A DNA stretch of 64,000 nucleotides, from contig UQYV01000005.1 of assembly GCA_900545245.1 (NCBI GenBank), forward strand, positions 24,922 through 88,921, in the 5' to 3' direction. Origin of the DNA: an uncultured Bacteroidales bacterium (GTDB taxonomy: Bacteria; Bacteroidota; Bacteroidia; Bacteroidales; UBA932). The position numbers and the translations under genes were made by a program. The notes below the pieces were generated by a model. The model was not told where the DNA came from, searched no databases, and was given only the letters and a program-made list of their open reading frames with translations. Shown one piece after another: positions 1-64,000 of the stretch (positions within the stretch are counted from its first letter, which is position 1; the number at the start of each line of letters is the position of its first letter).

Positions 1-133
1 TCCATTTTTGTGTTATAGTAGTTGTCGCTCGAAACCTGGTCGTAAATCGTCTCACTCAGATCCGTGCAGGCTCCTGCAAAGAAAAGTGCGAGAGGAAGGA
101 GCGCAATTTTTATATGGCGTGTTTTCATATTCG
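1..133 (-). CDS. SusD/RagB-family lipoprotein, N-terminal fragment; the gene continues upstream of the window
   Basis: The reverse complement of 1-133 reads MKTRHIKIALLPLALFFAGACTDLSETIYDQVSSDNYYNTKMD, a lipoprotein signal with a cysteine. Its start sits immediately downstream of the susC-like gene end on the same strand, the usual susC-susD order. Confidence 0.5.
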
Positions 134-176
134 TAAACATTTATAAATCAATAATCCGGAAACTTTTCTCGTATTC

Positions 177-3146
177 TCAGAAATCAATCTGTACTCCGAA
201 AATCATCTGCCTTGTCGCAGGATACCAGTTGCGGGAGCCGGTCGCTCCCGGAGTGAGTCCGTTTACATTGTAGCTCGCCGGGTCAACCCCGGAGAACTTA
301 GTGAATGTAAGGAGATTACGTCCTGTAAGATAGAGCCTTGCCTTTTGGATATATTTCCTGTTGATGTCGAATGTATATCCGAAATTCACCATATCCAGTT
401 TGACATAATCCCCTTTTTCGAGAAAATAGTCGCAGACGACAGGATTTCCCTTGATTTGTTCATTTTTCGTATATGCAATCTTCATCACATTTCCCACTTC
501 ATCCGGGACGCCGTAGTAGAATTCGTGTATATTGAAAATGTCGAATCCGAACGCTCCACGGAAATACAGCGACAGGTCGAAACCTTTGTATCTGAAAGTA
601 TGTGTCATCGACGCCGTGAATTTCGGAAGTCCGTTGCCCACCTCCATTCTGTCGGCATCCGTTGCGTCCGCAGCAAGTTTGTAATCTCCGTTTTTGTCAT
701 ATATGATGAAATCTCCCGTCTTGTTGAAACCTGCGAATTTCCAGATATAGAATGTTCCCAGTCTCTTTCCTTCCTCGATTCTCTGGAGATAATGGAATGG
801 GAACGGGTCTTCAGTGCCCGCGACATCGTAGTATTTCTGACCCACATATTCCGAATTCGAGAATGATACGAAACGGTTGTCCATAGTCGAACCGCTGAAG
901 TCTATCGTGTAGCTGAAGTCTTTCATTTTCACCGCTTCGGCGTGTATGTCGAACTCGAAACCGCTGTTTTTCATCGTGCCCACGTTAACGAAGGTCGTCG
1001 AGAAAAGATAGGGCGGAATCGGCACGTTGTAGTCGCCGAGAAGGTCTTTCTGTGTGCGGTTGAAATAGTTGAGGGAGCCGCTCAGCCGGTTGTCCAGCAG
1101 CGCGAAGTCCAAACCTATGTTCCAGTTTATTCCTTTTTCCCAGCGGAGGTCCGGATTTACATTTCTTGCCGAGCCCCAGACAGTGACGTATTGGCCATTG
1201 TAGTAATAGTCTCCGAAACTTGTCATTGTGTTGAGTGACAGGTAGTTGTCAAAGTTTTGGTTTCCCGTCACTCCGAAGTCCGCACGCAGTTTGAGGTCGT
1301 TGAGCCAGCCGGATGCTCCGCTCATGAATCTCTCCTGTGAGATTCTCCAACCGAGCGACGCCGCAGGGAAATTACCCCATTTGTGGTTCGCTCCGAATTT
1401 TGAGGAACCTTCGTGCCGAAGGGATGCCGTGGCGAGATATTTCCCCTGATAGTCATAGCTCACTCGGCCGAAAAAGGCAATGAGTTTCGAGTCGTTTTTG
1501 TACGAGCCCATCCCGACGAAACCCTCTTCCTTTGCCCAGGCTCCGCTTGCGAGGTTGTTGTAGCTCAGACCATCGTTGGAGAAATTCTTGTTTTCGGCGT
1601 TCATTCCCGAATTGAGGAAATATTGGTATGAATAGCCGATCATAGCCTTGATGTTGTGGCCTTTGATTTCTTTGTGGAAGTTTCCTATCCATTCTAAAAG
1701 CTGCTGGCTGCTTTTGGAGTATTTTTTCGAAGCTTCGCCCTGATAGCCTTTGCTGTTGCCCTCGGTGTTGGTGGAAGGTCGGAACCAGCTGTCGTAATTG
1801 TCAATCTGCTGGTCGGCGAAAGTCAGCTGCGTGGAGAGCCAAGGGGTGATGTTGAGTTTTACGCTGGCGTCCCAGTCAAGCATCTTTATCTCCGTGTCAT
1901 CAAGCACGGTTTCGTTCTCTTCGACAGGGTTGTAGCTTGCCTGCTGACCGAAGAAACTGAAATACTTTGACGGGTCTTCGGGATTCCTTATCGGGGAGGT
2001 CGGGTTTGCTTCTACAGCATTGTGGAAGGTGTTCCAGTCCGCTTTCTTGCCCTTTACGATGCGGGGCGCGATGTTGGTGGTGAAGGTGAAAAGCCCGCTG
2101 CCGGTGGTGTGGCTCAGTGATGCCCGTGCCCCGTACTCACGCCTTTGAGAGCGGCGGTCAATGCCCTTTGCGTCCCTGTAATCGACACTGGCTCTGTAGT
2201 TTGTCTTGGCATTTCCGCCGGACATCGTGAGCGTGTGCTGATGGGTGACCCCGACCCTGCTGACGGCTTTGAGCCAGTCCTCGTTTCCGCCGTAGTCAGT
2301 GCCTTTGCCTGCAGCGACCCTCTTTTCGCGAAACTCGTCTGCGCTGAGCATTTCCAGTTCTCGAATCATAAAGTTCGCTGCCACAAGACCATTGTAGGAT
2401 GTGTGGATTGCCCCGTCTTTCGAGCCCTTTCGAGTCGTGACAAGAACGACACCATTGCTCCCCCTGGTGCCGTAAATCGCCGAAGCCGCACCGTCTTTGA
2501 GAATGTCAATGGACTCAATGTCATTGGTGTTTATGTTCGCAAGATTTCCTCCGGGCACACCATCCACGACAATCAGCGGACCCAGGCCGGCAGCTCTTGA
2601 AGAGATGCCGCGGATTTGGATGCTCGCGCTGTTGTTCGGGTCGGCGGCCCCCGTGTTTACGACGGAAACTCCGGAGACCTTGCCCTGAATCATCATAGAT
2701 GGGTCTCCTCCGCTTACAGACAGGAAATCTTTGGAGGAAATGTGGGCGATGGCGGAGGTGAGTTCCTTTTTGTCCATAGTTCCGTAGCCGATTACCACCA
2801 CCTCATCGAGAAATGTCCTGTCTTCTTCGAGTCCGATGTCGATGATTTCTCTTCCGTCCACGGCGATTTCGGCTTCCTTATACCCAATGCAACTGAAGAC
2901 AAGCATTCCGTCTCTGCCTATATTCTTGAGAGTATAGCGCCCTTCGCTGTCCGTGCCTGTTCCCAGGCTGCTTCCTTTTAAGATTACTGATACGCCTGCA
3001 AGAGGCTCTCCGCTGTCCTTGTCGCAGACAGTTCCCCTGACGTTGTGGCTCTGTGCGTATGATATCGCGCCCGCAAGGGTCAGTAGAGTTGTGACAATCA
3101 ATTTTAGATGATTTTTCATTTCGGTTATCTTTTTGTGGTAGGGCAA
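177..3146 (-). CDS. SusC/RagA-family TonB-dependent outer-membrane receptor
   Basis: 989 aa with a signal peptide, an N-terminal carboxypeptidase-regulatory-like domain (GTVCDKDSGEPLAGVSVILKGS...GYKEAEI), a plug motif (VVVIGYGT...SAI) and a C-terminal beta-barrel ending in F. Confidence 0.9.
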   Translation of the reverse strand: MPYHKKITEMKNHLKLIVTTLLTLAGAISYAQSHNVRGTVCDKDSGEPLAGVSVILKGSSLGTGTDSEGRYTLKNIGRDGMLVFSCIGYKEAEIAVDGREIIDIGLEEDRTFLDEVVVIGYGTMDKKELTSAIAHISSKDFLSVSGGDPSMMIQGKVSGVSVVNTGAADPNNSASIQIRGISSRAAGLGPLIVVDGVPGGNLANINTNDIESIDILKDGAASAIYGTRGSNGVVLVTTRKGSKDGAIHTSYNGLVAANFMIRELEMLSADEFREKRVAAGKGTDYGGNEDWLKAVSRVGVTHQHTLTMSGGNAKTNYRASVDYRDAKGIDRRSQRREYGARASLSHTTGSGLFTFTTNIAPRIVKGKKADWNTFHNAVEANPTSPIRNPEDPSKYFSFFGQQASYNPVEENETVLDDTEIKMLDWDASVKLNITPWLSTQLTFADQQIDNYDSWFRPSTNTEGNSKGYQGEASKKYSKSSQQLLEWIGNFHKEIKGHNIKAMIGYSYQYFLNSGMNAENKNFSNDGLSYNNLASGAWAKEEGFVGMGSYKNDSKLIAFFGRVSYDYQGKYLATASLRHEGSSKFGANHKWGNFPAASLGWRISQERFMSGASGWLNDLKLRADFGVTGNQNFDNYLSLNTMTSFGDYYYNGQYVTVWGSARNVNPDLRWEKGINWNIGLDFALLDNRLSGSLNYFNRTQKDLLGDYNVPIPPYLFSTTFVNVGTMKNSGFEFDIHAEAVKMKDFSYTIDFSGSTMDNRFVSFSNSEYVGQKYYDVAGTEDPFPFHYLQRIEEGKRLGTFYIWKFAGFNKTGDFIIYDKNGDYKLAADATDADRMEVGNGLPKFTASMTHTFRYKGFDLSLYFRGAFGFDIFNIHEFYYGVPDEVGNVMKIAYTKNEQIKGNPVVCDYFLEKGDYVKLDMVNFGYTFDINRKYIQKARLYLTGRNLLTFTKFSGVDPASYNVNGLTPGATGSRNWYPATRQMIFGVQIDF

Positions 3147-3254
3147 AGTTCGTCCGAGTGCTTCCCGAAATCAAGCGATTAATGCCGAATTAAGATAAAA
3201 TAAAAATTCAACCATCTGATGCTTAGGTGGTTGAATCGTGGCATTATCTCACTC

Positions 3255-3273
3255 AATTAAGACTCTTAATTGA
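3255..3273. promoter_or_regulatory. Perfect 9-bp inverted repeat CAATTAAGA-c-TCTTAATTG between the regulator gene and susC; candidate operator
   Basis: Seen directly in the sequence. It lies about 108 bp upstream of the susC start and 37 bp downstream of the regulator stop. The 1-nt spacer is too short for an RNA hairpin loop, so a protein-binding palindrome is more likely. Confidence 0.3.
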
Positions 3274-3308
3274 CGGGATTTTGCCCTTCTACGAATCCTT
3301 CGGCGATT

Positions 3309-5027
3309 TCAGGGTTTCGGTATCGCCCTTATCATAGAATCGAATTCCTCTTTAGGGACGGAAGATTTGGATTTCACTTTCGTCTTATATACATATAAGG
3401 TATTGACCGAAATGTTGAGATACTCGGCAACCTCGGCGGAGTTTTCGATTCCGAGCCTCATTAGCGCGAAAATCCTCACTTCCATAGGCAAAGCCCCATT
3501 GTCATCGAGTCCGATTTTGAATTCTTCGGGAAACAGACGGTTGAACTCATCAATAAAATTAGGGAATAGTTTCAAGAAGGCCGAATCGAAAGCGGCATAT
3601 ATCCTCTCCCTCTCTTTCTTGATGCCTATATTGCTGAGCAGCCCGATTACATCGTCATATTGTTTCGCCATTATTTTCCTTACTGCAAATTTCGTCTGCT
3701 CTTCCACCTCATTGACGAAGCCGAAATTCCCACAAAGGGATTTGGCGATGTACTGGTCTTTGATTTCGTTCGCCTCGTTCAGTCTTTCGTTCACATTGCA
3801 GAGGTTTCTGTTGGTCTCGGACAGTTCTTCGGCACCCTTTTCAAGCCGTTGGTGAAGTTCGGCAAGCCTTGTGTTGCGGCTGCGTAGTTTCAAAAAGAGG
3901 CTTACGGAGAGCACGAGCAGCAGAGTGACTACAATCACAAGTATGAGAAAGGCTGTCCTCTGGTTCCAGACCCAGTTGTACCTTGCGTTCTCGATGACCG
4001 GAAGCACCGTGTTGATTTCCACCTTCCTTATCCTCGAATTGTATGCCTCGGCGTCCCTCAGGGCCTGATGAATGTATGAACTGGCTCTGGAGATGTCTCC
4101 TGCATCGTACATATATTCTGCGAGGACTTTTGCCGAAGTGGTTTCTCTTGTGCAGGATATTATGTCGGAAATGGCAGAAAGCGCTCTGTAATAGATGGCT
4201 TCGTTGGTGTAGCCCCTGCAACTGTATGCCGCCGCGAGTATGGAATATTGGACAGCCTCTTCGTGCTCGCTTATGTCGTGCCGGTTTATCAGCCTTTTTC
4301 GCGCTTCAATGGAAAGAGAATCGGTCGGATGTTCGAAAAGCTCTATTTCGAGCCCGGCAAGCTCGTGGGCGAAACTACCCTCGGGGGAAGCTTGGTAGGC
4401 CATCTGATAGTAATGCCTTTTCAGAGAATCGTATTTGTGGGTGAGTTCGGAAATCCCCCAAACATAGGAACTCTGGTTCAGATATGTTTCCGCGCAGAGA
4501 AGATAGTAGTTCACGAGCATCTCGGGAGGAAGGTCTTCGGTGCGGAAATCCCGTATGATTTCATTCGCTTCATTGAAAAAGCCGACTGACTTGTAGCAGA
4601 AAAGCAGTCCCGCCCTCGCCCGGGCCATACCCTCTCTGTCTGCGCTTCTGATGGCGAGTTTTTCAATTTTCCTGGCATAGCACCAGGCGGAATCGAACTG
4701 ATAGTATTTGTATTCTTCGAACAGCCTGTCGTAGATCTTGAGGCTGTCGGAGGCATTGTGCGCCCTTTTCATCTCATAGTGGAGGTTCGTAACCCGCCAT
4801 TCTTTCTTTTTGGGATAATTGTCCCTTTCTGCAATGGTCGCGTCGAGTTCCTTCAGCACGGTTTTGACTTCTTTCGGGCCAATGTTCTCACCCATCGGAG
4901 CGATATTCTCCCGCATCCCCGCAGAAGCAGAGATATGTCCTGTGCACAATAGCGTCAGCAGGCAGATTGTTTTGGTTATAGTTTTCATTTCATGTGGTTT
5001 TTGAAGCTTGTGAATTGTATCCTTCAA
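3309..5027 (-). CDS. Putative single-pass membrane regulator: signal peptide, periplasmic TPR-like domain, TM helix, cytoplasmic coiled coil and a C-terminal LuxR/GerE-like HTH. I have tentatively labelled it DUF6377-like; this label is recalled, not checked.
   Basis: 572 aa. A hydrophobic N-terminus is followed by a hydrophobic stretch (FLILVIVVTLLLVLSVSLFL) and a C-terminal region (EVRIFALMRLGIENSAEVAEYLNISVNTLYVYKTKV) that resembles an HTH. It is adjacent to SusC/SusD. The true start may be the internal MKTITK. Confidence 0.55.
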   Translation of the reverse strand: MKDTIHKLQKPHEMKTITKTICLLTLLCTGHISASAGMRENIAPMGENIGPKEVKTVLKELDATIAERDNYPKKKEWRVTNLHYEMKRAHNASDSLKIYDRLFEEYKYYQFDSAWCYARKIEKLAIRSADREGMARARAGLLFCYKSVGFFNEANEIIRDFRTEDLPPEMLVNYYLLCAETYLNQSSYVWGISELTHKYDSLKRHYYQMAYQASPEGSFAHELAGLEIELFEHPTDSLSIEARKRLINRHDISEHEEAVQYSILAAAYSCRGYTNEAIYYRALSAISDIISCTRETTSAKVLAEYMYDAGDISRASSYIHQALRDAEAYNSRIRKVEINTVLPVIENARYNWVWNQRTAFLILVIVVTLLLVLSVSLFLKLRSRNTRLAELHQRLEKGAEELSETNRNLCNVNERLNEANEIKDQYIAKSLCGNFGFVNEVEEQTKFAVRKIMAKQYDDVIGLLSNIGIKKERERIYAAFDSAFLKLFPNFIDEFNRLFPEEFKIGLDDNGALPMEVRIFALMRLGIENSAEVAEYLNISVNTLYVYKTKVKSKSSVPKEEFDSMIRAIPKP

Positions 5028-5143
5028 TTATCTCCTTCCGAGCGTTCTAGTCGCTTCAATCCGTAAAGATAGGCTTTTCCCTGACAAATCAATCGAAAAT
5101 AATAATTTTTCTCGTAATCCATTGAAAAATAAAATATTAATCG

Positions 5144-5151
5144 TATATTTG
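5144..5151 (+). promoter_or_regulatory. Bacteroidetes-type -7 promoter box TATATTTG for the rplC operon, with an ATTG -33-like element 19 nt upstream
   Basis: Matches the TAnnTTTG -7 consensus of Bacteroides sigma-A promoters. It is followed by a short hairpin at 5156-5174 (CCGCAAA / TTTGCGG). Confidence 0.4.
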
Positions 5152-5211
5152 CAGCCCGCAAAAATGCTTTGCGGAGGTTAATGTATTTATAATCAATTAA
5201 TTAATCAACCA

Positions 5212-5835
5212 ATGCCTGGATTAATTGGAAAGAAAATCGGAATGACTTCCGTTTTCGGTGCTGATGGAAAAAATCTTCCATGCACCGTTATTGAGGCTGG
5301 TCCATGTGTTGTCACGCAAATTCGTACAGTCGAGAAAGATGGTTATGCCGCTGTACAGCTTGCCTATGACGAAATCTCAGAGAAACATGCCAGCAAGCCT
5401 CTCAAGGGGCACTTTGAAAAGGCAGGAACCACCCCTAGGCGCAAGCTGGTCGAGTTTAAGGCCGACTTCGCTCAGGATCTCAAACTCGGCGACACTCTCA
5501 CGCTGGCTGATGTTTTCGCGAACACCACCTTCGTTGATGTTGTCGGAACGTCCAAGGGTAAGGGATTTCAGGGCGTCGTGAAACGCCACGGCTTCGCAGG
5601 AGTCGGCGGCACTACTCACGGTCAGCACAACCGTCTCCGTCACCCGGGTTCTCTCGGTGCCTGCTCATGGCCTTCCCGCGTATTCCCTGGAATGCGTATG
5701 GCCGGTCATATGGGCGATGAGAGAGTTAAGGTATTCAACCTTCAGGTAATCAAACTTATCCCTGAAAACAACCTCATCGTTGTCAAGGGTTCAGTGCCTG
5801 GAGCAAAGGGTTCTTATGTAATTTTGGAGGACTAA
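5212..5835 (+). CDS. rplC: 50S ribosomal protein L3
   Basis: N-terminus [20 protein letters not shown] and the QLAYDE motif; it is the first gene of a conserved-order block. Confidence 0.97.
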
Positions 5836-5838
5836 GCT

Positions 5839-6468
5839 ATGGAATTATCAGTATTAAAGATTGACGGAACAGAATCCGGAAAGAAGGTAGTCCTCAACGA
5901 CGAAATCTTCGGCATCACTCCGAACGATCACGCGATTTACCTCGACGTGAAACAGTTCCTTGCGAACCAGCGCCACGGCAACGCCAAGACAAAGGATCGC
6001 AGCGAGGTTGCCTACAGTACCAAAAAGCTCATCCGTCAGAAAGGTTCAGGCGGTGCACGTCACGGCAGCTTGAAGGCCAATATCTATGTGGGTGGTGGTC
6101 GTGTATTCGGTCCTAAGCCTCACTTCTACGGCTTCAAGCTCAACAAGAAGCTCAAGCAGCTCGCACGCTTCTCTGCCCTTTCCTACAAGGCTCAGGAGAA
6201 TGCAATCGTTGTTGTCGAGCCGTTCACAATGGACGCGCCAAAGACAAAGGAGTTTATCGGTATCCTTAACAACATCAAGGCCGGTGACAGGAAAGTTCTC
6301 TTCGTTCTTCCTTCAAACTCCGACAACATTTACCTTTCATCACGTAACCTTCCTGAAGTAAATGTCACTACCGTTGACGAAATCAACACTTACGCGATTA
6401 TGAACTCAAATTCACTCGTGCTCGTTGATGGCGTACAGGACATTCTTGCTGCAAGGATCAAACGCTAA
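5839..6468 (+). CDS. rplD: 50S ribosomal protein L4
   Basis: 209 aa in the expected position after rplC; L4-like sequence ([10 protein letters not shown]). Confidence 0.96.
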
Positions 6469-6474
6469 AAAGAG

Positions 6475-6765
6475 ATGGGAATTTTAATTAAGCCAATAGT
6501 AACTGAAAAGATGACGGTTCTGGGCGAAAAGTTGAACCGCTACGGCTTCATCGTTGATCGTGAGGCCAACAAACTTCAGATTAAGGCTGCCGTAGAGCAG
6601 ACCTACAACGTGTCGGTTGCTGATGTCAACACCATCAACTATCACGGCAAGAAGAAATCCCGCTACACCAAGGCCGGTATGCTTCGTGGTCGCATGAACC
6701 ACTACAAGAAGGCTATCGTAACCCTTGCCGGCGAGGACAAGATTGATTTCTACAGCAACATCTAA
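6475..6765 (+). CDS. rplW: 50S ribosomal protein L23
   Basis: 96 aa in the expected position; L23-like. Confidence 0.95.
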   Translation: MGILIKPIVTEKMTVLGEKLNRYGFIVDREANKLQIKAAVEQTYNVSVADVNTINYHGKKKSRYTKAGMLRGRMNHYKKAIVTLAGEDKIDFYSNI

Positions 6766-6780
6766 CAGGAGGGAACGGTT

Positions 6781-7605
6781 ATGGCAGTAAGAAAATTCAA
6801 ACCGGTAACTCCGGGACAGAGAAACAAGGTAATCAGCGCATTTGACGATATTACCTGCAAGAAACCTGAGAAATCACTCCTCGAACCTCTCAAGAGCTCC
6901 GGCGGACGTAACAATCAGGGTAAGATGACCATGCGCTACATTGGCGGCGGTCACAAGAAAATGTACCGTGTAATCGACTTCCTTCGCTCGAAGGACGACT
7001 GCAAGGCTACAGTCATGACAATCGAATATGACCCGAACCGCAGTGCGCGTATCGCGCTCGTGCAGTACGAGGACGGAGTGAAGAAGTACATCATCGCTCC
7101 TAACGGACTCAAGGTCGGTCAGGTCATCGCTTCCGGTTCAGGAATTGCTCCTGAGCTTGGTAACACTCTTCCTCTTGGGGAAATTCCGCTCGGTACACTT
7201 GTTCACAACATCGAGCTTCGTCCTGGACAGGGCGCCGCAATGGCACGTTCTGCCGGAACTTACGCTCAGCTTGCAGCCCGCGAGGGCAACTACGCCATCC
7301 TTCGTCTCCCTTCAGGTGAGACCCGTATGGTGCTTTGCACTTGCCGCGCAACTGTCGGAACAGTGTCAAATCCGGATCACAGTTTGGAGTCGCACGGAAA
7401 GGCGGGACGCAGAAGATGGCTCGGCCGTCGTCCACGCAACCGTGGTGTAGTAATGAACCCTGTAGATCACCCGATGGGTGGTGGTGAAGGTCGTGCATCC
7501 GGTGGACTTCCACGTTCACGCAAGGGTATGCCGGCTAAGGGCTACAAGACACGTAATCCTAAGGCTACTTCAAATAAGTTCATTATTGAAAGAAGGAAAA
7601 AATAA
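6781..7605 (+). CDS. rplB: 50S ribosomal protein L2
   Basis: 274 aa with L2 motifs ([19 protein letters not shown]). Confidence 0.97.
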
Positions 7606-7626
7606 CGGAATAAAACTTAAGAGATT

Positions 7627-7896
7627 ATGAGTCGTTCATTAAGAAAAGGTCCTTATATTCAGGAAGCCCTTGAAAAGAGAATTCTTGCTATGAATGAGGG
7701 TAGCATGAAGAAAGAGGTTGTCAAGACTTGGTCACGTGCAAGTATGATCTCTCCTGATTTCGTCGGTCACACCATCGCAGTTCATAACGGAAATAAGTTT
7801 ATTCCTGTTTATGTCACTGAAAACATGGTCGGACACAAACTCGGGGAGTTCGCGCCTACCAGAACATTCAGAGGCCATTCGGGCAATCGTAAATAA
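7627..7896 (+). CDS. rpsS: 30S ribosomal protein S19
   Basis: 89 aa; [11 protein letters not shown]..., HNGNKFIPV. Confidence 0.97.
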
Positions 7897-7916
7897 TTTT
7901 AAATGAGAAAGTAATT

Positions 7917-8339
7917 ATGGGAGCTCGTAAAAGACAAATGGCCGAGAGGCAGAAAGAAATAAAGAGGCAGACAGCCATCGCGAAGGCAAATGATGTTCCT
8001 ACATCTCCGCGCAAGATGCGTCTCGTTACAGACATAATCCGCGGCGTTGAAGTGAACCGTGCCCTCGATATCCTCAAGTTCAGCAAAAAGCACGCTTCTA
8101 TCACTCTCCAGACTCTCGTACGTAGCGCAATCGCTAACTGGGAGGCTAAAAATCCGGAGAACACGAAGGAACTTGACAACGGTAACGTTTACATCAAGAC
8201 CATTATGGTCGATGAAGGTCGTACACTCAAGAGAATCCGTCCTTGTCCGCAGGGTAGGGCCGGCAGGATCCGCAAGCGTTCCAACCACATTACTGTAATT
8301 CTTGACGTTAAGAAACCATCAACAACAGTGGAGGAATAA
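7917..8339 (+). CDS. rplV: 50S ribosomal protein L22
   Basis: 140 aa in the expected position; L22-like. Confidence 0.95.
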
Positions 8340-8343
8340 GAAT

Positions 8344-9099
8344 ATGGGACAGAAAACAAATCCTATCAGCAACAGAATCGGTATCACCCGTGGTTGGGAC
8401 TCTAACTGGTGTGGTGGTAACTATGCGGAGAAAATCGCTGAGGACTACAAGATTCGCAAATACCTTGAGAATCGTCTTGCAAAGGCAAGCCTCTCAAAGA
8501 TTGTGATTGAGAGAACCCTCAAGCTCATCACCGTGACAATCCACGCGGCAAGACCGGGTGTCATCATCGGAAAGGGCGGTACAGCTGTTGACCAGCTCAA
8601 GGAAGAGCTTAAGAAGGTGACTTCAAAGGATGTTCAGATCAACATCTATGAAGTGAAGAAGCCTGAGGTTGACGCTCACATCGTGGCTGATTCAATCGCA
8701 CGCCAGATCGAGGGCCGTGTTTCCTACCGTCGTGCCATCAAGATGGCCATCGCTTCAACTATGCGTGTCGGAGCGGAGGGTATCAAGATTCAGATCAGCG
8801 GTCGTGTAGGTGGTGCCGAGATGGCAAGAACCGAAATGATAAAGGAAGGTCGTACACCGCTTCACACTTTCCGTGCGGACATTGACTATGCACTTGCTGA
8901 GGCTCACACCAAAGTCGGTGTACTCGGAGTGAAGGTGTGGATCTGCAACGGCGAGGTTTACGGAAAGAAGGATCTTTCTCCTAACGCAGGCATCGCTGCA
9001 CAGCAGGCTCAGAGCGGAAACTCAGGCCGTGGCGGCGAGCGTCGCGGAGGCCGCGGTGGTGATCGTCGTGATCGTCGTGAACGTCGCGAACGTAAGTAA
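8344..9099 (+). CDS. rpsC: 30S ribosomal protein S3, with an Arg/Gly/Asp-rich C-terminal tail
   Basis: [14 protein letters not shown]..., KH and S3-C domains, then a tail [23 protein letters not shown]. The ATG at 8344 is preferred over the ORF-track start at 8302, which overlaps rplV. Confidence 0.95.
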
Positions 9100-9141
9100 T
9101 ACTGGATCGAAGAAAAAGCGAACAGCTATTTCTAATAGTTA

Positions 9142-9172
9142 AAGTCGGCTAAGAAATTGGCCGACTTTTTTG
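9142..9172. terminator. Rho-independent, probably bidirectional terminator after rpsC: AAGTCGGC-loop-GCCGACTT followed by a T6 run
   Basis: Stem-loop plus T-run seen in the sequence. It ends the rplC-rpsC unit and faces the converging uvrC. Confidence 0.5.
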
Positions 9173-9304
9173 GTGCCGTCCAGCTTGGCATATTTCTGTG
9201 CCTCTCCCTTCCTTCGCTCCCGGCCTCGTCTCCTGTTGTCAGGACGCAGGACAGCTTCTCTCTCGTCAGCTCTCCCTGCCACTCTCGCCTGCCTTCGAGC
9301 CTCC

Positions 9305-11107
9305 TCAAGATAAGGCGGATTTGACTTTTGCGGCGAGCGCTTTGCCAACGAGGGCGGCGATGTCCTTCTCCGGAGCAGCGGCGATGCGGGCGACTGAGCC
9401 GAAATGCAGGAGGAGGCGCTGTTCGGTCTTTGGGCCGACTCCTGGGATTTTGCTGAGGGCTGACTCAATCTGGGCCTTGCTGCGGAGTTTGCGGTGGAAG
9501 GTGATGCCGAAGCGGTGGGCCTCGTCGCGAATCTGGCGTAGAACCTTGGAGGCCTGGGAATTCATATCGAGGAAAAGAGGGTAGGGGTCTCCTACGCGGA
9601 TTACCTCCTCCAGTCTTTTTGCGAGACCGATGACCGTCAGCCTGTCAGTGAGGCCAAGCTCGTACAGAGCCTCGTAGGCCGACGAGAGTTGCCCCTTGCC
9701 TCCGTCAATCACGATGAGTTGCGGAAGGTCGTCAGGGGACTCGGTGAGCATTCTCGAATAGCGCCGGTTAACGACTTCCTTCATTGACGCAAAGTCATTT
9801 GCCCCGACCACCGTCTTTATCTTGAAATGCCTATAGTCCTTCTTCGACGGAGCTGCGTCTCTGAACACCGTGCAGGAGGCCACAGGGTTCGTTCCCTGGA
9901 TGTTTGAGTTGTCGAAGCACTCGATGTGGCGCGGCAGCTCCTTCATCCCGAGAGCATCGCGCAGTTCCTCCATCACCTTCATCCTAAAGTTATCCGGGTC
10001 GGTGTGCTCCCTCTGCTTCATCTCGTTGAATCTCATTTCCTTGGCGTTCTTCGCGCTCAGCTCCAGCAGCGCCAGTTTATCGCCGCGCACGGGAATCTTA
10101 AACTCTACACCTTCAATCTCCACGTCCGGCAGAAACGGCACGATGACCTCGTGCGACAACCGTCCGAACTTTGATTCAATCTCTCCGATGAATGTCCCGA
10201 GCACCGTTTCCTGTCCTTCTTCGATGTTCATCTTGAATCCGAGGTTCAGCGATTGCACCACGGCTCCGTCCACCACCCTCATGAAGTTGCCGAAGGCCTC
10301 TCCGGGGTCCATCACGAGCGAGAACACGTCGTAGCTTCCCGGCATGGAACTAAGAATGAGCGACTTGCTGTAGTGTTTGTCGAGCGCCTGCATCTTCACC
10401 TTGTACTCCTGTGCTGCCTCGAAGTCCATCTTTTCTGCCGCCTCGGTCATCAGTTCGCGGTAGTGCGCAATCATTTCCCTTCCTCCGCCGCGGAGCAACT
10501 TCACGACTTCTTCGATGTTGTCGTTGTATTCTTTCTGTGAAATCCCTCCACAGCAGCACCCTCGGCACTTTCCTATGTGGAAATTGAGGCAGGGGCGTGT
10601 CTTTCCACGGAGAATTGACTCTGAGGTGATTTTATTATTGCAGGTGCGGATGGGGTAGATGTCGTGAAAGAGGTCCACAAGCGTCCTTGCGTGCATGGCG
10701 CTTGAATATGGCCCGAAATAGCGCGAACCGTCACGCACGAGCCGTCGCGTGAGAAAAACCTTCGGGAATACATCGTTGCTGACGCATATCCATGGATAGG
10801 TCTTCGAGTCCTTGAGGAGTATGTTGTACTTCGGTTTATATTGCTTTATGAGGTTGTTTTCAAGCAGCAGGGCGTCCGCTTCGGTCTCCACGACAGAATA
10901 CTGGGCATCGGCAATCTTCGAAACCATTATCGCCGTCTTGCGCGTCAGCCTTTCCGGCGGAACGAAATACTGGGCCACCCTCTTGTGCAGGTCCTTCGCC
11001 TTTCCAACATAGATGACGTTGCCATCCGAGTCATAGTAGCGGTAGACGCCCGGCTGGTGCGGGAATAACGCAATCTTCTCTCTGACAGTCAGTTTCTTTT
11101 CCGACAT
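9305..11107 (-). CDS. uvrC: Excinuclease ABC subunit C
   Basis: GIY-YIG N-terminus (PGVYRYYDSDGNVIYVGKAKDLHKRV), UvrBC-interaction region, RNase H-like/endonuclease domain and a C-terminal HhH. The start is taken at MSEKK (11107); the ORF-track start at 11173 is a TTG that would overlap pnuC. Confidence 0.9.
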   Translation of the reverse strand: MSEKKLTVREKIALFPHQPGVYRYYDSDGNVIYVGKAKDLHKRVAQYFVPPERLTRKTAIMVSKIADAQYSVVETEADALLLENNLIKQYKPKYNILLKDSKTYPWICVSNDVFPKVFLTRRLVRDGSRYFGPYSSAMHARTLVDLFHDIYPIRTCNNKITSESILRGKTRPCLNFHIGKCRGCCCGGISQKEYNDNIEEVVKLLRGGGREMIAHYRELMTEAAEKMDFEAAQEYKVKMQALDKHYSKSLILSSMPGSYDVFSLVMDPGEAFGNFMRVVDGAVVQSLNLGFKMNIEEGQETVLGTFIGEIESKFGRLSHEVIVPFLPDVEIEGVEFKIPVRGDKLALLELSAKNAKEMRFNEMKQREHTDPDNFRMKVMEELRDALGMKELPRHIECFDNSNIQGTNPVASCTVFRDAAPSKKDYRHFKIKTVVGANDFASMKEVVNRRYSRMLTESPDDLPQLIVIDGGKGQLSSAYEALYELGLTDRLTVIGLAKRLEEVIRVGDPYPLFLDMNSQASKVLRQIRDEAHRFGITFHRKLRSKAQIESALSKIPGVGPKTEQRLLLHFGSVARIAAAPEKDIAALVGKALAAKVKSALS

Positions 11108-11129
11108 ACACATATTTTGCAAAACATCC

Positions 11130-11831
11130 TTAAACCTTCGCCTCTCCCCGTTCAAGGCGTCTCCAGTTGACAAGCCCGTTCACCGAGTTCATCAGATAGA
11201 AGACATACATTATCAAGGTCGGCACGGAATGTTCAGTTCCCTCGGCCGCGAACACGGACCACATTATGACAGTGAAAACGTTGAATACAATCCACAGCCA
11301 CCACTGCTCCACAAAGGCGAAAGTCATCAGAGCCTGTGCCGCGATGCACAGAACCGTCGTGAACGAGTCAATCCACGGCTGTTCAGCTCCGAAATGCTTC
11401 AGCACAAATGCCAGCGCGACGGTCACGACAGCGATTCCAGCGGCAATCAGCGCCCTCATCTTCCAGGACAACCTCCTCGACTCTACGGCATTTCCCGCCT
11501 CAGTTCCCGTTCCGGCCCCTCTGCGACTCCATTGCCACCACCCTATGAACTGCATCGGAAAATAATAGAGCGCGTTCACTGCCGCATTTCCATAAGCCGT
11601 TGATTTCCAAGCTATATAGGCATAGAGTGAGACCTGCACAATCCCGAAGGCATAGTTCCAGATGCTTCCCTTTGCCGCGAGCACGACGCAGAGTATTCCT
11701 GCCACCGCTGCCGTGAATCCGAGGACATCGAAGCCTGACGATGCCGTGGCTATCGAATATATTACGTTACATGCGACAACTCCTGAAATCAGGAACCAAT
11801 CGAATGCTCCGAGTATATTTTTCTCTTTCAT
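11130..11831 (-). CDS. pnuC: Nicotinamide riboside transporter PnuC
   Basis: 233 aa multi-TM protein with PnuC-like W-rich motifs (FPMQFIGWWQW, EQWWLWIVFN). Confidence 0.8.
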   Translation of the reverse strand: MKEKNILGAFDWFLISGVVACNVIYSIATASSGFDVLGFTAAVAGILCVVLAAKGSIWNYAFGIVQVSLYAYIAWKSTAYGNAAVNALYYFPMQFIGWWQWSRRGAGTGTEAGNAVESRRLSWKMRALIAAGIAVVTVALAFVLKHFGAEQPWIDSFTTVLCIAAQALMTFAFVEQWWLWIVFNVFTVIMWSVFAAEGTEHSVPTLIMYVFYLMNSVNGLVNWRRLERGEAKV

Positions 11832-11934
11832 ATCTATTGTTTATGTCATACCGTTCGTGTAGGACGAACTCATTCCGCGCAAAGTTATATTATATCCCAC
11901 CATTCTGCAAATTTCCTTTTTTAATTTTTTTTCA

Positions 11935-11942
11935 TAACTTTG
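11935..11942 (+). promoter_or_regulatory. -7 promoter box TAACTTTG for acpP. The identical box on the opposite strand at 11880-11887 would serve the divergent pnuC.
   Basis: Both are TAnnTTTG matches in a 193-bp divergent intergenic region. Confidence 0.35.
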
Positions 11943-11954
11943 CCCCGATATTTC

Positions 11955-11994
11955 GATTAGAGTAATCGTAGGTGTTTTGATTAGAGTAATCGTA
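11955..11994. promoter_or_regulatory. Two tandem copies of the 16-bp imperfect palindrome GATTAGAGTAATCGTA, 24 bp apart; candidate operator at the predicted acpP transcription start
   Basis: Exact direct repeat at 11955-11970 and 11979-11994. Each copy has palindromic arms GATTA...TAATC. Confidence 0.35.
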
Positions 11995-12024
11995 AAAACA
12001 AATATAAACTAAAAAGATTCAATT

Positions 12025-12276
12025 ATGTCTACAATTGCAGAAGAAGTAAAGGCAATCATCGTTGACAAGCTCGGCGTTGAACCGTCAGAGGTTACCGATA
12101 GCGCAAACTTCACAAACGATCTCGGCGCAGATTCACTTGATAGCGTCGATCTTATCATGGCTCTTGAGCACAAGTTCGATCTTGAACCGGACGACGAAGC
12201 AGAAGGCAAGATTGTTACCGTTGCCGACGCAATCGCTTACGTTGAGAAGAAAGTCGCTGAAAAGCAGGCTAAATAA
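12025..12276 (+). CDS. acpP: Acyl carrier protein
   Basis: 83 aa with the DLGADSLD phosphopantetheine-attachment motif. Confidence 0.93.
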
Positions 12277-12295
12277 CAAACCTGAAAGTGAAAAA

Positions 12296-12328
12296 GGGTT
12301 GATTCCGCTTGGAGTCAACCCTTTTTTT
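12296..12328. terminator. Bidirectional rho-independent terminator: GGGTTGATTCC-gctt-GGAGTCAACCC followed by T7
   Basis: Seen in the sequence; it lies between the converging acpP and the 12327-12812 gene. Confidence 0.55.
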
Positions 12329-12812
12329 AGTCTTTCTTTTCCTCGGAGCTGCCGTTCGTTCCGTCTTCTCCGCCTGTTTCACCGCCATCACCTCCTGAAG
12401 GTTTCGGGCGGATTACATTGAGAGTCCTCTTGAACTCCTGGCTGCGGCCGAGGTCGTCCCGGGCCTCAAAGAGGATAAGGAAAATCGAAGTGTCCTTTTG
12501 TGTCTCGTGAGCGTGGTAGTCAAATCTTTGCTTGACTTCTTTTCCCGTAGTCTGACGCTCCTCAATAAGTTTGAGGCCAGTCTCGTCGCTCATTTCCGTC
12601 AAAGAGACCGAAACAATGTTGCCGTCACGGGATTTTGCCGTCACATCATAGAGCACGTGTCCTCCCGGCGCCACTTTGTCTCCGGTCGAGGACCTCGCAA
12701 AAATGATAACAGGAGACTCCTCCTCCCCCTTGCACGAGACAAAAGAGAAGACCGCCGCCAAAAGCAGCGGCAGTCCCGAAATCAGAAAGGATATGCTCCT
12801 AAAGCGGCGCAT
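12327..12812 (-). CDS. Hypothetical lipoprotein with a Gly/Glu/Asp-rich C-terminus
   Basis: 161 aa with a lipoprotein-type signal (LLLAAVFSFVSCKG); no recognisable domain. Confidence 0.55.
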   Translation of the reverse strand: MRRFRSISFLISGLPLLLAAVFSFVSCKGEEESPVIIFARSSTGDKVAPGGHVLYDVTAKSRDGNIVSVSLTEMSDETGLKLIEERQTTGKEVKQRFDYHAHETQKDTSIFLILFEARDDLGRSQEFKRTLNVIRPKPSGGDGGETGGEDGTNGSSEEKKD

Positions 12813-12813
12813 A

Positions 12814-13236
12814 CTATTTGAATTTATATGCTTTAACTTTTGCGGTCAAAACTCTCTCAGAGCCGAGGAACAGATTACGCTTAGTCATTTTCTGGTTCGT
12901 AATCATAAAATATTCGGCCTCAGGGAATTCCTGAAGAATCTTTGGTGTGGCCCGCCTAAGTTTGCGTGGGAGCACTGTGTTTCCTTTAATAGTCGCAGTC
13001 TCGTAAACTTTCCCATCATACGGCTCGCCGTTGATTTTGTCAATTCTTGAGAAGATTCCGAGGTAGGTGTCATACTCTACGCTGATTTCTGTCTCGCCAA
13101 GAAACACCAAGTCAGAAAGTTCAATGTTCATCTGGATCCTGTCCGGGGCATAAGCTCCGTGCTTGACGACGCTGCAAGATGCAAGGACCGTCACAGCCAG
13201 GGTGCAAAGCAGTAATTTAATCGTTTTCATAGGCAC
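12814..13236 (-). CDS. Hypothetical lipoprotein
   Basis: 140 aa with signal MKTIKLLLCTLAVTVLASCS. Its start codon shares a base with the stop of the 12327-12812 gene, which suggests translational coupling. Confidence 0.55.
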   Translation of the reverse strand: MPMKTIKLLLCTLAVTVLASCSVVKHGAYAPDRIQMNIELSDLVFLGETEISVEYDTYLGIFSRIDKINGEPYDGKVYETATIKGNTVLPRKLRRATPKILQEFPEAEYFMITNQKMTKRNLFLGSERVLTAKVKAYKFK

Positions 13237-13241
13237 AAGAA

Positions 13242-14009
13242 CTATTTGAAGTAGTATGACAATGTCAAACGAACCTGCTGTCCGAGGTTTCCTCTCTTAG
13301 CCTGAAGTTTCTCGAACTGGTTGGCAGGAGTTACAAGTGAACCGTTGATGTCGGATGTGTAGAAAACCTGAGTAGTTCCGGCTGATGTCACAGTGTTCTT
13401 ATATTTCAGACCGAGGTCGAACTGTGAGCTGAGTCCATACTCGACGCCGAGAGCCACAGGAAGGTTGGCAATAAAGAACTGGAGACCGATAAACGCACCT
13501 ATTCCGAGGGTGCATGCGTTCTTTGCCACGAGTGTCTCCATATCGGCAGTCTCATCAACTGCCCTCTGCTTTGCTCCTGACCATCCGATTGGGAGTTCTG
13601 CTCCCGCGTAGACGTCAACGATGTTGCTTTTGGCAAAATGCCAAGCCACACCAGGCAAAACGAGGAAATGTCCTGAAGACTGGCCTTCGCCGAGTTTCTT
13701 TTCTGTAGTCATAAGTTTACCCATCGCTTTCTGGCTGTACGCCTTTGCGTCAATGCTTGCCCTGACTTCGAGCTGGTCCAAAGCAAAGAACTTGAGGTTC
13801 ACGATTGGGAAAGGAACAAGGTCGCCATACTTGATGTCGTCCACGTAATTGTTAATCGGAAATCCGATGTAGAGTCCGAAGTCTCCGGCCTGAGCACGGT
13901 TACCGGTACGGATTTTCTTGGCTGACGGTTCACCTGTTGTCAACTGGGCGAATGAAGCCAGGGAGAAAGCGCACAAAAGCGCTGCGGTCAGAAAAACTTT
14001 CTTTTTCAT
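13242..14009 (-). CDS. Outer-membrane beta-barrel protein, porin-like
   Basis: Signal peptide MKKKVFLTAALLCAFSLASFAQ, an alternating amphipathic pattern, and a C-terminal LSYYFK. The start is taken at the internal MKKK. Confidence 0.6.
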   Translation of the reverse strand: MKKKVFLTAALLCAFSLASFAQLTTGEPSAKKIRTGNRAQAGDFGLYIGFPINNYVDDIKYGDLVPFPIVNLKFFALDQLEVRASIDAKAYSQKAMGKLMTTEKKLGEGQSSGHFLVLPGVAWHFAKSNIVDVYAGAELPIGWSGAKQRAVDETADMETLVAKNACTLGIGAFIGLQFFIANLPVALGVEYGLSSQFDLGLKYKNTVTSAGTTQVFYTSDINGSLVTPANQFEKLQAKRGNLGQQVRLTLSYYFK

Positions 14010-14049
14010 AAAGTTGGTTTTTAAAATTTGGTTTATAACATACATACTT

Positions 14050-15831
14050 CTATTCCGTTGGGAATGAATAGGTGATAGTCATCGTCGGTCTCTTCTCTGA
14101 TGCCTTCGGCCCATATAGCCGGCAGCTGTAGTAGCGGTCCTTGTCCAGTTCCGTGGTTTTGCTGGTGCTCGTCGTGCTCGACTGTGAGGCATAGGCCGCC
14201 ATCATCATGTAGTTGTAGTAATTGTTGTAGTAACTGTTGCCATATCCGCCGTAACCATATCCATATCCGCCATATCCGTAGCCGCCGTAACCATTGTAGA
14301 GGCTGTTGTAGTAGGAACTGTAGGCGAGGGCATTGAGATAGTCGTTGTAGGATGAGTTGTTCGAAGATGACGCTGCCTTGTTGGTCTCGGAATGCATGAT
14401 GAGCATCCAGATGTCATACTGGCTTTCCCTCTTGGCGAAATCCTTGTCACTCTCGCCGTCTTTTTTGGACAGGCGTAGAAGTTCCTGAATGTGGTGGCTG
14501 ACGTCCGGTTGATAGCAGGCGAGCGAGCGGTTGATGTCTCCCTGATTCTCGCTGGACACGCTGGCGTCGGTGAGTCCGGCGTATGAGACCACTTCTTGTT
14601 CTGTGTTCCCGTCCGCTCCGCTGACTGTCCGCTTGCCGACGAGTCTGCAGGTCGGGCTGAGCATCAGAGGATAGTGGTCTACTTCAGAATAGTCGGATGA
14701 AACCTTGTACGGAAGCCTTATGGTGGCTTTGTTGACGACTATCCTGCCGCCATTTATTATCTCGTCAACAATGTCCTTCTTTTCGGCATCGCTCTTTGTC
14801 TTGAACTCCTCACTGATGCTTTCGAAACGCTTGATCATTGATGTGCGGACGGCATTCTCCACGGAAACTTTCAGCCCCTTGGCACGCACAACGGGCTTAT
14901 AGCCGCATCCTCCCTCGATGTGCAGCTCGTCAGTTGATACGTGTTCCGAACCTTCCCGGCGGCAGATGTTGAACGCATACTGGGTCGGGAGCGAGGACGT
15001 GCCCTTTCCGATGAAGGAAGACGCTCCCGCCATGAACACGAAGGACGTGTCCACCGGCCCGCGTTCTTTGTCGAACACGGAACGTACCTTCAGCTCCACG
15101 TAGTTTCCGGTGAGGTAGCCGTAGTCGTTGGTGCTCACCGCAACTTTGAACATATTGATTCTTCCGCTTCCGGAGGCAGGTCTGTCGGCGACTATGCATA
15201 TTCCCGGAAGTTCCTTCTTCCAGTCGTCCATCGACCAGCTCTTGCGTCCTTTCAGCGCATCAACATATTTTTGCGCGAACTCTTTCTTGAAGTCGAAGGA
15301 AAGGGAGTCGCCTCCACTGTAAGTCGGTATACCTTTGGTGATCACTCCCTTGCTTTCGTCATACAGCCCCTCATTGCCCTTCCCGGCGTAGAGAATGTCG
15401 GAACCGAGCGGTTTCTGGAGCTCATAGACCCTGATGTTCTGGATGATGTGCTCCTGCGAGTCATCTCCGAACGAAAGCGTGTCCTTTGCCGCGGCGAAAT
15501 GGAATGCGTAGATTTCCTGCACATCGCCTATGTCGAGTTTTGCCGTGTCTGCAATGGGTATCAGCGGGAAGGCTGCAACACTCTCGTTCCGGACGCCGCC
15601 CTCTTCGGTCACACCGCCGACGCTGAGCCGTCTGGAACTGTAGCCTCCGAGATCTTCGGTCTTGGCCGACTCGATGGCGGTGATGTCAAGTGATGTGCTG
15701 ACTACCTGCCAGCTGTGCGATGTGGGGATGTAGTCCTGTCCGAGTGTGTCATCGGCATTTATGCACGAAAAACAGCAAAATGCCGCAACGGAGGCGACAC
15801 CTATCGAAAATATTCCTTTAAGAGACTTCAT
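14050..15831 (-). CDS. Large cell-surface lipoprotein, tentatively labelled DUF4270-like, with a C-terminal Gly/Tyr/Asn/Ser-rich low-complexity segment
   Basis: 593 aa with lipoprotein signal AAFCCFSC. It sits immediately downstream of the GT5 gene, as I recall for Bacteroidales. The GY tract is GYGGYGYGGYGYGYGGYG. Confidence 0.6.
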   Translation of the reverse strand: MKSLKGIFSIGVASVAAFCCFSCINADDTLGQDYIPTSHSWQVVSTSLDITAIESAKTEDLGGYSSRRLSVGGVTEEGGVRNESVAAFPLIPIADTAKLDIGDVQEIYAFHFAAAKDTLSFGDDSQEHIIQNIRVYELQKPLGSDILYAGKGNEGLYDESKGVITKGIPTYSGGDSLSFDFKKEFAQKYVDALKGRKSWSMDDWKKELPGICIVADRPASGSGRINMFKVAVSTNDYGYLTGNYVELKVRSVFDKERGPVDTSFVFMAGASSFIGKGTSSLPTQYAFNICRREGSEHVSTDELHIEGGCGYKPVVRAKGLKVSVENAVRTSMIKRFESISEEFKTKSDAEKKDIVDEIINGGRIVVNKATIRLPYKVSSDYSEVDHYPLMLSPTCRLVGKRTVSGADGNTEQEVVSYAGLTDASVSSENQGDINRSLACYQPDVSHHIQELLRLSKKDGESDKDFAKRESQYDIWMLIMHSETNKAASSSNNSSYNDYLNALAYSSYYNSLYNGYGGYGYGGYGYGYGGYGNSYYNNYYNYMMMAAYASQSSTTSTSKTTELDKDRYYSCRLYGPKASEKRPTMTITYSFPTE

Positions 15832-16649
15832 TACAAGCTGTCGTAAAAACGGTTATAGGCATCGATATACGAGCCGTTCTCCATTGCGGAGGCATCGAAC
15901 GGAAGCAGCGGGAGACCTTCGGAGGCACAAAAACCGGTCAGTTCGGCCGGAACATCCCCGTCACCGATGATGACACCGTCAGAGTAGCGGACGGCGAGTT
16001 TAGCAAGGTTTATGCCGCTTGGCTCCGCCAACAGTTCCGTGTCCGCGTCCGTGATGTTCCCGAATTTCACGAGTTCGCGGAATTCCGGAGCGAAAGGCAT
16101 GGTTGGCGTGTCTCCATAAAGCGAAGTGACAATCTTGCTTCCGGAGAATATCGGGTCGTCGATGTATGCTTTCTTCAGATAGATCGGGAGTATGTGGGAA
16201 ATCCATCCGTGGCAGTGGATGATGTCCGGGGCCCAGCGGAGCTTTTTCACGGTCTCAAGTACACCCCGGGCGAAGAAGATGGCCCTTTCGTCGTTGTCTG
16301 CGAAAAATTTTCCGCTTTCATCCGCGAAAGTTTGCTTGCGGTGGAAATAGTCCTCATTGTCAATGAAATAGACCTGCATCCTGGCGGCTGAGATAGAGGC
16401 TACCTTGATGACGAGAGGTCTGTCGACGTCGTTGATGATGATGTTCATCCCTGAGAGGCGAATCACCTCGTGGAGTTGGTTTTTCCTTTCGTTGATGCAT
16501 CCGTAGCGGGGCATGAACGAACGGATTTCCTTCCTGCGTTCCTGAATTCCCTGTGGAAGGTATCTTCCGATGTTTGCGATTTCGGACTCCGGCAGATATG
16601 GGAATATCTCCGAATTTACAAAAAGGACTCTCTTGGTGGAATCTCCCAT
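15831..16649 (-). CDS. Glycogen/starch synthase family protein, a short form carrying only the GT5 catalytic N-domain
   Basis: KRVLFVNSEIFPY...HCHGW resembles the N-terminal Rossmann domain of GT5 glycogen synthases. Its stop overlaps the start of the downstream lipoprotein gene by 1 nt. Confidence 0.55.
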   Translation of the reverse strand: MGDSTKRVLFVNSEIFPYLPESEIANIGRYLPQGIQERRKEIRSFMPRYGCINERKNQLHEVIRLSGMNIIINDVDRPLVIKVASISAARMQVYFIDNEDYFHRKQTFADESGKFFADNDERAIFFARGVLETVKKLRWAPDIIHCHGWISHILPIYLKKAYIDDPIFSGSKIVTSLYGDTPTMPFAPEFRELVKFGNITDADTELLAEPSGINLAKLAVRYSDGVIIGDGDVPAELTGFCASEGLPLLPFDASAMENGSYIDAYNRFYDSL

Positions 16650-16707
16650 AGCAAGTTTTATTTTAACAAATCTCCACAAAGATAATAATAAATTTTCATA
16701 AAATCAC

Positions 16708-16715
16708 TAACTTTG
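16708..16715 (+). promoter_or_regulatory. -7 promoter box TAACTTTG upstream of ftsX
   Basis: TAnnTTTG match about 50 bp upstream of the ftsX start. Confidence 0.3.
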
Positions 16716-16767
16716 GCGTCTGCATGTTGTGATAGCGGGGTTTAATGCTACTGTGTAATAATAAGTT

Positions 16768-17646
16768 ATGGATTTGGACAGCAATAGGATAATCAGAAAA
16801 CGATATGTCAGGGCGTTTCTTTCGTCCGTTGTGAGCATTTCTCTGGTGTTGCTGCTCGTGGGCATTGCCGCGTTCCTGCTCGTTTCCGAGAGAAGCGTTT
16901 CGGACTATCTTAAAGAGAATATGCAGGTCAGCGTGATGATGAAGCGCGACGTTGGGGAGTCGGCGGCCCTTCGCTACAAGAAAGTGATGGACACAGAGCC
17001 TTTCGTGCGCAGTTCGTCCTATGTGTCGAAGGAACAGGGCGCAAAAGAGATGGCACAGCTGCTCGGGGATGACTTCCTCGCTGTTTTCGAGACGGCCCCG
17101 ATTCCGGTTTCCATAAACCTTACGCTGAAGTCAGAGTATGTCTCCCCGGATTCTCTGGAAGTGGTGAAGGCGGTTCTGGAGAAGGCTCCTGAAGTGGAGG
17201 AGGTGGTCTATCAGCAGTCTCTCGTGGAGGCGCTGAACTCGAACCTTAGCAAGATTTCGCTGTTCCTGGCCGTATTTATCGCGCTGCTCCTATTCATCTC
17301 GTTCGTTCTCATCAATAACACCGTGCGACTGAGCGTCTATTCGAAGCGCTTTACGATTCACACGATGAAGATGGTCGGGGCGACGCGCCCGTTTATACGG
17401 AGGCCGTTCATGTACCAGTCGGCTTTTCAGGGCATCTTCGCCGCCTTGATTGCGACGATAATGATCATTATCGGACTGTTCTTGCTCAAGGGGCAGTTCG
17501 AACAGTTGTTTTCGGTGTTCACCCTCGGTATGTTATTGGCTGTCATCGGAATAGTTGTCGCAAGCGGGCTGGTTATATGCGTGGCGAGCACATATTTTAC
17601 GGTCAATAAGCTTGTCTCGCTGAATAAATCGGAATTGTATTATTAA
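16768..17646 (+). CDS. ftsX: Cell division protein FtsX-like permease
   Basis: 292 aa with one N-terminal TM helix, a periplasmic domain and three C-terminal TM helices; FtsX-like N-terminus. Confidence 0.8.
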   Translation: MDLDSNRIIRKRYVRAFLSSVVSISLVLLLVGIAAFLLVSERSVSDYLKENMQVSVMMKRDVGESAALRYKKVMDTEPFVRSSSYVSKEQGAKEMAQLLGDDFLAVFETAPIPVSINLTLKSEYVSPDSLEVVKAVLEKAPEVEEVVYQQSLVEALNSNLSKISLFLAVFIALLLFISFVLINNTVRLSVYSKRFTIHTMKMVGATRPFIRRPFMYQSAFQGIFAALIATIMIIIGLFLLKGQFEQLFSVFTLGMLLAVIGIVVASGLVICVASTYFTVNKLVSLNKSELYY

Positions 17647-17647
17647 G

Positions 17648-17896
17648 TTGAAAGATATGAACTTGAATGAATCGAAGAATATGGCGATGACGCCGAAGGG
17701 GCTGAGGCTTCTGCTCGCCGGACTGATTGTCATGGCGGCCGGGTATATTCTGATGTGCGGCGGAGCAAGTCACGACCCCAAGGTCTTCAGTTATGAGATT
17801 TTTGACTTTCAGAGGCTTGTCGCGGCTCCGCTTGTGATTATCACCGGAATTGTGGTGGAGATTGTCGCCGTTATGGGCGTCAGTAAAAAGAAATAA
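17648..17896 (+). CDS. Small membrane protein, DUF3098-like
   Basis: 82 aa with two TM helices. It sits between ftsX and uppP, as I recall for Bacteroidetes. Confidence 0.55.
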   Translation: MKDMNLNESKNMAMTPKGLRLLLAGLIVMAAGYILMCGGASHDPKVFSYEIFDFQRLVAAPLVIITGIVVEIVAVMGVSKKK

Positions 17897-17898
17897 GA

Positions 17899-18843
17899 AT
17901 GGAGTGGTTTGAAGCTATACTTTTGGGACTGTTGCAGGGTTTGACGGAGTTTTTGCCCGTGAGCAGCAGCGGTCATCTGCAAATCGGAAAAGAATTGCTG
18001 GGGATTAAAAACTCCGGCGACCTTGTGTTTGAGGTGGTAGTCCACGCGGCGACGGTGCTGAGTACGATTGTAGTGTTCAGAAAACAGATTTGGGGACTAT
18101 TGAAGTCTCTTTTTGTGAAAGACGGACTTTTTCGTAGCATCGCACATCCGTCAAAATTCAATGACGGAACGGACTATGTGCTGAAAATTCTGCTTTCGAT
18201 GATACCGGTTTTCATCGTCGGGATGTTCTTCAAGGATGCGGTCGAGGGCCTGTTCGGCTCGTCAATCCATGTGGTGGCAGGAGCCCTGCTGGTGACGGCG
18301 GCGCTGCTTCTGCTCTCTGATAATGCAGGCAAGATTTTTGGACGCTGCTGCCGACGTTGCAAATGCGCGGAGGCTGATGCGGTCTCTTGTAAAGGCTCAG
18401 AGCCTGCAAAAACAACCGATAAATGCGCGGAAGCAACAGAGGTTGTTGAGACTGTCGACAAAGGCACACGCAACGGCATTTCCTATTGGCAGGCATTTGT
18501 CGTGGGACTCGGACAGGCCATTGCGGTCATCCCGGGGCTTTCCCGTTCCGGCACCACCATTGCGACAGGGTTGCTTTGCGGAGTGAAACGCGATGTCGTC
18601 GCCCAGTTCTCATTCCTGATGGTTCTGATTCCTATTCTCGGTGAGGCTTTCCTTGAAATCGTTGGAGGAGATATGGCATCTTCGACTGTCGGAGCGCTTC
18701 CTCTGGTTCTGGGTTTCATTTCCGCCTTCGTCGCAGGACTTTTCGCCTGCAAGGTGATGATTGCTCTCGTGAAGAAGACGAAACTCGGCTGGTTCGCACT
18801 CTACTGTGCAGTTGTTGCCGTTCTTATATTCATTTTCGCATGA
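17899..18843 (+). CDS. uppP: Undecaprenyl-diphosphatase (UppP/BacA) with an unusual Cys-rich insertion of about 30 aa
   Basis: EFLPVSSSGH and PGLSRSGTTI motifs. An insert (GRCCRRCKCAEADAVSCKGSEPAKTTDKCAEATEV) lies between them. Confidence 0.88.
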   Translation: MEWFEAILLGLLQGLTEFLPVSSSGHLQIGKELLGIKNSGDLVFEVVVHAATVLSTIVVFRKQIWGLLKSLFVKDGLFRSIAHPSKFNDGTDYVLKILLSMIPVFIVGMFFKDAVEGLFGSSIHVVAGALLVTAALLLLSDNAGKIFGRCCRRCKCAEADAVSCKGSEPAKTTDKCAEATEVVETVDKGTRNGISYWQAFVVGLGQAIAVIPGLSRSGTTIATGLLCGVKRDVVAQFSFLMVLIPILGEAFLEIVGGDMASSTVGALPLVLGFISAFVAGLFACKVMIALVKKTKLGWFALYCAVVAVLIFIFA

Positions 18844-19577
18844 GGCAAAACCTCACATATTTCGTCGCTGACGTTCACCTCGGCTGTGACGTTCTGAACC
18901 CGCAGGATAGGGAGGCGCGTTTCGTGAAGTTTCTCCGCTCTCTTCCGTCGGAGACCGAGAGCCTCTACCTGCTCGGTGACATCTGGGATTTCTGGTATGA
19001 GTACCGCGACGTCGTTCCCAAAGGCTATGTGCGCGTGTTTGCAGCGCTGCTCGACCTCATCGATCGAGGTGTGAATGTCTATTTCTTTCGCGGCAATCAT
19101 GACGTCTGGAGCTATTCCTACTTCGAGTCTCTCGGGATGAAAATGCTTGAGCAGCCCTACATAACGACCATTTCAGGCAAGGTATTCTGCCTCGGTCACG
19201 GCGATGGCCTCGGCCCCGTTCCGCGCGGCTATCGCATCCTTTCCGGCATCTTCCATTGCCGTCCGCTCCAGAAGATTTTCAGCACGCTGCATCCGTGGTT
19301 CGCGTTTCGTCTTGGCAACAGCTGGTCGAAGAACAACCGTCTGAAGCACAAGACCGAATATGTCTTCCGAAACGAGGACGAGCCGCTATACAAGTTTGCC
19401 GAGTCTTTCGGCGAAACCCGGCACATCGACTACTTCATCTTCGGCCATTTCCACACTCGGGTTGACCTTCGACTTCCGTGCGGAGCGAATTTCCGCATGG
19501 TCAAGGACTGGTTCCGCTCCTCGCCCTACCTCGTCTGGGACGGCCATTCCCTCACCTCCGGGGAGTACGCGGAATGA
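18840..19577 (+). CDS. lpxH: UDP-2,3-diacylglucosamine diphosphatase-like metallophosphoesterase
   Basis: VADVHLG, GDIWDFW and GNHD motifs of the LpxH-type calcineurin-like fold. It overlaps the uppP stop by 4 nt. Confidence 0.75.
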   Translation: MRQNLTYFVADVHLGCDVLNPQDREARFVKFLRSLPSETESLYLLGDIWDFWYEYRDVVPKGYVRVFAALLDLIDRGVNVYFFRGNHDVWSYSYFESLGMKMLEQPYITTISGKVFCLGHGDGLGPVPRGYRILSGIFHCRPLQKIFSTLHPWFAFRLGNSWSKNNRLKHKTEYVFRNEDEPLYKFAESFGETRHIDYFIFGHFHTRVDLRLPCGANFRMVKDWFRSSPYLVWDGHSLTSGEYAE

Positions 19578-19635
19578 GGGTTTGGGGGCGGTCGGGGTGT
19601 TGGTGTGTCAAAAATCTAAACTTTTATGCCAAATT

Positions 19636-19670
19636 TTTGATAGTGGAATCTGTGATGGTGGCTATATTTG
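19636..19670 (+). promoter_or_regulatory. Promoter-like element: TTTG, then the -7 box TATATTTG at 19663-19670
   Basis: It has the same core as the rplC promoter (TATATTTGCAGC) and lies about 275 bp upstream of the IPT/TIG gene start. Confidence 0.35.
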
Positions 19671-19723
19671 CAGCGATTATTGATAGCACTATTATGAAAG
19701 TAATTGTATCACAAGTCACAATG

Positions 19724-19731
19724 GGGGGGGG
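19724..19731. repeat. Homopolymeric G8 tract
   Basis: Seen in the sequence, inside the putative transcript between the promoter at 19663 and the hairpin at 19823. Confidence 0.6.
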
Positions 19732-19822
19732 ATTGTAGTCTGAACGGCAGATGGAGCGGTTCGGGATACCGTCTTTCATTGTCTCTGACAGAATCAGAAA
19801 AATCAATTAAATATATTATGTA

Positions 19823-19852
19823 GCCACATCCGTGAAGATTTGCGGATGTGGC
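19823..19852 (+). terminator. Perfect 10-bp stem-loop GCCACATCCG-N10-CGGATGTGGC followed by TTTCTG; a terminator or attenuator-like structure
   Basis: Seen in the sequence, 90 bp upstream of the IPT/TIG gene start codon. Confidence 0.35.
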
Positions 19853-19944
19853 TTTCTGCGTGTTCACCGGAGCGCGCGGAGGTCTTTTCGCATATCTGCG
19901 CGGTGTGTTTCTCTCTTACGAAAAACAAATTAAACCACACTGTT

Positions 19945-21450
19945 ATGAAAAGAAATCTTCTGAAACTTTTAGTGCTCTGCTCGCTCGCGGCAATGCCTGC
20001 GGTCAGCTGCTCGAAGGATGAACCTAAGGACCCGGGGACTGAAAAACCGGACGACGGCGGCAAGACTGACCCGACTCCGACACCTGAACCTGAAAAGGCA
20101 GCCATAACCGGCTTCACCCCGGCCGAAGGTGGCGCCGGCACCGAGATTACAATCACCGGAACCAACTTCGGCGAGGATGTGAATGCCATCACCGTCATAA
20201 TCAACGGGCGCAAGGTCAAGGCCGAGACCCTCACCGCTTCCGAGGACGGAAAGAGCCAGAGCATCACCTGCAAGGTGCCCCGCGGGACGACTGACGGCGC
20301 GGCGACGGACGCCGAGGTGCGCCTCAGTATAAAGAAGGAAAGCAAGTACGACAACTGTGCGGCCGCCGCGAAGTTCAGGATTACCATGCTGTCGAAGGTG
20401 GAGACCGTCTGCGGCTACACCGACCCTACCGGAGAGCAGAGAGTGCAGGACGGACCTTTCGAGCAGAGCCTCAACGGGGCGGGATTCGCGGATTTCATGA
20501 ACGACATCGTCGTTGATCCGGTTAACCATAACGTGCTTTGGGTGCTTGAGTCATGGGGCAATCTCAGAAAGGTTGACCTTGCTGCAAAACAGGTGACGAC
20601 AGTAGCCAAAAGTTCATTCTACACCGGAGACGGCAACATCTACTCGATGGCGTGGCTTGACGAAAATAACCTTCTCGTCGCCATCTATCAGGACCGCTCG
20701 GAAACCGAGGTCGGCATCATGAAGCTCACGAGAGACGGCGACGGCTTCAAGGGTGAGGTTGTCGTGACGGACAAGCTTATCCGTGCGATTGCGGTTCATC
20801 CGGTCAATCACGAGGTCTATTATCTTCAGGACGGCGATGCCGGAAAGAACGTGAAGAGGTATGACCCTGCGACTGGAGAAGTTTCAGAGACGCTCTTCCA
20901 GTATGACGGCATGCCGCTCGGAGAAAACGAGGACTGGGACGGAATGACCGGAGTCAAGATTGTCTTCCATCCGACCGGGAACTATGCCTACATCATCCAT
21001 GCAAAGTCGTCAATCATAATGAAATGCGAATATGACTGGGCTAAAAAGGAACTTCTGACGCAGAACTCATGGGCGGTTGGCTGCGATTACGGAGGACACC
21101 TTGACGGAGTAGGTACGGAAGCCCAGCTCAACAGGCCTTACGGCGGCGTGTTCGTGAAGAACGACTACTATGTTTCCGAAGGCTTTGAGGACCAATACGA
21201 TTTCTATGTCGCCGATTCATGGAACGGCTGCATCAGAAAGATCACTCCTGAATATGCCGTGTCAACCTTTGCCGGCCGCGGAAGCGCCAATGCTCCTGGT
21301 GATGTCTGGGTCGGTGACCAGGACGGTGACCTTCGCAAGGAAGCCCGTTTCGCCATTCCGCAGGGCATAACTTATGAGCCTGCCAGCGGAACATTCTACA
21401 TCGCCGACCGCCACTACCGTCGCGTGAGGAAGATTACATATCTCGACTAA
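19945..21450 (+). CDS. IPT/TIG-domain lipoprotein with NHL/beta-propeller-like repeats; the typical first gene of a PUL
   Basis: Lipoprotein signal (LLVLCSLAAMPAVSC), an IPT/TIG segment (ITGFTPAEGGAGTEITITGTNFGEDVNAITVIINGRKV) and NHL-like repeats (YVADSWNGCIRKI, FYIADRHYRRVRKI). The ORF-track start at 19840 is an unlikely TTG extension. Confidence 0.7.
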   Translation: MKRNLLKLLVLCSLAAMPAVSCSKDEPKDPGTEKPDDGGKTDPTPTPEPEKAAITGFTPAEGGAGTEITITGTNFGEDVNAITVIINGRKVKAETLTASEDGKSQSITCKVPRGTTDGAATDAEVRLSIKKESKYDNCAAAAKFRITMLSKVETVCGYTDPTGEQRVQDGPFEQSLNGAGFADFMNDIVVDPVNHNVLWVLESWGNLRKVDLAAKQVTTVAKSSFYTGDGNIYSMAWLDENNLLVAIYQDRSETEVGIMKLTRDGDGFKGEVVVTDKLIRAIAVHPVNHEVYYLQDGDAGKNVKRYDPATGEVSETLFQYDGMPLGENEDWDGMTGVKIVFHPTGNYAYIIHAKSSIIMKCEYDWAKKELLTQNSWAVGCDYGGHLDGVGTEAQLNRPYGGVFVKNDYYVSEGFEDQYDFYVADSWNGCIRKITPEYAVSTFAGRGSANAPGDVWVGDQDGDLRKEARFAIPQGITYEPASGTFYIADRHYRRVRKITYLD

Positions 21451-21495
21451 TCTCCTGTGTTTCAGGAAATCGTGGACTGAAAACGGAATTTGTTC

Positions 21496-24400
21496 ATGGG
21501 AATTAAAAGAATCATCGCAACATTGTTTCTGCTGTGCGGCATCCTCGCTTCTGCGGCCGCGCAGCAGAAAATTACGCTGACAGGTCTCGTGACCGACACG
21601 AAAAAGGAACCGCTCATCGGCGCCGGAGTCGTGGTCAAAGGCTCGGTCGGCAACTACGCCATAACTGACCTCGACGGCCGCTTCACGCTCGAAATGGAGC
21701 CCTACAACCGCATCGAGGTCTCTTTCCTCGGCTTCAAGACCAAGGAACTGCTCATCAAGGAAGAGAAATATGTGGAGGTAACTCTTGAGGAGGACGTGTC
21801 CCTCGCCATCGACGAGGTCGTCGTGACCGCCAGCGGTGCCCAGCGCAAGCTCACCCAGACAGGTGCCGTGACCCCCGTGAGCGTCGATGCGCTCAAGACA
21901 TCCGCCACGGGAAGCATCACCAACTCCCTCGCCGGAAACGCACCGGGCATCATCGCCCGCCAGACAAGCGGACAGCCGGGCTACAATGTCTCCGAATTCT
22001 GGATTCGAGGCATCTCCACCTTCGGCGCCGGCTCAAGTGCGCTTGTGCTCGTGGATGGCTTCGAGCGTGACCTGAACCAGCTCAACGTGGAGGACATAGA
22101 ATCTTTCTCCGTGCTCAAGGACGCTTCCGAGACGGCCATTTACGGCTCTCGCGGAGCGAACGGCGTCGTGCTCATCACCACCAAGCGCGGCAACGAGGGC
22201 AAGGTAAACATCGACGCGAAGTTCGAGACAGTCTATAACACGCGCACCTACACGCCTGAGTTCGCGGACGGTGTGACTTACTCCCAGATGGTGAACGAGG
22301 CTCTCACGACCCGAAACCAGGAGCCTTACTACACGAGCGAGGAACTCGGAATCATCGCGGCCGGAACAGACCCTGACCGGCTTCCGAACACGGACTGGAT
22401 GAAGCTCCTGATGAAGGACGGTGCGATGAGCTACCGGGGCTCGATTAACATCAACGGTGGCGGCCAGAACGCGCGCTACTACCTCTCCGCCAGCTACCTC
22501 AACGAGGGCGGTATGTACAATGTCGACAAGAACCTCAAGAGCCGCTACAACACCAACGCCAACAACGAGAAGTGGAACTACCGCATGAACGCGGACGTGA
22601 ACATAACCCCGACGACCCTTCTCCAGATGGGTGTGGGCGGTATGTATCAGAAACTTGACGAGTCGGGTTCCACGTCTTCGGAGATTTGGAGCTCGCTCAT
22701 CGGGCAGACCCCGGTTTCGGTTCCGGCAATTTATTCCAACGGGCTCTATCCGGGAATGAAGGTCGGCGACGAGACCTATTCCGAGGTGAAGGTCAATCCG
22801 TGGATCCGCTCCACCCAGACCGGATACACCCAGCAGTGGTGGAACCGCATCCAGACCAACTTCACCCTCACGCAGGACTTCAAGTTCATCACCGAAGGGC
22901 TCAAGTTCGTCGGCCGCTTCGGATTCGACACCAACAACTACAACCAGATTCGCCGCTACAAGATGCCGGAGCTCTGGAAGGCAAAGCGCTACCGCGAGCT
23001 TGACGGCACCCTGCTCTTCAACAGGATTGACAAGCCGGTCGAGATGAGCCAGACTTCCTACAGCAGCGGCGACAGGAAGGTCTATCTTGAGGCCGAGCTC
23101 CGCTACGACAGGATTTTCGGCGACGGGCACAATGTCAGCGGACTTCTCAAATATCTCCAGGACTCCACGACCGAGACCATGTCCACCGACGGAGCGGATA
23201 TGAAGAAGGCCCTCGCCCGCAGGCATCAGGGACTTGTCGGACGCGCGGCATACAACTGGAAATACCGCTATTTCGTCAACTTCAACTTCGGCTACACCGG
23301 TTCCGAGAACTTCGCCACCGGCAGCAAGTTCGGCTTCTTTCCAGCTGTCTCAGTGGCATGGAACCTTGCCGAGGAGCCGTGGCTCAGGAAGCTTCTCCCT
23401 TGGATGAGCATGACCAAGCTCCGCTATTCATGGGGACGGGTCGGAAACGACCAGCTGATGGACTCGAACGGCAACAGCCTGCGTTTCCCCTACATGTACA
23501 CTCTCGGCTACCTCAAGGGCTACCAGTGGTCGGACTTCACCCAGAGCAACATCTACGACGGCAGCGGCATCGGCTACACCGGCACGGCTCCCGTTCCTCT
23601 CGTGACATGGGAAATCGCCGTGAAGCACGACGTCGGACTTGACCTCGCGTGGTTCAACGACAAGTTCACGATGACGGTTGACTGGTTCCGCGAGACCCGT
23701 ACTGGCATCTTCCTCAAGAGAAGCTACCTCCCGGGCACGGTGGGGCAGGATGTCGAAGTCTATGGAAACGTCGGCGCGGCCCTTTCGACCGGCCTTGACG
23801 GCAACTTCGCCTTCAAGCAGATGCTCGGTCCGGTGGAGATGACCCTCAGGGGCAACATGACATACACCCGCAACGAGGTTCTTGAGAAGGACGAGGGATA
23901 TGCGGTCTATCCGTACCAGCAGGAAAAGGGCTACCGAATCAATCAGGCGAAGGGTCTGATTGCGCTCGGCCTCTTCAAGGACTATGACGACATCCGCACC
24001 AGTCCAAAGCAGACTTTCGGAACATACCAGCCGGGTGACATCAAGTACAAGGACGTGAACGGCGACGGCGTGATTGACGAGGGCGACTATGTTGCAATCG
24101 GAACCACAACCGTGCCTTCGCTCATCTACGGAGCCGGTCTTTCGCTCCGCTGGAACGGAATTGATTTCAACATGCACTTCCAGGGCGCGGGCAAGTCTTC
24201 GTTCTTCATCAACGGTCCGGGCGTGTATGCCTTCAGCCAGGGAGAATGGGGAAATGTCCTCAAGTCCGTGGCGGAATCCGACAGGTGGATTTCAAAGGAC
24301 ATATCTGGAACCGAGGCTACGGAGAACCCGAACGCGTCATATCCACGGCTTTCATACGGCGGAAACGCAAACAACTACCGCCCATCGACCTACTGGCTCC

Positions 24401-24624
24401 GCGACGGCTCATATCTCCGTCTCAAGACCCTCGAAATCGGATATACCCTTCCAAAACAGATTGTCAGCAAGGCGAAGATGAGCGATCTGCGTTTCTTCAT
24501 CATCGGCTCGAATCTTCTGACATTCTCGAAGTTCAAGCTCTGGGATCCGGAGCTCGGAAGTTCGGACGGCGCGGCATATCCGCTCACGAAGTCCGTGACT
24601 GTCGGGCTTAACGTTAAATTCTAA
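21496..24624 (+). CDS. SusC/RagA-family TonB-dependent receptor
   Basis: About 1040 aa with a signal peptide, carboxypeptidase-regulatory-like N-domain, a TonB-box-like DEVVVTA, a plug and a barrel ending LNVKF. Confidence 0.9.
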   Translation: MGIKRIIATLFLLCGILASAAAQQKITLTGLVTDTKKEPLIGAGVVVKGSVGNYAITDLDGRFTLEMEPYNRIEVSFLGFKTKELLIKEEKYVEVTLEEDVSLAIDEVVVTASGAQRKLTQTGAVTPVSVDALKTSATGSITNSLAGNAPGIIARQTSGQPGYNVSEFWIRGISTFGAGSSALVLVDGFERDLNQLNVEDIESFSVLKDASETAIYGSRGANGVVLITTKRGNEGKVNIDAKFETVYNTRTYTPEFADGVTYSQMVNEALTTRNQEPYYTSEELGIIAAGTDPDRLPNTDWMKLLMKDGAMSYRGSININGGGQNARYYLSASYLNEGGMYNVDKNLKSRYNTNANNEKWNYRMNADVNITPTTLLQMGVGGMYQKLDESGSTSSEIWSSLIGQTPVSVPAIYSNGLYPGMKVGDETYSEVKVNPWIRSTQTGYTQQWWNRIQTNFTLTQDFKFITEGLKFVGRFGFDTNNYNQIRRYKMPELWKAKRYRELDGTLLFNRIDKPVEMSQTSYSSGDRKVYLEAELRYDRIFGDGHNVSGLLKYLQDSTTETMSTDGADMKKALARRHQGLVGRAAYNWKYRYFVNFNFGYTGSENFATGSKFGFFPAVSVAWNLAEEPWLRKLLPWMSMTKLRYSWGRVGNDQLMDSNGNSLRFPYMYTLGYLKGYQWSDFTQSNIYDGSGIGYTGTAPVPLVTWEIAVKHDVGLDLAWFNDKFTMTVDWFRETRTGIFLKRSYLPGTVGQDVEVYGNVGAALSTGLDGNFAFKQMLGPVEMTLRGNMTYTRNEVLEKDEGYAVYPYQQEKGYRINQAKGLIALGLFKDYDDIRTSPKQTFGTYQPGDIKYKDVNGDGVIDEGDYVAIGTTTVPSLIYGAGLSLRWNGIDFNMHFQGAGKSSFFINGPGVYAFSQGEWGNVLKSVAESDRWISKDISGTEATENPNASYPRLSYGGNANNYRPSTYWLRDGSYLRLKTLEIGYTLPKQIVSKAKMSDLRFFIIGSNLLTFSKFKLWDPELGSSDGAAYPLTKSVTVGLNVKF

Positions 24625-24642
24625 GGAGGGGAGATTATTGAC

Positions 24643-26739
24643 ATGAAGACATTTAGCAGAATTTTCATACCGGCGGCGCTTGCCGTCATCGGGGCGGGAA
24701 GCCTCGCGTCATGCTCGTTCCTTGAAGTTGACAAGTATTTCGACGAGCAGCTGACAATAGAGAAGGTCTTCTCGAACAAGGACTACACCGAGAACTGGCT
24801 GAACAACACGTTCTCGTACATGAACTATGTGGTCGATGTGTCCAACCAGTTCGGAACCGTGGAGAACTTCGCGGACGATCTCTGCTTCAACGGCAGCGAA
24901 TACACGAAGTTCAAGACCGTCTCATACGACGAGAGCTATCGCCAGAAGACATGGACATATTGCTGGCAGGGAATAAACAAGGCCTGCGTGTTCATCGCGC
25001 ACATCGACGGCAACACGGCTGTTTCCGAGGCGGAACGCGCCGACTACAAGGCCCAGGCCCGTTTCGCCCGTGCCTACTACTATTGGGCTCTCCTGCGCAA
25101 GTACGGCCCGATTCCGCTTCTTCCGGAGGAGGGTGCGGACTATTCGGACAGCTACGACAACCTCTCCATTCCCCGCCGCAGCTACGAGGAGTGCGCGGAA
25201 TACATCGCTTCCGAGTTTGCCCTTGCGGCCGCCGGCCTTCCTCTGAGGAGGGACGCGACCAATGCCGCCCGTCCGACGCGCGGCGCGGCTCTCGCCTACC
25301 GTGCGAAGGTGCTTCTCTATGAGGCAAGTCCTCTCGCCAACGGCAACGACGACGCCTACGCGCAGAGACTGCTTGACGATCAGGGAAACAGACTGCTTTC
25401 TCAGAATTATGACGAAAGCAAATGGGCGAAGGCTGCGGCAGCAGCCCGTGACGTGATAGAACTTGGACAATATGACCTCTACACTGCAAAGCGCAGGAAC
25501 TCGGCCAATTCGGACTATGAGCCGAAGACCGTGACTCCGTTCAACGACGGGGAGTTCTACAGTCAGAACTGGCCGGACGGCTATGCTGACATCGACCCGT
25601 TCGAGTCCTACCGCTCGCTGTTCAACGGAGCGGTGAAGCTCAACGACAATCCGGAGATTATCTTCTCCCGCGGAAAGAACGGCGCGAACGGCTGGAACGC
25701 GGCGGAACAGGAGCAGGAGGCATACGACCTTGCATATTTCATTCATGAGATGCTTCCTGTCGCTGCCGGCGGCTCAAACTGCATCTCGATTACTCAGAAA
25801 CAGTGCGACGCCTACTATATGTATGACGGCAGGGACCTTCCGGGCAAGGACAGCGAACTCGGCAGGGGCGACGGCTCGGCAAGGCCGGGGATGCTCTCCG
25901 ACTCCGAGGCAGCAAACCTCAGCTACTCTCCGCAGCTCGGAACGAACGCCGAGGTGAGGAAGAACATCTCCAAGCAGTATGCCAACCGCGAGCCGCGCTT
26001 CTATGCGAGCGTTGCCTACAACGGTTCCGTGTGGTACCGCAACAGCGAGGTCTATACGACTCCGCAGCCGCTCACTTCCAAGCAGTGCTGGTACTACCGC
26101 GACAACGTGAACGGAAAGAAGGCGGGAACATCCTCATGGCCTCTGACCGGAATAGGCTTCAAGAAATATGTCCATCCACAGGACTCGAACCTGACTTCGG
26201 ACTCCAAGATTCTTGACAAGGCCGAGCCTGCGATAAGGTATGCCGACATCCTGCTCTGCTACGCCGAGGCCCTCAACGAACTTGACGGCTCCTACAGCGT
26301 TCTTTCTTGGGACGGCAAGCAGACCTACACCATAAGCCGCAGCATCACGGAGCTCGAAAGGGGAATCCACCCCGTGAGAATCCGTGCCGGTCTGCCGGAC
26401 TTCGCCGACGAGGTTTATGGCGACAAGGTCCTTTTCCGCGAAAAGCTCAAGAGGGAACGCCAGATCGAGCTTCTCGGCGAGTGCCAGCGCTACTACGACC
26501 TTCGCCGCTGGAAGGATGCCGAGAAGGAGACGATAGACCCGATTTACGGCTGCAACATGAACATCGCGCAGTCCGGTTCCAACTCTTCCGAGGCAAGGCT
26601 CCTGTTCCATACTCCCGTGGAGATTCCTTCCGTGCCGGCGGTATTCGTCGAGAAGTCATATTTCTGGCCTTTCGCGAAGGATGAACTCAAGCGCAACAAG
26701 CGTCTGACGCAGAATCCGGGATGGAACGTAAACGACTAA
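24643..26739 (+). CDS. SusD/RagB-family nutrient-binding lipoprotein
   Basis: 698 aa with lipoprotein signal (LASCSF) and TPR-like SusD features (YYYWALLRKYGPIP); immediately downstream of susC. Confidence 0.85.
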   Translation: MKTFSRIFIPAALAVIGAGSLASCSFLEVDKYFDEQLTIEKVFSNKDYTENWLNNTFSYMNYVVDVSNQFGTVENFADDLCFNGSEYTKFKTVSYDESYRQKTWTYCWQGINKACVFIAHIDGNTAVSEAERADYKAQARFARAYYYWALLRKYGPIPLLPEEGADYSDSYDNLSIPRRSYEECAEYIASEFALAAAGLPLRRDATNAARPTRGAALAYRAKVLLYEASPLANGNDDAYAQRLLDDQGNRLLSQNYDESKWAKAAAAARDVIELGQYDLYTAKRRNSANSDYEPKTVTPFNDGEFYSQNWPDGYADIDPFESYRSLFNGAVKLNDNPEIIFSRGKNGANGWNAAEQEQEAYDLAYFIHEMLPVAAGGSNCISITQKQCDAYYMYDGRDLPGKDSELGRGDGSARPGMLSDSEAANLSYSPQLGTNAEVRKNISKQYANREPRFYASVAYNGSVWYRNSEVYTTPQPLTSKQCWYYRDNVNGKKAGTSSWPLTGIGFKKYVHPQDSNLTSDSKILDKAEPAIRYADILLCYAEALNELDGSYSVLSWDGKQTYTISRSITELERGIHPVRIRAGLPDFADEVYGDKVLFREKLKRERQIELLGECQRYYDLRRWKDAEKETIDPIYGCNMNIAQSGSNSSEARLLFHTPVEIPSVPAVFVEKSYFWPFAKDELKRNKRLTQNPGWNVND

Positions 26740-26750
26740 TCTGTAACATA

Positions 26751-27761
26751 ATGAATAAGAATATTCTGAAAATATGCATTGCGTTGCCCGTTCTCGGGGC
26801 GGCTCTCGTCTCCTGCAACAAGGAATGGGTGGAGGAACAGTACGAACACTACATCTCGTTCGCCACTCCGCTCGACTACACTGCGGGCACGAGCAGCATC
26901 TATGTCTCCTACAAGGAAGACGGGAACGTGACCTACAAGGTTCCGGTTATAGTGAGCGGCTCGACCGAGCCCGACAGCGACCTCGACATCCGCGTGAAGG
27001 TCGATAAGGACACGCTCGCGCTCATCAACGACGACCATTTCAAGCAGCGCGCCGACCTCTACTACAAGGAACTTCCGTCAAGTTTCTACAGCCTCGGCGA
27101 CGCGACTGTGCACATTCCGGCAGGGGAGTATCAGGGGACGCTCGACGTGAACTTTTCCCTCAGGGACATAGACCTCACGGAGAAATGGGTGCTGCCTCTG
27201 ATGATTGATGACGGGAACGCCTCCTACACGGCGCATCCGCGCAAGGACTACGCGAAGGCGATTCTCCGCGTGATTCCGTTCAACAAGTACTCCGGAAAGT
27301 ACAACGCAACGACGATGAACGTCTATATGGGCAATGAGACGTCCAACGCCATCTGCGTGACTGACAGGACGCTCTATGTCGTCGACGGCGAGTCCGTTTT
27401 CTTCTATGCCGGGCTCACCGACGAGGAACTCACGACATCGAAGCGCAACCGCTACAAGATTGTCGTGCGTTTCGAGGAGGACTATGACGAGGACGGAATG
27501 GGCAATGTCTTCCTCTCGGCGGCCGACCCGTCCCTGAACCTAAGGACAAGCGGCAGGCAGACCTACGAGATAACCGAGCGCAAGGACGCGCTCCAGCCCT
27601 ATCTCGTGCACCGCTACGTCACTCTGCGTCTGAACTACTACTACGACGACTTCACGACCTACTCCGACAAGGTGCTCACGTACCACGCGAAGGGCTCGAT
27701 GATGACCGAGCGCAAGATTAACACCCAGATTCCTGATGAGGATCAGGCAATCGACTGGTAA
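26751..27761 (+). CDS. PUL-associated surface lipoprotein, tentatively labelled DUF1735/DUF4361-like
   Basis: Lipoprotein signal (ALVSC), about 335 aa, positioned right after susD. Confidence 0.5.
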   Translation: MNKNILKICIALPVLGAALVSCNKEWVEEQYEHYISFATPLDYTAGTSSIYVSYKEDGNVTYKVPVIVSGSTEPDSDLDIRVKVDKDTLALINDDHFKQRADLYYKELPSSFYSLGDATVHIPAGEYQGTLDVNFSLRDIDLTEKWVLPLMIDDGNASYTAHPRKDYAKAILRVIPFNKYSGKYNATTMNVYMGNETSNAICVTDRTLYVVDGESVFFYAGLTDEELTTSKRNRYKIVVRFEEDYDEDGMGNVFLSAADPSLNLRTSGRQTYEITERKDALQPYLVHRYVTLRLNYYYDDFTTYSDKVLTYHAKGSMMTERKINTQIPDEDQAIDW

Positions 27762-27771
27762 TGCGGAGGAT

Positions 27772-29835
27772 ATGAGGAGTATGAATTTGACAATCCTATT
27801 CGTGTCCCTGCTCTCCTGTCTGACGCTTTCCTGCAGGCAGCCGGAAATCGCCGGAACAGACGATCCCGGGCAGCGCGAGCCATCCCCGCAGCCGGAGCTG
27901 ACGCTTGAGTCGCCGGACGGGCAGATTCAGGTGGAAATCACTGTCGGCAACGCCGTGTCCTACCGGATTTTCCGCAACGGGCAGGCTCTCACCGCAGATC
28001 TTACGCTCTCGATGACTCTCTCCGACGGGAGGGTCTGGGGACGCGGCTCTAAACTGACGGACACCCGGCTCAGTCATGTCTCGGAGAAAATCCGCTCGCC
28101 GTTCTACATCCGCAGCGAGGTTGACGACCGCTACAACGGCGCGGTGCACAGTTTCGCCGAAGGATTCGAGGTCGAGTTCCGTGCCTACGACGATGCCGTG
28201 GCCTACCGCTTCCGCAGCACGGGCGACGGGGATTTCACCGTGATGTCCGAGGAAATCGAATACCGTTTCCCTCGCTCGTTCACGATGACCGCCGCGCCGA
28301 GTCCGGGAGGCACAGGCTCGAAGTACGAGAATGCCTGCAACTGCTTCGAGAGCTATTATCAGAAGGATGTCCGAGACTTTCCTTCGGGGCGCATGGGACT
28401 TCTTCCCGTGCTCGTTGACATGGGCAGCCAGAAACTCTGCATTGCCGAGGCCGGTGTGCGCGGCTATCCCGCGATGTTCCTCACCAAGGGCAGCGGAAAC
28501 GCCCTTGACGGCTTCCAGACCCGTGTCGTGAAGGAAACCTCCCGCAATGAATACACCGTCAAGGTTCCGAAATCGTGGGAGAACTACATAGCGAAATGCC
28601 ACGGTGCAATGGACTTTCCGTGGAGAATATGCATGGTCATCGACAGCGACGCGCAGCTTCTTGACAACGACGTCATCTACCGTCTTGCCGAACCTTGCAA
28701 ACTTGCTGACATCTCGTGGATTAAGGGCGGAATGAGCACTTGGGACTGGGAGACGTCGTTCACTCTCGACGGCGTGGATTTCAACTCCGGAAGAAACGTC
28801 GAGACATATAAATATCATGTCGATTACGCCGTGAAGACGGGCATTCCGTACATCACGATCGACGCGGGTTGCATCCCGACGAACGGCAGCTCGTATTCCT
28901 ACGCCCCTTATCTCGTTCCGACGCTCTCGTATGCGAATGAAAAGGGGATAGGCGTGTGGGTGTGGATGGAGGCCGCATGGTTCTCCGATGTGCTCCTCTC
29001 CGGCAACACCGGGCGTTTCGAGACCCTTTTCCGCGACCTCGCGTCAATCGGAGTCAAGGGAATCAAGATTGACTTCTTCGAGAGAAACGACCAGGAATAC
29101 ATCGACCTCCAGTGGAAGATTGCCGAGGAGGCCGCGAAGAACCACCTGATGCTCAACTACCACAGCAGCCCGATTCCTCACGGAATGAACAGGACTTATC
29201 CGAACGTCGTGAGCTACGAGGCGGTGCGCGGACTTGAGCACATGAAATACGGAAACTATGATGTCGTCGCCGGGGCAGGCCCTGCCGATCAGGTGACCTA
29301 CGACGTGACTTTCCCGTTCCTCCGCGGAATGACCGGCCCGGTCGATTACACTCCGGGACTGATGCGCAACGCCTTCCTTGACCGGTGGAGCGCGAGCGAC
29401 CCGCGTCCGATGTCGATTGGCACGCGATGCCGCCAGCTCGCGGCCTTCGTTCTCTTCTTTTCGCCCGTGGGTACTATGGCCGACAACATCACGACCTACG
29501 AGAAGAACGCAGAATGCGCAAAGTTCATCGCTTCCGTTCCGACAGTCTGGGACGAGACCGTTCCGGTGAAGGCGAGCCTCGGCGAGTACATCGTCCTTGC
29601 CCGCCGCAGCGGTGACGACTGGTTCGTTGCAGGAATGACCGACTGGACAGCAAGGAGCATGACCATCGACCTTCCGTTCCTTGACGGAGGCGACTGGGAA
29701 GCCGAGGTCTTCGAGGACAGCGCCGGCGCCGCCACTTCATACCGCAGGTCGGTCAAGACCGTTGACGGCGCAAGAATGCTTAACGTGAAGATGCAGGGCG
29801 GGGGAGGCTTCGCCGCGCATCTTCGCAGAAAATAG
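27772..29835 (+). CDS. Glycoside hydrolase family 97 (alpha-glucosidase/alpha-galactosidase-like)
   Basis: The PWRICMVIDSD...CKLADISWIKGG linker resembles the SusB N-domain to catalytic-domain linker, and there is a GVKGIKIDFFE motif. Lipoprotein-type signal. Confidence 0.65.
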   Translation: MRSMNLTILFVSLLSCLTLSCRQPEIAGTDDPGQREPSPQPELTLESPDGQIQVEITVGNAVSYRIFRNGQALTADLTLSMTLSDGRVWGRGSKLTDTRLSHVSEKIRSPFYIRSEVDDRYNGAVHSFAEGFEVEFRAYDDAVAYRFRSTGDGDFTVMSEEIEYRFPRSFTMTAAPSPGGTGSKYENACNCFESYYQKDVRDFPSGRMGLLPVLVDMGSQKLCIAEAGVRGYPAMFLTKGSGNALDGFQTRVVKETSRNEYTVKVPKSWENYIAKCHGAMDFPWRICMVIDSDAQLLDNDVIYRLAEPCKLADISWIKGGMSTWDWETSFTLDGVDFNSGRNVETYKYHVDYAVKTGIPYITIDAGCIPTNGSSYSYAPYLVPTLSYANEKGIGVWVWMEAAWFSDVLLSGNTGRFETLFRDLASIGVKGIKIDFFERNDQEYIDLQWKIAEEAAKNHLMLNYHSSPIPHGMNRTYPNVVSYEAVRGLEHMKYGNYDVVAGAGPADQVTYDVTFPFLRGMTGPVDYTPGLMRNAFLDRWSASDPRPMSIGTRCRQLAAFVLFFSPVGTMADNITTYEKNAECAKFIASVPTVWDETVPVKASLGEYIVLARRSGDDWFVAGMTDWTARSMTIDLPFLDGGDWEAEVFEDSAGAATSYRRSVKTVDGARMLNVKMQGGGGFAAHLRRK

Positions 29836-29865
29836 AAAAATCATTTAATAAATTTAGTTAACTTT

Positions 29866-31380
29866 ATGAACCACAAATTTTTAACAATCGCAATGGCGTT
29901 CGCGGCTGTGGCTGCGGCCTCTTGCAACAAGGACAATCAGCCGGCAGGACCGGAGACCATTTCAGGCGACTTCTCGGTGAAGGCAACCATAACTGACGCT
30001 TCATGGGCGGAGAACGCCTCTATCGCGCTTTACCACTCGGCAGGCGACGCGCTCGTTTCAGACGGCGAGTTCAAGCTTTCCGGCGACGTGTTCAAGGGAA
30101 GCCTCGCCGAGGCAGTCGAGGACGGCAAGGAGTACGAGTGGATTGCCGTAAGTCCCTATGCCACGGGTGCTGAACTTTCGGCATATCCCGTTGAACTCGA
30201 CGGGACGACCGCTCCTCTTTTCGGAAAGGTGACGGCCGCTGCTTCAAAGACAGCCGCTCCTGAAATCGCTATGACTTCTCTTGCGGCTTTCGCGAAGGTT
30301 AATGTCAAGAATTCGACTACGGCTGCGATTGAAGTCTCATCTGCGTCTATCACTGCTCCTGAGTCAGAGAAAATCGCAGGAAAGTTCACGGTTGACCTTA
30401 CGGCTGCGGCGCCTGCGCTCAAGGCTGTGGAGGCTTCCAATGTCGCGGCATATACCGGGAATGTTGAAGTCAAGGCCGGTGAAACTGCCGAGATTGTATT
30501 TGCTGTCGCACCGGTGACTTTCGCCGCCGGAACTGAGCTTACGCTCAAGGTCGGTGAGAACGAGCACAAAGTCGCTCTTGAGGCCGAAACTGTCCTTGCC
30601 GCCGGCAAAGTGACTGAACTCGCGACAGTTGAGGAAAAACCTGTCGAGGTTTATCTCTGCGGTGACGCATTCGTCTGCGGATGGGATTTCTCCGATGAGT
30701 GCAGGCTCACTCCGAGCGAGTCCAATCCGAAGATTCTCAGCTGGACCGGCGATGTGGCCGGAAACAAGCAGTTCTTCGCTTCATTCGTAAAGTCTTGGGA
30801 CGGCACTTTCATAACTCCGGAAATCACAGGCCAGGAGAATGAGGACGCATATTATATCGTCAAGACGGAAATGGAAGGAAACCTCGTCTTTGACAGAACG
30901 GCGGAGACCAAGAAGCATTGGAAATTCGAGGTCGGCGGAAACTACACATTCACAGTAAACCTCGAAACGAACACATTCTCCATAAAGATGAACTCATGTG
31001 CCGCATACGAGGCAATTCCAGCTCCGTCAAAGGCCTCTCTCCGCGGCGAGGCGTCAGGCTCTTGGGACGAGCACGAAGGCTACATCATGACGCAGTCTTC
31101 CACGGACGCGAATGTGTTCACATGGGAAGGCAATCTTGTCACAGGAAAGGGCGGCGACGGCAAATTGTTCGCGCTTTGCGTGGTCTGCACGGGCTCTGAC
31201 GGCGACCACTGGTGCCAGACATTCGGCGAGGTCGGTCAGGCATTCGTTCCGGAGACCGGTTCACTTTCCGGCTACCTCTACAGCAAGACCGGAGGAGATG
31301 TGTTCCGCATTCAGAAGGACGGTACCTACAGCATCGTCTTCAACGCCGCGACGCGGCAGATAAGCATCACTGCGAAATAG
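29866..31380 (+). CDS. SusE/SusF-like surface glycan-binding lipoprotein (putative)
   Basis: Lipoprotein signal (AAASC), an Ala-rich beta-sandwich-like N-region and a C-terminal region with aromatic carbohydrate-binding-like features. Confidence 0.4.
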   Translation: MNHKFLTIAMAFAAVAAASCNKDNQPAGPETISGDFSVKATITDASWAENASIALYHSAGDALVSDGEFKLSGDVFKGSLAEAVEDGKEYEWIAVSPYATGAELSAYPVELDGTTAPLFGKVTAAASKTAAPEIAMTSLAAFAKVNVKNSTTAAIEVSSASITAPESEKIAGKFTVDLTAAAPALKAVEASNVAAYTGNVEVKAGETAEIVFAVAPVTFAAGTELTLKVGENEHKVALEAETVLAAGKVTELATVEEKPVEVYLCGDAFVCGWDFSDECRLTPSESNPKILSWTGDVAGNKQFFASFVKSWDGTFITPEITGQENEDAYYIVKTEMEGNLVFDRTAETKKHWKFEVGGNYTFTVNLETNTFSIKMNSCAAYEAIPAPSKASLRGEASGSWDEHEGYIMTQSSTDANVFTWEGNLVTGKGGDGKLFALCVVCTGSDGDHWCQTFGEVGQAFVPETGSLSGYLYSKTGGDVFRIQKDGTYSIVFNAATRQISITAK

Positions 31381-31398
31381 TTTAACGTTTATTCAGAA

Positions 31399-31441
31399 GG
31401 CCGGTGTCGCGGGTGTGAAACTCCGCTGCACCGGTCTTTTT
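31399..31441 (+). terminator. Imperfect GC-rich hairpin followed by a T5 run; an intra-PUL terminator or attenuator
   Basis: GGCCGGTGTCGCGG...CCGCTGCACCGGTC then TTTTT. Because of it, the upstream alternative start at 31415 for the next gene is unlikely. Confidence 0.35.
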
Positions 31442-31459
31442 GAAATTTCTTATTCTGTT

Positions 31460-32509
31460 ATGTGTAAATTTTTCGGCCGATTTTCGCTCTCCGCTTTTAT
31501 CGGAGTTCTATTATTCCCGCTGTCCGTAGGATGTTCGTCAGCACATGATGCTCCGGCGGCGGAAGAAACTCCTGTTTCCTACAATGTGCTCTGCCTCGGA
31601 AATTCCATCACTCGTCACGAGTATGCCGCGAGCGTCGAGTGGTACTCCGACTGGGGTATGGCCGCCTCAAAACCAGAGAATGACTACTGTCATGTGCTGG
31701 AATCGCTTCTTAACGGGAAATATCCCGGCTCGACCGTGACCCCTCTTAACATCGCCGCATGGGAGCGCAGTCTTTCCGATGACATCGACGGCTTCATCGG
31801 GGAATATGTCAGGGATAGGGACATAATTGTTGTCCGTCTCGGTGAAAATGTCACCGCCGAGCGGGCCTTTGCGCCTGCTCTTCAGAAACTTGTCAGTTAT
31901 TGCGTGGCTCATGCGAAGTATGTCCTTATCACCGGAACTTTCTGGAAATCGGAGATTAAGGAGGCGGCAATCGTTGAGACCGCCCGTCTCTACGACATTC
32001 CGTATTACCCGATTTCGCAGCTCGATGTTCCCGAAAACCACCCGAAGGTAGGGGACACGTTTCAGGACATAAATGGCGGGACATATCAGATTTCAAAGGA
32101 TTTCATCATCACGCACCCGAACGACAAGGGAATGCATGAGATTGCTGAAATCATTTACGTCGGCATAGAAGAACTCGTCGGCGGCAGAATCGGCGCGAGG
32201 GACATTGCGACGCGCAGGCATATTTCCGAAAAGATGCCGATGTCAACCCGCACGCGCACGGTGGATTCCCTGCCTCATCTCGGTCTTCCGTCTCCGTTCA
32301 GCGTACCGCAGGCCCAGGGCACTACATTCATGGATTTGTTTTATTGGGACACATATTTCACGAACCTCGGACTTCTGAGCCTCGGGGACATTCAGCAGGC
32401 GAAGAACAATGTCGATGATATTCTCTATCTTATTGATAAATATGGGTATATGCCCAATGCCGCGAACACGGGACTTCTGAACCGCCTCAGCCGCCTTATG
32501 CGAGTATGA
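31460..32509 (+). CDS. N-terminal fragment of a secreted SGNH/GDSL-hydrolase-like domain fused to a GH37 trehalase, interrupted by a frameshift
   Basis: Lipoprotein signal, a GDSL-type motif (LCLGNSITRH), then trehalase signature 1 (GTTFMDLFYWDTYF) and PNAANTGLLNR. The frame ends LSRLMRV* where a trehalase would continue NRSQPP. Confidence 0.6.
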   Translation: MCKFFGRFSLSAFIGVLLFPLSVGCSSAHDAPAAEETPVSYNVLCLGNSITRHEYAASVEWYSDWGMAASKPENDYCHVLESLLNGKYPGSTVTPLNIAAWERSLSDDIDGFIGEYVRDRDIIVVRLGENVTAERAFAPALQKLVSYCVAHAKYVLITGTFWKSEIKEAAIVETARLYDIPYYPISQLDVPENHPKVGDTFQDINGGTYQISKDFIITHPNDKGMHEIAEIIYVGIEELVGGRIGARDIATRRHISEKMPMSTRTRTVDSLPHLGLPSPFSVPQAQGTTFMDLFYWDTYFTNLGLLSLGDIQQAKNNVDDILYLIDKYGYMPNAANTGLLNRLSRLMRV

Positions 32510-33432
32510 TGGTGCGCGACGTCTATGAACGGACGGACGACAGGGGGTGGCTGCGCGGTGCTGTGGAGACTCTGAAGAAGGAATATGACTTCTGGATGAC
32601 GGAACGCGTCACTCCGAGCGGGCTGAACCGGCACTTCAACAGCGCGACGAGGACGGAACTGCTTGAATTTTACGGCTATCTCTGTTCCGAGCGTTTCCCG
32701 GAGATGGATGTTCCGCGGTCTGACGACGAGAAGGTGCGGATTGCCTCGAACTTCCTTTCTGAGGCGGAGACCGGCTGGGACTTCACACCGCGCTTCGGGG
32801 GCTGCGAGGAGGACTGCAATCCGGTGGATCTGAATGCAAACCTCTATGTCTATGAGAAGAATTTCGCGTGGTTTTGCAGGGAATTGGGGCTGAAAGGCGC
32901 GAAGGCATGGGAAAAGAAGGCGGAGAAGCGTCGCAGGCTGATTCAGAAATACTGCTTTGAGCCGGGCGACGGACTCTTTTACGACTACAACTACGTCACC
33001 GGACGGCGCAGCGACATCTTCAGCTCTGCCGTCTTCAATCTTCTCTGGGCGGGCATTCCGACAGAGGAGCAGGCCGCGTCTCTCGTGAAGAACCTCGGAA
33101 GGCTGGAATGTGCCAACGGGGTTGCCGCGTGCGAGGACGGTGAGCGCAATGCCGTCTATCAGTGGGACTATCCCAATGCCTGGGCGAGTTTCAACACTCT
33201 GGCGGTCGTCGGGCTTGATAAATATGGCTATAAGGCTGATGCCGCGAGACTTGCGGAGAAATATCTCAACTCAGTAAGTTCCATATATGGCAAGACCGGA
33301 CAGCTATGGGAAAAGTACAACGCCGTCACCGGAGACACCGACGTCAGGGATGAATACGCCATGCCCGGCGACTTCATGGGCTGGACCGCCGGCGCTTTCC
33401 TCGTCTGCTTCGACTATCTGTCAAAAAACTAA
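32506..33432 (+). CDS. C-terminal fragment of the GH37 trehalase. Its frame is open from about 32464 and reads ...EPPQPPYASMMVRD there.
   Basis: Trehalase signature 2 (QWDYPNAWA) and ETGWDFTPRF. A −1 frameshift near 32481-32490 separates it from the upstream fragment. Confidence 0.6.
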   Translation: MMVRDVYERTDDRGWLRGAVETLKKEYDFWMTERVTPSGLNRHFNSATRTELLEFYGYLCSERFPEMDVPRSDDEKVRIASNFLSEAETGWDFTPRFGGCEEDCNPVDLNANLYVYEKNFAWFCRELGLKGAKAWEKKAEKRRRLIQKYCFEPGDGLFYDYNYVTGRRSDIFSSAVFNLLWAGIPTEEQAASLVKNLGRLECANGVAACEDGERNAVYQWDYPNAWASFNTLAVVGLDKYGYKADAARLAEKYLNSVSSIYGKTGQLWEKYNAVTGDTDVRDEYAMPGDFMGWTAGAFLVCFDYLSKN

Positions 33433-33475
33433 AATCTTAAATCAAATAGTGCCGTTCTTTGCGGAATTATATTCC

Positions 33476-33483
33476 TACATTTG
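33476..33483 (+). promoter_or_regulatory. Internal -7 promoter box TACATTTG upstream of the GH78-like gene
   Basis: TAnnTTTG match 38 bp upstream of the ATG at 33521. Confidence 0.25.
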
Positions 33484-33520
33484 TAATGATTAGACATCTG
33501 ATTCAACACTAAAGTTCTCT

Positions 33521-35287
33521 ATGACAAAATTCCAAACATTTCTTGTCACGATAACCATTCTGCTCTGCGGAATAGGAATCCTTGACGCGCAGGAGCGCGA
33601 CGTGCGCGTCAGAACCTACATCTCGCCGGCCCGTGTTGTCTGGCAGAGCGGTGAGGGCGTGCAGCTTGCCGACGTGCTTCTGAAAGAGGGCAACGGGCAG
33701 CCCTACTGCAACAACGACACTCCGACATCCTACTGCATCCTCTCTTCGGAGAACGGTGCCGCCCCCGGAGTGCTGCTCGACTACGGGAAGGAACTGCACG
33801 GCGGGCTTCAGATTGTGACGGGGTGGTTCCCGGGCGGTCCGGTCAAGGTTCGTGTCCGCTACGGAGAGTCGGCGTCCGAGGCCATGTCCGATGTCGGCGG
33901 CAAGGGTGGGGCGACGAACGACCACGCCATGCGCGACCAGACAGTCTCGCTTCCGATGATGGGCGCGGTGGAAATCGGCAATTCCGGCTACCGTTTCGTG
34001 CGGATTGACCTCGCCGAGCCGGACAGGACAGTGAAGCTCAAGGAGGTGCGGGCAATCTCCATAATGCGTGACCTTGAATATGCCGGCTCGTTCCGTTGCA
34101 GCGATGAGCGTCTGAACCGTATCTGGGAGACAGGAGCCTACACCGTGCATCTTTGCATGCAGAACTTCCTCATCGAGGGCATAAAGCGTGACCGTCTCGT
34201 GTGGATGGGCGATTCCTACCCGGAGGTGATGACTGTGGCGACGGTATTCGGCGGCAACGAGGTCGTCCCCAAGACCCTCGACTGGATGCGCGACGTGACC
34301 CCTCTGCCGAATTGGATGAACGGCGAGTTCTCCTCCTATTCAATCTGGTGGATGCTCTGCCATCAGGCGTGGTTCCGTCACACCGGGAACAGGGAATATC
34401 TTCTTGAGTCGAAGGGATATATCTCCGGACTTCTCCGTCAGCTCATCGGATGCATAGGCCCGGACGGCCGCGAACGTCTCGACGGAATGCGCTTCCTCGA
34501 CTGGCCTTCGCAGGAGAATGAACTGGCCAAGAATGCCGGACTTCAGGCCCTGATGGTGTGGGCCATGCAGGCAGGGCAGGAATTTGCCGGAATCTTCGAC
34601 GATGCCGCGCTTGCAGCCGAGTGCGCGGATGCGGAGAGACGGCTGTCGAAGGCCGCTCCGAAAATCTATAAGGAGTTTCTTAAGTCAGGTGTCGCTCCCG
34701 ACGCTCCCGGCTCTAAGCAGGCGGCGGCTCTTATGACCCTTGCCGGGGTGACGGACGCGAGGAAGGCCGACCGCGACATCCTGAACTTTAACGGCGGGCA
34801 CGGCTTCTCCACATTCTACGGCTATCTGATGCTTGAGGCGATGGCCCGGGCGGAGGACTGGCAGGGCGCTCTCGACATCATCCGCAGCTACTGGGGCGCG
34901 ATGCTCGACCTCGGGGCGACGACGTTCTGGGAGGATTTCAACCTCGACTGGCTTCCGAACGCCGCCGGCATTGACAATCTTGTGCCGGAGGGTATGAAGG
35001 ACATCCACGGCGATTTCGGTGCCTACTGCTATGTCGGATTCCGTCACAGCCTCTGCCACGGCTGGGCATCCGGCCCGACAGCGTGGCTCAGCCATCATGT
35101 CCTCGGAGTGGAGATTCTTGAACCGGGGTGTTCAAAGGTCCGCATAACCCCGCATCTCGGCGACCTCGAATGGGCGGAAGGCACGTTCCCGACACCGCAC
35201 GGCTCCATTCACGTTCGTCACGAAAAACAGGCCGACGGCAGCATACATACGGATGTCACTGTTCCGGAAGGAGTGGAACTGAGGTGA
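33521..35287 (+). CDS. Six-hairpin glycoside hydrolase, alpha-L-rhamnosidase (GH78)-like
   Basis: Signal peptide; the KRDRLVWMGD motif resembles the GH78 catalytic (alpha/alpha)6 motif RERLGWTGD, and a C-terminal CHGWASGP is present. It is shorter than typical GH78 enzymes. Confidence 0.45.
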   Translation: MTKFQTFLVTITILLCGIGILDAQERDVRVRTYISPARVVWQSGEGVQLADVLLKEGNGQPYCNNDTPTSYCILSSENGAAPGVLLDYGKELHGGLQIVTGWFPGGPVKVRVRYGESASEAMSDVGGKGGATNDHAMRDQTVSLPMMGAVEIGNSGYRFVRIDLAEPDRTVKLKEVRAISIMRDLEYAGSFRCSDERLNRIWETGAYTVHLCMQNFLIEGIKRDRLVWMGDSYPEVMTVATVFGGNEVVPKTLDWMRDVTPLPNWMNGEFSSYSIWWMLCHQAWFRHTGNREYLLESKGYISGLLRQLIGCIGPDGRERLDGMRFLDWPSQENELAKNAGLQALMVWAMQAGQEFAGIFDDAALAAECADAERRLSKAAPKIYKEFLKSGVAPDAPGSKQAAALMTLAGVTDARKADRDILNFNGGHGFSTFYGYLMLEAMARAEDWQGALDIIRSYWGAMLDLGATTFWEDFNLDWLPNAAGIDNLVPEGMKDIHGDFGAYCYVGFRHSLCHGWASGPTAWLSHHVLGVEILEPGCSKVRITPHLGDLEWAEGTFPTPHGSIHVRHEKQADGSIHTDVTVPEGVELR

Positions 35288-35380
35288 GCATATCCTTGGA
35301 AACCTGTCTTTGAAAATAAGGGACAAATTCTGAAGCAGTTTATTTTTTTATGATTCTAAATCAATTTGTTACGAAATATC

Positions 35381-37312
35381 ATGGCACATAAATATATCCT
35401 TTTTCTGATGAGTCTTTCCGCGCTGGGTTTCGGATGCGGAGTGTGTTTCGCGGGGAACGGCAGAATGTCGAAGAATGCCGGGAATATGGAAGTGAAATCC
35501 GTGAAGGTCGGCGGATATGTCGGCGTGAGGATTGACGACTGTTTCCGTCATCGAGTGATGGAGCAGGATGTCGATGAGATTGTCGAGCCGTTCCGTCACA
35601 GGGTCGAAAGCTGGAAATGGAACAGCGAATTCTGGGGAAAATGGACGCTCGGTGCAATAGGCGCATATCGCTATACGGGAGATTCCGCACTTTACGACAA
35701 AATCGCGAAATCGGTCGATGACATCATCGCGACGCAGACTCCTGACGGCTACATCGGGAACTATGCCCCGGAATTTCAGACGAAAAAATGGGATATATGG
35801 GGACGGAAATACACGATGCTCGGACTCCTGAGCTGGTATGAACTCACGGGCGACCGCAGGGCACTTGAGGCGGCTGCAGGTGTTGCAGACCACCTTCTTT
35901 CACAGATTGGGCCGGGCAAGGCCGACATTGTTTTGACTGGAGACTACCGCGGAATGCCGAGCTCGACGGTGCTTGAGCCAATCATGAGTCTCTACAACAA
36001 GACCGGCGAACGGCGCTATCTTGACTTCGCGTCATACATCGTCGCGCAGTGGGAAACTCCGGAAGGCCCGCAGCTCATCAGCAGGGCCGACGTCCCGGTT
36101 GCCATGCGTTTCCCGCATCCGGACAGCTGGTTCTCATACGAGAACGGTCAGAAGGCCTACGAGATGATGTCCTGTTACGAGGGGCTGCTTGAGTATTATA
36201 AGGTTACGGAAAACAAGGCCGACTATGACGCCGTCCTGAAGACGTATTCGCACATCCTCGCGGAGGAAATCAATGTCGCCGGTTCGGGGAGTGCGGTCGA
36301 GTGCTGGTACGGCGGCAGGGCTCTCCAGACAGTCCCGACCTATCACACGATGGAGACCTGCGTGAGCTTCACGTGGATGCAGTTCTGCAGCCGGCTTCTC
36401 GCGCTGACGGGAGACTCGCGCTATGCCGACAACATCGAGCGCACTTTCTACAACGCCATTCTCGGCGCGCTGAAGGACGACGGCTGCCAGATTGCCAAAT
36501 ACACCCCGCTTGAGGGCTGGCGCGTCGAGGGCGAGAGGCAGTGCGGACTGAACATCAACTGCTGCAACGCCAACGGCCCGCGTGCATTTGCCATGATTCC
36601 CGCCCTTGCCTACCGCGCCGACGGAGACTGCCTCACGGTCAATTTCTACGGTGAATCCGAGGCTGATGTCCGTCTTGGCAAGCGCAGCTCGCTTAGGGTT
36701 GTTCAGACCGGCGGCTATCCCGTGTCTGGCGACGTTGCCGTTGAACTGTCTCCGTCAAAGCCCGCAGACTTCACGGTCGCCCTGCGCATTCCTGAATGGA
36801 GCCGCAACGCGAAGGCACGGATAATCAGCGGCACCGATACGCTCGCTGTCAGTCTCGGCTCGCTCGCCGCTGGAGAGTATGCAAGGATTTCCCGCAGATG
36901 GAAGGCCGGTGACAGGGTGGAGCTTTCCCTTGACATGACGGCCCGCGTCGTGGAGCGGAACGGCTGCCAGGCCATTGTCCGCGGCCCGCTCGTGCTTGCG
37001 AGGGATTCCCGTTTCAATGACGGTTTCGTGGATGAGGGTGTCGTGATTCAGACCGCCTCCGACGGCTCTGTTGAACTTACCCCGGTCGTAGGCGACGGCT
37101 TCGCGTGGATGGCGTTCACCGCTCCGATGGTTGTCGGCACCGACCTCGAAAACAACGGGAAGCCGCGTCAGGTTCACCTCTGCGACTTCGCCTCCGCCGG
37201 CAACACCTGGGACAAGTCCGTGCGCTACCGCGTCTGGCTTCCTAAGACCCTCAATGTCATGCGCGGCGAGTACCGGGCATACAACGACGGACCCGCAGAC
37301 TCGGCTCTCTAA
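35381..37312 (+). CDS. GH127/GH146-family (DUF1680) beta-L-arabinofuranosidase-like glycoside hydrolase
   Basis: Signal peptide. A Cys cluster (NCCNANGPRAF) resembles the Zn-binding Cys site of GH127, and ETCVSFTWMQF...GDSRYADNIERTFYNA resembles the GH127 core. Confidence 0.55.
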   Translation: MAHKYILFLMSLSALGFGCGVCFAGNGRMSKNAGNMEVKSVKVGGYVGVRIDDCFRHRVMEQDVDEIVEPFRHRVESWKWNSEFWGKWTLGAIGAYRYTGDSALYDKIAKSVDDIIATQTPDGYIGNYAPEFQTKKWDIWGRKYTMLGLLSWYELTGDRRALEAAAGVADHLLSQIGPGKADIVLTGDYRGMPSSTVLEPIMSLYNKTGERRYLDFASYIVAQWETPEGPQLISRADVPVAMRFPHPDSWFSYENGQKAYEMMSCYEGLLEYYKVTENKADYDAVLKTYSHILAEEINVAGSGSAVECWYGGRALQTVPTYHTMETCVSFTWMQFCSRLLALTGDSRYADNIERTFYNAILGALKDDGCQIAKYTPLEGWRVEGERQCGLNINCCNANGPRAFAMIPALAYRADGDCLTVNFYGESEADVRLGKRSSLRVVQTGGYPVSGDVAVELSPSKPADFTVALRIPEWSRNAKARIISGTDTLAVSLGSLAAGEYARISRRWKAGDRVELSLDMTARVVERNGCQAIVRGPLVLARDSRFNDGFVDEGVVIQTASDGSVELTPVVGDGFAWMAFTAPMVVGTDLENNGKPRQVHLCDFASAGNTWDKSVRYRVWLPKTLNVMRGEYRAYNDGPADSAL

Positions 37313-37368
37313 CCATTGCCCGTGCCATAGTCATCGCGCGGGCGACCGGGGCTGCTGTCCTTCGCCTC

Positions 37369-38067
37369 CTACTCCTCCGCCGGCTTCCAGTTCCTGTACT
37401 TCTCCGGAATCTCGACTACCGGCGGGTCTTTCCAGAACAGCGACCAGTAGAGCATCGGAAAGTCGCCGTCCTTCCACAACTGGACAAGTTCCTCCACCTG
37501 CGCGTCCTCGCCCTTCGGGTCGTAGGGCTTTTTCATGTCCTCATCGAACATCTTTGCCACACCCTGCCAGAATCCTGCGGTGATTCCGCCCTTGTAGCCG
37601 CGTATCAGCTCGTATGACGTTTGCCCGCTCTCGCGGTCTATCAGCTTCATGATCAACATCCCTTGGCTTACGGTGAGATTTCTCATCTGCTTTTCGAACA
37701 CGCCGAACAGCTCCTTCTGGAGATGGTTGATGTAGCGCTCCTTCTTCAGCCCCGTAAGATGGTCGGCCGCAATCACGCTGTCTGTCTCCTGAACCATCCT
37801 CTTCGCCACGAGCGCATAGGGGTAAGCCTTGCTGAAATTGTGTACGAGCCGGTAGTATTTCCTCCATTCTTTACCCTTCTGCTTGGGCATCTTCTGGAAC
37901 ACGCGGGCCGGCCTGATGCTGTCGTAATAGACGGTGTCCCCGTTTTCTACGGAATATTCCAGCCATCCTCCCGGCTTCGTTGGCCTGCTTTGCGCATTCG
38001 ACCTCACGGCATCCGCACCCCATAATGCGAGGATGACGAGAACCGATATGAGCCGGAGGCGTTTCAT
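37369..38067 (-). CDS. Secreted hypothetical protein, tentatively labelled DUF4294-like
   Basis: 232 aa with a signal peptide; about 230 aa is what I recall for this Bacteroidetes-specific family. Confidence 0.5.
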   Translation of the reverse strand: MKRLRLISVLVILALWGADAVRSNAQSRPTKPGGWLEYSVENGDTVYYDSIRPARVFQKMPKQKGKEWRKYYRLVHNFSKAYPYALVAKRMVQETDSVIAADHLTGLKKERYINHLQKELFGVFEKQMRNLTVSQGMLIMKLIDRESGQTSYELIRGYKGGITAGFWQGVAKMFDEDMKKPYDPKGEDAQVEELVQLWKDGDFPMLYWSLFWKDPPVVEIPEKYRNWKPAEE

Positions 38068-38351
38068 GAGGTATATATAATATGTATTCTATTTTATATT
38101 GCGGAGTTCCCGCACAGCCTGCAAAAATAATCATTTCCTTCGTCATGTCGTCAACCGGATTGCAAAATGTGTGGCGAAATGTCTCGTGCCATCTGTTTGG
38201 TGGCATCGTTTTCCGTGTGGTCGAAAACGGATGAATATATTTTTTATCAATCTGTGTAATACTCTGAAAATGGAAAAGTTAATATGCAAAAAATGCGGTC
38301 AAAAAAGTTTGAATTTTTTGCAGAAAAAGTTGTCGTTTCGATATTTTTTCG

Positions 38352-38359
38352 TATCTTTG
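38352..38359 (+). promoter_or_regulatory. -7 promoter box TATCTTTG for rplP and the downstream ribosomal genes
   Basis: The context cgTATCTTTGCAGt nearly matches the rplC promoter cgTATATTTGCAGc; it lies 96 bp upstream of rplP. Confidence 0.4.
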
Positions 38360-38454
38360 CAGTCCCAAAATTGAGGGGTAGTATGCCCAACTGTCTATCT
38401 TTCAATAATTTAAGGGAAAGGTTGAATAATTTATAATTCAAAAGTAATAAGACA

Positions 38455-38874
38455 ATGTTACAACCAAAGAAAACAAAATTTAGAAGGCAGCAAAAGGGCC
38501 GCATGAAGGGTCTTGCCCAGAGGGGCAACCAGCTTGCGTTCGGTTCTTTTGGCATCAAGACCTTGGAAAATTGTTGGCTTACAGGTCGTCAGATTGAGGC
38601 TGCCCGTCAGGCGGTGTCCCGTTACATGAAGCGTGAGGGTAAAATCTGGATCAGAATCTTCCCTGACAAGCCTTATACAAGGAAACCTGCCGAAGTCCGA
38701 ATGGGTAAAGGTAAGGGTAATCCGGAGGGATTCGTATGCCCTGTGACCCCGGGCCGTATTCTTATTGAGGCTGAGGGTGTTCCGATGGAAATCGCCAAGG
38801 AGGCACTCCGTCTCGGCGCTCAGAAACTTCCTGTCACAACAAAGTTTGTGGTTCGCAGGGACTATGTCGAATAA
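38455..38874 (+). CDS. rplP: 50S ribosomal protein L16
   Basis: [19 protein letters not shown]... Confidence 0.96.
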
Positions 38875-38895
38875 TTTAATGGAGAGCAGAAAGTT

Positions 38896-39090
38896 ATGAA
38901 AATTACAGAAGTACGTGAAATGTCGGTTGCAGATCTTCGTGACCGCATCGCAGTTGAGAAAGCGAACCTTTCTACAATGAAAATGAATCACGCCATCTCT
39001 CCGTTAGAGGATACGTCAAAAATCAAGAAGGCACGGAAGGACATCGCGCGCATGATGTTCGTCCTTGCAGAAAAAGAGAAACAGAACTAA
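38896..39090 (+). CDS. rpmC: 50S ribosomal protein L29
   Basis: 64 aa in the expected order; L29-like. Confidence 0.93.
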   Translation: MKITEVREMSVADLRDRIAVEKANLSTMKMNHAISPLEDTSKIKKARKDIARMMFVLAEKEKQN

Positions 39091-39102
39091 ATTTGAATTC
39101 TC

Positions 39103-39357
39103 ATGGAAAGAAATCTTCGCAAGGAAAGAATAGGTGTTGTGGTCAGCAACAAGATGGACAAATCCATCGTCGTTGCCGTAAAGACTAAGGAAATGCACCC
39201 GATGTACGGCAAGTTCGTCAAAAAGACCACCAAGTTCGTTGCTCATGACGAGAAGAACGAGTGCAGTGTCGGTGACACTGTCCTCATCATGGAAACCCGT
39301 CCTCTCAGCAAGACAAAGAACTGGAGATTAGTTGAAATCGTAGAAAAAGTTAAGTAG
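39103..39357 (+). CDS. rpsQ: 30S ribosomal protein S17
   Basis: 84 aa in the expected order; S17-like. Confidence 0.94.
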
Positions 39358-39359
39358 CA

Positions 39360-39725
39360 ATGATACAGCAGGAATCACGTTTACAGGTGGCAGACAACAG
39401 TGGAGCAAAGGAAGTCCTTTGTATCCGTGTTCTGGGTGGTACCCGTCACCGTTATGCAAGAGTGGGCGACAAGATCGTTGTTGCAGTCAAGAGCGCTATC
39501 CCTGGCGGTGACGCAAAGAAGGGCTCGGTGTCAAAGGCTGTGGTTGTCCGCACAAAGAAAGAGATTCGTCGTCCGGACGGTTCATATATCCGTTTCGATG
39601 ACAACGCTTGCGTTCTTCTCAACAATCAGGGTGAGGTTCGTGGAACACGTATCTTCGGCCCTGTTGCAAGGGAGCTTCGCGAGAACTATATGAAAATCGT
39701 TTCACTGGCACCGGAGGTCCTCTAA
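39360..39725 (+). CDS. rplN: 50S ribosomal protein L14
   Basis: [17 protein letters not shown]... Confidence 0.97.
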
Positions 39726-39738
39726 TTGATTTAGCATT

Positions 39739-40053
39739 ATGAAAAGAATTAAAAAAGGCGACACCGTATTTGTAAATGCCGGTAACGACAAGGGAAAGAC
39801 CGGCAAGGTGCTCGAGATTCTCACGGAGAAGAACCGTGCCATCGTCGAGGGCATCAACATCGTGTCAAAGCACACCAAACCAAACGCAAAGAATCCTCAG
39901 GGAGGAATCATCAAACAGGAAGCTGGAATCCATATCTCCAACCTTCAGCTCGTCGACCCTGCGAAGGGCGGAGCAACCCGCGTGGGCTTCAAGATTAAGG
40001 AGGATGGTACTAAGGTCCGTGTTTCCAAAAAATCAGGAGAGGAGATTAAGTAA
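39739..40053 (+). CDS. rplX: 50S ribosomal protein L24
   Basis: 104 aa in the expected order; L24/KOW-like. Confidence 0.95.
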
Positions 40054-40655
40054 TGGCAGCAAAGAAACAGACAGCCGCTCCGGCAGCACAGACAGTACCT
40101 GCAGGATATGTCCCTGCACTTAAGAAACTCTATAAGGAGGAGATCGTCGACAAGCTCATGAAGCAGTTCGGCTATTCTACCGTTATGCAGGTTCCTAAAC
40201 TTGTGAAGATTACCATCAACGAGGGTGTCGGCGATGCAACCGGTGACAAGAAACTCGTCGAGGTCGCACAGCAGGAACTCACGGCAATCACCGGACAGAA
40301 GGCAATCGTCACGACTTCAAGGAAGGATATTTCAAACTTCAAACTCCGTAAGGGAATGCCTATCGGAACGAAAGTTACCCTTCGCAATGTGAAGATGTAC
40401 GAGTTCCTTGAGAGGCTCATCCGTATTTCTCTTCCGCGTATCCGCGACTTCAACGGTATCTCAGAGAAGATGGACGGCAAGGGCAACTACACTCTCGGTA
40501 TCAAAGAGCAGATTATCTTCCCTGAAATCGACATCGATAAGATTACCAAGATTCTCGGAATGGAGATCACTTTTGTGACTACCGCCCAGACCGACGAGGA
40601 GGCTCACGCACTTCTTTCAGCATTCGGTCTGCCTTTCAAGAAAAATAACAAATAA
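40053..40655 (+). CDS. rplE: 50S ribosomal protein L5, with an N-terminal extension of about 15 aa
   Basis: [16 protein letters not shown]...FPEID motifs. Its start overlaps the rplX stop by 1 nt. Confidence 0.95.
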
Positions 40656-40666
40656 AGACACATAAG

Positions 40667-40936
40667 ATGGCAAAAGAATCAATGAAGGCTCGCGAGGTTA
40701 AGCGCGCTAAGCTGGTTGCTAAATACGCCGAGAAGAGGAAAGCTCTCAAGGAAGCCGGTGATTGGGCAGCTCTCGACAAGCTCCCTAAGAACTCAAGTCC
40801 TTGCCGTATGCACAATCGCTGCTCTCTTACAGGAAGACCTAAGGGTTATATGAGGATGTTCGGCATCAGCCGTATCCAGTTCCGCGAGATGGCAAGCAAC
40901 GGTCTCATTCCGGGTGTGAAGAAAGCAAGCTGGTAA
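40667..40936 (+). CDS. rpsN: 30S ribosomal protein S14
   Basis: 89 aa; ...CRMHNRC...[18 protein letters not shown]... Confidence 0.95.
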
Positions 40937-41028
40937 TAACAGAGATACAATTCATTACAATATTTATTAACAATTCGGATATCGGGCACCTTACGGGTGT
41001 CGTGAAATCCCACTAAAGGATTTAAAAA

Positions 41029-41424
41029 ATGACTGATCCAATTGCAGATTACCTTACAAGGGTTCGCAATGCCTATTCAGTAGGCAAGAAGATCGTTGAG
41101 ATTCCGTCTTCAAAGATGAAGCTCGCAATCACCAAGATCCTCTGCGAGAAAGGTTACATCCTCAGCTACAAGGTAGTTGAAGGCACTCCTTTCAACACAA
41201 TCAAAATCGCTCTGAAGTATCATCCTCAGACAAAGACCGCTGCAGTCAAGCACATCGAGCGCATTTCAAGGCCGGGCCTCAGAAAGTATGTCGATGTCGA
41301 GAACATGCCGCGCGTTCTGAACGGACTCGGAATTGCGATTATCTCAACTTCAAAAGGCGTCATCACTGACAAGGAGGCAAAAGAGCTTAATGTCGGCGGT
41401 GAGGTGCTCTGTTATGTTTATTAA
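41029..41424 (+). CDS. rpsH: 30S ribosomal protein S8
   Basis: MTDPIADYLTRVRNA... Confidence 0.97.
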   Translation: MTDPIADYLTRVRNAYSVGKKIVEIPSSKMKLAITKILCEKGYILSYKVVEGTPFNTIKIALKYHPQTKTAAVKHIERISRPGLRKYVDVENMPRVLNGLGIAIISTSKGVITDKEAKELNVGGEVLCYVY

Positions 41425-41441
41425 TTTAAAACTGAAGAATA

Positions 41442-42002
41442 ATGTCAAGAATTGGTAAATTGCCTGTACACCTTCCTGCCGGTGTGACTGTTGAAGTCGC
41501 TGCCGGAAACGTGGTTAAGGTTAAAGGACCTCTCGGACAGCTCAGCCAGAAGGTTGACCCTGACATCACTGTCACCGTAGAGGGTAATGTAGTTACATTG
41601 GCACGCCCGACAGATCTTCCTCGTCACCGCTCTATGCACGGTCTCTACCGCGCCCTCATCCACAACATGGTGGTCGGTGTTTCAGAGGGTTACACAATCC
41701 GTCAGGAGCTTGTCGGTGTGGGTTACCGTGTCGAAGTTGCCGGTCAGATGGCAGTCTTTGCCCTCGGTTTCTCTCACGAGATCCACTTCCAGCTTCCGGC
41801 TGAAATCAAGGCAGAGGCCGAGCCGGTGAAGAAGGGACAGAATCCTGTGCTCGTTCTCAAGAGCTGCGACAAGCAGCTTATCGGACAGGTCGCAGCCAAG
41901 ATCCGCTCATTCCGCAAGCCTGAGCCATACAAGGGCAAGGGTATCAAGTTTGTCGGCGAGACGCTTCGTCGCAAGGCCGGTAAATCAGCAGGCGCTAAAT
42001 AA
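41442..42002 (+). CDS. rplF: 50S ribosomal protein L6
   Basis: MSRIGKLPVHLPAGVTV... Confidence 0.97.
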   Translation: MSRIGKLPVHLPAGVTVEVAAGNVVKVKGPLGQLSQKVDPDITVTVEGNVVTLARPTDLPRHRSMHGLYRALIHNMVVGVSEGYTIRQELVGVGYRVEVAGQMAVFALGFSHEIHFQLPAEIKAEAEPVKKGQNPVLVLKSCDKQLIGQVAAKIRSFRKPEPYKGKGIKFVGETLRRKAGKSAGAK

Positions 42003-42017
42003 TAGGAGGACTAAGTT

Positions 42018-42380
42018 ATGGCATTGAATAAAATTGAAAGAAGAAAAAGGATTCACTACCGTATTCGTAAAGTCGTTAATGGTACTGCTGAGAGACCGAG
42101 AATGGTTGTATTCAGAAGCAACAAGCAGATTTACGTTCAGGTTGTTGACGATTTGAAGGGCATCACCCTCGTGGCTGCCGCTTCAAATGACAAGGAACTT
42201 GCGGCTGACTGCAAGGGCAAGACCGGTGTCGAGGCTGCCGCAATCGTCGGAAAGAAGATTGCAGAGCGTGCCCTCGCAAAAGGAATCACCACGATTTCCT
42301 TCGACCGTGGAGGCTACCTCTATCACGGACGTGTTAAAAGTTTGGCTGATGCTGCCCGTGAAGGTGGCCTGATTTTCTAA
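42018..42380 (+). CDS. rplR: 50S ribosomal protein L18
   Basis: 120 aa in the expected order; ...[13 protein letters not shown]... Confidence 0.95.
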
Positions 42381-42391
42381 AAATTGAGACT

Positions 42392-42910
42392 ATGGCAAAT
42401 ACAAATGTTAAGAAAGTAAAGACATCTGACCTTGAGCTCAAGGACAGACTTGTTGCCATCCAGAGAGTGACCAAGGTTACTAAGGGTGGTCGTCACTTCA
42501 GTTTTGCAGCCATTGTTGTTGTGGGTGACGAGAACGGCGTTGTCGGTTATGGTCTCGGTAAGGCCAATGAGGTCACTACAGCAATCTCCAAGGGTGTAGA
42601 GGATGCGAAGAAGAATCTCGTGAAGGTTCCTGTTCTCAACCACACTATCCCTCACGAGCAGGAGGCAAAATTCGGTGGCGCTCGCGTTTTCATGAAGCCT
42701 GCTGCCCCTGGTACAGGAGTTAAGGCCGGTGGTGCGATGCGTGTCGTTTTCGAGTCAGTCGGAATCCACAATGTCCTCGCGAAGTCAAAGGGCTCTTCAA
42801 ACCCTCACAACCTCGTGAAGGCTACCGTTGCGGCTCTCACTGAGATGCGTGACGCCTACACTGTCGCAGGACTCCGCGGCATTCCTATGAGCAGAGTGTT
42901 TAAAGGTTAA
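42392..42910 (+). CDS. rpsE: 30S ribosomal protein S5
   Basis: [26 protein letters not shown]. Confidence 0.97.
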
Positions 42911-42923
42911 GGAGGACTGAACT

Positions 42924-43106
42924 ATGGCAAAAGTAAAGATTACTCAGACTAAGAGTAGGAGCGGTGCTACAAAGAGACAGATTGCGAACCTCGCGTCACT
43001 CGGAATCCACAGGCTCCACCAGACCGTTGAAGTCGAGCTCACCCCTGTAACCAAGGGAATGCTTGAGAAGGTTCTTCACCTTGTAACGGTAGAAGAAGTA
43101 AAATAA
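42924..43106 (+). CDS. rpmD: 50S ribosomal protein L30
   Basis: MAKVKITQTKS... 60 aa. Confidence 0.93.
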   Translation: MAKVKITQTKSRSGATKRQIANLASLGIHRLHQTVEVELTPVTKGMLEKVLHLVTVEEVK

Positions 43107-43121
43107 TTGGAGGGACAGAAT

Positions 43122-43571
43122 ATGAAATTGAATAATTTGACACCTGCAAAAGGTTCTAAAGGAAGAGAGAAGAGAATCGGACGCGGTGAGGGCTCAGGAC
43201 ACGGCGGAACATCAACCCGCGGTCACAAGGGTGCTCAGGCACGTTCAGGCTACTCTCGCAAGAACGGATTCGAGGGAGGTCAGATGCCTATCCAGCGTCG
43301 TCTTCCTAAGTTCGGGTTCACAAACCCTACACGTGTTGAGTACAAGGCAGTCAATGTCGCTGTCCTTCAGGCAATAGCTGAGGAGAACAAGCTTGAGGTC
43401 ATCACGCTTGACATTCTCAGGGAAGCCGGATATGCCGGAAAGAACGATCTCGTGAAGATTCTCGGCAACGGCGAACTCAAGGCCAAAGTTGAGGTCACTG
43501 CAAATGCGTTCTCAAAGAGCGCTGTAGCGAAGATTGAGGCTGCCGGCGGAAAAGCTAACACAATCGAATAG
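43122..43571 (+). CDS. rplO: 50S ribosomal protein L15
   Basis: MKLNNLTPAKGSKG... The ATG at 43122 is preferred over the TTG at 43107. Confidence 0.94.
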   Translation: MKLNNLTPAKGSKGREKRIGRGEGSGHGGTSTRGHKGAQARSGYSRKNGFEGGQMPIQRRLPKFGFTNPTRVEYKAVNVAVLQAIAEENKLEVITLDILREAGYAGKNDLVKILGNGELKAKVEVTANAFSKSAVAKIEAAGGKANTIE

Positions 43572-43576
43572 CAATA

Positions 43577-44914
43577 ATGAAGAAGTTTATTCAGACAATC
43601 AAGAACATCTTCAAGATTGAGGAACTCAGGAAGAGAATCGGCTACACGCTTCTTCTCATCCTTGTCTATCGTCTCGGAAGCTTCATCGTGCTTCCGGGCA
43701 TAGACGCTTCCCAGCTCGCCAAGATGCAGGACTTCGCTCAGGAGGGTCTCGTTGGCCTTCTTGATATGTTCTCAGGCGGTGCGTTCGGTAATGCCTCTAT
43801 CTTTGCGCTGGGTGTGATGCCGTACATCTCGGCTTCCATCGTCATCCAGCTTCTTGGTGTTTTCGTCCCTTACTTCCGCAAAATGCAGATGGAGGGCGAA
43901 AGCGGACGGAGAAAGATGAATCAGTACACGAGGTATCTCACCATCCTGATTCTCTGCATCCAGGGTCCTGCCTATATGGCTGCGCTTCACCAGCAGGTTC
44001 CTGCCAGCGCTTTCGTAGCTGTCAATCAGCTCGGCTGGTCAAACTTCTGGTTTAACCTCGTTTCAACTGTAATCCTCATCGGAGGAACGATGTTCGTGAT
44101 GTGGCTCGGTGAGAGAATCACCGACCGCGGAATAGGCAACGGTATCTCTCTCATCATTATGGTCGGAATCATCGCACGTCTGCCTTTCGCACTCGGTGCC
44201 GAGGTTTCAGCAAAATGGGGAACAGCTGTCGGTGGTATCCTTCTTCTCGTCGTTGAGCTCATCATCCTCTTCTTCGTGTTTGTCGCAGCCATCGCGCTCG
44301 TTCAGGCAGTGAGAAAGGTTCCTGTGCAGTATGCGAAGAGAGTTGTAGGGAACAAGCAGTATGGTGGTGTGCGTCAGTACATCCCGATGAAGATCAACGC
44401 AGCCGGCGTGATGCCTATCATCTTCGCTCAGGCGTTGATGCTCTTCCCGCTTATTTTCTCACGTTTTGATGCAACCAGAGGTCTCGCAGCAGTTTTCAGC
44501 AACTACACCGGATTCTGGTACAACTTCGTGTTTGCGATTCTTGTAATCCTCTTCACTTATTTCTATACAGCCGTAACCGTCAATCCGACGATGATGGCCG
44601 AGGAAATGAGGAAGAACGGTGGATTCATCCCGGGTGTAAAGCCTGGCAAGAAGACCGTGGAGTACCTTGACTCAATCATGTCGAGGGTGACTCTCCCGGG
44701 CTCAATCTTCCTTGCCCTGATTGCTATTCTCCCGGCATTCGCTATGATGCTTGGAGTCAACAACAAATTCGCAAGCTTCTACGGAGGTACTTCCCTCCTG
44801 ATTCTTGTCGGAGTCGTTCTTGACACTCTCCAGCAGATTGAAAGCTATCTTTTGATGCGTCATTACGACGGACTGATGAAGACCGGTCGTCTGAAAGGAC
44901 GTTCAGGTATGTAA
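43577..44914 (+). CDS. secY: Preprotein translocase subunit SecY
   Basis: 445 aa with 10 TM helices; SecY-like, in the expected position in the spc cluster. Confidence 0.96.
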   Translation: MKKFIQTIKNIFKIEELRKRIGYTLLLILVYRLGSFIVLPGIDASQLAKMQDFAQEGLVGLLDMFSGGAFGNASIFALGVMPYISASIVIQLLGVFVPYFRKMQMEGESGRRKMNQYTRYLTILILCIQGPAYMAALHQQVPASAFVAVNQLGWSNFWFNLVSTVILIGGTMFVMWLGERITDRGIGNGISLIIMVGIIARLPFALGAEVSAKWGTAVGGILLLVVELIILFFVFVAAIALVQAVRKVPVQYAKRVVGNKQYGGVRQYIPMKINAAGVMPIIFAQALMLFPLIFSRFDATRGLAAVFSNYTGFWYNFVFAILVILFTYFYTAVTVNPTMMAEEMRKNGGFIPGVKPGKKTVEYLDSIMSRVTLPGSIFLALIAILPAFAMMLGVNNKFASFYGGTSLLILVGVVLDTLQQIESYLLMRHYDGLMKTGRLKGRSGM

Positions 44915-44929
44915 AATCGATAAAGTTCA

Positions 44930-45709
44930 TTGGAAATGGTTGCGCCGAAAACAGAGGAAGAAATAGAGCTGATGCGCGAGAATGCTATTCTCGTTTCCAA
45001 GACATTGGCGGAAGTCGGTAAGATGGTCGCTCCTGGTGTGACAACTCTCGAGTTGAATAGGGTGGCTGAGACTTTTATCCGTGACAACGGAGCTATACCA
45101 AGCTTTCTCGGGTTTGATGGTTTTCCGGCGGCGCTCTGCATGTCTGTAAACGATGTTGTCGTGCACGGTTTCCCGTCCGACTACGTCCTCAGGGACGGAG
45201 ACATCGTGTCGGTGGATTGCGGAACTTACTACAGAGGATACAACGGTGATTCGGCCTACACTTTCCCGGTCGGGGAAGTGGACGCCGAAACTGCCGAGCT
45301 TCTTAAGGTGACGAAGGAATCTCTCTACAAGGGCATTGCAGCAGCGGTTGACGGAGCCCGCGTCGGTGACATAGGACACGCGGTGCAGTCGTATGCGGAG
45401 TCGTTCGGTTTTGGTGTTGTACGTGAGCTTGAGGGCCACGGTATCGGCACGCAGATGCACGAGTCGCCCGGAATTCCCAATTATGGGAGACAGGGGCATG
45501 GCCCGAAGCTCAGAAACGGAATGACAATTTGTATCGAGCCTATGATTACGGCAGGATCCAGAAACGTGTATTTGGACAAAAATGGTTGGGCAGTCCACAC
45601 GGCGGATCACCGGAATGCGGCTCACTACGAGCTTACGGTTGTTGTCAGAAAAGGTCACGCAGAGCAGCTGTCTACCTTTGACTTCATCGAGAACAGTGTT
45701 AAATTTTAA
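44930..45709 (+). CDS. map: Type I methionine aminopeptidase
   Basis: Metal-binding motifs (HG..S, DIVSVDCG, YYRGYNGDSA, HGIG, ICIEPM). Confidence 0.94.
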   Translation: MEMVAPKTEEEIELMRENAILVSKTLAEVGKMVAPGVTTLELNRVAETFIRDNGAIPSFLGFDGFPAALCMSVNDVVVHGFPSDYVLRDGDIVSVDCGTYYRGYNGDSAYTFPVGEVDAETAELLKVTKESLYKGIAAAVDGARVGDIGHAVQSYAESFGFGVVRELEGHGIGTQMHESPGIPNYGRQGHGPKLRNGMTICIEPMITAGSRNVYLDKNGWAVHTADHRNAAHYELTVVVRKGHAEQLSTFDFIENSVKF

Positions 45710-45720
45710 TGTGATATTTT

Positions 45721-45939
45721 ATGCCGAAACAATCAGCAATCGAACAAGAAGGCGTCATTATCGAGACTCTGCCGAACGCAATGTTCAAAGTCGAGCTTGA
45801 GAATGGTCACGTCATCATCGCCCACATCTCCGGAAAGATGAGGATGAACTACATCAAGATTCTGCCCGGTGACAAGGTGAAAGTTGAAATGTCACCTTAT
45901 GATTTATCAAAAGGAAGAATTTCTTTCAGATATAAATAA
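45721..45939 (+). CDS. infA: Translation initiation factor IF-1
   Basis: 72 aa; ...[20 protein letters not shown]...ISGKMR... Confidence 0.96.
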
Positions 45940-45949
45940 AATATTAGTT

Positions 45950-46066
45950 ATGAAAGTTAAAACATCCATAAAGAAGCGCAGCGAAGACTGCAAGATCGTA
46001 AAGCGCAAAGGTCGTCTCTACGTGATTTGCAAGAAGAACCCGAAGTTCAAGATGCGCCAGGGATAA
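45950..46066 (+). CDS. rpmJ: 50S ribosomal protein L36
   Basis: 38 aa, [38 protein letters not shown], with a CxxC...C...H-type zinc ribbon. It lies inside a longer spurious ORF in the track. Confidence 0.9.
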
Positions 46067-46103
46067 TCACTGATTTGTTAACAATTTAAGTATTAGAATA
46101 GTT

Positions 46104-46481
46104 ATGGCAAGAATAGCCGGTGTTGATTTACCTAACAACAAGAGGGGAGAGATAGGCTTGACCTATATCTTCGGAATCGGCCGCAGCACAGCAAGGAAGA
46201 TTCTTTCCGAGCTCGGTATCGATTATGACATCAAGTGCGGTGACTGGAACGATGAGCAGGTTGCGGGCATCCGTAGCATCATCGCCAACGAATACAAGAT
46301 TGAAGGTGAGCTCCGTTCAAGCATCCAGATGAACATCAAGCGTTTGATGGATATCGGTTGCTATCGTGGTATCCGCCATCGTCTTGGACTCCCTGTCCGT
46401 GGTCAGAGCACCAAGAACAACGCCCGTACAAGAAAGGGTAAGAAGAAAACCGTTGCCAACAAGAAGAAGGCAACCAAATAG
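46104..46481 (+). CDS. rpsM: 30S ribosomal protein S13
   Basis: [14 protein letters not shown]... Confidence 0.97.
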
Positions 46482-46491
46482 TCGATGAATT

Positions 46492-46881
46492 ATGGCAAAG
46501 AAAACAACAACAGCAAAAAAGAGAGTTGTAAAGGTTGACGCTTGTGGCGAGGCTCATATTTCATCAACCTTCAACAACGTGATCATTTCTCTGACCAACA
46601 GTATCGGACAGGTGATCAGCTGGTCCTCTGCCGGAAAGAGCGGTTTCAGGGGATCAAAGAAAAACACTCCTTATGCAGCGCAGGTTGCGGCTGAGGATTG
46701 TGCAAAGACAGCCTACGACCTCGGTCTCCGCAAGGTAAAGGCGTATGTGAAGGGTCCTGGTGCAGGACGTGAGTCCGCAATCAGAACAATCCACGGTGCA
46801 GGCATCGAAGTTACCGAGATTATCGATGTTACTCCTATGCCGCACAACGGATGCCGCCCTAAGGGACGTCGTAAGGTTTAA
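46492..46881 (+). CDS. rpsK: 30S ribosomal protein S11
   Basis: 129 aa in the expected order; S11-like. Confidence 0.96.
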
Positions 46882-46909
46882 TGTGTAACAATCTAAAGCA
46901 AGAATTACT

Positions 46910-47512
46910 ATGGCAAGATATATTGGACCAAGTACCAAAATTGCGCGTAAGTTCGGCGAGCCGATCTACGGAACGGATAAGGACTTTGAAAAGAGAAATT
47001 ATCCTCCGGGACAGCACGGACTTGCAAGCAAGCGCAAGAAGAAATCCGAGTACGGCACTCAGCTCAAGGAGAAGCAGAAAGTTAAGTATACTTACGGCGT
47101 TCTCGAAAGGCAGTTCCGCAACACTTACGAGAAGGCGTCCCGCATGAAGGGACAGAAAGGTGAGAACCTCCTCTTCCTTCTTGAGTCTCGTCTTGACAAC
47201 ATCGTGTATCGTCTTGGTTTCGCTCCTACAAGGGCGGCAGCAAGACAGCTCGTTCTCCACTGCCACATTACGCTCAACGGGGAAGTTTGCAACATTCCTT
47301 CTGCAACAGTGAAGCCTGGTGACGTTGTTGCCGTGCGCGAGAGGTCAAAGAGCCTTGAGGTAATCACTGCAAGCGTCGCTTCCGCAGCGAAGTACTCATG
47401 GCTTGAGCTTGACGCGAAGGCGCTTACCGGAAAGTATCTCAATGTTCCTGTACGCGAGGAAATCCCTGAGAATATCAACGAGCAGCTTATCGTCGAGCTT
47501 TACTCCAAGTAA
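46910..47512 (+). CDS. rpsD: 30S ribosomal protein S4
   Basis: [17 protein letters not shown]... Confidence 0.97.
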
Positions 47513-47536
47513 TAATTAAACACCCAAAAAGCAATT

Positions 47537-48544
47537 ATGGCAATCTTAGCATTTCAGAAACCGGACAAGGTGATTATGCTTGAAGGAACCGATACCGTCG
47601 GCCGCTTCGAGTTCAGGCCTTTGGAGCCTGGCTACGGACAGACCATCGGTAATGCCCTCCGCCGTATTCTCCTGTCATCATTAGAGGGGTTTGCTATCAA
47701 CTCAATCAAGATTTCCGGTGTAGACCAGGAATTCGCCACAATTCCGGGCGTCGTTGAGGGAATGCAGGACATCATCCTGAACCTCAAGCAGGTGCGCTTC
47801 AAGAGAATGGTGGACACCGTTGATTCGGAGGTGGCAAACATCGTTATCAGCGGAAAGCAAGAGTTTACCGCTGAGGAAATCTCAAAGGGATTGTCTTCTT
47901 TCACGGTGTTGAACCCTGACCTTCACATCTGCACTCTCGAACCGTCCGTGAAACTTGAGATCTCTCTCACGGTTGCAAAGGGACGCGGTTTTGTTCCGGC
48001 TGACGAGAATAGGGACGAGAATACGCCTATCGGAACCATTCCGGTGGACGCCATCTACACCCCTATCCGCAACGTGAACTGGACCGTCGAGAACTGGCGT
48101 GTGGAACAGAAGACCGACTACGAGAAGCTGAATCTGGAGATTGTAACCGACGGTTCAATCACTCCGAACACGGCTCTGCAGGAGGCTGCAAACATCCTTA
48201 TCTATCACTTCAAACTGTTCACCGACGACAAGAAGCTCACTCTTGAGAGCACCGTTGAGTCTGACTCAAAGGAACTTGACGAGGAGTCACTCCATATGAG
48301 ACATCTCCTTCTCACCAAGCTTTCCGATATGGGACTTTCAGTGAGAGCATACAACTGTCTGAAGGCTGCTGACATCGACACTTTCGCTGACCTTGTTTCC
48401 TACTCAAGGGCTGAGCTTATGAAGTTCAGGAACTTCGGAAGGAAATCCCTCAACGAAATCGACCAGTTGGTTGACAAGATGAAGCTTTCATTCGGTATGG
48501 ATGTTACCAAGTATAATATTGAACAAAAGAAAAAGAACGTATAA
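47537..48544 (+). CDS. rpoA: DNA-directed RNA polymerase subunit alpha
   Basis: 335 aa with N-terminal dimerisation and C-terminal alpha-CTD domains. Confidence 0.96.
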
Positions 48545-48547
48545 AGT

Positions 48548-49051
48548 ATGAGACACAATAAGGCTTTCAACCACCTTGGTCGCAAGAGCGGTCACCGCAA
48601 GGCTCTCCTCGCGAATATGGCCACTTCACTCATTCTTCACAAGAGAATCGAGACCACTGTAGCCAAGGCAAAGGCTTTGAAGATGTACGTTGAACCGCTC
48701 ATCACAAAGTCAAAGGACGATACTACTGCATCCCGCCGTACCGTTTTCAGCTATCTCAAGAACAAGGAGGCAGTCACGGAGCTCTTCCGCACCGTTGCCC
48801 CTAAGATTGCTGAGCGTCAGGGAGGATACACAAGGGTTCTCAAGACCGGTTTCCGTCAGGGTGACGGTGCTGACCTCGCAATCATCGAGCTCGTTGACTT
48901 CAACGAGGCAGCTCTCGCTTCAACTCCTAAGAAGGAAACCAAGAAGACAACTCGCCGCAGCCGCGCAAAGAAGGCAGAGACCGTAGAGGCCGCTCCTGCA
49001 ACCGAGGCTCCGGTTGAGACTCCGGCAGAGGCACCTGCAACTGAGGAATAG
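48548..49051 (+). CDS. rplQ: 50S ribosomal protein L17, with an Ala/Glu/Thr/Pro-rich C-terminal tail
   Basis: [28 protein letters not shown]... Confidence 0.96.
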
Positions 49052-49074
49052 TCCGAAACCGACTCTAAAACCCA

Positions 49075-49111
49075 AAAATCCCCCGAAACCGCAAGATCTC
49101 GGGGGATTTTT
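49075..49111. terminator. Strong bidirectional rho-independent terminator: a perfect 12-bp stem AAAATCCCCCGA/TCGGGGGATTTT with a T-run
   Basis: Seen in the sequence, between the converging rplQ and LacI genes. Confidence 0.65.
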
Positions 49112-49150
49112 GGCTCTGGGGCGTACGGAGGCTGAAATTACAGGAGTCTC

Positions 49151-50164
49151 CTATTCTTTGGGGCGACCGACCGATTCGCGGAGAATAATCTCTGTGGACA
49201 GTTCTATTTGTGAACTGAGAGTTTTTTGACTTCGTATGCTTCCGATTAGGAGCTTTACTGCCATTCGTCCCATTTCTTCAACCCTTTGACCGATGCGGGT
49301 GACGGCGGGAACGAAATAATCGAGGTAGATGTTGTTGTCAAAAGAGACTAGTGAAATGTCATCCGGTATCTTTAATCCGGCTTCCCTGATGGCGCGAATA
49401 GCTCCGAGTCCTATGGTGTTGCTGAGCGCAAAAATGGCTGTCGGTCTGTCGGGACTATTCAGGAGCAGTTTTGTTTCAATGTAGCCGTTCTGTACAGTAA
49501 AATCGTTGCCAACGATTTGCTTGTGTTCCTCCAGTCCGGCTTTTTTCAGTGCGGCAAAGTACCCTTCTGTCCTTTTCTTGTTCGGCATCGAATCCAGATT
49601 TCCTTGAATACAGGCGATTTTCTTGTGCCCGTTCCTAATGAGAATGTTTGTCCCATCTACGCCGCCCTGCCAATTATTTGTCACGACATAGGGAAGTGGC
49701 GAATTTTCGAAGTATCTGTCCACAAGGATAATGGGTGCAATCCGTTTATTGAGGTCTTCAAGGTAATAGGGGTCAGAGCCGCAGGGAACGATAATCATTC
49801 CTTCCACCTTTCGGGAAACCAAGGCACAAATGGAATCTTTTTGCGCGGATTCATTCTCCATCGTATCAGTGACTATTGTCGTGTACCCGTGTTTCTTCGC
49901 TTCTGCAACGATGACACTTGAGATTTCCGCAAAATAGGGATTAGACATATCCGGGACCACGAGCCCGATTGTTTCTGTTTTCCCGTTGCGCAGGTTTTGT
50001 GCTAAAATGTTTGGTGTATAACCGAGTTCCGCAGCAGTTTCCCGTATGGCTTCCGCGGCTGTCTCTGAAATTCTGAATTTCTCTGCTTTCCCGGTTAGAA
50101 CTCTTGATACAGTGGATGTTGAGTATCCAGTTTTTTCGGCAATTGTTTCCAGTGTCGGTTTCAT
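49151..50164 (-). CDS. LacI-family transcriptional regulator (ribose-locus repressor, RbsR/RusR-like)
   Basis: N-terminal HTH (TLETIAEKTGYSTSTVSRVLTG) and a periplasmic-binding-protein-like sugar-binding domain; divergent from the ribokinase gene. Confidence 0.85.
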   Translation of the reverse strand: MKPTLETIAEKTGYSTSTVSRVLTGKAEKFRISETAAEAIRETAAELGYTPNILAQNLRNGKTETIGLVVPDMSNPYFAEISSVIVAEAKKHGYTTIVTDTMENESAQKDSICALVSRKVEGMIIVPCGSDPYYLEDLNKRIAPIILVDRYFENSPLPYVVTNNWQGGVDGTNILIRNGHKKIACIQGNLDSMPNKKRTEGYFAALKKAGLEEHKQIVGNDFTVQNGYIETKLLLNSPDRPTAIFALSNTIGLGAIRAIREAGLKIPDDISLVSFDNNIYLDYFVPAVTRIGQRVEEMGRMAVKLLIGSIRSQKTLSSQIELSTEIILRESVGRPKE

Positions 50165-50300
50165 ACTTGTGGTTATTTTTGCTCGTGTTTATTGCAGCAA
50201 CATTTCGATTGCGCAACAAATTTGGCTTGTTTGTGCAAAAATATTCACTTTTTTCATCCCAAAATATGGTTTTGAGGAATAATTTCAGAAATATCGTGAA

Positions 50301-50327
50301 TATATTTGCGCAAACGATTGTGCAAAG
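50301..50327 (+). promoter_or_regulatory. Ribokinase promoter -7 box (TATATTTG) fused to an imperfect 20-bp palindrome TTGCGCAAACGATTGTGCAA; candidate LacI-family operator
   Basis: It has a central CG and 16 of 20 symmetric positions. A near-identical copy lies at 62391-62413. Further TTGYGCAA boxes at 50209-50216 and 50231-50238 overlap the reverse-strand LacI -7 box (CAAAAATA, 50236-50243). Confidence 0.45.
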
Positions 50328-50381
50328 TGTCTGCATTCTTTCCACAATCGAAATGAATAACCGCTAATATAACACTAATAT

Positions 50382-51284
50382 ATGGGAAAAATCGTTGTGA
50401 TCGGGAGTGCGAATACCGATTTGGTAATCAATACCTCGCGCATACCGGAACCTGGTGAAACAGTTCTTGGAGGCAAGTTTATGATGGCTGCCGGGGGAAA
50501 AGGCGCAAATCAGGCTGTGGCGGCGCAGAGACTCGGAGCGGACGTCACTTTTGTCGCTTGTGTGGGAGATGATCTTTTCGGCCGAAATTCACTTGAAAAC
50601 TATCGTAAAGAAGGGATGAATACCGCTTTCGTTTCCGTAAAGGAGGGTGTTCCATCCGGAGTCGCCTCAATATTTGTCGACGCTAAGGCGGAGAATGTGA
50701 TTGTGGTCGCTCCTGGAGCAAATTCCGAACTGCTCAAAGCGGAAATTGATGCGGCAACTGCAGAAATCGCTTCAGCGGATTTTGTGCTTATGCAGTTGGA
50801 AACTCCGATGGAAACTGTTGAGTTTGCTGCAACTAAGGCTGCAGAAGCCGGAACAAGAATAGTCCTCAACCCGGCTCCGGCTGCTCTCCTTTCAGATGCG
50901 TTGCTCTCAAAACTATGGCTGATTACTCCGAATCGCACTGAAGCCCAGCTTCTTACAGGGCTCCCGGTGACGAATGTGCAAGAGGCGGCAACAGCTGCCG
51001 AGGCTCTCGCAGCCAAGGGAGTGAAAAATGTGGTGATAACCCTCGGTTCAAAGGGTGCCTATGTGCTATCTCAAGACTTCCGTGGCATAGTCCCGGCAAC
51101 TCCTGTGAAAGCGGTGGATACGACAGCTGCGGGCGACACCTTCAATGGAGCCCTCTGTGTGGCTCTTTCCGAAGGACGCGGAATCAAGGACGCCTGCACA
51201 TTCGCCGCCAAGGCATCGGCCATATCCGTCACCCGCCCGGGTGCCCAGCCTTCGATACCATATAGAAAAGAAATAGTAGAATAA
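50382..51284 (+). CDS. rbsK: Ribokinase
   Basis: PfkB fold with the GG anion hole (MMAAGGKGANQA) and the C-terminal DTTAAGDTFNGAL motif. Confidence 0.85.
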   Translation: MGKIVVIGSANTDLVINTSRIPEPGETVLGGKFMMAAGGKGANQAVAAQRLGADVTFVACVGDDLFGRNSLENYRKEGMNTAFVSVKEGVPSGVASIFVDAKAENVIVVAPGANSELLKAEIDAATAEIASADFVLMQLETPMETVEFAATKAAEAGTRIVLNPAPAALLSDALLSKLWLITPNRTEAQLLTGLPVTNVQEAATAAEALAAKGVKNVVITLGSKGAYVLSQDFRGIVPATPVKAVDTTAAGDTFNGALCVALSEGRGIKDACTFAAKASAISVTRPGAQPSIPYRKEIVE

Positions 51285-51330
51285 ACAAACATATCGTTAC
51301 ATTGGGAAATTAGTAATCTTATAGTGTATA

Positions 51331-52893
51331 ATGAAGATGGGAAAATATAACATCATGACATTTCTTCTGATGGCAATGGTGTCCTGCTCCACTATGAATG
51401 GACAGAGCAATTCGGGCTCTGAAGCTCTCGAACCGTTAACTGTGAGCAGAATATGCACAACTTCGGGCGACGATAAGCCTTATCTTGAAGTTGGCGGTAA
51501 GCCATTTGCCGTTTATGGCGCACAGATTCGCTTAGACATATTCCGTTCGGTTGACAAACTTGACTGGCCTTCAATTGAAGAATACTTCGCGCTTGCGTCA
51601 AGGCTTGGCGTGAACTGCGTGCAAGTTCCGTGTCCTTGGGCTTTCATAGAGCCGAAAAGGGATTCATGGGATTTCGACGCTGTGGATAAAGTTCTCGGAT
51701 TTGCCAATAGTCACAATCTAAAGGTTGAACTCTTGTGGTTCAGTACCAATATGATAGGTGATTCCTATTCGTGGCTGGTTCCGACCTACATTTTGGCTAC
51801 GCCGTCAATTCGCCTTAGGCGGGATGATGACGGGAGTTGGCATGGGCTCTATGGCTATGCCTATTCCTTACAGATGAACAGCGACTTTGTCCTTGAACGT
51901 GAGAAAAATGCCGTGACGCGTCTTTTTACCCACATCCGCGAATGGGACGAGGCCAATGGAAACCATCACCCGGTCATTACTTGTCAGGTGCATAACGAGC
52001 CCGATGCTCTCGTGCGATGGCGCCTTGCCGAGAAAAAGATTTCTCACAAGGACGGCACGAGGTTGACACAGAAGGAAGCTTGGGATATGACTCTCAAGTC
52101 TCTGGACGTTATAGGACGGGCAGTGAAGAATAGCGCCTATTCCGTTGCGACCCGTACCAACATCATTTCTGGCAATGGCGTCAACGATTTTCCTCAGACT
52201 CCAGGCATATCACCGAAGGACGTCTATGCTCTTGAAGGGATAGATTTCGTGAGTTTCGACCCTTATATGTCTGAGGTCGATAAGATTGCATACGAGGTGA
52301 GTCAGTATGCGTCCATGTTGGGGAATTATCCGCTTGTCGCGGAGAATCGGGGCGATTATTCGAATACTGCAAGCCTCATGCTTGTTGCTTCTGCGCTTGG
52401 CGGAGGCTATGACATCTATGACCTCGCCACTAGCAAATACATAACATCTCACAGCGAGCCCCCGTTCAACTCAGAGGGAATATACAATTCAGACTTCACT
52501 CCGAAGCCTCATGTGCCTTTGGTGCAAACACTGCTTTCGGCTCTTGTCGCTGCGGGAGAGGATATCGCGCTGACCGCCACTGATGACTTTGCCGTGTTCA
52601 ATGTCAGGACTGATACCCCTCAGACGACTCTCTCTCAGACCATAAGCACGACAGGGGCAGAGCTGAAGTTCGAGACCTCTTCTGGAGCTCTTGCCTTTGT
52701 CCTTGATAGGGGAGACAGGCTCATCGCGTTCTCTACGGCAGATGCCGTGCTGAATGTTGGCGGCGGCAGTCTCACTAATAGGAACGACAATGCCATCGCC
52801 TTGAAAGGCGGGCAGTTGACTGAACTTGGTTTCAAGTCATCTGGAACAAGACAAAGTACTGTAAAACATAATATAGGGACAATATTTAAATAA
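51331..52893 (+). CDS. Putative TIM-barrel (clan GH-A-like) glycoside hydrolase lipoprotein; paralog of the 58075-59547 gene
   Basis: Lipoprotein signal (MAMVSCS) and an NEP-type candidate acid/base motif (QVHNEPD). It is clearly homologous to the 58075 product. Confidence 0.45.
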   Translation: MKMGKYNIMTFLLMAMVSCSTMNGQSNSGSEALEPLTVSRICTTSGDDKPYLEVGGKPFAVYGAQIRLDIFRSVDKLDWPSIEEYFALASRLGVNCVQVPCPWAFIEPKRDSWDFDAVDKVLGFANSHNLKVELLWFSTNMIGDSYSWLVPTYILATPSIRLRRDDDGSWHGLYGYAYSLQMNSDFVLEREKNAVTRLFTHIREWDEANGNHHPVITCQVHNEPDALVRWRLAEKKISHKDGTRLTQKEAWDMTLKSLDVIGRAVKNSAYSVATRTNIISGNGVNDFPQTPGISPKDVYALEGIDFVSFDPYMSEVDKIAYEVSQYASMLGNYPLVAENRGDYSNTASLMLVASALGGGYDIYDLATSKYITSHSEPPFNSEGIYNSDFTPKPHVPLVQTLLSALVAAGEDIALTATDDFAVFNVRTDTPQTTLSQTISTTGAELKFETSSGALAFVLDRGDRLIAFSTADAVLNVGGGSLTNRNDNAIALKGGQLTELGFKSSGTRQSTVKHNIGTIFK

Positions 52894-52901
52894 CCACTGT
52901 T

Positions 52902-55900
52902 ATGAGAAATCCATACAAGATTGCCGTTATCACGGCGGCCATGATGCTTTTTTGTCACAGTCTGTTTGCTCAAAATGCAGTCACCGGAACAGTGACTGAC
53001 ATAAATGGCGAGCCGATACCTGGCGTATCTGTGGCTGTTCTTTCCAACTCTACTCTGACAGGTACCGTGACTGACATGGATGGGAAATATTCCGTCAATG
53101 CTCCGGCTACTGGACAGCTCGCTTTTAGTTCGATAGGCTATGTCTCGCAGACCGTGAATATCATGAATAGGGCCGTCATCAACGTTACTCTCGCGGATGA
53201 CCTCAAGATTCTCGACGAGTCCGTTGTGGTCGGTTTCGCTACTCAGAAGAAAATCAACCTTACCGGTTCCGTTGCCACGGTCGATTCCAAACAACTTGAG
53301 GATGTGCCGGTGCGAAATGCCGTGCTTGCACTTCAGGGACAGGTGCCGGGACTCAACATCAAACAGGTGAGCGGACAGCTCTACAACAAGAATCCGAACA
53401 TCACCTTGCGAGGTCAGGGCACTATCGGTCAGGGTTCTTCCGGAAGTGTGCTCGTGCTCATCGATGGGATGGAAGGCGATTTATTCTCCATCAATTCTCA
53501 GGATATTGAGAACATATCTGTTCTCAAGGATGCTGCGGCTTCATCAATCTACGGCTCCCGCGCTCCGTTCGGAGTCATCCTCGTGACAACGAAAAAGGGC
53601 AAGGAAGGCAAGATGCAGGTGAACTATAACAACAATTTTCGATTCAATACTCCTCTTAAGCTGCCGCATTCCGCGGACTCGTATTCATGGGCGCTATATT
53701 TCAACGATGCCTCCAACAATGACGGCAACGCGGACGACATCGGAGCCGCGCGTCTTCAGCGAATCAAAGATTATCAGGATGGAGTCATCTCCTACAACAC
53801 TATTCCCGTCGGCAATCAGTGGGGCACGGCCTATACCGAAGGTAACGATAACATCGACTACTATGACGTGTTCTACAAAAAAGTTTCCTTCGCACAGGAG
53901 CATAATTTCAGCTTCTCCGGAGGCAATAGCAAAATCAATTATTTCGTATCGGGTAACTACCTCAAGGAAGACGGACTCTTCACTTTTGAGGGCGCTGATC
54001 TTGACGGCTTGTCAAGGGGAAATGTCTTCGGAAAGATTGAAGCTAGACCATTCGATTTCTTGACGATAGGCTTCAGCAGCCGCTTCATACGCGAGGACTA
54101 TCATGAACCTACCGTTCTTTCGGACGAAACCCTTTGGTATTTCGGCCAGTATCTCTGGCCGGTCGCTCCTCTTTATGACCCCAACGGAAACCTTTTCAAT
54201 GACCTTGCTCTCCGCTTCAGCCGTGGAGGTCAGAGAACCATATCCAACACTACTTCGGCAAATCAGTTCAACTTTGTTCTGACTCCAGTGAAGGGATGGC
54301 GGATAGTAGGTGACGTGAACTATAGGTACCGTTCCTATTTCAACAAGATAGTGGACAAGGAAGTATGGCAGACCTGCATCGATGGTGTCACAAAGGGCTC
54401 TTCATGGGACTATCACACAGGGGTTGCAAATGATGACGGCAGAAACCAGTATGTCAATATCAATGCCTACACCGACTATGAGAACAATATAGCTGGGAAT
54501 TATTTCAAACTCATGACCGGTGTGCAGATGGAGTCATATTCCGTAAATTCTACATATGCCAAGCGTGAAGGGCTCATCGTTCCGGACATTTCTTCGCTTG
54601 ACACGACGTCCGGACTCTTCAACGGTGAAAAGGTCAGTCCGATTGTTGGAGGCGGTTCTTCCGCTTGGAGGACTCTGGGTTTCTTCGGACGTCTGAACTA
54701 CAACTATAGGGAGCGCTATCTTCTGGAGGGAAATCTACGTTACGACGGATCGTCACGCTTCGCTGCTGACAAACGCTGGGGACTATTCCCATCAGTTTCG
54801 GCAGGATGGAATATTGCCAAGGAGCCGTTCTTCGAGCCCGCACAGCGCTGGGTCAACACCCTGAAGTTTAGGGCGTCGTATGGCTCCCTTGGAAACCAAA
54901 ACACAAGTTCGTTCTACCCGACATTCGCGCTTATGAACTTTGCAAATTCCCAGGGAAGTTGGCTCATTGACGGCAAGAAAACCAACATCGCCTGGCCGGC
55001 CTCACTCATAAGTTCTTCCCTCACGTGGGAAAAAGTGAAGTCGTGGAATGTCGGCCTTGATGTCACGGCCTTCGACGGCCGCCTCAATTCGTCGATAGAG
55101 GGCTATGTAAGAAGAACTGAGGATATGATAGGCCCGGCAGACGAACTTCCTGTAATACTCGGAACCGCAGTACCTTATACAAACAATACCGATCTCCGGA
55201 CTACAGGGTTCGAGTTTGAGATTTCTTGGAACGACAGAGCCTTCGACCAACTTGACTATGGAGTGCGCTTTGTCCTTTCCGACGCAGTCACGAGAATTAC
55301 GAGATATTCCAATCCTTCGCAAACTCTTTCTACCTACTATGAGGGAATGACTCTAGGAGAGTTCTGGGGGTATGAGTCCGTCGGCATCGCGCGCAGCGAA
55401 GACCAGATGCTCGAACATCTTATGACCCTTCCGAACGGAGGGCAGACCGCGCTTGGTTCCAACTGGCGTGCCGGCGATGTAATGTACAGAGACTTGAACG
55501 AGGACGGCAAGATTGACACCGGCTCATATACGCTTGATGATCACGGCGACCTTAAGATAATCGGCAACACCACGCCGCGCTACAATTACGCATTCGATAT
55601 AAACCTTGCATGGAAAGGTATCGACCTGCGTATGTTCCTTCAGGGCGTAGGCAAGCGAGACTATTTCCAGAAAGGAAAGTATTTCTTCGGCAGTTGCGGA
55701 TGGAGTAAATGGGGTACCATGGTTCTCCGCCAGCATCTCGACTATTTCCGTGATGATCCGGAAAGCCCTCTCGGACTCAATACGGACGGCTATTACCCAA
55801 GACCTTACCTCGATTCAGAGAAGAATGTCCAGTGGCAGAGCATGTATGTCCAGGACGCTTCCTACCTGAGACTGAAGAATCTTCAGATAGGATACACATT

Positions 55901-56084
55901 CCCGCAGACTCTGACAAAGAAAATAGGCATACAGAACCTGAGACTTTATTTCTCGGGAGAGAACCTCTTGACGTTCACTAAGATGACTAATCTCTTTGAT
56001 CCAGAGACCATCGGTGAGAACGAGACAGGAAATGTCTATCCTCTTTCTCGGACATACTCTTTCGGCTTAAGCGTCACTTTCTAA
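52902..56084 (+). CDS. SusC/RagA-family TonB-dependent receptor of the ribose/nucleoside locus
   Basis: 1060 aa with a signal peptide, carboxypeptidase-regulatory-like domain, plug (ESVVVGFATQKK) and barrel ending LSVTF. Confidence 0.9.
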   Translation: MRNPYKIAVITAAMMLFCHSLFAQNAVTGTVTDINGEPIPGVSVAVLSNSTLTGTVTDMDGKYSVNAPATGQLAFSSIGYVSQTVNIMNRAVINVTLADDLKILDESVVVGFATQKKINLTGSVATVDSKQLEDVPVRNAVLALQGQVPGLNIKQVSGQLYNKNPNITLRGQGTIGQGSSGSVLVLIDGMEGDLFSINSQDIENISVLKDAAASSIYGSRAPFGVILVTTKKGKEGKMQVNYNNNFRFNTPLKLPHSADSYSWALYFNDASNNDGNADDIGAARLQRIKDYQDGVISYNTIPVGNQWGTAYTEGNDNIDYYDVFYKKVSFAQEHNFSFSGGNSKINYFVSGNYLKEDGLFTFEGADLDGLSRGNVFGKIEARPFDFLTIGFSSRFIREDYHEPTVLSDETLWYFGQYLWPVAPLYDPNGNLFNDLALRFSRGGQRTISNTTSANQFNFVLTPVKGWRIVGDVNYRYRSYFNKIVDKEVWQTCIDGVTKGSSWDYHTGVANDDGRNQYVNINAYTDYENNIAGNYFKLMTGVQMESYSVNSTYAKREGLIVPDISSLDTTSGLFNGEKVSPIVGGGSSAWRTLGFFGRLNYNYRERYLLEGNLRYDGSSRFAADKRWGLFPSVSAGWNIAKEPFFEPAQRWVNTLKFRASYGSLGNQNTSSFYPTFALMNFANSQGSWLIDGKKTNIAWPASLISSSLTWEKVKSWNVGLDVTAFDGRLNSSIEGYVRRTEDMIGPADELPVILGTAVPYTNNTDLRTTGFEFEISWNDRAFDQLDYGVRFVLSDAVTRITRYSNPSQTLSTYYEGMTLGEFWGYESVGIARSEDQMLEHLMTLPNGGQTALGSNWRAGDVMYRDLNEDGKIDTGSYTLDDHGDLKIIGNTTPRYNYAFDINLAWKGIDLRMFLQGVGKRDYFQKGKYFFGSCGWSKWGTMVLRQHLDYFRDDPESPLGLNTDGYYPRPYLDSEKNVQWQSMYVQDASYLRLKNLQIGYTFPQTLTKKIGIQNLRLYFSGENLLTFTKMTNLFDPETIGENETGNVYPLSRTYSFGLSVTF

Positions 56085-56096
56085 ATAATAACGAAT

Positions 56097-58067
56097 ATGA
56101 AAAGAATAATAAGATATTCCGGCGTTTTGGCGGCCATTTCCCTTGTGACTGTCTCATGCAATGCTTTCCTTGACCTGCAGCCGGAGTCAAATCTCTCTCC
56201 AACTCAGTACCTTACCACGGAGGATAATCTTGCGGCATACGCCACGGACCTCTACAATATGTTTCCGGTCCATGGTCAGACAAGCTGGGGAACATGGAAG
56301 AACGACAGCGATACGGATAATATGGCGTATGCCAACCCGAGCGATGCCTTTGCCCCTGGTTATTGGAAAGTCGGGCAGACCGGCGGCAGTTATGAATTTA
56401 CGGGAATCTACCGCTGCAACTACTTTTTTGACAATGTCCTTGAAAATTTTGAGGCAGGGAAGATAACAGGAACGGCGGCGAATATACGCCACTACATCGG
56501 GGAAGTCTATTTTTTCCGGGCATGGCAATATTATCTCAAACTTCAGTCTCTCGGGGACTTTCCGATAGTCACTCGTCTTCTCGAAGATGATCTTCAGGCT
56601 CTTACGGCAGAGAGCATCCGCCAACCGAGGAATGAAGTCGCTAGGTTCATCCTTTCCGACCTTGACAAGTCCATTGAGTATATGGCCGATGTAGCTCCTC
56701 GCGGCGGTAGCAATAGGCTGTCCAAGGACTGCGCCCACCTGATGAAGTCACGTGTGGCCCTATATGAGGGAACCTGGCTGAAGTATTTCAAGGGCACGGC
56801 ATTCGTGCCTGGAGGCGACGGCTGGCCCGGTCAGGCAAGTCATCCGGACTACCAATACCCTTCCGGCAACATAGATTCCGAAATCGCTGCTTTCCTCAAG
56901 ATTGCAATGACCGAGGCAAAGATTGTGGCCGACCGGCATCCGCTCACCTCAAGCACTGGACATTTCCAGTCATCGGCTGAGGCGGTCGCGAATCCATATT
57001 TCGACATGTTCGGTGACACGGATATGTCAAAATATGGCGAAGTACTGCTCTGGAAGGCATATAGCGTCGCGGAGGGTGTGACCAACTCCGTCATTGAGTT
57101 CGCGTCGGCCGCCAATCAGGGTTATGGCATAACAAAGAGTATGGTCGATGCCTTTGTCATGGCGAATGGTCTTCCGATTTATGCGGCTGGGAGCGGCTAC
57201 GCGGGAGATGCGGACCTTCTTAAAGTTACTGAAGATCGTGACTCTCGTGCGCAGATATTTATAAAGAGGCCGGGCGACACGAATCTTCACAGTGAGCCAG
57301 GTCCGGAGTCCTATCAGATGGAGCCTTGGCCGAACATTGTCAACTCCACGGCGTCGATGCGCTACACCACCGGATATGCTCTTCGTAAGGGCCTTAACTT
57401 CGATGGTTCCCAATCTGTCCGGGACAAGAGTTATGTCGGTTCCATTGTATTCAGGTCTGCGGAAGCATATCTGAACTACATTGAGGCCTGCTACGAAGCG
57501 ACGGGTGCACTTGATGCCGATGCCGAGAGGTACTGGACTGCAATCCGTGACCGCTCGAAAGTCGGCAACTGGCAGACTACGATAGACAATACGGACATGG
57601 AAAAAGAGAAGGAGACGGACTGGGGCGCATATTCCGCTGGGAAACTTGTGGATGCCACCCTCTTCAACATCCGCCGCGAAAGGCGCTGCGAACTGATGGC
57701 AGAGGGCTTCCGCGCAGCCGATGTCCGACGCTGGAGGTCTATGGATCAGATGATCGACACACCTTATCATGTGCTTGGCGTCAATGTGTGGGAAAGCCTC
57801 AGCTCCAATCCGGACTTCCTTGTTGCCAATGGCAACAACCTCAAGGAAGGCGAGAACATTTCGCCGAAAGATTTTAGCAAGTACTGCGCTCCGTACCACA
57901 TCCTCTCGAACAACCGTGCCTATGAGGGCTACAGATGGAGGATGGCTCACTATCTCGACCCTATCGCGGTGCAACATTTTCTGATAACTGGCGGAGGTTC
58001 TGCAGACAATTCGACACTTTACCAAAATCCAGGGTGGCCGCTTCAGGCCGGACAAGGTGCAGAATAG
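56097..58067 (+). CDS. SusD/RagB-family lipoprotein
   Basis: 656 aa with lipoprotein signal (VSCNAF) and SusD-like TPR region (YFFRAWQYYLKLQSLGDFPIV). Confidence 0.85.
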   Translation: MKRIIRYSGVLAAISLVTVSCNAFLDLQPESNLSPTQYLTTEDNLAAYATDLYNMFPVHGQTSWGTWKNDSDTDNMAYANPSDAFAPGYWKVGQTGGSYEFTGIYRCNYFFDNVLENFEAGKITGTAANIRHYIGEVYFFRAWQYYLKLQSLGDFPIVTRLLEDDLQALTAESIRQPRNEVARFILSDLDKSIEYMADVAPRGGSNRLSKDCAHLMKSRVALYEGTWLKYFKGTAFVPGGDGWPGQASHPDYQYPSGNIDSEIAAFLKIAMTEAKIVADRHPLTSSTGHFQSSAEAVANPYFDMFGDTDMSKYGEVLLWKAYSVAEGVTNSVIEFASAANQGYGITKSMVDAFVMANGLPIYAAGSGYAGDADLLKVTEDRDSRAQIFIKRPGDTNLHSEPGPESYQMEPWPNIVNSTASMRYTTGYALRKGLNFDGSQSVRDKSYVGSIVFRSAEAYLNYIEACYEATGALDADAERYWTAIRDRSKVGNWQTTIDNTDMEKEKETDWGAYSAGKLVDATLFNIRRERRCELMAEGFRAADVRRWRSMDQMIDTPYHVLGVNVWESLSSNPDFLVANGNNLKEGENISPKDFSKYCAPYHILSNNRAYEGYRWRMAHYLDPIAVQHFLITGGGSADNSTLYQNPGWPLQAGQGAE

Positions 58068-58074
58068 ACTGAAA

Positions 58075-59547
58075 ATGAGAAAGATTGCACTTCTTACGGC
58101 ATCGTTTGCCATTTTGTTATCCTGTTCGGGGACAGCAAACCCCGGCGGGAATACACCTCCGGTTGTGGTCTCGCGGGAGTTTCGCCTGACCGTTGACGGA
58201 AAACCATTCCTTATGCTCGGGGCCCAACTCCGCACTGACTATTTTCTTCAGCTTGACGGGCGCGATGTCGATAATCTTGACGACTATTTTTCGCTTGCTG
58301 CTGGTCTGAACATCACCTGCGTACAGGTTCCTGTGGCTTGGAGTGATGTCGAGACCGGATTTGACGAATATTCCGACAAGATTGTCAATGCCTACATTGA
58401 CTATTGCGAGAAATATGGGATGAAGTTGGAAATTCTATGGTTCGGAAGTTATATGTGTGGCTATTCGGTCGAGGGGTATATCCCAGCCTATGTCATAGCC
58501 GACACGGTGACATATCCAGAATTGAATCCGTCCGCGGCATATCAGGGATGGCTCGGAAAACAGTTCTATCTCAAGCCGGGAAATACGAAACTTGTTGCAC
58601 GGGAGGTTAAGGCCATGTCGAAGATGATGGAATTCATCGATGAGCACGACCGTAGTAATGGGTGTCCTCACACGGTAATCGGCATTCAGATTGAGAACGA
58701 GCCTGATATGTTGGCGACAAGACACAATGCAGCGCACGGTTATTCTGCGACCGACCTTTGGCCGAGCCTTATGTACCATTTGAACGAACTCGGCAAGGCT
58801 GTCAAGTCTTCCTCTTACAACTGCTACACCCGTGTGAACCAGACCGTCACTTACGACGACTGGATTTCTTGGAGCAGGAGAATCGTTGAACGAGAAGGCA
58901 TTGACTATGTGGGATTCGACCCGTATGTGAATGATGTCGGGACTCTCGCTGACTGGCTGTCGCAGATTCAGGGCATTCCGGGCAACTTTTCGCACATCGC
59001 GGAAAACGGCGGAGAGTTCATGAACAATGACCTTCTGACGCTTAAGGCTCTGACGATGGGCTGCGGATACGAGGTTTTTGAGGTTATCACCACTCCTCAT
59101 CGATACCTTGTGGATTGGACGCTGCGCGGGGTCTATAATCCGGACTTTACTCCTAAACCGCAGACGCAAAGGCTTATAGATGCCTACGGAATATTTCGTG
59201 CGGCGTGGTATGACTTTGCCGTAGCATCTCCGGAGAAAATGAAAGGATTTAACCTTGGGTCTTCTGATGGGAAGAATACTGCTTCGGAGTCATTTGTCAC
59301 GTCCTTCGGAAAAATCGGATGGGAAACCACCTCACGTGGAGTAGCTTTCGCGATAGAAGGCTCCGGATACATCACTGTTGGATCAACTAAGGCTGATGTC
59401 CTTTCTTTCGATTTCGCGGCTGCGTCAATAGGAATAGGTCATTATGATGCCGCAGGAAAATGGATTAAAACTTCTGATGTCGTGCCTCCGGCAGATGGAA
59501 GACTGTCTTTGTTTCCATGTAAAGTTTACAGAATAACGTTAAAATAA
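58075..59547 (+). CDS. Putative TIM-barrel (clan GH-A-like) glycoside hydrolase lipoprotein; paralog of the 51331 gene
   Basis: Lipoprotein signal (ILLSCSG) and an IQIENEPD motif. It aligns with the 51331 product (GAQLR.D.F...CVQVP..W...E...D...DK......K.E.LWFGS). Confidence 0.45.
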   Translation: MRKIALLTASFAILLSCSGTANPGGNTPPVVVSREFRLTVDGKPFLMLGAQLRTDYFLQLDGRDVDNLDDYFSLAAGLNITCVQVPVAWSDVETGFDEYSDKIVNAYIDYCEKYGMKLEILWFGSYMCGYSVEGYIPAYVIADTVTYPELNPSAAYQGWLGKQFYLKPGNTKLVAREVKAMSKMMEFIDEHDRSNGCPHTVIGIQIENEPDMLATRHNAAHGYSATDLWPSLMYHLNELGKAVKSSSYNCYTRVNQTVTYDDWISWSRRIVEREGIDYVGFDPYVNDVGTLADWLSQIQGIPGNFSHIAENGGEFMNNDLLTLKALTMGCGYEVFEVITTPHRYLVDWTLRGVYNPDFTPKPQTQRLIDAYGIFRAAWYDFAVASPEKMKGFNLGSSDGKNTASESFVTSFGKIGWETTSRGVAFAIEGSGYITVGSTKADVLSFDFAAASIGIGHYDAAGKWIKTSDVVPPADGRLSLFPCKVYRITLK

Positions 59548-59558
59548 GAGATAATAAT

Positions 59559-60785
59559 ATGAAGAAAATTTGGTTTTTATTGACTGCCATAGCAGCGTTG
59601 ATTACCGCCTGCAACAAGACGGAAATACCTTCAATCTTGACGGATATCGAGGAACTTTCTGTTACATCGGATGGCGGTATCTTTGACGTGAAAGTAACGT
59701 CAAATGTTCCTACAAGGACAGAGATTACATACGAGGATGGCTCTGATTGGATTTTCCTTATGCCGAAGGTTCTTAAAGGAGATGGTACTCTCAATTTCAC
59801 AATAAGCAAGTTTCTCGACTATGACGCTGTCCGCAAGGCGACGGCGACGATTACCGGCGACGGCGTGGCTAAAGTCATCACGATCGTTCAGACTGGGCGT
59901 CCTAAGCCAGAGGTGACGGAACTGGATCTTGATTCATACAATGTGTATTCGGATGTTGAGGGGGGCTCTTATGAGATTTCCGTCTCGACTGCCGGAGATT
60001 GGATGGCAAGCGTTGGTGGGGAGGCTGCCTGGTGTACTCTAGAGAATGGTTCTGGTTCGGGAGTGGGAAAGTTTGTGATAAAGGTAGCTGAATCCACGGA
60101 CTACCAATACCGCACTGCGGAGGTAAATGTCATCTCCGGACAACTTAAAAGGATGGTCCTTGTCCAACATGTCGGGACAAAAATAGGCAGTCTTGTATGG
60201 GCAAACGCGAATGTTGATGAACCAGATACATTCGGAAAGAACTGTCAGGTGCGCGGAAAACTCTATCAGTGGAATTCCAAGGTTGGATTTCCTACATATT
60301 CTGCGAACGACCATGGCGAACCTGAAAGACCGATACCTGGATACGTCGGTGGGGCGAAGGATGCTCATTCCGAGACTTGGACGGAAGAAAATGATCCTTG
60401 TCCTGAAGGGTGGAGAGTCCCGACAATTGATGAACTCTGCACTCTTATCGGGCACGAAAAGAGCGAAAAAATGTTCTGGTTTGACTATTGGATGACTAAC
60501 GGTATGTCTGTTGCCGGTGTCTATGCAGGACTTGATAGGGAAGTTATGAAGGCCGAGTCTGGGCTAGGACATATGAAAGGTGCAATCTTCATCCCTCAGG
60601 CAGGTCTTATAGACAGGGATAGTTGCCTTCAGATAGACTGGTGGGATGTTGCCTTGTGGAGCTGTACTAATGTGGGGCAGACCTGGGATATGCGTGCCGT
60701 GTGGATGAATGGTGATCAAAATTATAGTGTTACTGATTGGAGAGGCAGTATGTGTGCTCTATCCGTCCGCTGTGTCCTAAAATAG
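59559..60785 (+). CDS. Surface lipoprotein with two BACON-like domains and a C-terminal Fibrobacter-succinogenes-major-paralogous (Fib_succ_major) domain
   Basis: Lipoprotein signal (LITACN). BACON-like segments end in VITIVQTG and RMVLVQHVG. Fib_succ_major motifs are present (GKLYQWNS, DPCPEGWRVPTIDEL). Confidence 0.55.
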   Translation: MKKIWFLLTAIAALITACNKTEIPSILTDIEELSVTSDGGIFDVKVTSNVPTRTEITYEDGSDWIFLMPKVLKGDGTLNFTISKFLDYDAVRKATATITGDGVAKVITIVQTGRPKPEVTELDLDSYNVYSDVEGGSYEISVSTAGDWMASVGGEAAWCTLENGSGSGVGKFVIKVAESTDYQYRTAEVNVISGQLKRMVLVQHVGTKIGSLVWANANVDEPDTFGKNCQVRGKLYQWNSKVGFPTYSANDHGEPERPIPGYVGGAKDAHSETWTEENDPCPEGWRVPTIDELCTLIGHEKSEKMFWFDYWMTNGMSVAGVYAGLDREVMKAESGLGHMKGAIFIPQAGLIDRDSCLQIDWWDVALWSCTNVGQTWDMRAVWMNGDQNYSVTDWRGSMCALSVRCVLK

Positions 60786-60808
60786 TTCTTTGATTTTTTA
60801 ACTTGCGT

Positions 60809-60840
60809 CCGCTTCCAATATGTACAGCAATTGGAAGCGG
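60809..60840 (+). other. Perfect 11-bp stem-loop CCGCTTCCAAT-N10-ATTGGAAGCGG between the lipoprotein and nucleoside hydrolase genes; candidate attenuator or RNA-processing site
   Basis: Seen in the sequence; no clear U-tract follows. Confidence 0.3.
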
Positions 60841-60863
60841 ATGAATAATAATCTCTTTATGTG

Positions 60864-61895
60864 ATGAAAAAGATTTGTATTACAAAGGAGTGGGAATTTT
60901 TTTTGATTTCTGTATTCCTATTGATGTTGGCATCTTGTACGCAGGTTTCAAAACCGCAGCCTGTTATCTTCGATACGGATATGGGAAATGATATCGATGA
61001 CGCGCTTGCGCTCGCGATGCTCCACCGCTATGCCGATGAGGGGGAGATTCAGCTTCTCGGAGTTATGATTAACAAGAATGATCCTGCTTCGGCGGAATAT
61101 ATAGATATGGTGGACAGCTATTATGGATATGGCTCCGTTCCGATTGCGGTCGCGGAAAGACCGGCGGACTCAAGTGCGGACGGACGCAATGCCGCAGGGC
61201 AGAATTTCGTGGAGGCAGTGGTGTCGAAGTGTGATTTTTCTCGTAGTGTGAAGGATTATTCGGCGCTGCCTTCCGCAGTGAAACTCTACCGGCAGTTGCT
61301 TGCGGGACAGCCTGACCGTTCTGTTACAATCATCTCCACCGGATTCTCGACAAATCTTGCGGCTCTGCTCGACTCTCCTGCGGATGACATATCCCCGCTG
61401 ACCGGGCACGAACTTCTATCGAGAAAAGTGAAACTTGTGTCCGTGATGGCGGGTAATTTTCGGGAAGAGGGGCAGGACAGATTTCCTGAATACAATGTTG
61501 TGAGAGACATTCCGTCCGCACGGAAATTTTTTGCCGAATGTCCTGTTCCCATCGCTGTGTCCCCATTCGAACTTGGTTGGGAAATTTGCTATCCGGCATC
61601 CTCAATTGAGTCCAATCTCGGCTATGATACGCTGAATCCGGTCGTTGAGGCTTACAAGGACTATCTTCCTATGCCGTACAACCGTCCGACCTGGGACCTG
61701 ACCGCGGTTCTCTATGCCGTGGAAAAACCTCAAGAGTTCAGCACAGGTTCTTTGGGTACAGTTTCCATTGATGATTGCGGAATGTCAACATTCACTGCGT
61801 CTGAAAGTGGTCTGCATCGGATTTTGTCTGTAGATCCATCTGCCCGTCAATCCATTCTCGATCGTTTGGTTGAGCTTACGACAAAGGCAAATTGA
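60864..61895 (+). CDS. Secreted or lipoprotein inosine-uridine-preferring nucleoside hydrolase (IUNH family)
   Basis: Signal peptide with Cys (LMLASCT), then the IUNH Ca-binding signature DTDMGNDIDDALAL. Confidence 0.8.
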   Translation: MKKICITKEWEFFLISVFLLMLASCTQVSKPQPVIFDTDMGNDIDDALALAMLHRYADEGEIQLLGVMINKNDPASAEYIDMVDSYYGYGSVPIAVAERPADSSADGRNAAGQNFVEAVVSKCDFSRSVKDYSALPSAVKLYRQLLAGQPDRSVTIISTGFSTNLAALLDSPADDISPLTGHELLSRKVKLVSVMAGNFREEGQDRFPEYNVVRDIPSARKFFAECPVPIAVSPFELGWEICYPASSIESNLGYDTLNPVVEAYKDYLPMPYNRPTWDLTAVLYAVEKPQEFSTGSLGTVSIDDCGMSTFTASESGLHRILSVDPSARQSILDRLVELTTKAN

Positions 61896-61900
61896 CGATA

Positions 61901-62326
61901 TTATTGGATGACACTCAACTTCTTCAGTTTTTCCAAATCGAGATTTGTGCATTTGGCGACAATGTCGGCAGGAACACCAGCTTGAAGGAATTTTTGTGCG
62001 GTCTGGAGTACGGCTTCTTCTCGCCCTTCCCGTCGGGCGGCTTTAATCATACCTTTGGTTCTGAAATCTTCCAACATAATCCTTGTATATAATTGTTTCT
62101 GCTCTTTGTTGAAGTTGGCGACTTTCGCGGCTTTGAACAGTCTCAACATCATCCTGTCCTTCACCCAATCAGGCACTTCGGGCATTTGCCCCATGTTCTT
62201 GAACATATAGCACCAACGGTCAAGGTCGGTTTTGCACTGCTTGGGTGTCTTGTCGAAATGAGCCAACGCTGCAAATATAATACAAATCTTTCTTGTTTTT
62301 GCGCAAGTAATAGTGGACTTGCGCAA
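61901..62326 (-). pseudogene. Remnant (C-terminal half) of a PD-(D/E)XK nuclease family transposase / Rpn-like gene
   Basis: 141 aa containing DRWCYMFKN and a C-terminal TAQKFLQAGVPADIVAKCTNLDLEKLKKL, as I recall for the C-terminal half of the roughly 300-aa Bacteroides proteins of this family. The N-terminal nuclease half is missing. Confidence 0.35.
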
Positions 62327-62390
62327 AATAATTTTGATGAGAAGTTGAATTTAATCCCTTTTGCGGGTTGTTTTTAACGAGAATTGTTGA

Positions 62391-62413
62391 TAATTTTGCG
62401 CAAACGATTGTGC
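62391..62413 (+). promoter_or_regulatory. Transporter promoter -7 box (TAATTTTG) fused to TTGCGCAAACGATTGTGC; second copy of the candidate LacI operator
   Basis: The 19-mer TTTGCGCAAACGATTGTGC is identical to the one at 50305-50323; it lies 60 bp upstream of the transporter ATG. Confidence 0.45.
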
Positions 62414-62472
62414 CGGATGTCGGCACATTTTGTTCAAGACCGATATATTATTAACACATCAAATCTGATACT

Positions 62473-63486
62473 ATGTTTATTGCAAACAGTCAATTTTTGG
62501 CGGTCATCCTTTGTTTCATCACGATGCTCTGTTGGGGCTCGTGGGGAAACACACAGAAAATGGCCGCGAAGAGCTGGAGATATGAGCTCTTCTATTGGGA
62601 TTACGTGATAGGAATGGTTCTGTTTTCCCTGATTCTTGCATTCACGCTCGGCTCGTTCGGTTCGGAAGGACGTCATTTCATCGATGACCTCGCTCAGGCC
62701 GACATCAACAGCATCGCGTGGGTTCTTCTCGGTGCGGTTGTTTTCAATGTCTCCAACATCCTTCTTTCGGCATCGACTTCCAAGGCCGGAATGTCGGTAG
62801 CTTTCCCTCTTGGAGTGGGACTCGCTTTGGTTATAGGAGTTGTCAACAACCTTATTTTCCATCCGAAACCTTCGACAAACATTCCGCTCCTGCTTGTCGG
62901 TGTCGCTCTCGTTGTTGTTGCAATCGTCTGCAACGGAGTCGCTTCGGGCAAGGTCGACAAATCTGAAAGAGACCCACGGGAAAACCGTATGGGACTGATT
63001 TATGCGGTTCTTGCCGGCGTGATAATGTCCTTCTTCTCGGCTTTGGTCTATAACGGAATCGATATCAACAACATACACAACCCGGCTGAGGGAATGCTTA
63101 CTCCATATACCGGAACGGTGATTTTCGCCTTAGGAGTCCTCGTCAGCAACTTCCTCTTCAATTGTGTGTTCACGCTTAATGACTCCTCAAAGCCCGGTGT
63201 GAGATTCGCGGACTATTTCAAAGGTGATGCGAAGACCCATCTCGTCGGCATGCTCGGTGGTGCAATCTGGTGTCTCGGTACCGGTCTCAATTATGTGTCG
63301 GCAGGCACAGCCGGAGCTGCGGTCAGCTATGCCCTCGGTCAGGGTGCTCCACTTATTGCCGCCATTTGGGGCGTGTTCATTTGGAAGGAGTTCAAGGGTG
63401 CGAAAAAGAGTGTGAACTGGCTTCTTGCCCTTATGTTCGTCCTCTTCATCGCAGGTCTTGGCCTGATTATAGCTTCGGGTAACTAG
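62473..63486 (+). CDS. GRP-family (GlcU/RbsU-like, DMT superfamily) sugar transporter; putative ribose uptake permease
   Basis: 337 aa with about 10 TM helices and an N-terminal ...MLCWGSWGN motif similar to GlcU/RbsU. Its promoter carries the same operator-like sequence as rbsK. Confidence 0.55.
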   Translation: MFIANSQFLAVILCFITMLCWGSWGNTQKMAAKSWRYELFYWDYVIGMVLFSLILAFTLGSFGSEGRHFIDDLAQADINSIAWVLLGAVVFNVSNILLSASTSKAGMSVAFPLGVGLALVIGVVNNLIFHPKPSTNIPLLLVGVALVVVAIVCNGVASGKVDKSERDPRENRMGLIYAVLAGVIMSFFSALVYNGIDINNIHNPAEGMLTPYTGTVIFALGVLVSNFLFNCVFTLNDSSKPGVRFADYFKGDAKTHLVGMLGGAIWCLGTGLNYVSAGTAGAAVSYALGQGAPLIAAIWGVFIWKEFKGAKKSVNWLLALMFVLFIAGLGLIIASGN

Positions 63487-63674
63487 GCGACCTTCAAAAA
63501 ATAATCTGCATCGTCTTTCTCATCAGTCGTGTACATCCAGTACACTCCTTCTTTTACCAAGATAAGCGTCTGATTGTCAAGATTATATGTATAGTGTCGG
63601 TTAGAGACATCATTTTTTACAGAAAATGTCGTTTCTAACCGACATTTTGTGTATATTTGCAAAAACAATGAATT

Positions 63675-64000
63675 ATGGACTCTCTTTTTTTGAAACATGA
63701 CCGCTATTATGCCGAAACATCGACGGAAATTATTAGGGAATGCATCAATGATATAGATTGGGATGCTCGTCTAATTTCAATTCAAGGACCAAAAGGTGTT
63801 GGAAAGTCAACCCTAATCAGACAGTTTATCAGGCTTAATTATCCTCAGCATTCAAGAAAGGTTTTGTATTGTTCTATGGATTCCCTGTATTTCAGTAGCC
63901 ATAGCATTAGCGAACTTGTAGAACGCTTTGTCGCTATTGGAGGAGAGCGGCTGTTTTTGGATGAGATTCATAAATATGCTGGTCCATGGGGCACGGAACT
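63675..64000 (+). CDS. AAA-family ATPase (AAA_14/DUF4143-type), 5' partial that runs off the window
   Basis: MDSLFLKHDRYYAETS...ISIQGPKGVGKSTLIRQF (Walker A) ...LFLDEIHKY (Walker B). It is preceded by a -7 box TATATTTG at 63652-63659. Confidence 0.5.
   Translation, partial: MDSLFLKHDRYYAETSTEIIRECINDIDWDARLISIQGPKGVGKSTLIRQFIRLNYPQHSRKVLYCSMDSLYFSSHSISELVERFVAIGGERLFLDEIHKYAGPWGTE

Follow-up and report, generated by a model that had tools for sequence, protein, structure and literature searches.

In Bacteroidales, as in most bacteria, ribosomal protein genes are carried in the canonical str-S10-spc-alpha supercluster, ordered rpsL-rpsG-fusA-rpsJ-rplC...rpsC-rplP...rplQ. A different layout occurs in archaea and in cyanobacteria and plastids, where the S10 gene accompanies the str (S12-S7-EF) operon and a separate operon begins with the L3 gene. 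Lineage-specific multigene insertions can also part the cluster, and such changes are inherited by whole clades (PMC6735719, 2019); in that study, spc and alpha were concatenated in every genome, and 65% of rearrangements lay between operons. The locus described here, where the supercluster is fragmented into three operons, is a new instance of this already known kind of event.

The window, meaning the whole 64,000-nucleotide stretch of DNA that was analysed, comes from an uncultured gut bacterium of the Bacteroidales that appears to belong to the Cryptobacteroides (GTDB RC9)/UBA932 lineage. Named members of this clade, Ca. Cryptobacteroides and Ca. Coprenecus, are both placed in GTDB family UBA932 (PMC8035907). 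Two ribosomal units are visible in the window, both on the plus strand. The first is a seven-gene block (5212..9099) comprising rplC (5212-5835), rplD (5839-6468), rplW (6475-6765), rplB (6781-7605), rpsS (7627-7896), rplV (7917-8339) and rpsC (8344-9099), each with an NCBIfam equivalog match; the identical set is present in loci L001-L010 and L021-L100 of the relatives. The second (38455..49051) begins about 29.4 kb downstream, across a gap of 29.35 kb, and runs rplP (38455-38874)-rpmC-rpsQ-rplN-rplX-rplE-rpsN-rpsH-rplF-rplR-rpsE-rpmD-rplO-secY-map-infA-rpmJ-rpsM-rpsK-rpsD-rpoA-rplQ (48548-49051), with identities taken from NCBIfam matches and small genes assigned via synteny to called genes in L011-L020.

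Within each fragment, the genes, their internal order and their orientation are those of the canonical supercluster, and the spc-alpha part is intact. The window differs from it by two breaks, rpsJ|rplC and rpsC|rplP, the latter falling inside the gene set of the E. coli S10 operon. The block coordinates, the gene identities and the two break points given in the initial annotation all hold, and the same breaks are found in relatives. Its statement that rpsJ is missing upstream of rplC is likewise confirmed: the whole window gave no tblastn match to the S10 gene, and the left neighbour of rplC is a minus-strand gene for a SusR-family regulator of a polysaccharide utilization locus (PUL) (3309..5027; NCBIfam SusR_regulator, E 1.5e-135). 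A SusC gene also lies upstream of rplC. As in the cases of PMC6735719, the separation is multigene and clade-inherited and spc-alpha stays concatenated; the points of difference are one break inside the gene set of the S10 operon, another phylum and a promoter of a kind specific to Bacteroidota.

The split had been presented as a possible novelty of this genome, a view that the comparison of synteny with relatives does not bear out, as the arrangement is found clade-wide. Among the 80 species-representative GTDB genomes closest by RpsC (the best 80 of at least 574 RpsC matches), rpsJ is absent before rplC in 47 of 48 informative loci and rplP is absent after rpsC in 74 of 75. Outgroups keep the canonical order (L097, L101-L106, L114-L117 and L198/L199), as do L206-L209, labelled 'Rikenellaceae bacterium'. 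Across 80 metagenome S10 loci, rplC lies directly 3' of rpsJ in 73, six end just after rpsJ, and a single one with room after rpsJ (L175) is non-canonical. RplC identity is at least 77% within the clade vs at most 73% outside it. The split is an ancient inherited trait of the UBA932/Cryptobacteroides lineage and not peculiar to the present genome.

The history that very probably underlies this pattern is an ancient, lineage-wide split at two points into three operons, followed by recent gain of a PUL in the present strain. The supercluster would have been broken in the common ancestor of the lineage, once in the rpsJ-rplC spacer, leaving rpsJ at the end of an rpsL-rpsG-fusA-rpsJ operon elsewhere in the genome. 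In the clade member L025, rpsL-rpsG-fusA is located 8 kb downstream of rpsC. Five close S7 relatives (L201 and L202-L205) carry rpsL-rpsG-fusA-rpsJ followed by unrelated genes, and the proteins of L201 are 100% (RpsL), 96% (RpsG) and 91% (FusA) identical to those of L025. In the clade, rpsJ appears from these loci to remain the last gene of rpsL-rpsG-fusA-rpsJ. The search for rpsJ and fusA elsewhere in the genome, proposed in the initial annotation, succeeded in clade relatives, and the position in the window's own species is probably the same, judging from those relatives. With rpsJ ending rpsL-rpsG-fusA and rplC opening a separate unit, the clade resembles the archaeal, cyanobacterial and plastid layout; unlike that layout, it has the extra rpsC|rplP break. 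As its nearest relatives are canonical, the clade would have acquired this arrangement independently within Bacteroidales.

The sequence source is of metagenome type, and conserved ribosomal genes often break contigs; many GTDB loci begin inside the block. A chimeric contig, joined wrongly during assembly or binning at 5028-5211, 9100-9304 and 38068-38454, could in principle mimic a split. Several assemblies, drawn from different studies and samples, nevertheless show each junction: susR|rplC in the independent assemblies L002, L004, L007, L008 and L009, rpsC|uvrC in L107/L108 and seven similar places, and DUF4294|rplP in L011-L020. One of these supports, L107, matches the window at 100% identity across 12.8 kb and may share its source. 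Both breaks are also found in dozens of species with diverged sequences, and conserved promoter, leader and terminator signals sit at the junctions. An artefact is effectively refuted and its probability is close to nil; the earlier concern over misassembly at the three junctions is answered by their reproduction in independent assemblies.

At the second break, between rpsC and rplP, there are now about 10 kb of housekeeping genes (uvrC, pnuC, acpP, envelope genes, ftsX, uppP, an lpxH-like gene and DUF4294). In the window, the family-conserved block between the two ribosomal units (9305..19577, strands mixed) contains uvrC (9305-~11107) and pnuC on the minus strand, acpP (12025-12276) on the plus strand, four unknown genes and a GT5-like gene on the minus strand, and ftsX, DUF3098, uppP and the lpxH-like gene on the plus strand. 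The DUF4294 gene (37369..38067, minus strand; Pfam DUF4294, E 3e-45) is the conserved divergent neighbour of rplP, which it adjoins in L011-L020 and L089; lpxH is its neighbour in 16 species loci. Among the 80 RpsC-closest species loci, 45 species have uvrC 3' of rpsC; GT5-like, ftsX, uppP, lpxH and DUF4294 are present in progressively fewer loci. The typical family order is rpsC | uvrC-pnuC...ftsX-uppP-lpxH-DUF4294 | rplP with a gap of ~10 kb, and L089 carries the full rpsC-uvrC-...-DUF4294-rplP stretch in 9.5 kb. The strand of uvrC-pnuC in the window is opposite to that in 42 of 45 relatives.

The rest of the gap is a 17.8-kb PUL on the plus strand (19544..37368) within the lpxH|DUF4294 spacer, with genes for a TIG/NHL protein, SusC, SusD, DUF4973, GH97, a SusE/F-like protein, a frameshifted trehalase-like protein, a rhamnosidase-like protein and GH127. 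Its boundaries were set by aligning the window to L018 and L020, both of which lack it. At the same site, two small genes are found in L013/L016/L019 and PUL variants in L011/12/14/15/17; strains with identical RplP thus differ in having the PUL, lacking it or carrying a variant. Its recent arrival in the present strain would have enlarged the gap to 29 kb. The initial annotation was correct on the size of the ~29 kb of unrelated DNA, which is in fact a composite of an ancient family-conserved block of ~10 kb and this strain-variable PUL.

Such variability, the placement of the PUL exactly in an intergenic spacer and the different PULs that other strains have at rpsC|uvrC and 5' of rplC could be read as signs of one recent foreign or mobile insertion of ~29 kb that split a contiguous cluster in the present genome or species only. 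This is very improbable. The PUL-free L018 and L020 keep the rpsC|rplP break and the 10-kb housekeeping block, the break is common to the whole family, and none of more than 20 contigs from close relatives (RplC >95% identity) has rpsC directly before rplP. No gap gene matched integrase or transposase families, no tRNA was found in the window, and no target duplication was seen; a single insertion also leaves the missing rpsJ unexplained. These gene-family and tRNA searches agree with the earlier description of the gap as free of such elements, and support its reading as a rearrangement of the chromosome as opposed to insertion of a mobile element.

As for the route of the ancient break, we favour a scenario in which the uvrC...DUF4294 block was inserted between rpsC and rplP. 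Alternatively, it may be the rplC-rpsC block that moved, to a site ~10 kb 5' of rplP, for instance through duplication and loss or paired inversions. The position of rpsL-rpsG-fusA in L025 indicates that units do shift relative to each other, and duplication-loss models for such clusters have been discussed (PMC8046335). What flanks rplC on the left varies from species to species and from strain to strain: susR is the neighbour in L002/4/7/8/9, and L001 and L003/5/6/10 have different ones. Movement of the block is possible but rather doubtful, because in most species the orientation of rplC-rpsC and its closeness to rplP are kept, as simple insertion predicts.

Each unit in the window would be transcribed from its own signals. 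The rplC unit has a predicted Bacteroidota-type promoter (5122..5151, plus strand) with a -33 TTG (5122-5124), a 19-nt spacer and a -7 box of the TAnnTTTG type, TATATTTG (5144-5151). About 45 species keep the -7 box and the TTGAAAAT region 5' of rplC, and DNA farther upstream is unrelated. Downstream of rpsC, the predicted fold agrees with the earlier description of a hairpin and T6 facing the converging uvrC: a strong intrinsic terminator (9141..9171, plus strand) with a 12-bp stem (9141-9152/9157-9168), a GAAA loop and T6 to 9171. Of 47 scanned loci, among them three near-identical strains and the canonical L097, 45 have a strong hairpin and T-run no more than 200 nt 3' of rpsC; stem sequences are unrelated. 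L097 itself gave a single weak match (dG -8.6, 71 nt downstream).

The rplP...rplQ unit would have its own promoter within the spacer shared with the divergent DUF4294. The predicted element (38330..38359, plus strand) consists of a -33 TTG (38330-38332), a 19-nt spacer and the -7 box TATCTTTG (38352-38359), followed by a short CCC/GGG hairpin and a leader of ~90 nt, whose folding stability does not exceed that of shuffled sequence (z = -1.2). This layout is matched in the close strains L011-L020 and in one diverged relative, L089. The nearly identical promoter cores first noted at the two blocks are present at those positions. They reflect the general promoter consensus of the organism, TAnnTTTGCAG, and do not point to a duplicated ribosomal promoter: the consensus occurs five times in the window vs 0.28 expected, mostly shortly 5' of gene starts, and also precedes the PUL and DUF4294.

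The shorter TAnnTTTG occurs 37 times vs 22 expected, so that single matches are weak evidence, and one might suppose that the promoters are chance matches to the consensus and that the ribosomal units depend on read-through from upstream genes. There is little likelihood of this. The immediate upstream genes, susR and DUF4294, lie on the opposite strand and cannot supply the units, and a promoter is required before rplP for this reason; the rplC signals persist despite differing flanks, the strong terminator recurs after rpsC, and the longer consensus is enriched next to genes. The proposal that each half is its own transcription unit is supported by these predicted signals, whose transcription starts and termination are expected to be used as predicted.

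Between promoter and start codon, the rplC unit carries a conserved 5'-proximal stem-loop (5156..5174, plus strand; CCGCAAA / AATGC / TTTGCGG), followed by an AT-rich leader (5175..5211, plus strand) with the near-invariant box CAATTAATTAA (5194-5204) immediately 5' of the start codon, as defined in alignments A1 and A2. The hairpin was predicted in 37 of 37 species tested. Across 52 leaders, 86.5% of hairpin cells were paired vs 75% in shuffles and double changes affected 26 cells vs 9.2, pair counts being inflated because the alignment was fitted to the hairpin model; the covariation score was matched by 0 of 500 shuffles, and slid controls were far lower. On this alignment evidence the hairpin appears to covary, and the predicted promoter, hairpin, AT-rich leader and terminator of the rplC unit are conserved in about 45 species. 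Like the E. coli S10-operon leader, which mediates L4-dependent attenuation and translational control, this structured 5' leader precedes a unit encoding L4. Unlike it, the clade leader stands before rplC and not rpsJ, and consists of one short hairpin, lacking any attenuator-like terminator. PMC3616713 describes the E. coli element as restricted to Gammaproteobacteria, and the rplC leader has no Rfam family match. The 3' part of the rplC leader is similar to the spacer between rpsJ and rplC in the nearest canonical relatives, L198/L199/L200.

The arrangement of ribosomal protein genes in the window is best explained if the str-S10-spc-alpha supercluster broke up long ago into three operons, a state that became fixed in the ancestor of the UBA932-type clade. 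The three would be rpsL-rpsG-fusA-rpsJ, rplC-rpsC and rplP-rplQ, each with its own predicted promoter and 5' hairpin, and the second also with its own putative terminator. Family scans place rplC (5212-5835), rplD, rplW, rplB, rpsS, rplV and rpsC (8344-9099) on the plus strand. At the position immediately before rplC, where rpsJ would open a contiguous S10 operon, lies a minus-strand gene for a SusR-family regulator (3309-5027), with a SusC gene upstream on the same minus strand, and no S10 coding sequence is detected by tblastn anywhere in the 64-kb window. Nor do rplP, rpmC and rpsQ directly follow rpsC: rplP starts at 38455, 29.35 kb beyond the end of rpsC at 9099, with a terminator and a converging uvrC in between. 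From rplP, as located by family scans and synteny, the plus-strand unit runs uninterrupted through rpmC, rpsQ, rplN, rplX, rplE, rpsN, rpsH, rplF, rplR, rpsE, rpmD, rplO and secY, followed by map, infA, rpmJ, rpsM, rpsK, rpsD, rpoA and rplQ (end 49051). This gene map confirms that the cluster is split and lacks rpsJ before rplC, as the initial annotation had proposed.

The gap contains uvrC and pnuC on the minus strand, acpP (12025-12276), four genes without a family match and a GT5-like gene on the minus strand, ftsX, a DUF3098 gene, uppP, an lpxH-like gene, a SusC/SusD polysaccharide utilisation locus (PUL) and a minus-strand DUF4294 gene. The earlier remark that this DNA is free of integrases, transposases and tRNA genes holds: no integrase, transposase or recombinase family occurs among the ORFs, no tRNA target is present, no duplication flanks the PUL boundaries (19543/37369), and scans of the window return neither a tRNA nor an Rfam match. 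The uvrC-pnuC pair (9305-11831) differs in strand from most relatives: of 45 (loci L022-L090), 42 have both genes on the plus strand, in the same order as here. Identity of the window PnuC to their proteins amounts to only about 30-56%. A simple two-gene inversion is insufficient to account for this.

The distribution of the split was examined by scanning one genome per GTDB species with the window RpsC and mapping the window proteins onto the best 80 of at least 574 matching loci (76-98% identity). Among these best 80, rpsJ is absent upstream of rplC in 47 of the 48 loci with sequence there, rplP is absent downstream of rpsC in 74 of 75, and uvrC follows rpsC in 45 species. Only L097, at 76% the most distant locus, departs from this pattern; it is fully canonical, reading rpsL-rpsG-fusA-rpsJ-rplC...rpsC-rplP...secY. 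In the clade locus L089 the entire stretch is contained in 9.5 kb as rpsC-uvrC-pnuC-...-GT5-like-ftsX-uppP-lpxH-DUF4294(-)-rplP. Record titles in the clade name Ca. Cryptobacteroides and Ca. Coprenecus, which correspond to the GTDB genera RC9 and CAG-831, both of family UBA932 (Gilroy et al., PMC8035907). Other Bacteroidales retain the canonical order, including L198/L199 (closest by FusA) and L206-L209 (MAGs labelled Rikenellaceae). Among 80 metagenome S10 loci, rplC directly follows rpsJ in 73, six end just after rpsJ and are uninformative, and one contig, L175, is the sole departure. Protein identity to the window follows the same boundary, being at least 77% for RplC and at least 73.5% for RplD within the split clade, compared with at most 73% and 59%, respectively, in the nearest canonical genomes. 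Since the same arrangement is found throughout the clade, it is a lineage trait, an outcome that the initial annotation had itself named as counting against its view of the split as a novelty of this genome; with the breaks shared by nearly all clade loci, that view is abandoned. Several GTDB genomes (L040, L053, L077, L096, L099, L021) bear titles at odds with the clade ribosomal block they contain, namely Bulleidia, Anaerovoracaceae, Lachnospiraceae, Eggerthellaceae and Ca. Egerieisoma (Firmicutes/Actinobacteria labels), or Muribaculaceae, and are likely cases of binning contamination or mislabelling.

An assembly artefact joining unrelated segments would produce the same map. Exact-protein look-ups of RplC, RplP and PnuC return many contigs of 50-670 kb from unrelated human-gut studies. 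The susR|rplC junction recurs in L002, L004, L007, L008 and L009, the DUF4294|rplP junction in all ten RplP places shown, and the longer succession susR|rplC...rpsC|uvrC-pnuC...lpxH|PUL in L107 and L108 as well as at seven similar places. Over 12.8 kb L107 matches the window at 100% identity and may therefore share its source; the remaining contigs are not identical to the window. As each junction is reproduced in several long contigs, misassembly is ruled out as the cause of the split, and the rearrangement claimed at the outset is real.

The detached rpsJ cannot be recovered by homology to S10, as this protein is too conserved. A search with the S10 of canonical L097 did not find the clade gene: its best 120 matches were all at least 89% identical, and each context inspected (P0115, P0078, P0103) had the canonical order. 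A further S10 search that started from L175 again led to canonical Rikenellaceae-like loci (P0161, P0158, P0136). The human gut contig L175 (UEQL01002642) reads rpoC'-rpsL-rpsG-fusA-rpsJ-gcvP, without rplC. Relative to canonical L198/L199, its FusA and S10 are 95-100% identical, its RpsL 78% and its RpsG 49%, and its GC content is 62%. It was dropped as a candidate for the clade rpsJ locus on account of this low-coverage mosaic composition (FusA 95% but RpsG 49% to L198), and either is a low-coverage chimera or shows that rpsJ became detached a second time, independently.

The location of rpsJ was reached through the clade member L025, whose RpsC is 91% identical to that of the window and in which rpsL-rpsG-fusA, encoded on the same strand, follows 8 kb after rpsC. 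Using its S7 protein as query retrieves close relatives whose contigs read rpsL-rpsG-fusA-rpsJ, followed by unrelated genes. One of them, L201, shares 100% (RpsL), 96% (RpsG) and 91% (FusA) identity with L025, both at 50% GC, and has a Fib_succ_major gene, a C69 peptidase and a SusC gene after rpsJ; in L202-L205 and more than 20 similar contigs, rpsJ is followed by AhpC, HD and HAD genes. The gene is thus found elsewhere, as the initial annotation had anticipated: in these relatives (L201-L205) it is still the last gene of the str operon, detached from rplC, and the window species is inferred to share this position. A -7 box and hairpin lie immediately after rpsJ in clade genomes (12933-13110 in L202-L204, 12966-13040 in L201), which suggests that the former rpsJ-rplC junction was reused for a new promoter; in L202-L204 a tRNA-like sequence with a CAT anticodon, read by eye, comes next. 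In L025 the interval between rpsC and rpsL-rpsG-fusA (at 18579-20678) is occupied by P-type ATPase and AAA-ATPase genes, with no uvrC block, a layout indicating that the three ribosomal units were reshuffled again within the family.

The housekeeping promoters of Bacteroidota follow a -33 TTTG / -7 TAnnTTTG consensus, as in Bacteroides, and candidate promoters were accordingly recognized as a TTG/TTTG element with a TAnnTTTG box some 19-21 nt further downstream, close before the transcript start. Upstream of rplC, the predicted plus-strand promoter consists of TTG at 5122, a 19-nt spacer and TATATTTG at 5144; it matches this consensus and is kept across species. Between species, the DNA upstream of rplC shows no relationship up to a point some 90 nt from the start codon and is nearly identical from there on, with the conserved order TTG(A)AAAT, 19-nt spacer, TAnnTTTG, CAG and a GC-rich hairpin with an A-rich loop, followed by an AT-rich leader with the near-invariant box CAATTAATTAA and the ATG of rplC. 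These elements fit the -33/-7 consensus. Towards its 3' end the leader (TATTTATAAACAAT...) is similar to the spacer between rpsJ and rplC in the nearest canonical relatives, which places the breakpoint within that spacer and marks the promoter and hairpin as the added part. The same layout, a promoter with a 5' hairpin, precedes rpsL in the clade, with weaker versions in outgroups.

The rplC hairpin (5156-5174 in the window) is predicted in all 37 species examined, with stems that vary by species (CCGC/GCGG, CCCAC/GTGGG, CCCC/GGGG, CCGCC/GGTGG). A covariance model (R1) built from 16 rplC leaders gives exactly one match per clade locus, always at rplC, with no match in outgroups and none at rpsL. 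In the resulting alignment, which is fitted to the structure so that its figures lean towards it, 86.5% of cells pair (75% in shuffles), 26 cells are changed on both sides (9.2 in shuffles), such changes affect four of the six hairpin pairs, and the covariation score is reached by none of 500 shuffles; sliding the partner by 1-3 columns lowers pairing to 34-64%. The leader thus shows, in this structure-fitted alignment, the conserved covarying 5' UTR structure typical of ribosomal protein leader RNAs. No known leader family matches it in Rfam at gathering or permissive thresholds, the best sub-threshold match being S15-Flavobacteria (17.6 bits, E 5.4, where the cut-off is 46.5). The hairpin may act in mRNA stabilisation or in protein binding. 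A more specific reading, which we consider rather unlikely, is that the rplC unit gained a clade-specific regulatory leader after the break, serving as a ribosomal protein binding site or a dedicated mRNA-stability element. Such a leader would comprise the covarying 5' stem-loop and the CAATTAATTAA box, both confined to the region before rplC in UBA932-type genomes, with L4 the obvious candidate ligand among the encoded proteins; if so, it would be a newly evolved feedback device that brings back the control of stoichiometry lost when the cluster broke up. The L4 leader of E. coli offers no model for it, given the lack of an Rfam match and the confinement of that element to Gammaproteobacteria (PMC3616713).

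At the other end of this unit, direct folding reveals the hairpin and T-run terminator that had been proposed to face the converging uvrC: a 12-bp plus-strand stem at 9141-9168 and T6 ending at 9171, 42 nt past the rpsC stop. A hairpin with a T-run occurs within 200 nt of rpsC in 45 of 47 loci scanned, a set that includes three near-identical strains and canonical L097, whose sole match is weak. The stem sequences all differ, which argues for selection on termination itself. A sigma-70-type scan was not informative for this phylum, and its terminator scan missed the rpsC terminator, probably because of how it delimits stem and loop.

The third unit is preceded by a 387-nt spacer that must logically contain a promoter, since DUF4294 and rplP are divergent. 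A predicted plus-strand promoter (in the window, TTG at 38330, a 19-nt spacer and TATCTTTG at 38352) and a short CCC/GGG hairpin after it are shared by the window, close relatives and the diverged L089. Taken over its full length, the rplP leader folds no better than shuffled sequence, with few diverged copies available. Upstream in the spacer, an inverted repeat CGTTTTC...GAAAACG with the motif GTCGAAAA (38207-38229), kept in L089, L044, L064 and L065 about 130-230 nt upstream of rplP and sometimes in two copies, may bind a regulator or act as an upstream element of the promoter. These signals are consistent with the separate transcription units assumed in the initial annotation. It had also pointed to near-identical promoter cores at rplC and rplP; the strings are present, and their value as the mark of a duplicated ribosomal promoter is not upheld. 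TAnnTTTGCAG occurs five times in the window (0.28 expected), before rplC, rplP, the first PUL gene (19663) and DUF4294 (38129, minus strand) and at 62279 (minus strand). Duplication was rejected because the motif is general and the R1 model matches rplC leaders only; judged from these occurrences, the likeness reflects the general strong-promoter consensus of the organism. Directly after -7 promoter boxes, an identical 16-mer, GCGCAAACGATTGTGC, appears at 50308-50323 and again, 12 kb away, at 62398-62413 (expectation by chance 0.03). Next to the first copy are a LacI-family regulator gene (49151-50164, minus strand) and ribokinase (50382-51284), and the two copies bracket a downstream SusC-containing gene cluster; they are probably operator sites of the LacI-family regulator.

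Few gene orders in bacteria are as conserved as that of the str-S10-spc-alpha cluster, which makes a clean family-wide three-way fragmentation useful. It provides a rare-genomic-change marker defining the UBA932 / RC9 gut group against its Rikenellaceae-like relatives, and a natural experiment in how balanced ribosomal protein synthesis is maintained after loss of co-transcription, a case of re-evolved operon signals in which the new modules (promoter, leader and terminator) are open to direct study. Some phylogenomic and binning methods expect 16 syntenic ribosomal proteins on one scaffold; for UBA932, an abundant gut and rumen family, they will systematically recover only partial sets. The split reveals no new kind of biological system. 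An S10 gene kept with the str genes, apart from an L3-led operon, is normal in archaea and in cyanobacteria and plastids. This kind of event is already known from Gammaproteobacteria and Bacilli, where a reconstruction by Brandis counts 115 rearrangements of this cluster, 65% falling between operons, with spc-alpha never separated (PMC8046335); spc-alpha is likewise intact here. No published description of an rpsC|rplP break with a housekeeping insert was found in the literature, and this break with its conserved insert is unusual, yet a variation on the same theme.

The present size of the gap is a separate matter from the ancient break, and the two should not be conflated. Alignment with strains of identical RplP identifies 19544-37368 as an insertion in the lpxH|DUF4294 spacer, which measures 34 nt in L018 and L020, holds two small genes in L013, L016 and L019, and carries related or rearranged PULs in L011, L012, L014, L015 and L017. 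The insert has the adjacent SusC (21490-24624) and SusD-like (24643-26739) genes and the glycoside hydrolases of a PUL (GH97, trehalase-like, rhamnosidase-like, GH127), with no visible target duplication or recombinase. Other strains have a GH20-GH109-SusC/D PUL between rpsC and uvrC (L001-L010, linked to uvrC by L109), and upstream of rplC they also differ in gene content. Where strains are identical in RplC/RplP (L001-L020, L107-L109), all three spacers beside or between the ribosomal units (5028-5211, 9172-9304 and 19544-37368) are thus variable insertion sites for PULs or small accessory genes, again with no recombinase or target duplication visible at them, and this variability marks the spacers around the ribosomal units as hot spots for accessory carbohydrate-utilisation DNA. 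Within the insert, the trehalase-like glycoside hydrolase gene (31415-33432) has a single-base deletion relative to L014 (around 32486) that splits it into overlapping ORFs (31415-32509 and 32506-33432); it is intact (651-661 aa) in L011-L017, and the split copy is either a pseudogene or a consensus error.

Follow-up and report, generated by a model that had tools for sequence, protein, structure and literature searches.

The window, as the whole 64,000-nucleotide stretch is called here, contains a PUL at 19840-37312, recognised by a SusC/SusD pair beside co-oriented CAZyme genes. All of its genes, and all features described below, are on the + strand. A gene for a TIG/NHL protein (19840-21450) is followed by those for SusC (21490-24624), SusD (24643-26739), a DUF4973/BT_3044-like protein (26721-27761), GH97 (27736-29835) and a SusE/F-like protein (29866-31380). 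The SGNH-GH37 fusion gene (31460-33432) comes next and is followed by genes for a GH78-like protein (33521-35287) and GH127 (35366-37312).

The fusion gene is read as two ORFs, which are the two halves of one 657-aa lipoprotein gene. ORF1 (31460-32509, or from 31415 at its most upstream start; 349 aa; codon starts at positions that are 2 modulo 3) encodes a signal peptide, the SGNH domain, the first ~97 residues of the GH37-like domain and seven out-of-frame residues (LSRLMRV) before its stop. ORF2 (32506-33432; 308 aa; codon starts at positions that are 1 modulo 3) encodes what remains of the GH37-like barrel, including both putative catalytic residues, but neither a signal peptide nor the first barrel helices. 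The ATG of ORF2 lies on the stop of ORF1, giving an ATGA overlap. In the repaired protein, a lipobox-bearing signal peptide is followed by an SGNH-fold esterase domain (residues 26-245), and a short trehalase-family (GH37) domain makes up residues 246-657. The signal peptide, MCKFFGRFSLSAFIGVLLFPLSVGC (31460-31534), was read directly from the sequence; Cys25 (31532-31534) is presumably the lipobox Cys, judging from what is generally known of bacterial lipoprotein signals. The motifs quoted in the earlier note were all found (GNSIT at residues 47-51, FYWDTYF at 294-300, QWDYPNAWA at 568-576), as was the frame switch that it described, with LLNRLSRLMRV and a stop in one frame and EPPQPPYASMM in the other. 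No paralogue able to compensate for loss of the gene was found within the window. A promoter and terminator scan of 31300-33600 gave counts no higher than those in shuffled sequence, with nothing near the ORF junction.

A divergent SGNH-fold esterase domain

The N-terminal domain (31535-32194) had been described as SGNH/GDSL-like, which holds for its predicted fold; Pfam Lipase_GDSL_2 matched below threshold (E 0.0056; 17.6 bits, where the gathering score is 32.9) but over positions 1-176 of the 178 in the profile. No curated SGNH/GDSL sequence model was reached above threshold, and a profile of the family gave nothing significant against PDB (best E 0.27), so fold comparison was used instead. 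The AlphaFold model of the domain (pLDDT 90.9) is predicted to have the three-layer α/β/α SGNH fold, and its top 32 Foldseek matches in PDB were all SGNH/GDSL esterases (E 1e-6 to 3e-3, TM 0.5-0.6). The predicted fold is like that of E. coli TesA (1U8U), EstL5 (8IK1), the acetyl-mannan esterase CEX (6HH9) and the GDSL-like proteins 4M8K and 4NRD of Bacteroides.

Like these enzymes, the domain keeps the block I Ser (GNSIT), the block III Asn (G-E-N) and the block V His (H-P). Among 48 homologues, G47, N48, S49 and T51 of block I (G47-N48-S49-I50-T51, 31598-31612), N130 of block III (31847-31849) and H219 of block V (32114-32116) are invariant, while I50 is conserved in at least 90%. Unlike them, the domain has no canonical DxxH: there is no Asp three residues before the His, where a nearly invariant Ile (position 216) stands instead, nor is any Asp conserved at -3 to -5. 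D222, which follows the block V His, is nearly invariant in the same 48 homologues. SGNH enzymes with a Ser-His dyad exist, so the missing DxxH Asp does not exclude catalysis. In Alistipes and other Bacteroidales, most members of the family stand alone as proteins of ~238 aa; NCBI names such members 'SGNH/GDSL hydrolase family protein'.

A short GH37 trehalase-family domain

The short GH37 catalytic domain (32195-33429) is interrupted by the frameshift. Assignment of the C-terminal part to GH37, as the earlier note had it, is borne out by phmmer matches to solved trehalases (E 1e-38 to 2e-36 over residues 250-654) and by Foldseek. The GH37 part was modelled in the intact orthologue P0001 with pLDDT > 90; it is predicted to form an (α/α)6 barrel, and its top 25 matches in PDB were GH37 trehalases (E 5e-26 to 1e-20), with GH63 next. 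Searches with HMMER, which the earlier note had proposed, placed both ORFs above the gathering cut-off of Pfam Trehalase (PF01204; 21 bits). Residues 288-357 of ORF1 matched profile positions 112-178 (E 3e-13, 49.9 bits) and residues 1-304 of ORF2 matched positions 186-510 (E 9e-45, 153.9 bits); thus, the two ORFs carry consecutive pieces of one domain.

Compared with the GH37 α,α-trehalases of E. coli (TreA/Tre37A; 2JF4, 2JG0, 2WYN) and Enterobacter (5Z66), the rmsd is about 2.8 Å at 26-29% identity, and the motifs YWDTYF, NRSQPP, GWDF, QWDxPNxW and EKY are in common. The putative catalytic residues D441 of GWDF (32779-32781) and E618 of WEKYN (33310-33312) are invariant in 44 homologues, as are the YWD and SQPP segments, and align with GWDF and EKY of the E. 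coli and Enterobacter trehalases. We take D441 and E618 to match the catalytic acid D312 and base E496 of Tre37A. Trehalase signature 1 is PGGRFxExYxWDxY and signature 2 is QWDxPx[GAV]W[PAS]P. The second is fitted at nine of its ten positions by QWDYPNAWAS; of the first, only the YWDTY part was found, PGGRF being missing and QGTTFMDLF standing in place of PGGRFxE. The core is also about 100 residues shorter N-terminally than that of the known trehalases, and the Pfam match starts at about profile position 100-112. The protein differs further in being a PUL (SusC/SusD) lipoprotein fused to an esterase. As it falls far short of the NCBIfam TreA/TreF equivalog cut-offs (185 against 941 bits), 'trehalase' is here a family name and not a proven activity.

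One base is missing inside the NRSQPP motif

Alignment with orthologue DNA located the lesion precisely. A single T is absent, between 32485 and 32486 and within the conserved NRSQPP motif, in agreement with the earlier estimate of a single-base deletion at about 32481-32490. At this site, two intact orthologue loci (L004 and L005) have CGC TCT CAG, encoding R-S-Q, where the window and three other loci (L001-L003) have CGC CTCAG. The intact DNA reads AACCGCTCTCAGCCG and the aligned window AACCGC-CTCAGCCG (ungapped, AACCGCCTCAGCCG); the two forms of the site within 32470-32500, with and without the T, are CGCCTCAG and CGCTCTCAG. The deletion hits codon 343, the Ser of NRSQPP. Relative to L004 and L005, the coding region has no other real indel, as the two remaining alignment gaps are within about 5 bases of one another near the 5' end and compensate each other. 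A change of frame is possible only in 32440-32506, which is bounded by stops at 32437 (ORF2 frame) and 32507 (ORF1 frame). In the model, the break falls in a loop (residues 329-347) that follows helices 295-307 and 311-328 and precedes helix 348-359.

Relative to L004, dN/dS is highest in the SGNH part (0.24), lower just upstream of the break (0.10) and lowest downstream of it (0.06); relative to L086, it is 0.06. The low value downstream of the break indicates that the lesion is recent.

Orthologues and other states of the gene

The closest intact orthologue, P0001 (657 aa, 96% identical), heads a cluster of 281 members, of which those sampled were almost all 657 aa. Further intact orthologues have 651-661 aa and are 85-86% identical, and at both levels of identity the intact proteins read LLNRSQPPYASMM. 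Among intact alleles, none was found above about 97% protein identity, which leaves the direct ancestor missing. The frameshift split was found in one lineage only, and all other relatives examined were single-frame.

The earlier note had asked whether the fusion is kept in orthologues. It is conserved and intact in P0001 and others, but a close relative (L087) has the two domains as separate genes; the fusion is therefore real but not universal. In L087, the natural split coincides with the domain boundary, and the product of the GH37-like gene carries a separate lipoprotein signal; standalone SGNH and standalone GH37-like genes also occur in L088. A 393-nt in-frame deletion has removed most of the SGNH domain in L086 and in P0006/P0007, and gene orders vary among close relatives. 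A standalone SGNH lipoprotein of 247 aa occurs naturally. Elsewhere, the GH37-like core is fused to a SASA acetylesterase (P0029), to GH97 (P0108) or to a GH78-like domain (P0087).

A mixed alignment (A3) of fusions, standalone SGNH and standalone GH37 proteins was dropped as the standalone SGNH proteins were misaligned (14-21% identity); its only invariant columns, E466 and W617, are both in the GH37 part. Alignment A4 was used for structure prediction in its place.

The same allele in other assemblies

The window allele recurs at 100% identity in ENA ERZ28581275 and Logan SRR3737012 (1973 nt in each) and in Logan SRR3917698 (1104 nt). These are at least the carriers that can be named, since similar places were collapsed in the look-up. 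Altogether, the frameshift allele is on about 9-10 contigs plus one NCBI record; identical copies of the ORF1 protein (P0135) are on 6-9 contigs and of the ORF2 protein (P0121) on 6-10. The allele evidence consists of assemblies; the samples behind them may be related or may share part of their reads, and ERZ28581275 and SRR3737012 could be the same sample. Given this possible kinship, reproducibility is shown in at most one lineage.

Gene loss and its alternatives

A genuine, recent deletion of one T has very probably broken the SGNH-GH37 lipoprotein gene, whose single product is normally anchored at the surface, in this strain of Candidatus Cryptobacteroides, a gut member of the Bacteroidales. 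Of the three options raised in the earlier note, the best fit is a recent pseudogene within an otherwise intact PUL. The data are best read as a loss of the GH37 half that is specific to this strain, in which the esterase half may still be produced. From the usual start codon, translation would end seven codons after the shift, giving a 349-aa lipoprotein with the complete esterase domain but only the linker helix and the first two helices of the (α/α)6 barrel. ORF2 would be left with the other ten helices, together with the catalytic Asp and Glu, and would be without the YWD and NRSQPP active-site segments. Even if re-initiated at the ATGA, the ORF2 product should be inactive, and it would be cytoplasmic because it has no export signal. 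Glycosidase activity has thus probably been lost while esterase activity may have been retained. In the intact protein, deacylation by Ser49/His219 may be followed by inverting hydrolysis of an α-glucoside-type linkage by Asp441/Glu618.

Were the missing T a sequencing or assembly error, the strain would have an intact 657-aa fusion. One missing base is the minimal possible lesion, all the evidence comes from assemblies, and the strong signal of purifying selection downstream of the break (the dN/dS of 0.06) is also expected of an intact gene. However, the identical deletion recurs across different pipelines, at least two run accessions and about ten contigs, and an identical allele in separately built assemblies makes a random sequencing error unlikely. 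The site is moreover not homopolymeric (the longest run nearby is 3 nt), and consensus deletions at non-homopolymer sites are rare in short-read assemblies. The error that the earlier note had considered is therefore improbable. Still less credible is its other option, a genuinely two-part gene, with ORF1 and ORF2 (the latter made by termination-reinitiation at the ATGA) working as a two-part enzyme, or else a recoded gene whose full-length product is restored by programmed -1 frameshifting. The overlap would permit translational coupling and ORF2 keeps both catalytic residues, but the same ATGATG, encoding S-M-M, occurs in intact orthologues, and the overlap is thus accidental. The break lies inside the catalytic barrel between the invariant YWD and SQPP segments, and a signal peptide on ORF1 alone, the exported lipoprotein, would put the halves in different compartments. 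The split is confined to one lineage, in contrast to the almost uniform length of the sampled members of the 281-member cluster. As the earlier note had stated, there is no slippery heptamer in the zone of frame change (32440-32506). Programmed frameshifting was rejected, since neither an in-frame X_XXY_YYZ heptamer nor a homopolymer > 3 nt was found in 32434-32506 and the relatives examined are all single-frame.

A real deletion might also have been selected, if only the esterase was wanted at a locus that is a hot spot of fused, unfused and partly deleted forms. Intact, SGNH-deleted, standalone-pair and reordered states are all seen in close relatives, and the 247-aa SGNH lipoprotein that stands alone in nature indicates that the esterase can work by itself. 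However, one allele in one lineage cannot separate selection from drift, and the esterase alone would be kept more cleanly by a stop placed between the two domains; selected trimming is accordingly considered rather unlikely. On the preferred reading, recent loss by a one-base deletion, the gene resembles other frameshifted bacterial and MAG pseudogenes in its single missing base, its premature stop (here seven codons on), its intact relatives and its lack of a recoding signal. The present case is set apart only by its upstream half, which may still be a working esterase.

Meaning of the fusion

In annotation, 31460-33432 is best entered as a single frameshifted gene, with no functional GH37 enzyme ascribed to the strain. 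Such a frameshift is an ordinary case of gene decay at strain level. What the intact orthologues define is an undescribed pairing, in which a poorly recognised SGNH esterase family that Pfam thresholds miss is joined to a short GH37-family domain within a conserved Cryptobacteroides PUL. A search of the literature, which was not exhaustive, found no description of this pairing, and no functional study of PUL GH37-like enzymes was found in literature on GH37 in PULs or on GH37 with GH97, GH127 and GH78. Esterase-glycosidase CAZymes of Bacteroidota PULs are similar in being lipoproteins encoded beside SusC/SusD and in having deacylating and exo-glycosidase domains.

That the core is repeatedly fused, in other bacteria, to esterases, GH97 and GH78-like domains suggests that its substrate is not free trehalose. 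The fusion partners found elsewhere (the SGNH family, SASA, GH97 and GH78-like) are the neighbouring families here. On this ground it is tentatively proposed that the short (~430-aa) PUL GH37 clade might be, rather than a trehalase for free trehalose, an exo-α-glycosidase whose substrate is an acylated complex glycan, attacked jointly with GH97, a GH78-like enzyme and an acetyl/acyl esterase. If so, the fusion gene would mark an uncharacterised glycan-degrading module, and the locus would be a recombination hot spot at which strains gain, lose, fuse and unfuse parts.

When all PUL proteins were compared by tblastn with 80 genome loci carrying a GH37-like gene or an SGNH domain, no universal conserved neighbourhood was found, and co-occurrence of the PUL proteins was detectable only among close relatives. 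The fusion partners of the GH37-like core were more informative than this comparison of neighbourhoods.

Structure of the split gene

The locus consists of two tandem + strand ORFs that overlap by ATGA: ORF1 (31415..32509, likely start ATG 31460) and ORF2 (32506..33432), which is read one base behind the ORF1 frame. Every motif that the earlier note quoted, in proposing a fusion of an SGNH/GDSL-like domain to a GH37 trehalase, is present in the two sequences. Both ORFs match the Pfam Trehalase profile (PF01204), positions 112-178 in ORF1 (residues 288-357) and 186-510 in ORF2 (residues 1-304). As these ranges are consecutive, the ORFs are adjoining pieces of a single domain. TAA at 32437 closes the ORF2 frame and the ORF1 stop is at 32507; therefore, any frame change must fall within 32440-32506.

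When the conceptually repaired protein (657 aa, used for all residue numbers below) served as query, intact single-frame SGNH-GH37 fusions were found. P0001 (657 aa, 96% identity, 100% coverage) heads a cluster of 281 members, while P0002-P0005 have 651-661 aa and 85-86% identity; the junction reads LLNRSQPPYASMM in all five. Among the 15 cluster members listed, 12 have 657 aa and one has 658 aa, and the remainder are ORF2 of the window itself (308 aa) and a protein of 247 aa. At the junction, the P0001-encoding contigs L004 and L005 read ...CTGAACCGCTCTCAGCCGCC... where the window has ...CTGAACCGC-CTCAGCCGCC..., which places the loss of exactly one T between 32485 and 32486, in agreement with the single-base deletion proposed. 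The T belongs to codon 343 (TCT, Ser of NRSQPP). The coding region has no other real indel: two further alignment gaps close to its 5' end, within about 5 bases of one another, offset each other.

Origin of the frameshift

The exact ORF1 and ORF2 proteins are recorded from NCBI, ENA and Logan on 6-10 contigs. DNA of the allele was obtained from ENA ERZ28581275 (scaffold name includes SAMN05356878), Logan SRR3737012 and Logan SRR3917698, and the deletion is the same in all three. ERZ28581275 and SRR3737012 match the window with 100% identity across 1973 nt, as does SRR3917698 across 1104 nt. A random consensus error is unlikely because the allele recurs across pipelines and runs and the site is not a homopolymer (longest run in the permissive zone, 3 nt), although the evidence consists of assemblies, a single strain may be present in all the samples and reads may be shared by two of the assemblies. 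Programmed recoding is rejected, since a scan of the zone in which the frame can change found no X_XXY_YYZ heptamer, as the earlier note had observed.

A naturally two-part gene would have to be broken inside the barrel. In the AlphaFold model of P0001 (pLDDT 84.3, > 90 in the GH37 part), residue 343 lies within loop 329-347, after barrel helices 295-307 and 311-328 and before helix 348-359; thus, ORF1 retains the first helix pair only and ORF2 all others. The split separates or destroys the invariant YWD (295-297) and S/Q/P/P (343-346). ORF1 has a lipoprotein signal (…LSVGC, Cys25) and ORF2 begins MMVRDVY..., without a signal peptide. In contrast, where the two genes are genuinely separate, at the related locus L087, the break coincides with the domain boundary and the GH37-like protein carries a lipoprotein signal of its own; a natural two-part gene is disfavoured on these grounds. 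ATGATG, behind the ATGA overlap, is also found in intact orthologues, where it encodes Ser-Met-Met, and the overlap is therefore accidental.

The earlier note's reading of a recent pseudogene is well supported by the intact orthologues, the loss of one T and the pattern of substitution. Values of dN/dS (Nei-Gojobori, repaired window gene against L004) were 0.24 for the SGNH part and, for the GH37 part, 0.10 upstream and 0.06 downstream of the break; the GH37 part compared with relative L086 also gave 0.06. Constraint on the section of GH37 that can no longer be translated is not relaxed, which dates the deletion as recent compared with the ~4% divergence from relatives. Neighbouring genes of the polysaccharide utilization locus (PUL) are full length. 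Ordinary gene decay in a single strain accounts for the frameshift, and the intact fusion belongs to a familiar class of multi-domain PUL CAZymes.

The SGNH and GH37-like domains

Pfam Lipase_GDSL_2 matches the N-terminal domain (26-245) end to end but does not reach threshold (E 0.0056, 17.6 versus 32.9 bits), and a family profile of the domain matched no solved structure by sequence. Its assignment as SGNH/GDSL-like was upheld by a model built on 48 homologues (pLDDT 90.9), for which the first 32 Foldseek matches in the PDB were all SGNH/GDSL esterases; matches include EstL5, TesA, the acetyl-mannan esterase CEX and Bacteroides GDSL-like proteins. G47, N48, S49, T51, G66, N130 and H219 do not vary within the family. 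Ile216 takes the place of the canonical Asp at His-3. Homologues are mostly standalone proteins of ~238 aa from Alistipes and other Bacteroidales, some named 'SGNH/GDSL hydrolase family protein' by NCBI.

GH37 family membership of the C-terminal domain (246-657) is solid, while trehalase activity is putative. Besides PF01204, phmmer matched solved GH37 trehalases (E 1e-38 to 7e-28, residues 250-654), and Foldseek ranked GH37 trehalases first (E 5e-26, rmsd ~2.8 Å) and GH63 enzymes second. Against NCBIfam TreA/TreF the domain scored 185 bits, far below the cut-off of 941, and it lacks the first ~100 positions of the Trehalase profile. It is a member of a short (~430-aa) clade named 'trehalase family glycosidase' by NCBI. 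D441 (GWDF) and E618 (WEKYN) do not vary across 44 homologues; in E. coli TreA they align with the GWDF and EKY motifs, which hold the catalytic D312 and E496.

The intact protein is probably an exported, lipid-anchored enzyme. Its SGNH domain would strip an acyl group from the PUL glycan, with Ser49 as nucleophile, His219 and an Asn130/Gly66 oxyanion hole, and the GH37-like domain would cut an alpha-glucoside-type linkage with Asp441 as acid and Glu618 as base, presumably with inversion by family precedent. The window strain would have lost the glycosidase half; as the SGNH domain also occurs naturally on its own, the 349-aa product may have kept esterase activity.

Distribution of the fusion

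The fusion is conserved intact within a small group of Bacteroidales but not generally. Outside this group it was found in one distant protein, P0110 (625 aa, same architecture, 36-37% identity). Two species-representative genomes of uncultured Bacteroidales (L006 and L007, 86% identity) have the order GH78-like, fusion, GH127 (6021-9893), whereas the window has fusion, GH78-like, then GH127 (31460-35287). L087 (Logan SRR29133710) and L088 (SRR29134022), whose upstream PUL has 93% DNA identity to the window, carry the domains as separate genes: standalone SGNH (247 aa, 97.6% identical to the window's domain), GH78-like and standalone GH37-like (442 aa, 81% identical, own signal peptide), within L087 5001-9087. 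GH127 is absent at this locus.

Homology of the window with L087 stops at 32194-32198, the exact SGNH/GH37 boundary. The window looks mosaic, being nearest to L087 (93% nt) upstream of 32198 and to L086 (97.8% nt) downstream of 32172. In L086 (ERR9880678, encoding P0007; P0006 in an ENA sample), 393 nt within SGNH (window 31779-32171) are replaced by 42 nt (L086 4320-4361). The product is in-frame (540 aa) and lacks most of SGNH, including blocks III and V; its GH37 part is intact and 99% identical to that of the window. Here the gene has suffered an independent second lesion.

Fusions P0003-P0005 begin MTRKLLVLISLIS.CGCS, resembling the signal peptide of the L087 standalone GH37-like protein, MTRKFLILLSLLSLCGG (7759-7830), and the window, P0001 and P0002 have that of the standalone SGNH gene (MCKFF...). 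The two signal-peptide types suggest repeated assembly or recombination of the fusion. A standalone SGNH gene sharing 74-76% identity with the window's domain lies directly upstream of GH127, without an intervening GH37-like gene, in L024 (a Muribaculaceae MAG) and in L027 and L028 (two unclassified bacterial bins).

In other lineages, the GH37-like core carries a SASA acetylesterase (P0029) or a GH78-like domain (P0087) on its C-terminal side, or a GH97 on its N-terminal side (P0108). These belong to the same enzyme families that flank or join the core in the window's PUL, and are distant from its neighbouring genes (23-24% identity, E 1e-25 and 4e-33). The recurrence of esterase, GH97 and GH78-like partners with short GH37-family enzymes in PULs is a point of modest interest.

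Genomic context

The PUL order, all on the + strand, is TIG/NHL protein, SusC, SusD, DUF4973/BT_3044-like, GH97, SusE/F-like, fusion gene, GH78-like and GH127. The GH97 is nearest to a retaining alpha-galactosidase model (621 bits; cut-off 800). GC is 0.54-0.60 in the PUL (20000-38000) and 0.45-0.52 in the flanks, including ribosomal genes and a second PUL; this difference in composition sets the PUL apart and may reflect horizontal acquisition.

The S10/spc ribosomal-protein string appears split (5212-9099 and 38455-44914). L3, L4, L2 and S3 end at 9099 and L16 (38455-38874, TIGR01164 E 1e-55) follows only ~29 kb later, with short + strand ORFs up to SecY (43577-44914) as the putative rest of the operon. 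This SecY has ~100% identity to a protein assigned by NCBI to Candidatus Cryptobacteroides sp. Between the halves lie UvrC, an NMN transporter, FtsX, BacA, the PUL and DUF4294; the right-hand junction (DUF4294 then L16) is shared with L087. Two adjoining ORFs (267 and 593 aa, 13242-15831, - strand) had no Pfam match at E ≤ 1e-4. A second sugar-utilization cluster (49151-63486) encodes a LacI-family regulator (- strand), a PfkB kinase, DUF4978/GH42-like proteins, SusC (52902-56084), SusD (56097-58067), a BACON-domain protein, a nucleoside hydrolase-like protein and a sugar transporter.

Follow-up and report, generated by a model that had tools for sequence, protein, structure and literature searches.

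The ribose utilisation systems (rus) form a described family of Bacteroidota PULs with 70 known configurations, whose parts include GH* and BACON (Fig. 6 legend) and in which LacI is an alternative, second most frequent regulator; ribose induced all of the tested systems (8/8) by 100-1000-fold (Glowacki et al., bioRxiv 10.1101/574913). In the prototype from Bacteroides thetaiotaomicron (Bt), the Rus enzymes were only weakly active, and the substrate on which they naturally act was not identified (Glowacki et al., bioRxiv 10.1101/574913). This Type 1 locus (BT2802-BT2809) carries two ribokinases, RusC/RusD, one RusGH-family lipoprotein (DUF4969/DUF4978), an IUNH-type RusNH followed directly by a GRP/GlcU-type RusT, and the apparent activator RusR of 513 aa. 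Other members are Type 8 (B. xylanisolvens XB1A and B. ovatus ATCC 8483) and, according to Table S5, Type 10 (B. cellulosilyticus DSM 14838) and Type 11 (B. intestinalis); the XB1A ribose PUL was among the loci assayed for expression, as listed in the primer table (Glowacki et al., bioRxiv 10.1101/574913).

We analysed a 64 kb stretch of DNA (the window) from an uncultured gut Bacteroidales, and its positions 49151-63486 very probably represented a LacI-controlled member of the rus family. The Bt Type 1 system was compared through a stand-in, the B. faecis MAJ27 locus (L035), which was 98-99% identical to BT2802-09 (Table S5, Glowacki et al., bioRxiv 10.1101/574913). Homologues of 7 of the 8 Rus components of the Bt-type locus were present. 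Identity to the B. faecis proteins was 53% for RusK1 (E 5e-110), 53% for RusC, 55% for RusD, 42% and 29% for two RusGH paralogues (E 7e-158 and 1e-65), 40% for RusNH (E 2e-68) and 57% for RusT (E 1e-129), that is, 40-57% with the more distant RusGH paralogue set aside. Every non-regulatory gene matched its counterpart with an E-value between 1e-65 and 0, and all pairs passed the cut-off of E<1e-50 that was previously used for calling rus homologues (Glowacki et al., bioRxiv 10.1101/574913). The first-pass annotation had read the core of the locus as a rus-like ribose/nucleoside PUL, and this reading was well supported; all ten of its ORFs were found at the coordinates that it gave.

In comparison to Bt, the locus had a LacI-family regulator instead of RusR, one ribokinase instead of two, two RusGH paralogues instead of one, an additional BACON-FISUMP protein, and a rusT gene that was split from the hydrolase by an Rpn remnant and had its own predicted operator. 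The Type 8 systems also had a LacI-family regulator adjoining the ribokinase, together with SusC/D and RusT, but in these systems RusGH and RusNH were replaced by ADP-ribosylglycohydrolases. Identical copies of the locus occurred on 10 contigs, three of which were listed from separate samples (at least 3 independent metagenome samples), and the gene order GH1-SusC-SusD-GH2, where GH1 and GH2 are the two RusGH paralogues, was found in 14 species-representative genomes, with a BACON gene next in 13 of them. Therefore, the locus was not a chance juxtaposition.

Ribokinase, SusC/SusD and nucleoside hydrolase

The kinase gene (RusK/RbsK homologue, 300 aa; 50382..51284, + strand) exceeded the cut-offs of two NCBIfam ribokinase equivalogs, with scores of 375.9 and 373.7 bits against 341 and 299.65. 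It was thus assigned to the ribokinases rather than to another type of PfkB sugar kinase, the case that had been named beforehand as speaking against a ribose system. The SusC/RusC-like TonB-dependent transporter (1060 aa; 52902..56084, +) matched TIGR04056 with 858 bits, and the SusD/RusD-like lipoprotein (656 aa; 56097..58067, +) matched Pfam SusD_RagB and SusD-like_3. The IUNH-family nucleoside hydrolase (NH; RusNH homologue) was located at 60864..61895 (+), with the start placed by the gene callers at 60864 rather than at the earlier 60861. It scored 64 bits against the Pfam IU_nuc_hydro cut-off of 34 and shared the DTDxGNDxDD motif with RusNH, in the same form as the Bt-type protein (DTDxGNDIDD). 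Lipobox cysteines could be read directly from the sequences of NH (LASC), SusD (TVSC), GH1 (MVSC), GH2 (LLSC) and the BACON protein (ITAC).

RusGH-like paralogues and the BACON lipoprotein

GH1 (520 aa; 51331..52893, +; DUF4978; lipobox Cys19) was modelled by AlphaFold with a pLDDT of 94 as a GH35-like (beta/alpha)8 barrel with a C-terminal beta-sandwich. Foldseek matched this model best to GH35 beta-galactosidases of bacteria, with an identity of 15-19% and a TM of about 0.6; Xanthomonas GanA (8FA4) and Cellvibrio Bgl35A (4D1I), for example, had the same two domains, a TIM barrel and a beta-sandwich, with the NEP acid/base motif in the same position. Residues N222-E223 and E338 were invariant across 56 sequences, and in an alignment with a solved GH35-like structure, E223 fell on the NEP motif. 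GH2 (490 aa; 58075..59547, +; DUF4978), for which an ATG at 58075 was a likelier start than 58057, was an old paralogue of GH1 (30% identical, E 3e-70) that kept the catalytic NE and E. Taken together, the RusGH-like proteins had a GH35-like fold in which the catalytic residues were intact.

Such a fold could also mean that the target was a galactose-containing or other non-ribose glycan, that the two proteins were beta-galactosidases, and that the ribokinase, NH and RusT were a fused accessory module. Besides the structural matches, both proteins had weak N-terminal similarity to GH35/GH42, and LacZ-type beta-galactosidases of family GH2 were present in related loci of B. cellulosilyticus and a Christensenella MAG. 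However, the GH35 models stayed under their cut-offs (Pfam 21.7 bits vs 27; NCBIfam 67 and 89 vs 500), and galactose-catabolic genes were absent from the locus. Bt RusGH, the one assayed family member, was weakly active on pNP-ribose and inactive on other pNP substrates and a glycan panel, unlike GH35 beta-galactosidases. Moreover, of the 42 loci that carried a RusGH-family gene and had 15 kb or more of sequence, 36 also encoded a homologue of ribokinase, NH or RusT (28/33 in Bacteroidota and 8/9 in Firmicutes). We therefore consider a galactose-type target quite improbable.

If the target was ribose, the system might still scavenge only free ribose and nucleosides, with the RusGH-like and BACON proteins as non-catalytic or dispensable passengers. 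In Bt, the activities of RusGH and RusNH were weak and the hydrolytic functions were dispensable in vivo, where the kinases alone were needed for fitness; growth on ribose in vitro also required RusR and was slowed by the loss of RusT. Against this stood the catalytic N-E and E, which all 56 family members shared, even the paralogue with 30% identity, and the retention of both paralogue lineages from Bacteroidales to Cytophagales and Sphingobacteriales. GH2 orthologues of 51-57% identity were found in B. cellulosilyticus, Leadbetterella, Sphingobacterium and Prolixibacteraceae. In the Firmicutes versions, three such GHs were paired with a CUT1-type oligosaccharide ABC importer, which argues for a real oligomeric substrate. 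On balance, scavenging of free ribose and nucleosides alone was unlikely, and we favour a ribose-bearing substrate that is processed by the RusGH-like enzymes.

The gene following GH2 encoded a BACON-BACON-FISUMP-like lipoprotein (408 aa; 59559..60785, +) with two stretches matching Pfam BACON. Its Fib_succ_major match was sub-threshold (29.3 bits vs the cut-off of 33.9) and was present in 20 of 21 orthologues, and the C-terminal domain carried a conserved PxPxGWRxP motif. A PDB sequence search with this protein found no relative. It was a candidate surface glycan-binding protein.

Two GH paralogues and a BACON protein had been regarded as an unusual set at first, but the combination turned out to be common, as seen from the 14 genomes above. 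Its parts also occurred in the Type 10 locus of B. cellulosilyticus (L027), which encoded both RusGH lineages (GH2-type 56% and GH1-type 44% identical), a BACON-FISUMP-like protein (35%), SusC/D, NH, ribokinase and RusT. Unlike our locus, L027 had a RusR homologue as the regulator, the gene order RbsK-RusT-GH2-BACON-SusC-SusD-GH1, and extra enzymes, namely a beta-galactosidase of family GH2 and, downstream, GH76 and GH125.

Relocation of rusT and the Rpn remnant

The last gene of the locus encoded a RusT-type ribose permease of the GRP/GlcU family (337 aa; 62473..63486, +) with matches to Sugar_transport, Ureide_permease and TMEM144 (RhaT/GlcU-type). A GRP/DMT-family transporter had been listed as a difference from rus, which was wrong because RusT is itself of the GRP/GlcU type and had the same Pfam matches. 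A close relative of the locus, in an uncultured Bacteroidales MAG (CAKUPC01; L004), had the whole architecture with proteins 79-97% identical and the same predicted operator, and in both genomes the rpoA-rplQ block of ribosomal genes was found upstream of the locus. In contrast, L004 had rusT between rbsK and GH1, an operator copy of its own before NH, and no Rpn remnant. The orthologue of our rusT followed rbsK and preceded GH1 in 17 loci, L004 included. A 10-nt sequence between rbsK and GH1, GGGAAATTAG (51304..51313, +), matched the 3' end of rusT and could be aligned to the final codons and the stop codon of the L004 gene. These observations showed that rusT, ancestrally located behind rbsK, was displaced to the 3' end of the locus and left a scar behind.

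The new place of rusT was beside a truncated Rpn/PDDEXK_2 transposase-like gene (61901..62287, - strand), and the degraded Rpn-like gene reported earlier between the hydrolase and the transporter was thus real. Within ORF 61901-62326, Rpn homology covered only about 61901-62287 and C-terminal profile positions. In another related locus (L017), NH was also adjoined by an intact homologue of 393 aa, whose residues 264-391 were 68% identical to this remaining C-terminal third. The remnant marked a lineage-specific event, namely the relocation of rusT.

It could be argued from the truncated Rpn gene, the scar and the relocated rusT that the rearrangement uncoupled the permease and that the cluster was decaying and non-functional. 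This was very improbable, given that all nine functional ORFs were full length, that the arrangement was identical on the 10 contigs, and that a promoter-like box and a copy of the operator preceded the relocated gene. In addition, rusT was 97% identical to its L004 orthologue at the protein level but only 86% at the nucleotide level, which indicated purifying selection.

Predicted operators and the proposed ribose pathway

The LacI-family regulator (337 aa; 49151..50164, -; Pfam LacI HTH and Peripla_BP_1/3) was divergent from rbsK. RusR had been described as LacI-type in the first-pass annotation; this was incorrect, since Bt RusR is the 513-aa protein noted above and its B. faecis orthologue had no Pfam domain. 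In 14 related loci, a LacI homologue (44-80% identity) preceded the rus genes and was in most cases directly divergent from rbsK. The best NCBIfam matches of the regulator were RbsR, CytR and PurR, all under their equivalog cut-offs (RbsR 227 bits vs 382).

Before rbsK, a promoter-like -7 box TATATTTG (50301-50308, +) was fused to the putative operator O1, TTGCGCAAACGATTGTGCAA (50306-50325, +), an imperfect palindrome of 20 bp with CG at its centre that ended 56 nt before the rbsK ATG. A second such box, TAATTTTG (62391-62398, +), was fused to O2, TTGCGCAAACGATTGTGCCG (62396-62415, +), ending 57 nt before the rusT ATG. The two sites shared an identical 19-nt stretch, and no other PWM match in the window reached 8 bits. 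At least seven other genomes had the palindrome conserved in their lacI-rbsK spacer (L004, L009, L010, L015, L016, L019 and L044), and L017, like L004, had a copy upstream of NH. Both boxes matched TAnnTTTG, which we take to be the Bacteroides -7 consensus; they were consensus matches only, and the nearest upstream TTTG was at 26-27 nt, a longer spacer than usual. Operator and promoter-like box pairs at both places implied two co-regulated transcription units.

The stretch from rbsK to NH had been proposed to be a single co-directional operon of about 11.5 kb with small gaps. The geometry was confirmed (11,514 bp, all on the + strand, with gaps of 46, 8, 12, 7, 11 and 75-78 bp, i.e. 7 to 78 bp), and a single operon was plausible. 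It was qualified by a strong RNA hairpin between the BACON gene and NH (60806..60843, +; dG -24.2 kcal/mol, z -7.1), which was unique in the window and had no U-tract after it; in L004 and L017, the operator copy before NH took its place. This hairpin may limit read-through, so that NH would not be fully co-expressed; rusT with its own box and operator probably formed a separate unit. A terminator-like hairpin, TTTTGCGCAAGT...ACTTGCGCAAAA with a T-rich tail (62297..62328, +; 12-bp stem, dG -19.1 kcal/mol, z -4.7), was located at the Rpn truncation point, and another closed the locus (63623..63648, +; dG -15 kcal/mol, z -4.8). Beyond the locus, an ORF for an unrelated AAA_14 ATPase began at 63675.

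We infer that, without inducer, the LacI protein would act as a repressor on the palindromes overlapping the promoter-like boxes, shutting off rbsK-GH1-susC-susD-GH2-BACON-(NH) and rusT together, and that it would be released by ribose or a ribose-derived metabolite. A ribose-bearing substrate would then be captured at the cell surface by SusD and the BACON-BACON-FISUMP lipoprotein, trimmed by the two RusGH-like lipoproteins as clan GH-A retaining enzymes with acid/base and nucleophile intact, and its products imported via SusC. This substrate step was as uncertain as in the Bt prototype, where the enzymes were weak and the natural substrate was never found. The lipoprotein nucleoside hydrolase would remove N-linked ribose, RusT would carry free ribose across the inner membrane, and the ribokinase would convert it to ribose-5-phosphate for the pentose-phosphate pathway. 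Thus, the locus was a fairly ordinary and solid addition to an already described family, to which our analysis added the predicted two-site operator/promoter-like box, the relocation of rusT with its scar, and the GH35-like fold of the RusGH-like proteins.

Gene content and membership in the rus family

The locus began with a gene for a LacI-family regulator (49151-50164, minus strand) that was divergent from the ribokinase gene rbsK (50382-51284, plus strand). It was followed on the plus strand by genes for GH1 (51331-52893), a DUF4978 protein with weak N-terminal similarity to GH35/GH42, a SusC protein (52902-56084; TIGR04056, 858 bits), a SusD protein (56097-58067; Pfam SusD_RagB and SusD-like_3), and GH2 (58075-59547), a second DUF4978 protein with 30% identity to GH1 (E 3e-70). 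Here GH1 and GH2 are labels of these two proteins; the glycoside hydrolase family of that number is called LacZ-type below. Next came a BACON-BACON protein (59559-60785), whose C-terminal Fib_succ_major (FISUMP) similarity was below threshold in the window and was matched in 20 of 21 orthologues, and the IUNH-family nucleoside hydrolase NH (60864-61895; Pfam IU_nuc_hydro, 64.3 bits against a cut-off of 34.2). A 141-aa ORF on the minus strand (61901-62326) represented no more than the C-terminal portion of a PDDEXK_2/Rpn protein, and the last gene, rusT (62473-63486, plus strand), encoded a GlcU/GRP-type permease matching Pfam Sugar_transport, Ureide_permease and TMEM144. Thus, the ORF list and the Pfam and NCBIfam scans returned exactly the gene set described in the first-pass annotation. 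A lipobox cysteine was read by eye from the sequence in GH1, GH2, SusD, the BACON protein and NH, and a PDB sequence search with the BACON-FISUMP protein gave zero matches.

On the left the locus was adjoined by the ribosomal gene block rpsM-rpsK-rpsD-rpoA-rplQ. Directly after the terminator-like hairpin closing the locus, an unrelated AAA_14 ATPase ORF began (63675-64000), cut short by the right window edge. Elsewhere the window contained a second PUL (19840-37312) with a TIG-domain protein, SusC, SusD, GH97, a rhamnosidase-like protein and GH127. The left end of the window (177-5027, minus strand) had a third SusC-like gene, accompanied by a DUF6377 regulator, and uvrC was at 9305-11173 (minus strand). 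The same locus was found, identical, on contigs of several metagenomes, and the organism was known from metagenomes only. The nearest species-representative genome was an uncultured Bacteroidales MAG, with 90% identity in GH1.

The rus system of B. thetaiotaomicron (BT2802-09) consists of rusR, rusK1, rusK2, rusC, rusD, rusGH, rusNH and rusT, and its homologues were defined at BLAST E < 1e-50 (Glowacki et al., bioRxiv 10.1101/574913). We scanned one genome per species with the GH1-family alignment, which also returned Bacteroides loci of exact Type-1 architecture. Since Table S5 places B. faecis MAJ27 in Type 1 and gives its proteins as 98-99% identical to those of B. thetaiotaomicron (bioRxiv 10.1101/574913), its locus served as a stand-in for the latter in pairwise comparison. 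The window ribokinase was 53% identical to the RusK1 orthologue (E 4.9e-110) and also matched RusK2 (E 5e-75); SusC and SusD were 53% and 55% identical to the RusC and RusD orthologues (E 0 for both). The RusGH orthologue showed 42% identity to GH1 (E 7e-158) and 29% to GH2 (E 1e-65), NH was 40% identical to RusNH (E 2e-68), and the permease was 57% identical to RusT over its full length (E 1.4e-129). The RusK and RusT homologues therefore fell within the E < 1e-50 definition, and in place of the minimum of two adjacent homologues with rusC/rusD, seven lay within one 14-kb cluster.

A RusR homologue was absent from the locus, where the regulator was of the LacI type. The first-pass annotation had described RusR itself as LacI-type, which was incorrect: the B. 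faecis RusR orthologue lacked any Pfam domain and was not similar to the window LacI. However, LacI is the commonest regulator type after RusR among the 70 rus configurations, and the variable parts of these loci include GH* (unassigned GH) and BACON (bioRxiv 10.1101/574913). The missing RusR was therefore a variable rather than an excluding feature, and the proposed rus-like identity held for every component but the regulator. The sequence comparisons supported the assignment of the locus to the rus family, as a LacI-type, enzyme-minimal configuration from an uncultured gut Bacteroidales; its ribose induction, inducer and substrates we infer.

The ribokinase scored 375.9 and 373.7 bits, above both NCBIfam equivalog cut-offs (NF008353 and TIGR02152; 341 and 299.65), in agreement with the earlier reading of rbsK as a ribokinase, and its translation contained NRTE and AAGD, which we take to be the NxxE and GAGD-type ribokinase motifs. 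NH reached neither the RihA nor the RihC equivalog cut-off of NCBIfam. Its Asp cluster, DTDMGNDIDD, had two residues inserted relative to the canonical DXDXXXDD, and the RusNH orthologue had the same form (DTDVGNDIDD). Alignments by blastn ended at 61724, raising the possibility of a chimeric NH C-terminus, which was ruled out since the proteins were collinear to the end. The permease was above the Pfam thresholds for PF06800 (32 bits versus 26.3) and PF07168 (75 versus 27), and below the TIGR00776 (RhaT/GlcU) cut-off (42.7 versus 319.6 bits). Its GRP-type family had been listed as a departure from rus. It was not one, because RusT belonged to the same family and the three Pfam matches were common to both; RusT homologues are named "glucose uptake permease" in Table S5 (bioRxiv 10.1101/574913).

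The pair of GH paralogues and the BACON gene had also been considered unusual. However, the order GH1-SusC-SusD-GH2 occurred in 14 species-level genomes, in 13 of which the BACON gene was next; most were labelled Bacteroidales, Bacteroidia, Muribaculaceae or Cryptobacteroides, and four bore another taxon label or none. B. cellulosilyticus DSM 14838, the Type 10 rus of Table S5 (bioRxiv 10.1101/574913), resembled the window in having both paralogue lineages, a BACON-FISUMP protein, NH, RbsK and RusT, but differed in gene order. GH2-type orthologues with 51-57% identity were also present in Leadbetterella, Sphingobacterium and Prolixibacteraceae, and the GH1/GH2 duplication was therefore old. 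Four SusC/SusD rus contigs (L006, L008, L020 and L068) were titled Lachnospiraceae, Treponemataceae or Oscillibacter; these labels were probably binning or labelling errors.

Operators and transcription units

The regulator had a LacI HTH and a periplasmic-binding-protein fold (Pfam), which placed it at the family level, and it scored 227.5 bits against 382 and 188.8 against 531 for the RbsR equivalogs. Within the window, TTTGCGCAAACGATTGTGC was present only at two places, ending 56 nt before the rbsK ATG and 57 nt before the rusT ATG. This sequence was the core of TTGCGCAAACGATTGTGCAA, a 20-bp imperfect palindrome with CG at its centre (50306-50325 before rbsK and 62396-62415 before rusT). 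A CG-centred palindrome of this imperfect kind is typical of operators bound by LacI-family proteins. At both sites the left edge of the operator overlapped a TAnnTTTG box, the Bacteroides -7 promoter consensus.

The box and the palindrome were kept in the lacI-rbsK spacers of three related loci (L004, L009 and L044), the flanks of which had diverged. The palindrome was also found in the same spacer of L010, L015, L016 and L019, upstream of other rus genes in L008, L018, L028 and L029, and before NH in L004 and L017. With a PWM derived from these window and relative sites, matches of at least 8 bits in 64 kb were confined to the two window operators (31.3 and 26.9 bits); the score was not proof by itself, since a mononucleotide shuffle scored as high as 22.6 bits in one case. 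When up to 2 mismatches were allowed, the 14-nt operator core was not enriched (3 matches versus 1.9 expected); therefore, the case for the operator rested on the exact repeat of 19 nt, the PWM matches and the conservation across genomes. Linkage to rbsK and the conserved palindrome support a probable ribose-regulon role of the LacI protein, not orthology to RbsR.

Of the palindromic octamer TTGCGCAA, which forms the left half of the operator, the window had 5 copies versus about 1 expected. The three extra copies (50209-50216, 62299-62306 and 62319-62326) were confined to the two regulatory regions and were possible auxiliary sites. Two of these boxes lay in the hairpin at 62297-62328, which was considered as a further operator and rejected, since its half-sites were 8 nt wider apart than in the operator.

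Predicted sigma-70 promoters were at or near chance (24 versus 17.2±4.2) in a scan ill-suited to Bacteroidota promoters, as were intrinsic terminators (15 versus 14.6±3.5). Hairpins were used one by one, each checked by folding, instead of scan counts. An Rfam scan of 48000-64000 returned zero RNA families at the gathering thresholds, hence no riboswitch-type control was indicated in this region.

A very stable hairpin (60806-60843; dG -24.2 kcal/mol, z -7.1), with no U-tract after it, occupied the spacer between the BACON gene and NH; its candidate roles were an attenuator, a processing site or a stabiliser. In L004, from an uncultured Bacteroidales MAG, and L017, from the MAG UBA6408, an operator copy stood upstream of NH where the window had this hairpin. 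A second, terminator-like hairpin (62297-62328; dG -19.1 kcal/mol, z -4.7) lay between the Rpn-like ORF and the rusT promoter. The genes from rbsK to NH were spaced by 7-78 bp across 11.5 kb, and had been read as consistent with a single operon. Given the two operator/promoter sites and the two hairpins, a single operon was plausible from rbsK through the BACON gene, the inclusion of NH was likely but less certain, and rusT was not part of it. We infer that the repressor would occlude two promoters and thus control two co-regulated units.

Relocation of rusT and the Rpn-like ORF

In 17 related loci, rbsK was followed directly by rusT. The window and L004 were collinear but for this gene: window 62449-63486 corresponded to L004 8943-9981, between rbsK and GH1. 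At the old rusT site in the window stood GGGAAATTAG (51304-51313, 10 nt), ahead of the conserved GH1 leader, and it aligned with the end of the L004 rusT gene, its final codons and stop. The Rpn-like ORF matched only profile positions 142-214 of 229, and a full-length PD-(D/E)XK domain was not found in it. In L017 an intact PDDEXK_2 protein of 393 aa was encoded next to NH, and the window ORF was 68% identical to its residues 264-391; the homology ended at about 62287, at the hairpin. The alignments indicate that this ORF is a gene remnant. Because of the collinearity with L004, the GGGAAATTAG scar and the truncated Rpn alignment, rusT is taken to have been lost from its ancestral site; it now lies at the 3' end of the locus (62288-63486), at a junction that truncated an Rpn-type gene, and has a promoter and operator copy to itself. 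The Rpn protein is at most a candidate cause of this move.

Recent horizontal transfer of rusT might be suggested by the similarity of its protein to those of L004, L017 and L044 (95-97% identical). However, the nucleotide identity was only 84-86%, which points to purifying selection, and such a transfer was rejected. A 15-nt string, TCGAAATGAATAACC, was common to the window rbsK leader (50345-50362) and the L004 rbsK-rusT spacer (8917-8936), and could be a rearrangement trace or a common leader element. L017 was a mosaic relative to the window: rusT, NH and Rpn (381-1410 and 14228-16661 versus window 60954-63484) had 80-86% nucleotide identity, and its SusC, SusD and GH1 only about 65-68% nucleotide and 52-63% protein identity. 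This pattern suggests that modules may have been exchanged between rus loci.

RusGH-like enzymes and their possible substrates

Both paralogues matched DUF4978 (132 bits for GH1 and 68 for GH2, cut-off 29.3), and the lipobox cysteine was invariant in the RusGH/DUF4978 family alignment. The B. faecis RusGH orthologue was a DUF4969+DUF4978 protein with weak GH35/GH42 matches like those of GH1. Thresholds for GH35 were not reached: Pfam Glyco_hydro_35 gave 21.7 bits versus 27 for GH1 and zero match for GH2, and NCBIfam GH35_fam gave 67 and 89 bits versus 500. For this reason GH1 and GH2 were filed in the RusGH/DUF4978 family and not in GH35.

The AlphaFold model of GH1, made from 56 homologues, had a pLDDT of 94 and a pTM of 0.90. 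Its top Foldseek matches in the PDB were two-domain bacterial GH35 beta-galactosidases (E 1e-24 to 1e-19), with TM of about 0.6 and 15-19% identity. Residues N222-E223 were at a barrel-strand end, aligned with the NEP motif of 8FA4, and E338 was at the end of a later barrel strand; all were invariant in 56 of 56 sequences, GH2 included. We take this layout to be the acid/base and nucleophile arrangement of clan GH-A. According to the model, the proteins were GH35-like in fold and catalytic geometry only.

When loci with 15 kb or more of sequence were counted, the RusGH-family gene was accompanied by NH, ribokinase or RusT homologues in 28 of 33 Bacteroidota and 8 of 9 Firmicutes-type loci. In the Firmicutes loci L049-L061, three RusGH-like genes (DUF4978) were combined with one for an IUNH-like hydrolase and, often, one for a ribokinase; the RusGH, NH and RbsK module therefore crossed phyla. 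One of them, from a Christensenella MAG (L051, 3521-19943), was annotated in full. It encoded, in this order, a PKD surface protein, three RusGH-like proteins, an AraC regulator and NH, followed by a CUT1 solute-binding protein with two permeases, a ribokinase and a LacZ-type GH2 beta-galactosidase. This gene set supports a real ribose-linked oligomeric substrate.

A LacZ-type GH2 was found beside RusGH/NH in B. cellulosilyticus (L027, 11571-14705) as well as in Christensenella (17379-19943), and a GH20 hexosaminidase in UBA6408 (11574-14066); the window locus had neither. The recurrence of such glycosidases hints at mixed-sugar, ribose-containing substrates in these relatives.

The B. thetaiotaomicron RusGH acted only weakly on pNP-ribose, in a manner dependent on divalent cations, and was inactive on other substrates (bioRxiv 10.1101/574913), and a literature search on DUF4978, RusGH/BT2807 and ribofuranosidase found nothing besides Glowacki et al. 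It is possible, although we consider it rather unlikely as a complete reading, that GH1 and GH2 belong to an uncharacterised GH35-like family of clan GH-A, of the beta-ribofuranosidase type, acting on a ribose-containing glycan or glycoside; the pointer is the linkage of the family to ribokinase and IUNH-like hydrolase genes, both in PULs of Bacteroidota and in Firmicutes loci centred on an oligosaccharide ABC importer. If so, the window locus would be a clean start in a search for the substrate missed by the B. thetaiotaomicron study, because it had only GH1, GH2, a binding protein and NH, under a predicted operator.

The rus family is already described as highly modular and widespread, and the window locus adds a further configuration without overturning the current understanding. 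What is new is a prediction of operator and promoter that can be tested in LacI-type rus loci, the shuffling of modules within a rus locus, rusT having moved next to the remnant of an Rpn-type gene, and an analysis of fold and residues in the RusGH paralogues. Across phyla, the unassigned RusGH family is found together with genes of ribose salvage, which sharpens the question of what rus systems degrade.

Follow-up and report, generated by a model that had tools for sequence, protein, structure and literature searches.

The closest described systems are the rus PULs, ribose-utilisation loci known in 70 configurations, among which a LacI-type protein is the commonest alternative regulator to RusR (Glowacki et al., bioRxiv 10.1101/574913; Cell Host Microbe 2020). 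The word 'operator' does not occur in the main text of the preprint (10.1101/574913), and the B. thetaiotaomicron regulons of PMC3878776 include no LacI-type ribose regulon (the words ribose, RbsR and ribokinase are absent). For the LacI family in general, passages of PMC4052901 describe even palindromes with a central CG, typically 30-140 bp upstream of the gene; passages on Bacteroides in that study concern UxaR, UxuR and KdgR. Bacteroidetes promoters carry the -7 consensus TAnnTTTG (sigma-ABfr; PMC7366714).

We analysed a 64-kb stretch of DNA from an uncultured Bacteroidales bacterium, here called the window. All of the genes that mark a rus PUL are present in one locus (ribokinase, SusC/SusD, a permease and an adjacent regulator, often joined by a nucleoside hydrolase), and like the described rus PULs it also encodes glycoside-hydrolase-like proteins and a nucleoside hydrolase and has its regulator upstream. 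On gene content, it is a PUL of the rus-like kind, for ribose utilisation, and its LacI-family regulator is divergently encoded. Its genes are as follows.

49151-50164, minus strand: LacI/GalR-family regulator, 337 aa (Pfam LacI HTH plus Peripla_BP_1/3/4), divergent from rbsK; presumed cognate repressor
50382-61895, plus strand: rus-like PUL operon, rbsK to nucleoside hydrolase
50382-51284, plus strand: ribokinase, rbsK (NCBIfam equivalog, 375.9 bits against a cut-off of 341)
51331-52893, plus strand: DUF4978/GH-like protein (Pfam)
52902-56084, plus strand: SusC (Pfam)
56097-58067, plus strand: SusD (Pfam)
58057-59547, plus strand: second DUF4978 protein (Pfam)
59559-60785, plus strand: BACON-domain protein (Pfam)
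60861-61895, plus strand: nucleoside hydrolase (Pfam IU_nuc_hydro)
61901-62287, minus strand: C-terminal remnant of an Rpn-family PD-(D/E)XK nuclease/'transposase' gene (PDDEXK_2 and TIGR01784 match C-terminal parts only)
62473-63486, plus strand: GRP/DMT-type sugar transporter, 337 aa (Pfam Ureide_permease, Sugar_transport and TMEM144; TIGR00776 weak)

The transporter is a candidate RusT-like ribose permease. It is monocistronic, with a terminator-like hairpin downstream (63623-63648), and as in the B. thetaiotaomicron rus order it stands at the 3' end, after the nucleoside hydrolase. In contrast to B. thetaiotaomicron rus, the regulator is of the LacI type rather than RusR, and in contrast to the rus PULs described, the transporter forms a separate unit behind a convergent Rpn-family gene, with its own copy of the operator and of the surrounding control region. 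A GH18/BT_3987-like PUL on the minus strand lies just past the AAA_14 ATPase gene that follows the transporter (L079 12513-21014), and the transporter is therefore found at the boundary of two PULs. Other SusC-like genes of the window are at 180-3119 (minus strand) and 21502-24621 (plus strand). The two DUF4978 paralogues (51331-52893 and 58057-59547) are about 30% identical and flank the SusC/D pair, and the first also has weak GH42/GH35-like matches. At its other end, the rus locus directly adjoins the end of a ribosomal-protein/rpoA-rplQ cluster (46104-49113; rpoA 47537-48544, L17 48548-49051). Between rplQ and the regulator gene, which converge, lies a perfect inverted repeat of 15 bp (49072-49113), likely a bidirectional terminator.

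The preliminary description of this DNA had drawn attention to a perfect 19-nt sequence present twice about 12 kb apart, fused to a -7 box and lying about 60 bp upstream of the transporter ATG. All three points hold. The 19-mer TTTGCGCAAACGATTGTGC occurs exactly twice in the 64-kb window, at 50305-50323 and 62395-62413; no further match was found there even with 3 mismatches, and none was found in 100 dinucleotide-preserving shuffles, where none is expected by chance. The predicted control elements in and around the two copies are listed below.

50209-50238, no strand: two half-site boxes on the regulator side, TTGCGCAA at 50209-50216 and TTGTGCAA at 50231-50238, 22 bp start to start
50301-50325, plus strand: rbsK promoter-operator, TATATTTG fused to GCGCAAACGATTGTGC
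62299-62326, no strand: two TTGCGCAA boxes on the transporter side, 62299-62306 and 62319-62326, 20 bp start to start
62391-62415, plus strand: transporter promoter-operator, TAATTTTG fused to GCGCAAACGATTGTGC; unchanged in 10 same-species contigs and also present in L091 and L092
62409-62437, plus strand: leader hairpin TGTGCCGgatgtCGGCACA, then TTTTGTT, overlapping the right end of the operator

Both copies match TAnnTTTG, as TATATTTG upstream of rbsK (50301-50308) and as TAATTTTG upstream of the transporter (62391-62398), a motif with only 37 matches on the two strands of the 64-kb window. ATA-nn precedes both copies of the 19-mer, and within the resulting 24-nt block, ATAnnTTTGCGCAAACGATTGTGC, 22 of 24 positions are equal, the two mismatches being the degenerate 'nn' positions of TAnnTTTG. 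A repeat finder extended the similarity to 43 nt at 77% identity (50293-50335 versus 62383-62425). In each copy, 26-27 nt separate the -7 box from the nearest exact TTTG upstream (50271-50274 and 62360-62363), more than expected for a -33 element; this element is reported to be weak or absent in other Bacteroidetes (PMC7366714). A sigma-70 promoter scan is uninformative for Bacteroidetes.

The part of the repeat that looks like a protein-binding site is the 16-mer GCGCAAACGATTGTGC (50308-50323 and 62398-62413), an imperfect even palindrome whose first G is also the last base of the -7 box. Six of the eight pairs between its arms, GCGCAAAC and GATTGTGC, are complementary and its centre is CG, which is the form of LacI/GalR-family operators (even palindromes of 16-22 bp with a central CG). 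The half-site GCGCAAAC resembles that of the PurR box, ACGCAAAC. A degenerate search with GCRCAAWCGWTTGYGC returned these two operator sites only in the window. From the end of the operator to the start codon there are 58 nt at rbsK (ATG at 50382) and 59 nt at the transporter (ATG at 62473). Measured from the centre of the operator, the distance is about 66 nt in each case, and both measures fall within the range typical of the LacI family. Unlike classical LacI/GalR operators, which go with sigma-70 -10/-35 promoters, the operator of the window is fused in fixed register to TAnnTTTG.

A protein suited to this site is encoded next to it. The adjacent LacI-family regulator to which the preliminary description had referred is the gene at 49151-50164, divergent from rbsK and the only LacI-family gene in the window. 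Its product has the HTH, and the hinge leucine is present in 'AQNL'; in LacI-family proteins such as PurR and LacI, this leucine inserts at the central CpG. In NCBIfam the regulator is closest to RbsR, CytR and PurR, each below cut-off, and in the PDB to CcpA, E. coli RbsR and PurR. The C-terminal tetramerisation tail is absent. Thus, both a regulator with HTH and hinge leucine close by and, as described below, a motif that co-varies with the regulator gene were found, as expected of a LacI-family operator.

We therefore read the 19-mer as the core of a promoter-operator for the adjacent LacI-family repressor, with predicted binding at the promoters of both the rbsK-PUL operon and the transporter, and give this reading a probability of roughly 0.8. 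It supports, at the level of predicted sites, the earlier proposal that the two promoters are co-regulated by the adjacent regulator. According to this reading, a dimer of the regulator would bind each predicted operator, and because the operator reaches from the downstream edge of the -7 box across the expected start of transcription, initiation would be blocked at both promoters. Ribose or a phosphorylated derivative would release the repressor. One operator copy would control rbsK and the SusC/D-hydrolase genes and the other the GRP/RusT-like transporter, while the regulator, through the half-site boxes, would probably exert weak autoregulation at its own divergent promoter. Together with the two units, this promoter would then make up one small ribose regulon. 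Repressor binding, repression over activation, the nature of the inducer and the positions of the transcription starts are all inferred here from sequence.

Comparison with related loci argues that the site belongs to this regulator. A scan of GTDB species genomes with the regulator protein gave 78 loci, 39 of which have the regulator divergent from rbsK. GCNCAANCGNTTGNGC was found at up to 2 mismatches in the regulator/rbsK intergenic region (about 150-350 bp) of 34 of these 39, including loci of Bacteroides xylanisolvens, B. pyogenes, Prevotella, Alistipes and Muribaculaceae, and TAnnTTTG is fused to it in the same register in 25 (perfect) or 32 (at most 1 mismatch) of the 34. The fused box and palindrome is thus kept between regulator and rbsK in most of the orthologous Bacteroidales loci. 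Positions G1, A5, A6, C8, G9, T11 and T12 are invariant among 23 distinct orthologous sites; the family consensus is GCRCAAWCGWTTGNGC and that of the module TAnnTTT-GCRCAAWCGWTTGNGC. The distance from operator to ATG ranges from 37 to 148 nt. The canonical palindrome is absent from five of the 39 orthologous loci, which have half-site boxes only, and the motif is absent from loci whose regulator is 29% identical or less.

A second scan, centred on the transporter, covered 80 metagenomic loci (781 kb). At up to 1 mismatch the motif occurs 36 times, against about 1.7 expected, and it is present in 20 of the 32 loci with a regulator gene versus five of the 48 without (Fisher p = 1.2e-6). In all five of the latter the site is immediately upstream of rbsK or the transporter; the other 12 regulator-carrying loci have no site at up to 1 mismatch. 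Since whole-locus scans at 2 mismatches are at chance level (an estimated one match per 13 kb), only matches with at most 1 mismatch or restricted to intergenic regions were used. Two or three operators surround one regulator in several distant loci (for example L059, L065-L067 and L099), which indicates that multi-operator regulons are normal in this regulator family.

These scans also bear on the idea that an extended promoter element, or a binding site for some other protein (an alternative sigma factor, for example, or a global carbohydrate regulator), accounts for the shared sequence. The half-sites TTTGCGCAA or TTTGCACAA are found fused to TAnn at the regulators' own promoters without the full palindrome, and could be read as an extended -7 motif. 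However, a full 16-bp palindrome in which neither the central CG nor the CAA/TTG arms vary is a signature of LacI-type sites, the motif goes with the presence of the regulator orthologue, and rus-like loci of the transporter-centred scan with nucleoside hydrolase and transporter but no regulator gene have no site even at 2 mismatches. We consider this explanation improbable, and continue with the site as a LacI-family operator.

The likeness between the two regions is not limited to 19 nt. Box 1, box 2, the -7 box, the operator and about 35 nt of leader are common to both in the same order, indicating that the duplicated unit is a whole bidirectional control region of about 150-190 bp. The start of box 1 is 97 bp from the operator-opening TTGCGCAA in both regions, and the boxes are kept in L001-L009 at 96-98 bp from the operator. 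All five TTGCGCAA octamers of the 64-kb window are in these two intergenic regions, against 1.5 expected in the window. In the first region, box 2 has TATTTTTG (the complement of 50236-50243) fused to it on the minus strand, facing the regulator gene and in the same register as at the rbsK and transporter promoters. We regard this as a putative promoter of the regulator itself with a split operator, the half-sites being 22 bp apart start to start instead of 12. The regulator-side octamers (TTGCGCAA or TTGYGCAA) are 12-14 nt apart, the normal operator spacing plus 8-10 bp, and the half-site pair may be a split autoregulatory operator. Pairs of TTGCGCAA/TTGYGCAA octamers 20-22 bp apart also occur on the regulator side in L001-L013, L019, L024, L099, L101 and L109, with box 1 again 96-98 bp ahead of the operator's TTGCGCAA and box 2 joined to a TAnnTTTG of the opposite strand, and in L099 and L101 a second full operator takes the place of the half-site pair. 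The two palindromic boxes on the transporter side could also pair with each other in a 10-12-bp hairpin (62297-62328).

CytR binds octamers with 10-13-nt spacers (PMC3454398), and in clostridial CcpA cre-var sites the half-sites are about one helical turn further apart (PMC5263246). By analogy, the boxes of the window resemble both, a resemblance of spacing only. No CRP-like partner sites were identified here. A LacI-like tetramer that loops between boxes and operator is unlikely, since alignments to the dimeric PurR, CcpA and RbsR reach the C-terminus of the regulator and leave no extra tetramerisation helix.

The position of the boxes and of the operator also has to be weighed against the possibility that the LacI-family protein does bind these sites but activates, or both activates and represses, instead of blocking transcription sterically. 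RusR of B. thetaiotaomicron appears to act as an activator, in that deletion of rusR abolishes growth on ribose and leaves about 10% of induction (10.1101/574913); rus loci are thus not all controlled by repression. The upstream TTGCGCAA boxes, at their constant 97 bp, could be read as sites of the activator type. RusR, however, is a different type of regulator, with LacI listed as an alternative class (10.1101/574913), and overlap of the operator with the -7 box and the predicted start is the position of a repressor. Most LacI-family members, according to passages of PMC4052901, bind DNA in the ligand-free state and repress. Activation therefore has little chance of being the right account, and we retain the repressor reading.

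The leaders downstream of the two operators appear to differ in their RNA structure. Hairpin TGTGCCGgatgtCGGCACA is strong and falls in the first ~30 nt of the predicted transporter mRNA; it is terminator-/attenuator-like, and a 5' stabiliser or an attenuator are possibilities. A weak counterpart stem in the rbsK leader is broken in strain L090, and the hairpin is for that reason not a feature common to both copies. An Rfam search with an E-value threshold gave no match in either leader. A shared RNA leader or riboswitch was ruled out by this result and by the hairpin being strong in the transporter leader only.

Gene order in other genomes suggests how the transporter came to have its own control region. 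In L007, L002, L003 and L093 the order is regulator and rbsK divergent around the promoter-operator, then transporter, GH, SusC and SusD. The regulators of L007, L002 and L003 are 80% identical to that of the window, and the transporters of all four loci 94-97%. The spacer between rbsK and transporter in the nearest relatives is 86 nt and lacks a second operator. Because the transporter directly follows rbsK in 48 of 80 homologues, membership of the operon is by parsimony ancestral and the order in the window derived. Synteny, both in the 48 of 80 and in the nearest relatives, thus agrees independently with the link between transporter and ribokinase operon that had been proposed from the repeat. 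DNA homology to L007 passes from the end of rbsK (51263) to 62449-63486 and resumes at 51304; on the parsimony argument, it would in effect be the transporter gene with the last 24 bases of its leader that moved. In at least three other lineages (L059, L069/L070 and L120/L121), stand-alone transporters have their own operator; that of L120/L121, TATTTTTGTACAAACGTTTGCGC, ends 76 nt before the transporter ATG. The sequence evidence therefore supports the view that the transporter is a member of the predicted ribose regulon even when detached from the PUL.

Identity levels in the surrounding DNA are mosaic. Compared with L007, the closest MAG, the DNA identity of 40732-63486 is 93% in the ribosomal-protein flank, 71% in the regulator and rbsK, 81.5% in the PUL body and 86% in the transporter, a pattern that suggests recombinational exchange of the regulator-rbsK module in one of the lineages. 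In L090 (4370-4696, compared with the window from 51294 onward) the RbsK protein is identical and the DNA 97% identical through regulator and rbsK, and the PUL body is different: homology to the window stops 10 nt past the rbsK stop, and only 25 nt separate rbsK from the start of a SusC-like gene. Swapping of PUL cassettes at the 3' end of rbsK is suggested by this arrangement. A 15-mer of the rbsK leader of the window, TCGAAATGAATAACC (50348-50362), is found exactly in the rbsK-transporter spacer of L007, L002 and L003, where it is followed by CGCAATAATG, which resembles the end of an rbsK leader. The recurrence of TCGAAATGAATAACC may be what is left of a second ribokinase gene, or the trace of some earlier rearrangement.

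Comparison of the regulator/rbsK region with the transporter region (62287-62472) bears on the age of the second copy. The two regions resemble each other in the boxes, the -7 box, the operator and the distances between these elements only. The similarity of the spacers is that of shuffled sequence (z = 0.7 from box to promoter, 0.0 between boxes and -1.0 for the upstream flank), and that of the leaders is marginal (p = 0.02). A recent intragenomic duplication is ruled out by spacers at this level, and the copy must therefore be old, or come from another rus locus, with the functional blocks and their spacing kept. Likeness confined to the blocks, as judged from the alignment, would fit selection rather than a recent copy. 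A blastn search of 170 loci for a donor returned matches to 62287-62448 in same-species contigs only.

Variation within the species has a similar distribution. Across 10 same-species contigs, 9 of the 186 positions of 62287-62472 vary, none of them in the boxes, the -7 box or the operator; avoidance of the blocks among strains is by itself not significant (p ~ 0.1). In strain L090 the first control region varies outside the blocks only and the boxes are invariant. Based on family-wide position frequencies, two independent operators would be identical at all 16 positions with a chance of about 2.5%, and paired operators in other genomes differ at 1-4 positions. The exact identity seen here may reflect common descent, gene conversion or selection for one optimum. 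We rejected a mobile repeat (MITE, IS end or recombination site): there are two copies only in 64 kb, both at promoters, and the rbsK copy is orthologous across orders.

The preliminary description had placed a gene remnant between PUL and transporter. This is correct for the window, where the gene is truncated, but in other strains the Rpn/PD-(D/E)XK gene is intact. The intact gene, of about 310-330 aa, is present in L081, L083 and L084, divergent from the transporter, and the full-length L081 protein matches PDDEXK_2 at 7.5e-39. A stretch of 704 bp (present in L081, 388-1091) is missing from the window and from L079, L080 and L082, with the junction at 62287. L092 (2613-5729) has a tandem duplication of the 3' end of the nucleoside-hydrolase gene and the Rpn gene, with insertion of an ORF6N domain, and in L091 (3668-5656) the Rpn gene, control region and transporter are found beside a different LacI/ribokinase pair, 51% and 50% identical to that of the window. 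One duplication junction falls directly after box 1 (TTGCGCAAgt). The neighbourhood is structurally unstable; that the Rpn-family nuclease caused the rearrangement is speculation.

In such a region the second copy might be a dead relic of a segmental duplication or rearrangement, possibly Rpn-associated, with the transporter constitutive or driven by another promoter, but although the 704-bp deletion, the tandem duplication and the differing upstream contexts show that the region is unstable among strains, the 24-nt block differs at two degenerate positions only and boxes and spacings are kept between spacers no more similar than shuffled sequence, none of the blocks varies among the 10 same-species contigs, and other lineages have independently placed an operator before the transporter, which makes this account very improbable.

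Beyond the operator reading itself, we put forward a more far-reaching proposal, which we hold only tentatively and think unlikely as a whole. The transporter control region would be a complete portable copy of the regulator/rbsK region, comprising a strong operator fused to a catabolic -7 box and a conserved split auxiliary operator, and would have travelled with the transporter, in a stretch of DNA that genes for Rpn-family recombination-promoting nucleases had shaped. The split auxiliary operator of this proposal would consist of two octamer half-sites with a helical turn more than usual between them, and the proximal half-site would be fused to a -7 box on the other strand. If the proposal is true, LacI-type rus loci rearrange by shuffling self-contained ribose-responsive promoter cassettes, and in the Bacteroidetes a dimeric LacI-family repressor regulates its own gene with a relaxed, CytR-like spacing of half-sites.

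In the literature searched, the operator consensus of this regulator group, the fixed fusion of operator and -7 box, and the duplication of a full control region with relocation of a transporter all appear not to have been described. The switch is of an ordinary kind and does not overturn current understanding. Overall, the analysis offers a testable operator, TAnnTTT-GCRCAAWCGWTTGNGC, for LacI-type regulators, the second most common regulator class of Bacteroidetes rus loci. With the 25-bp module, members of the regulon could be predicted in uncultured Bacteroidales, and Bacteroides engineering could use it as a ribose-responsive part. The locus also provides an example of a relocated PUL gene that would be kept under the same signal by carrying its entire control region with it.
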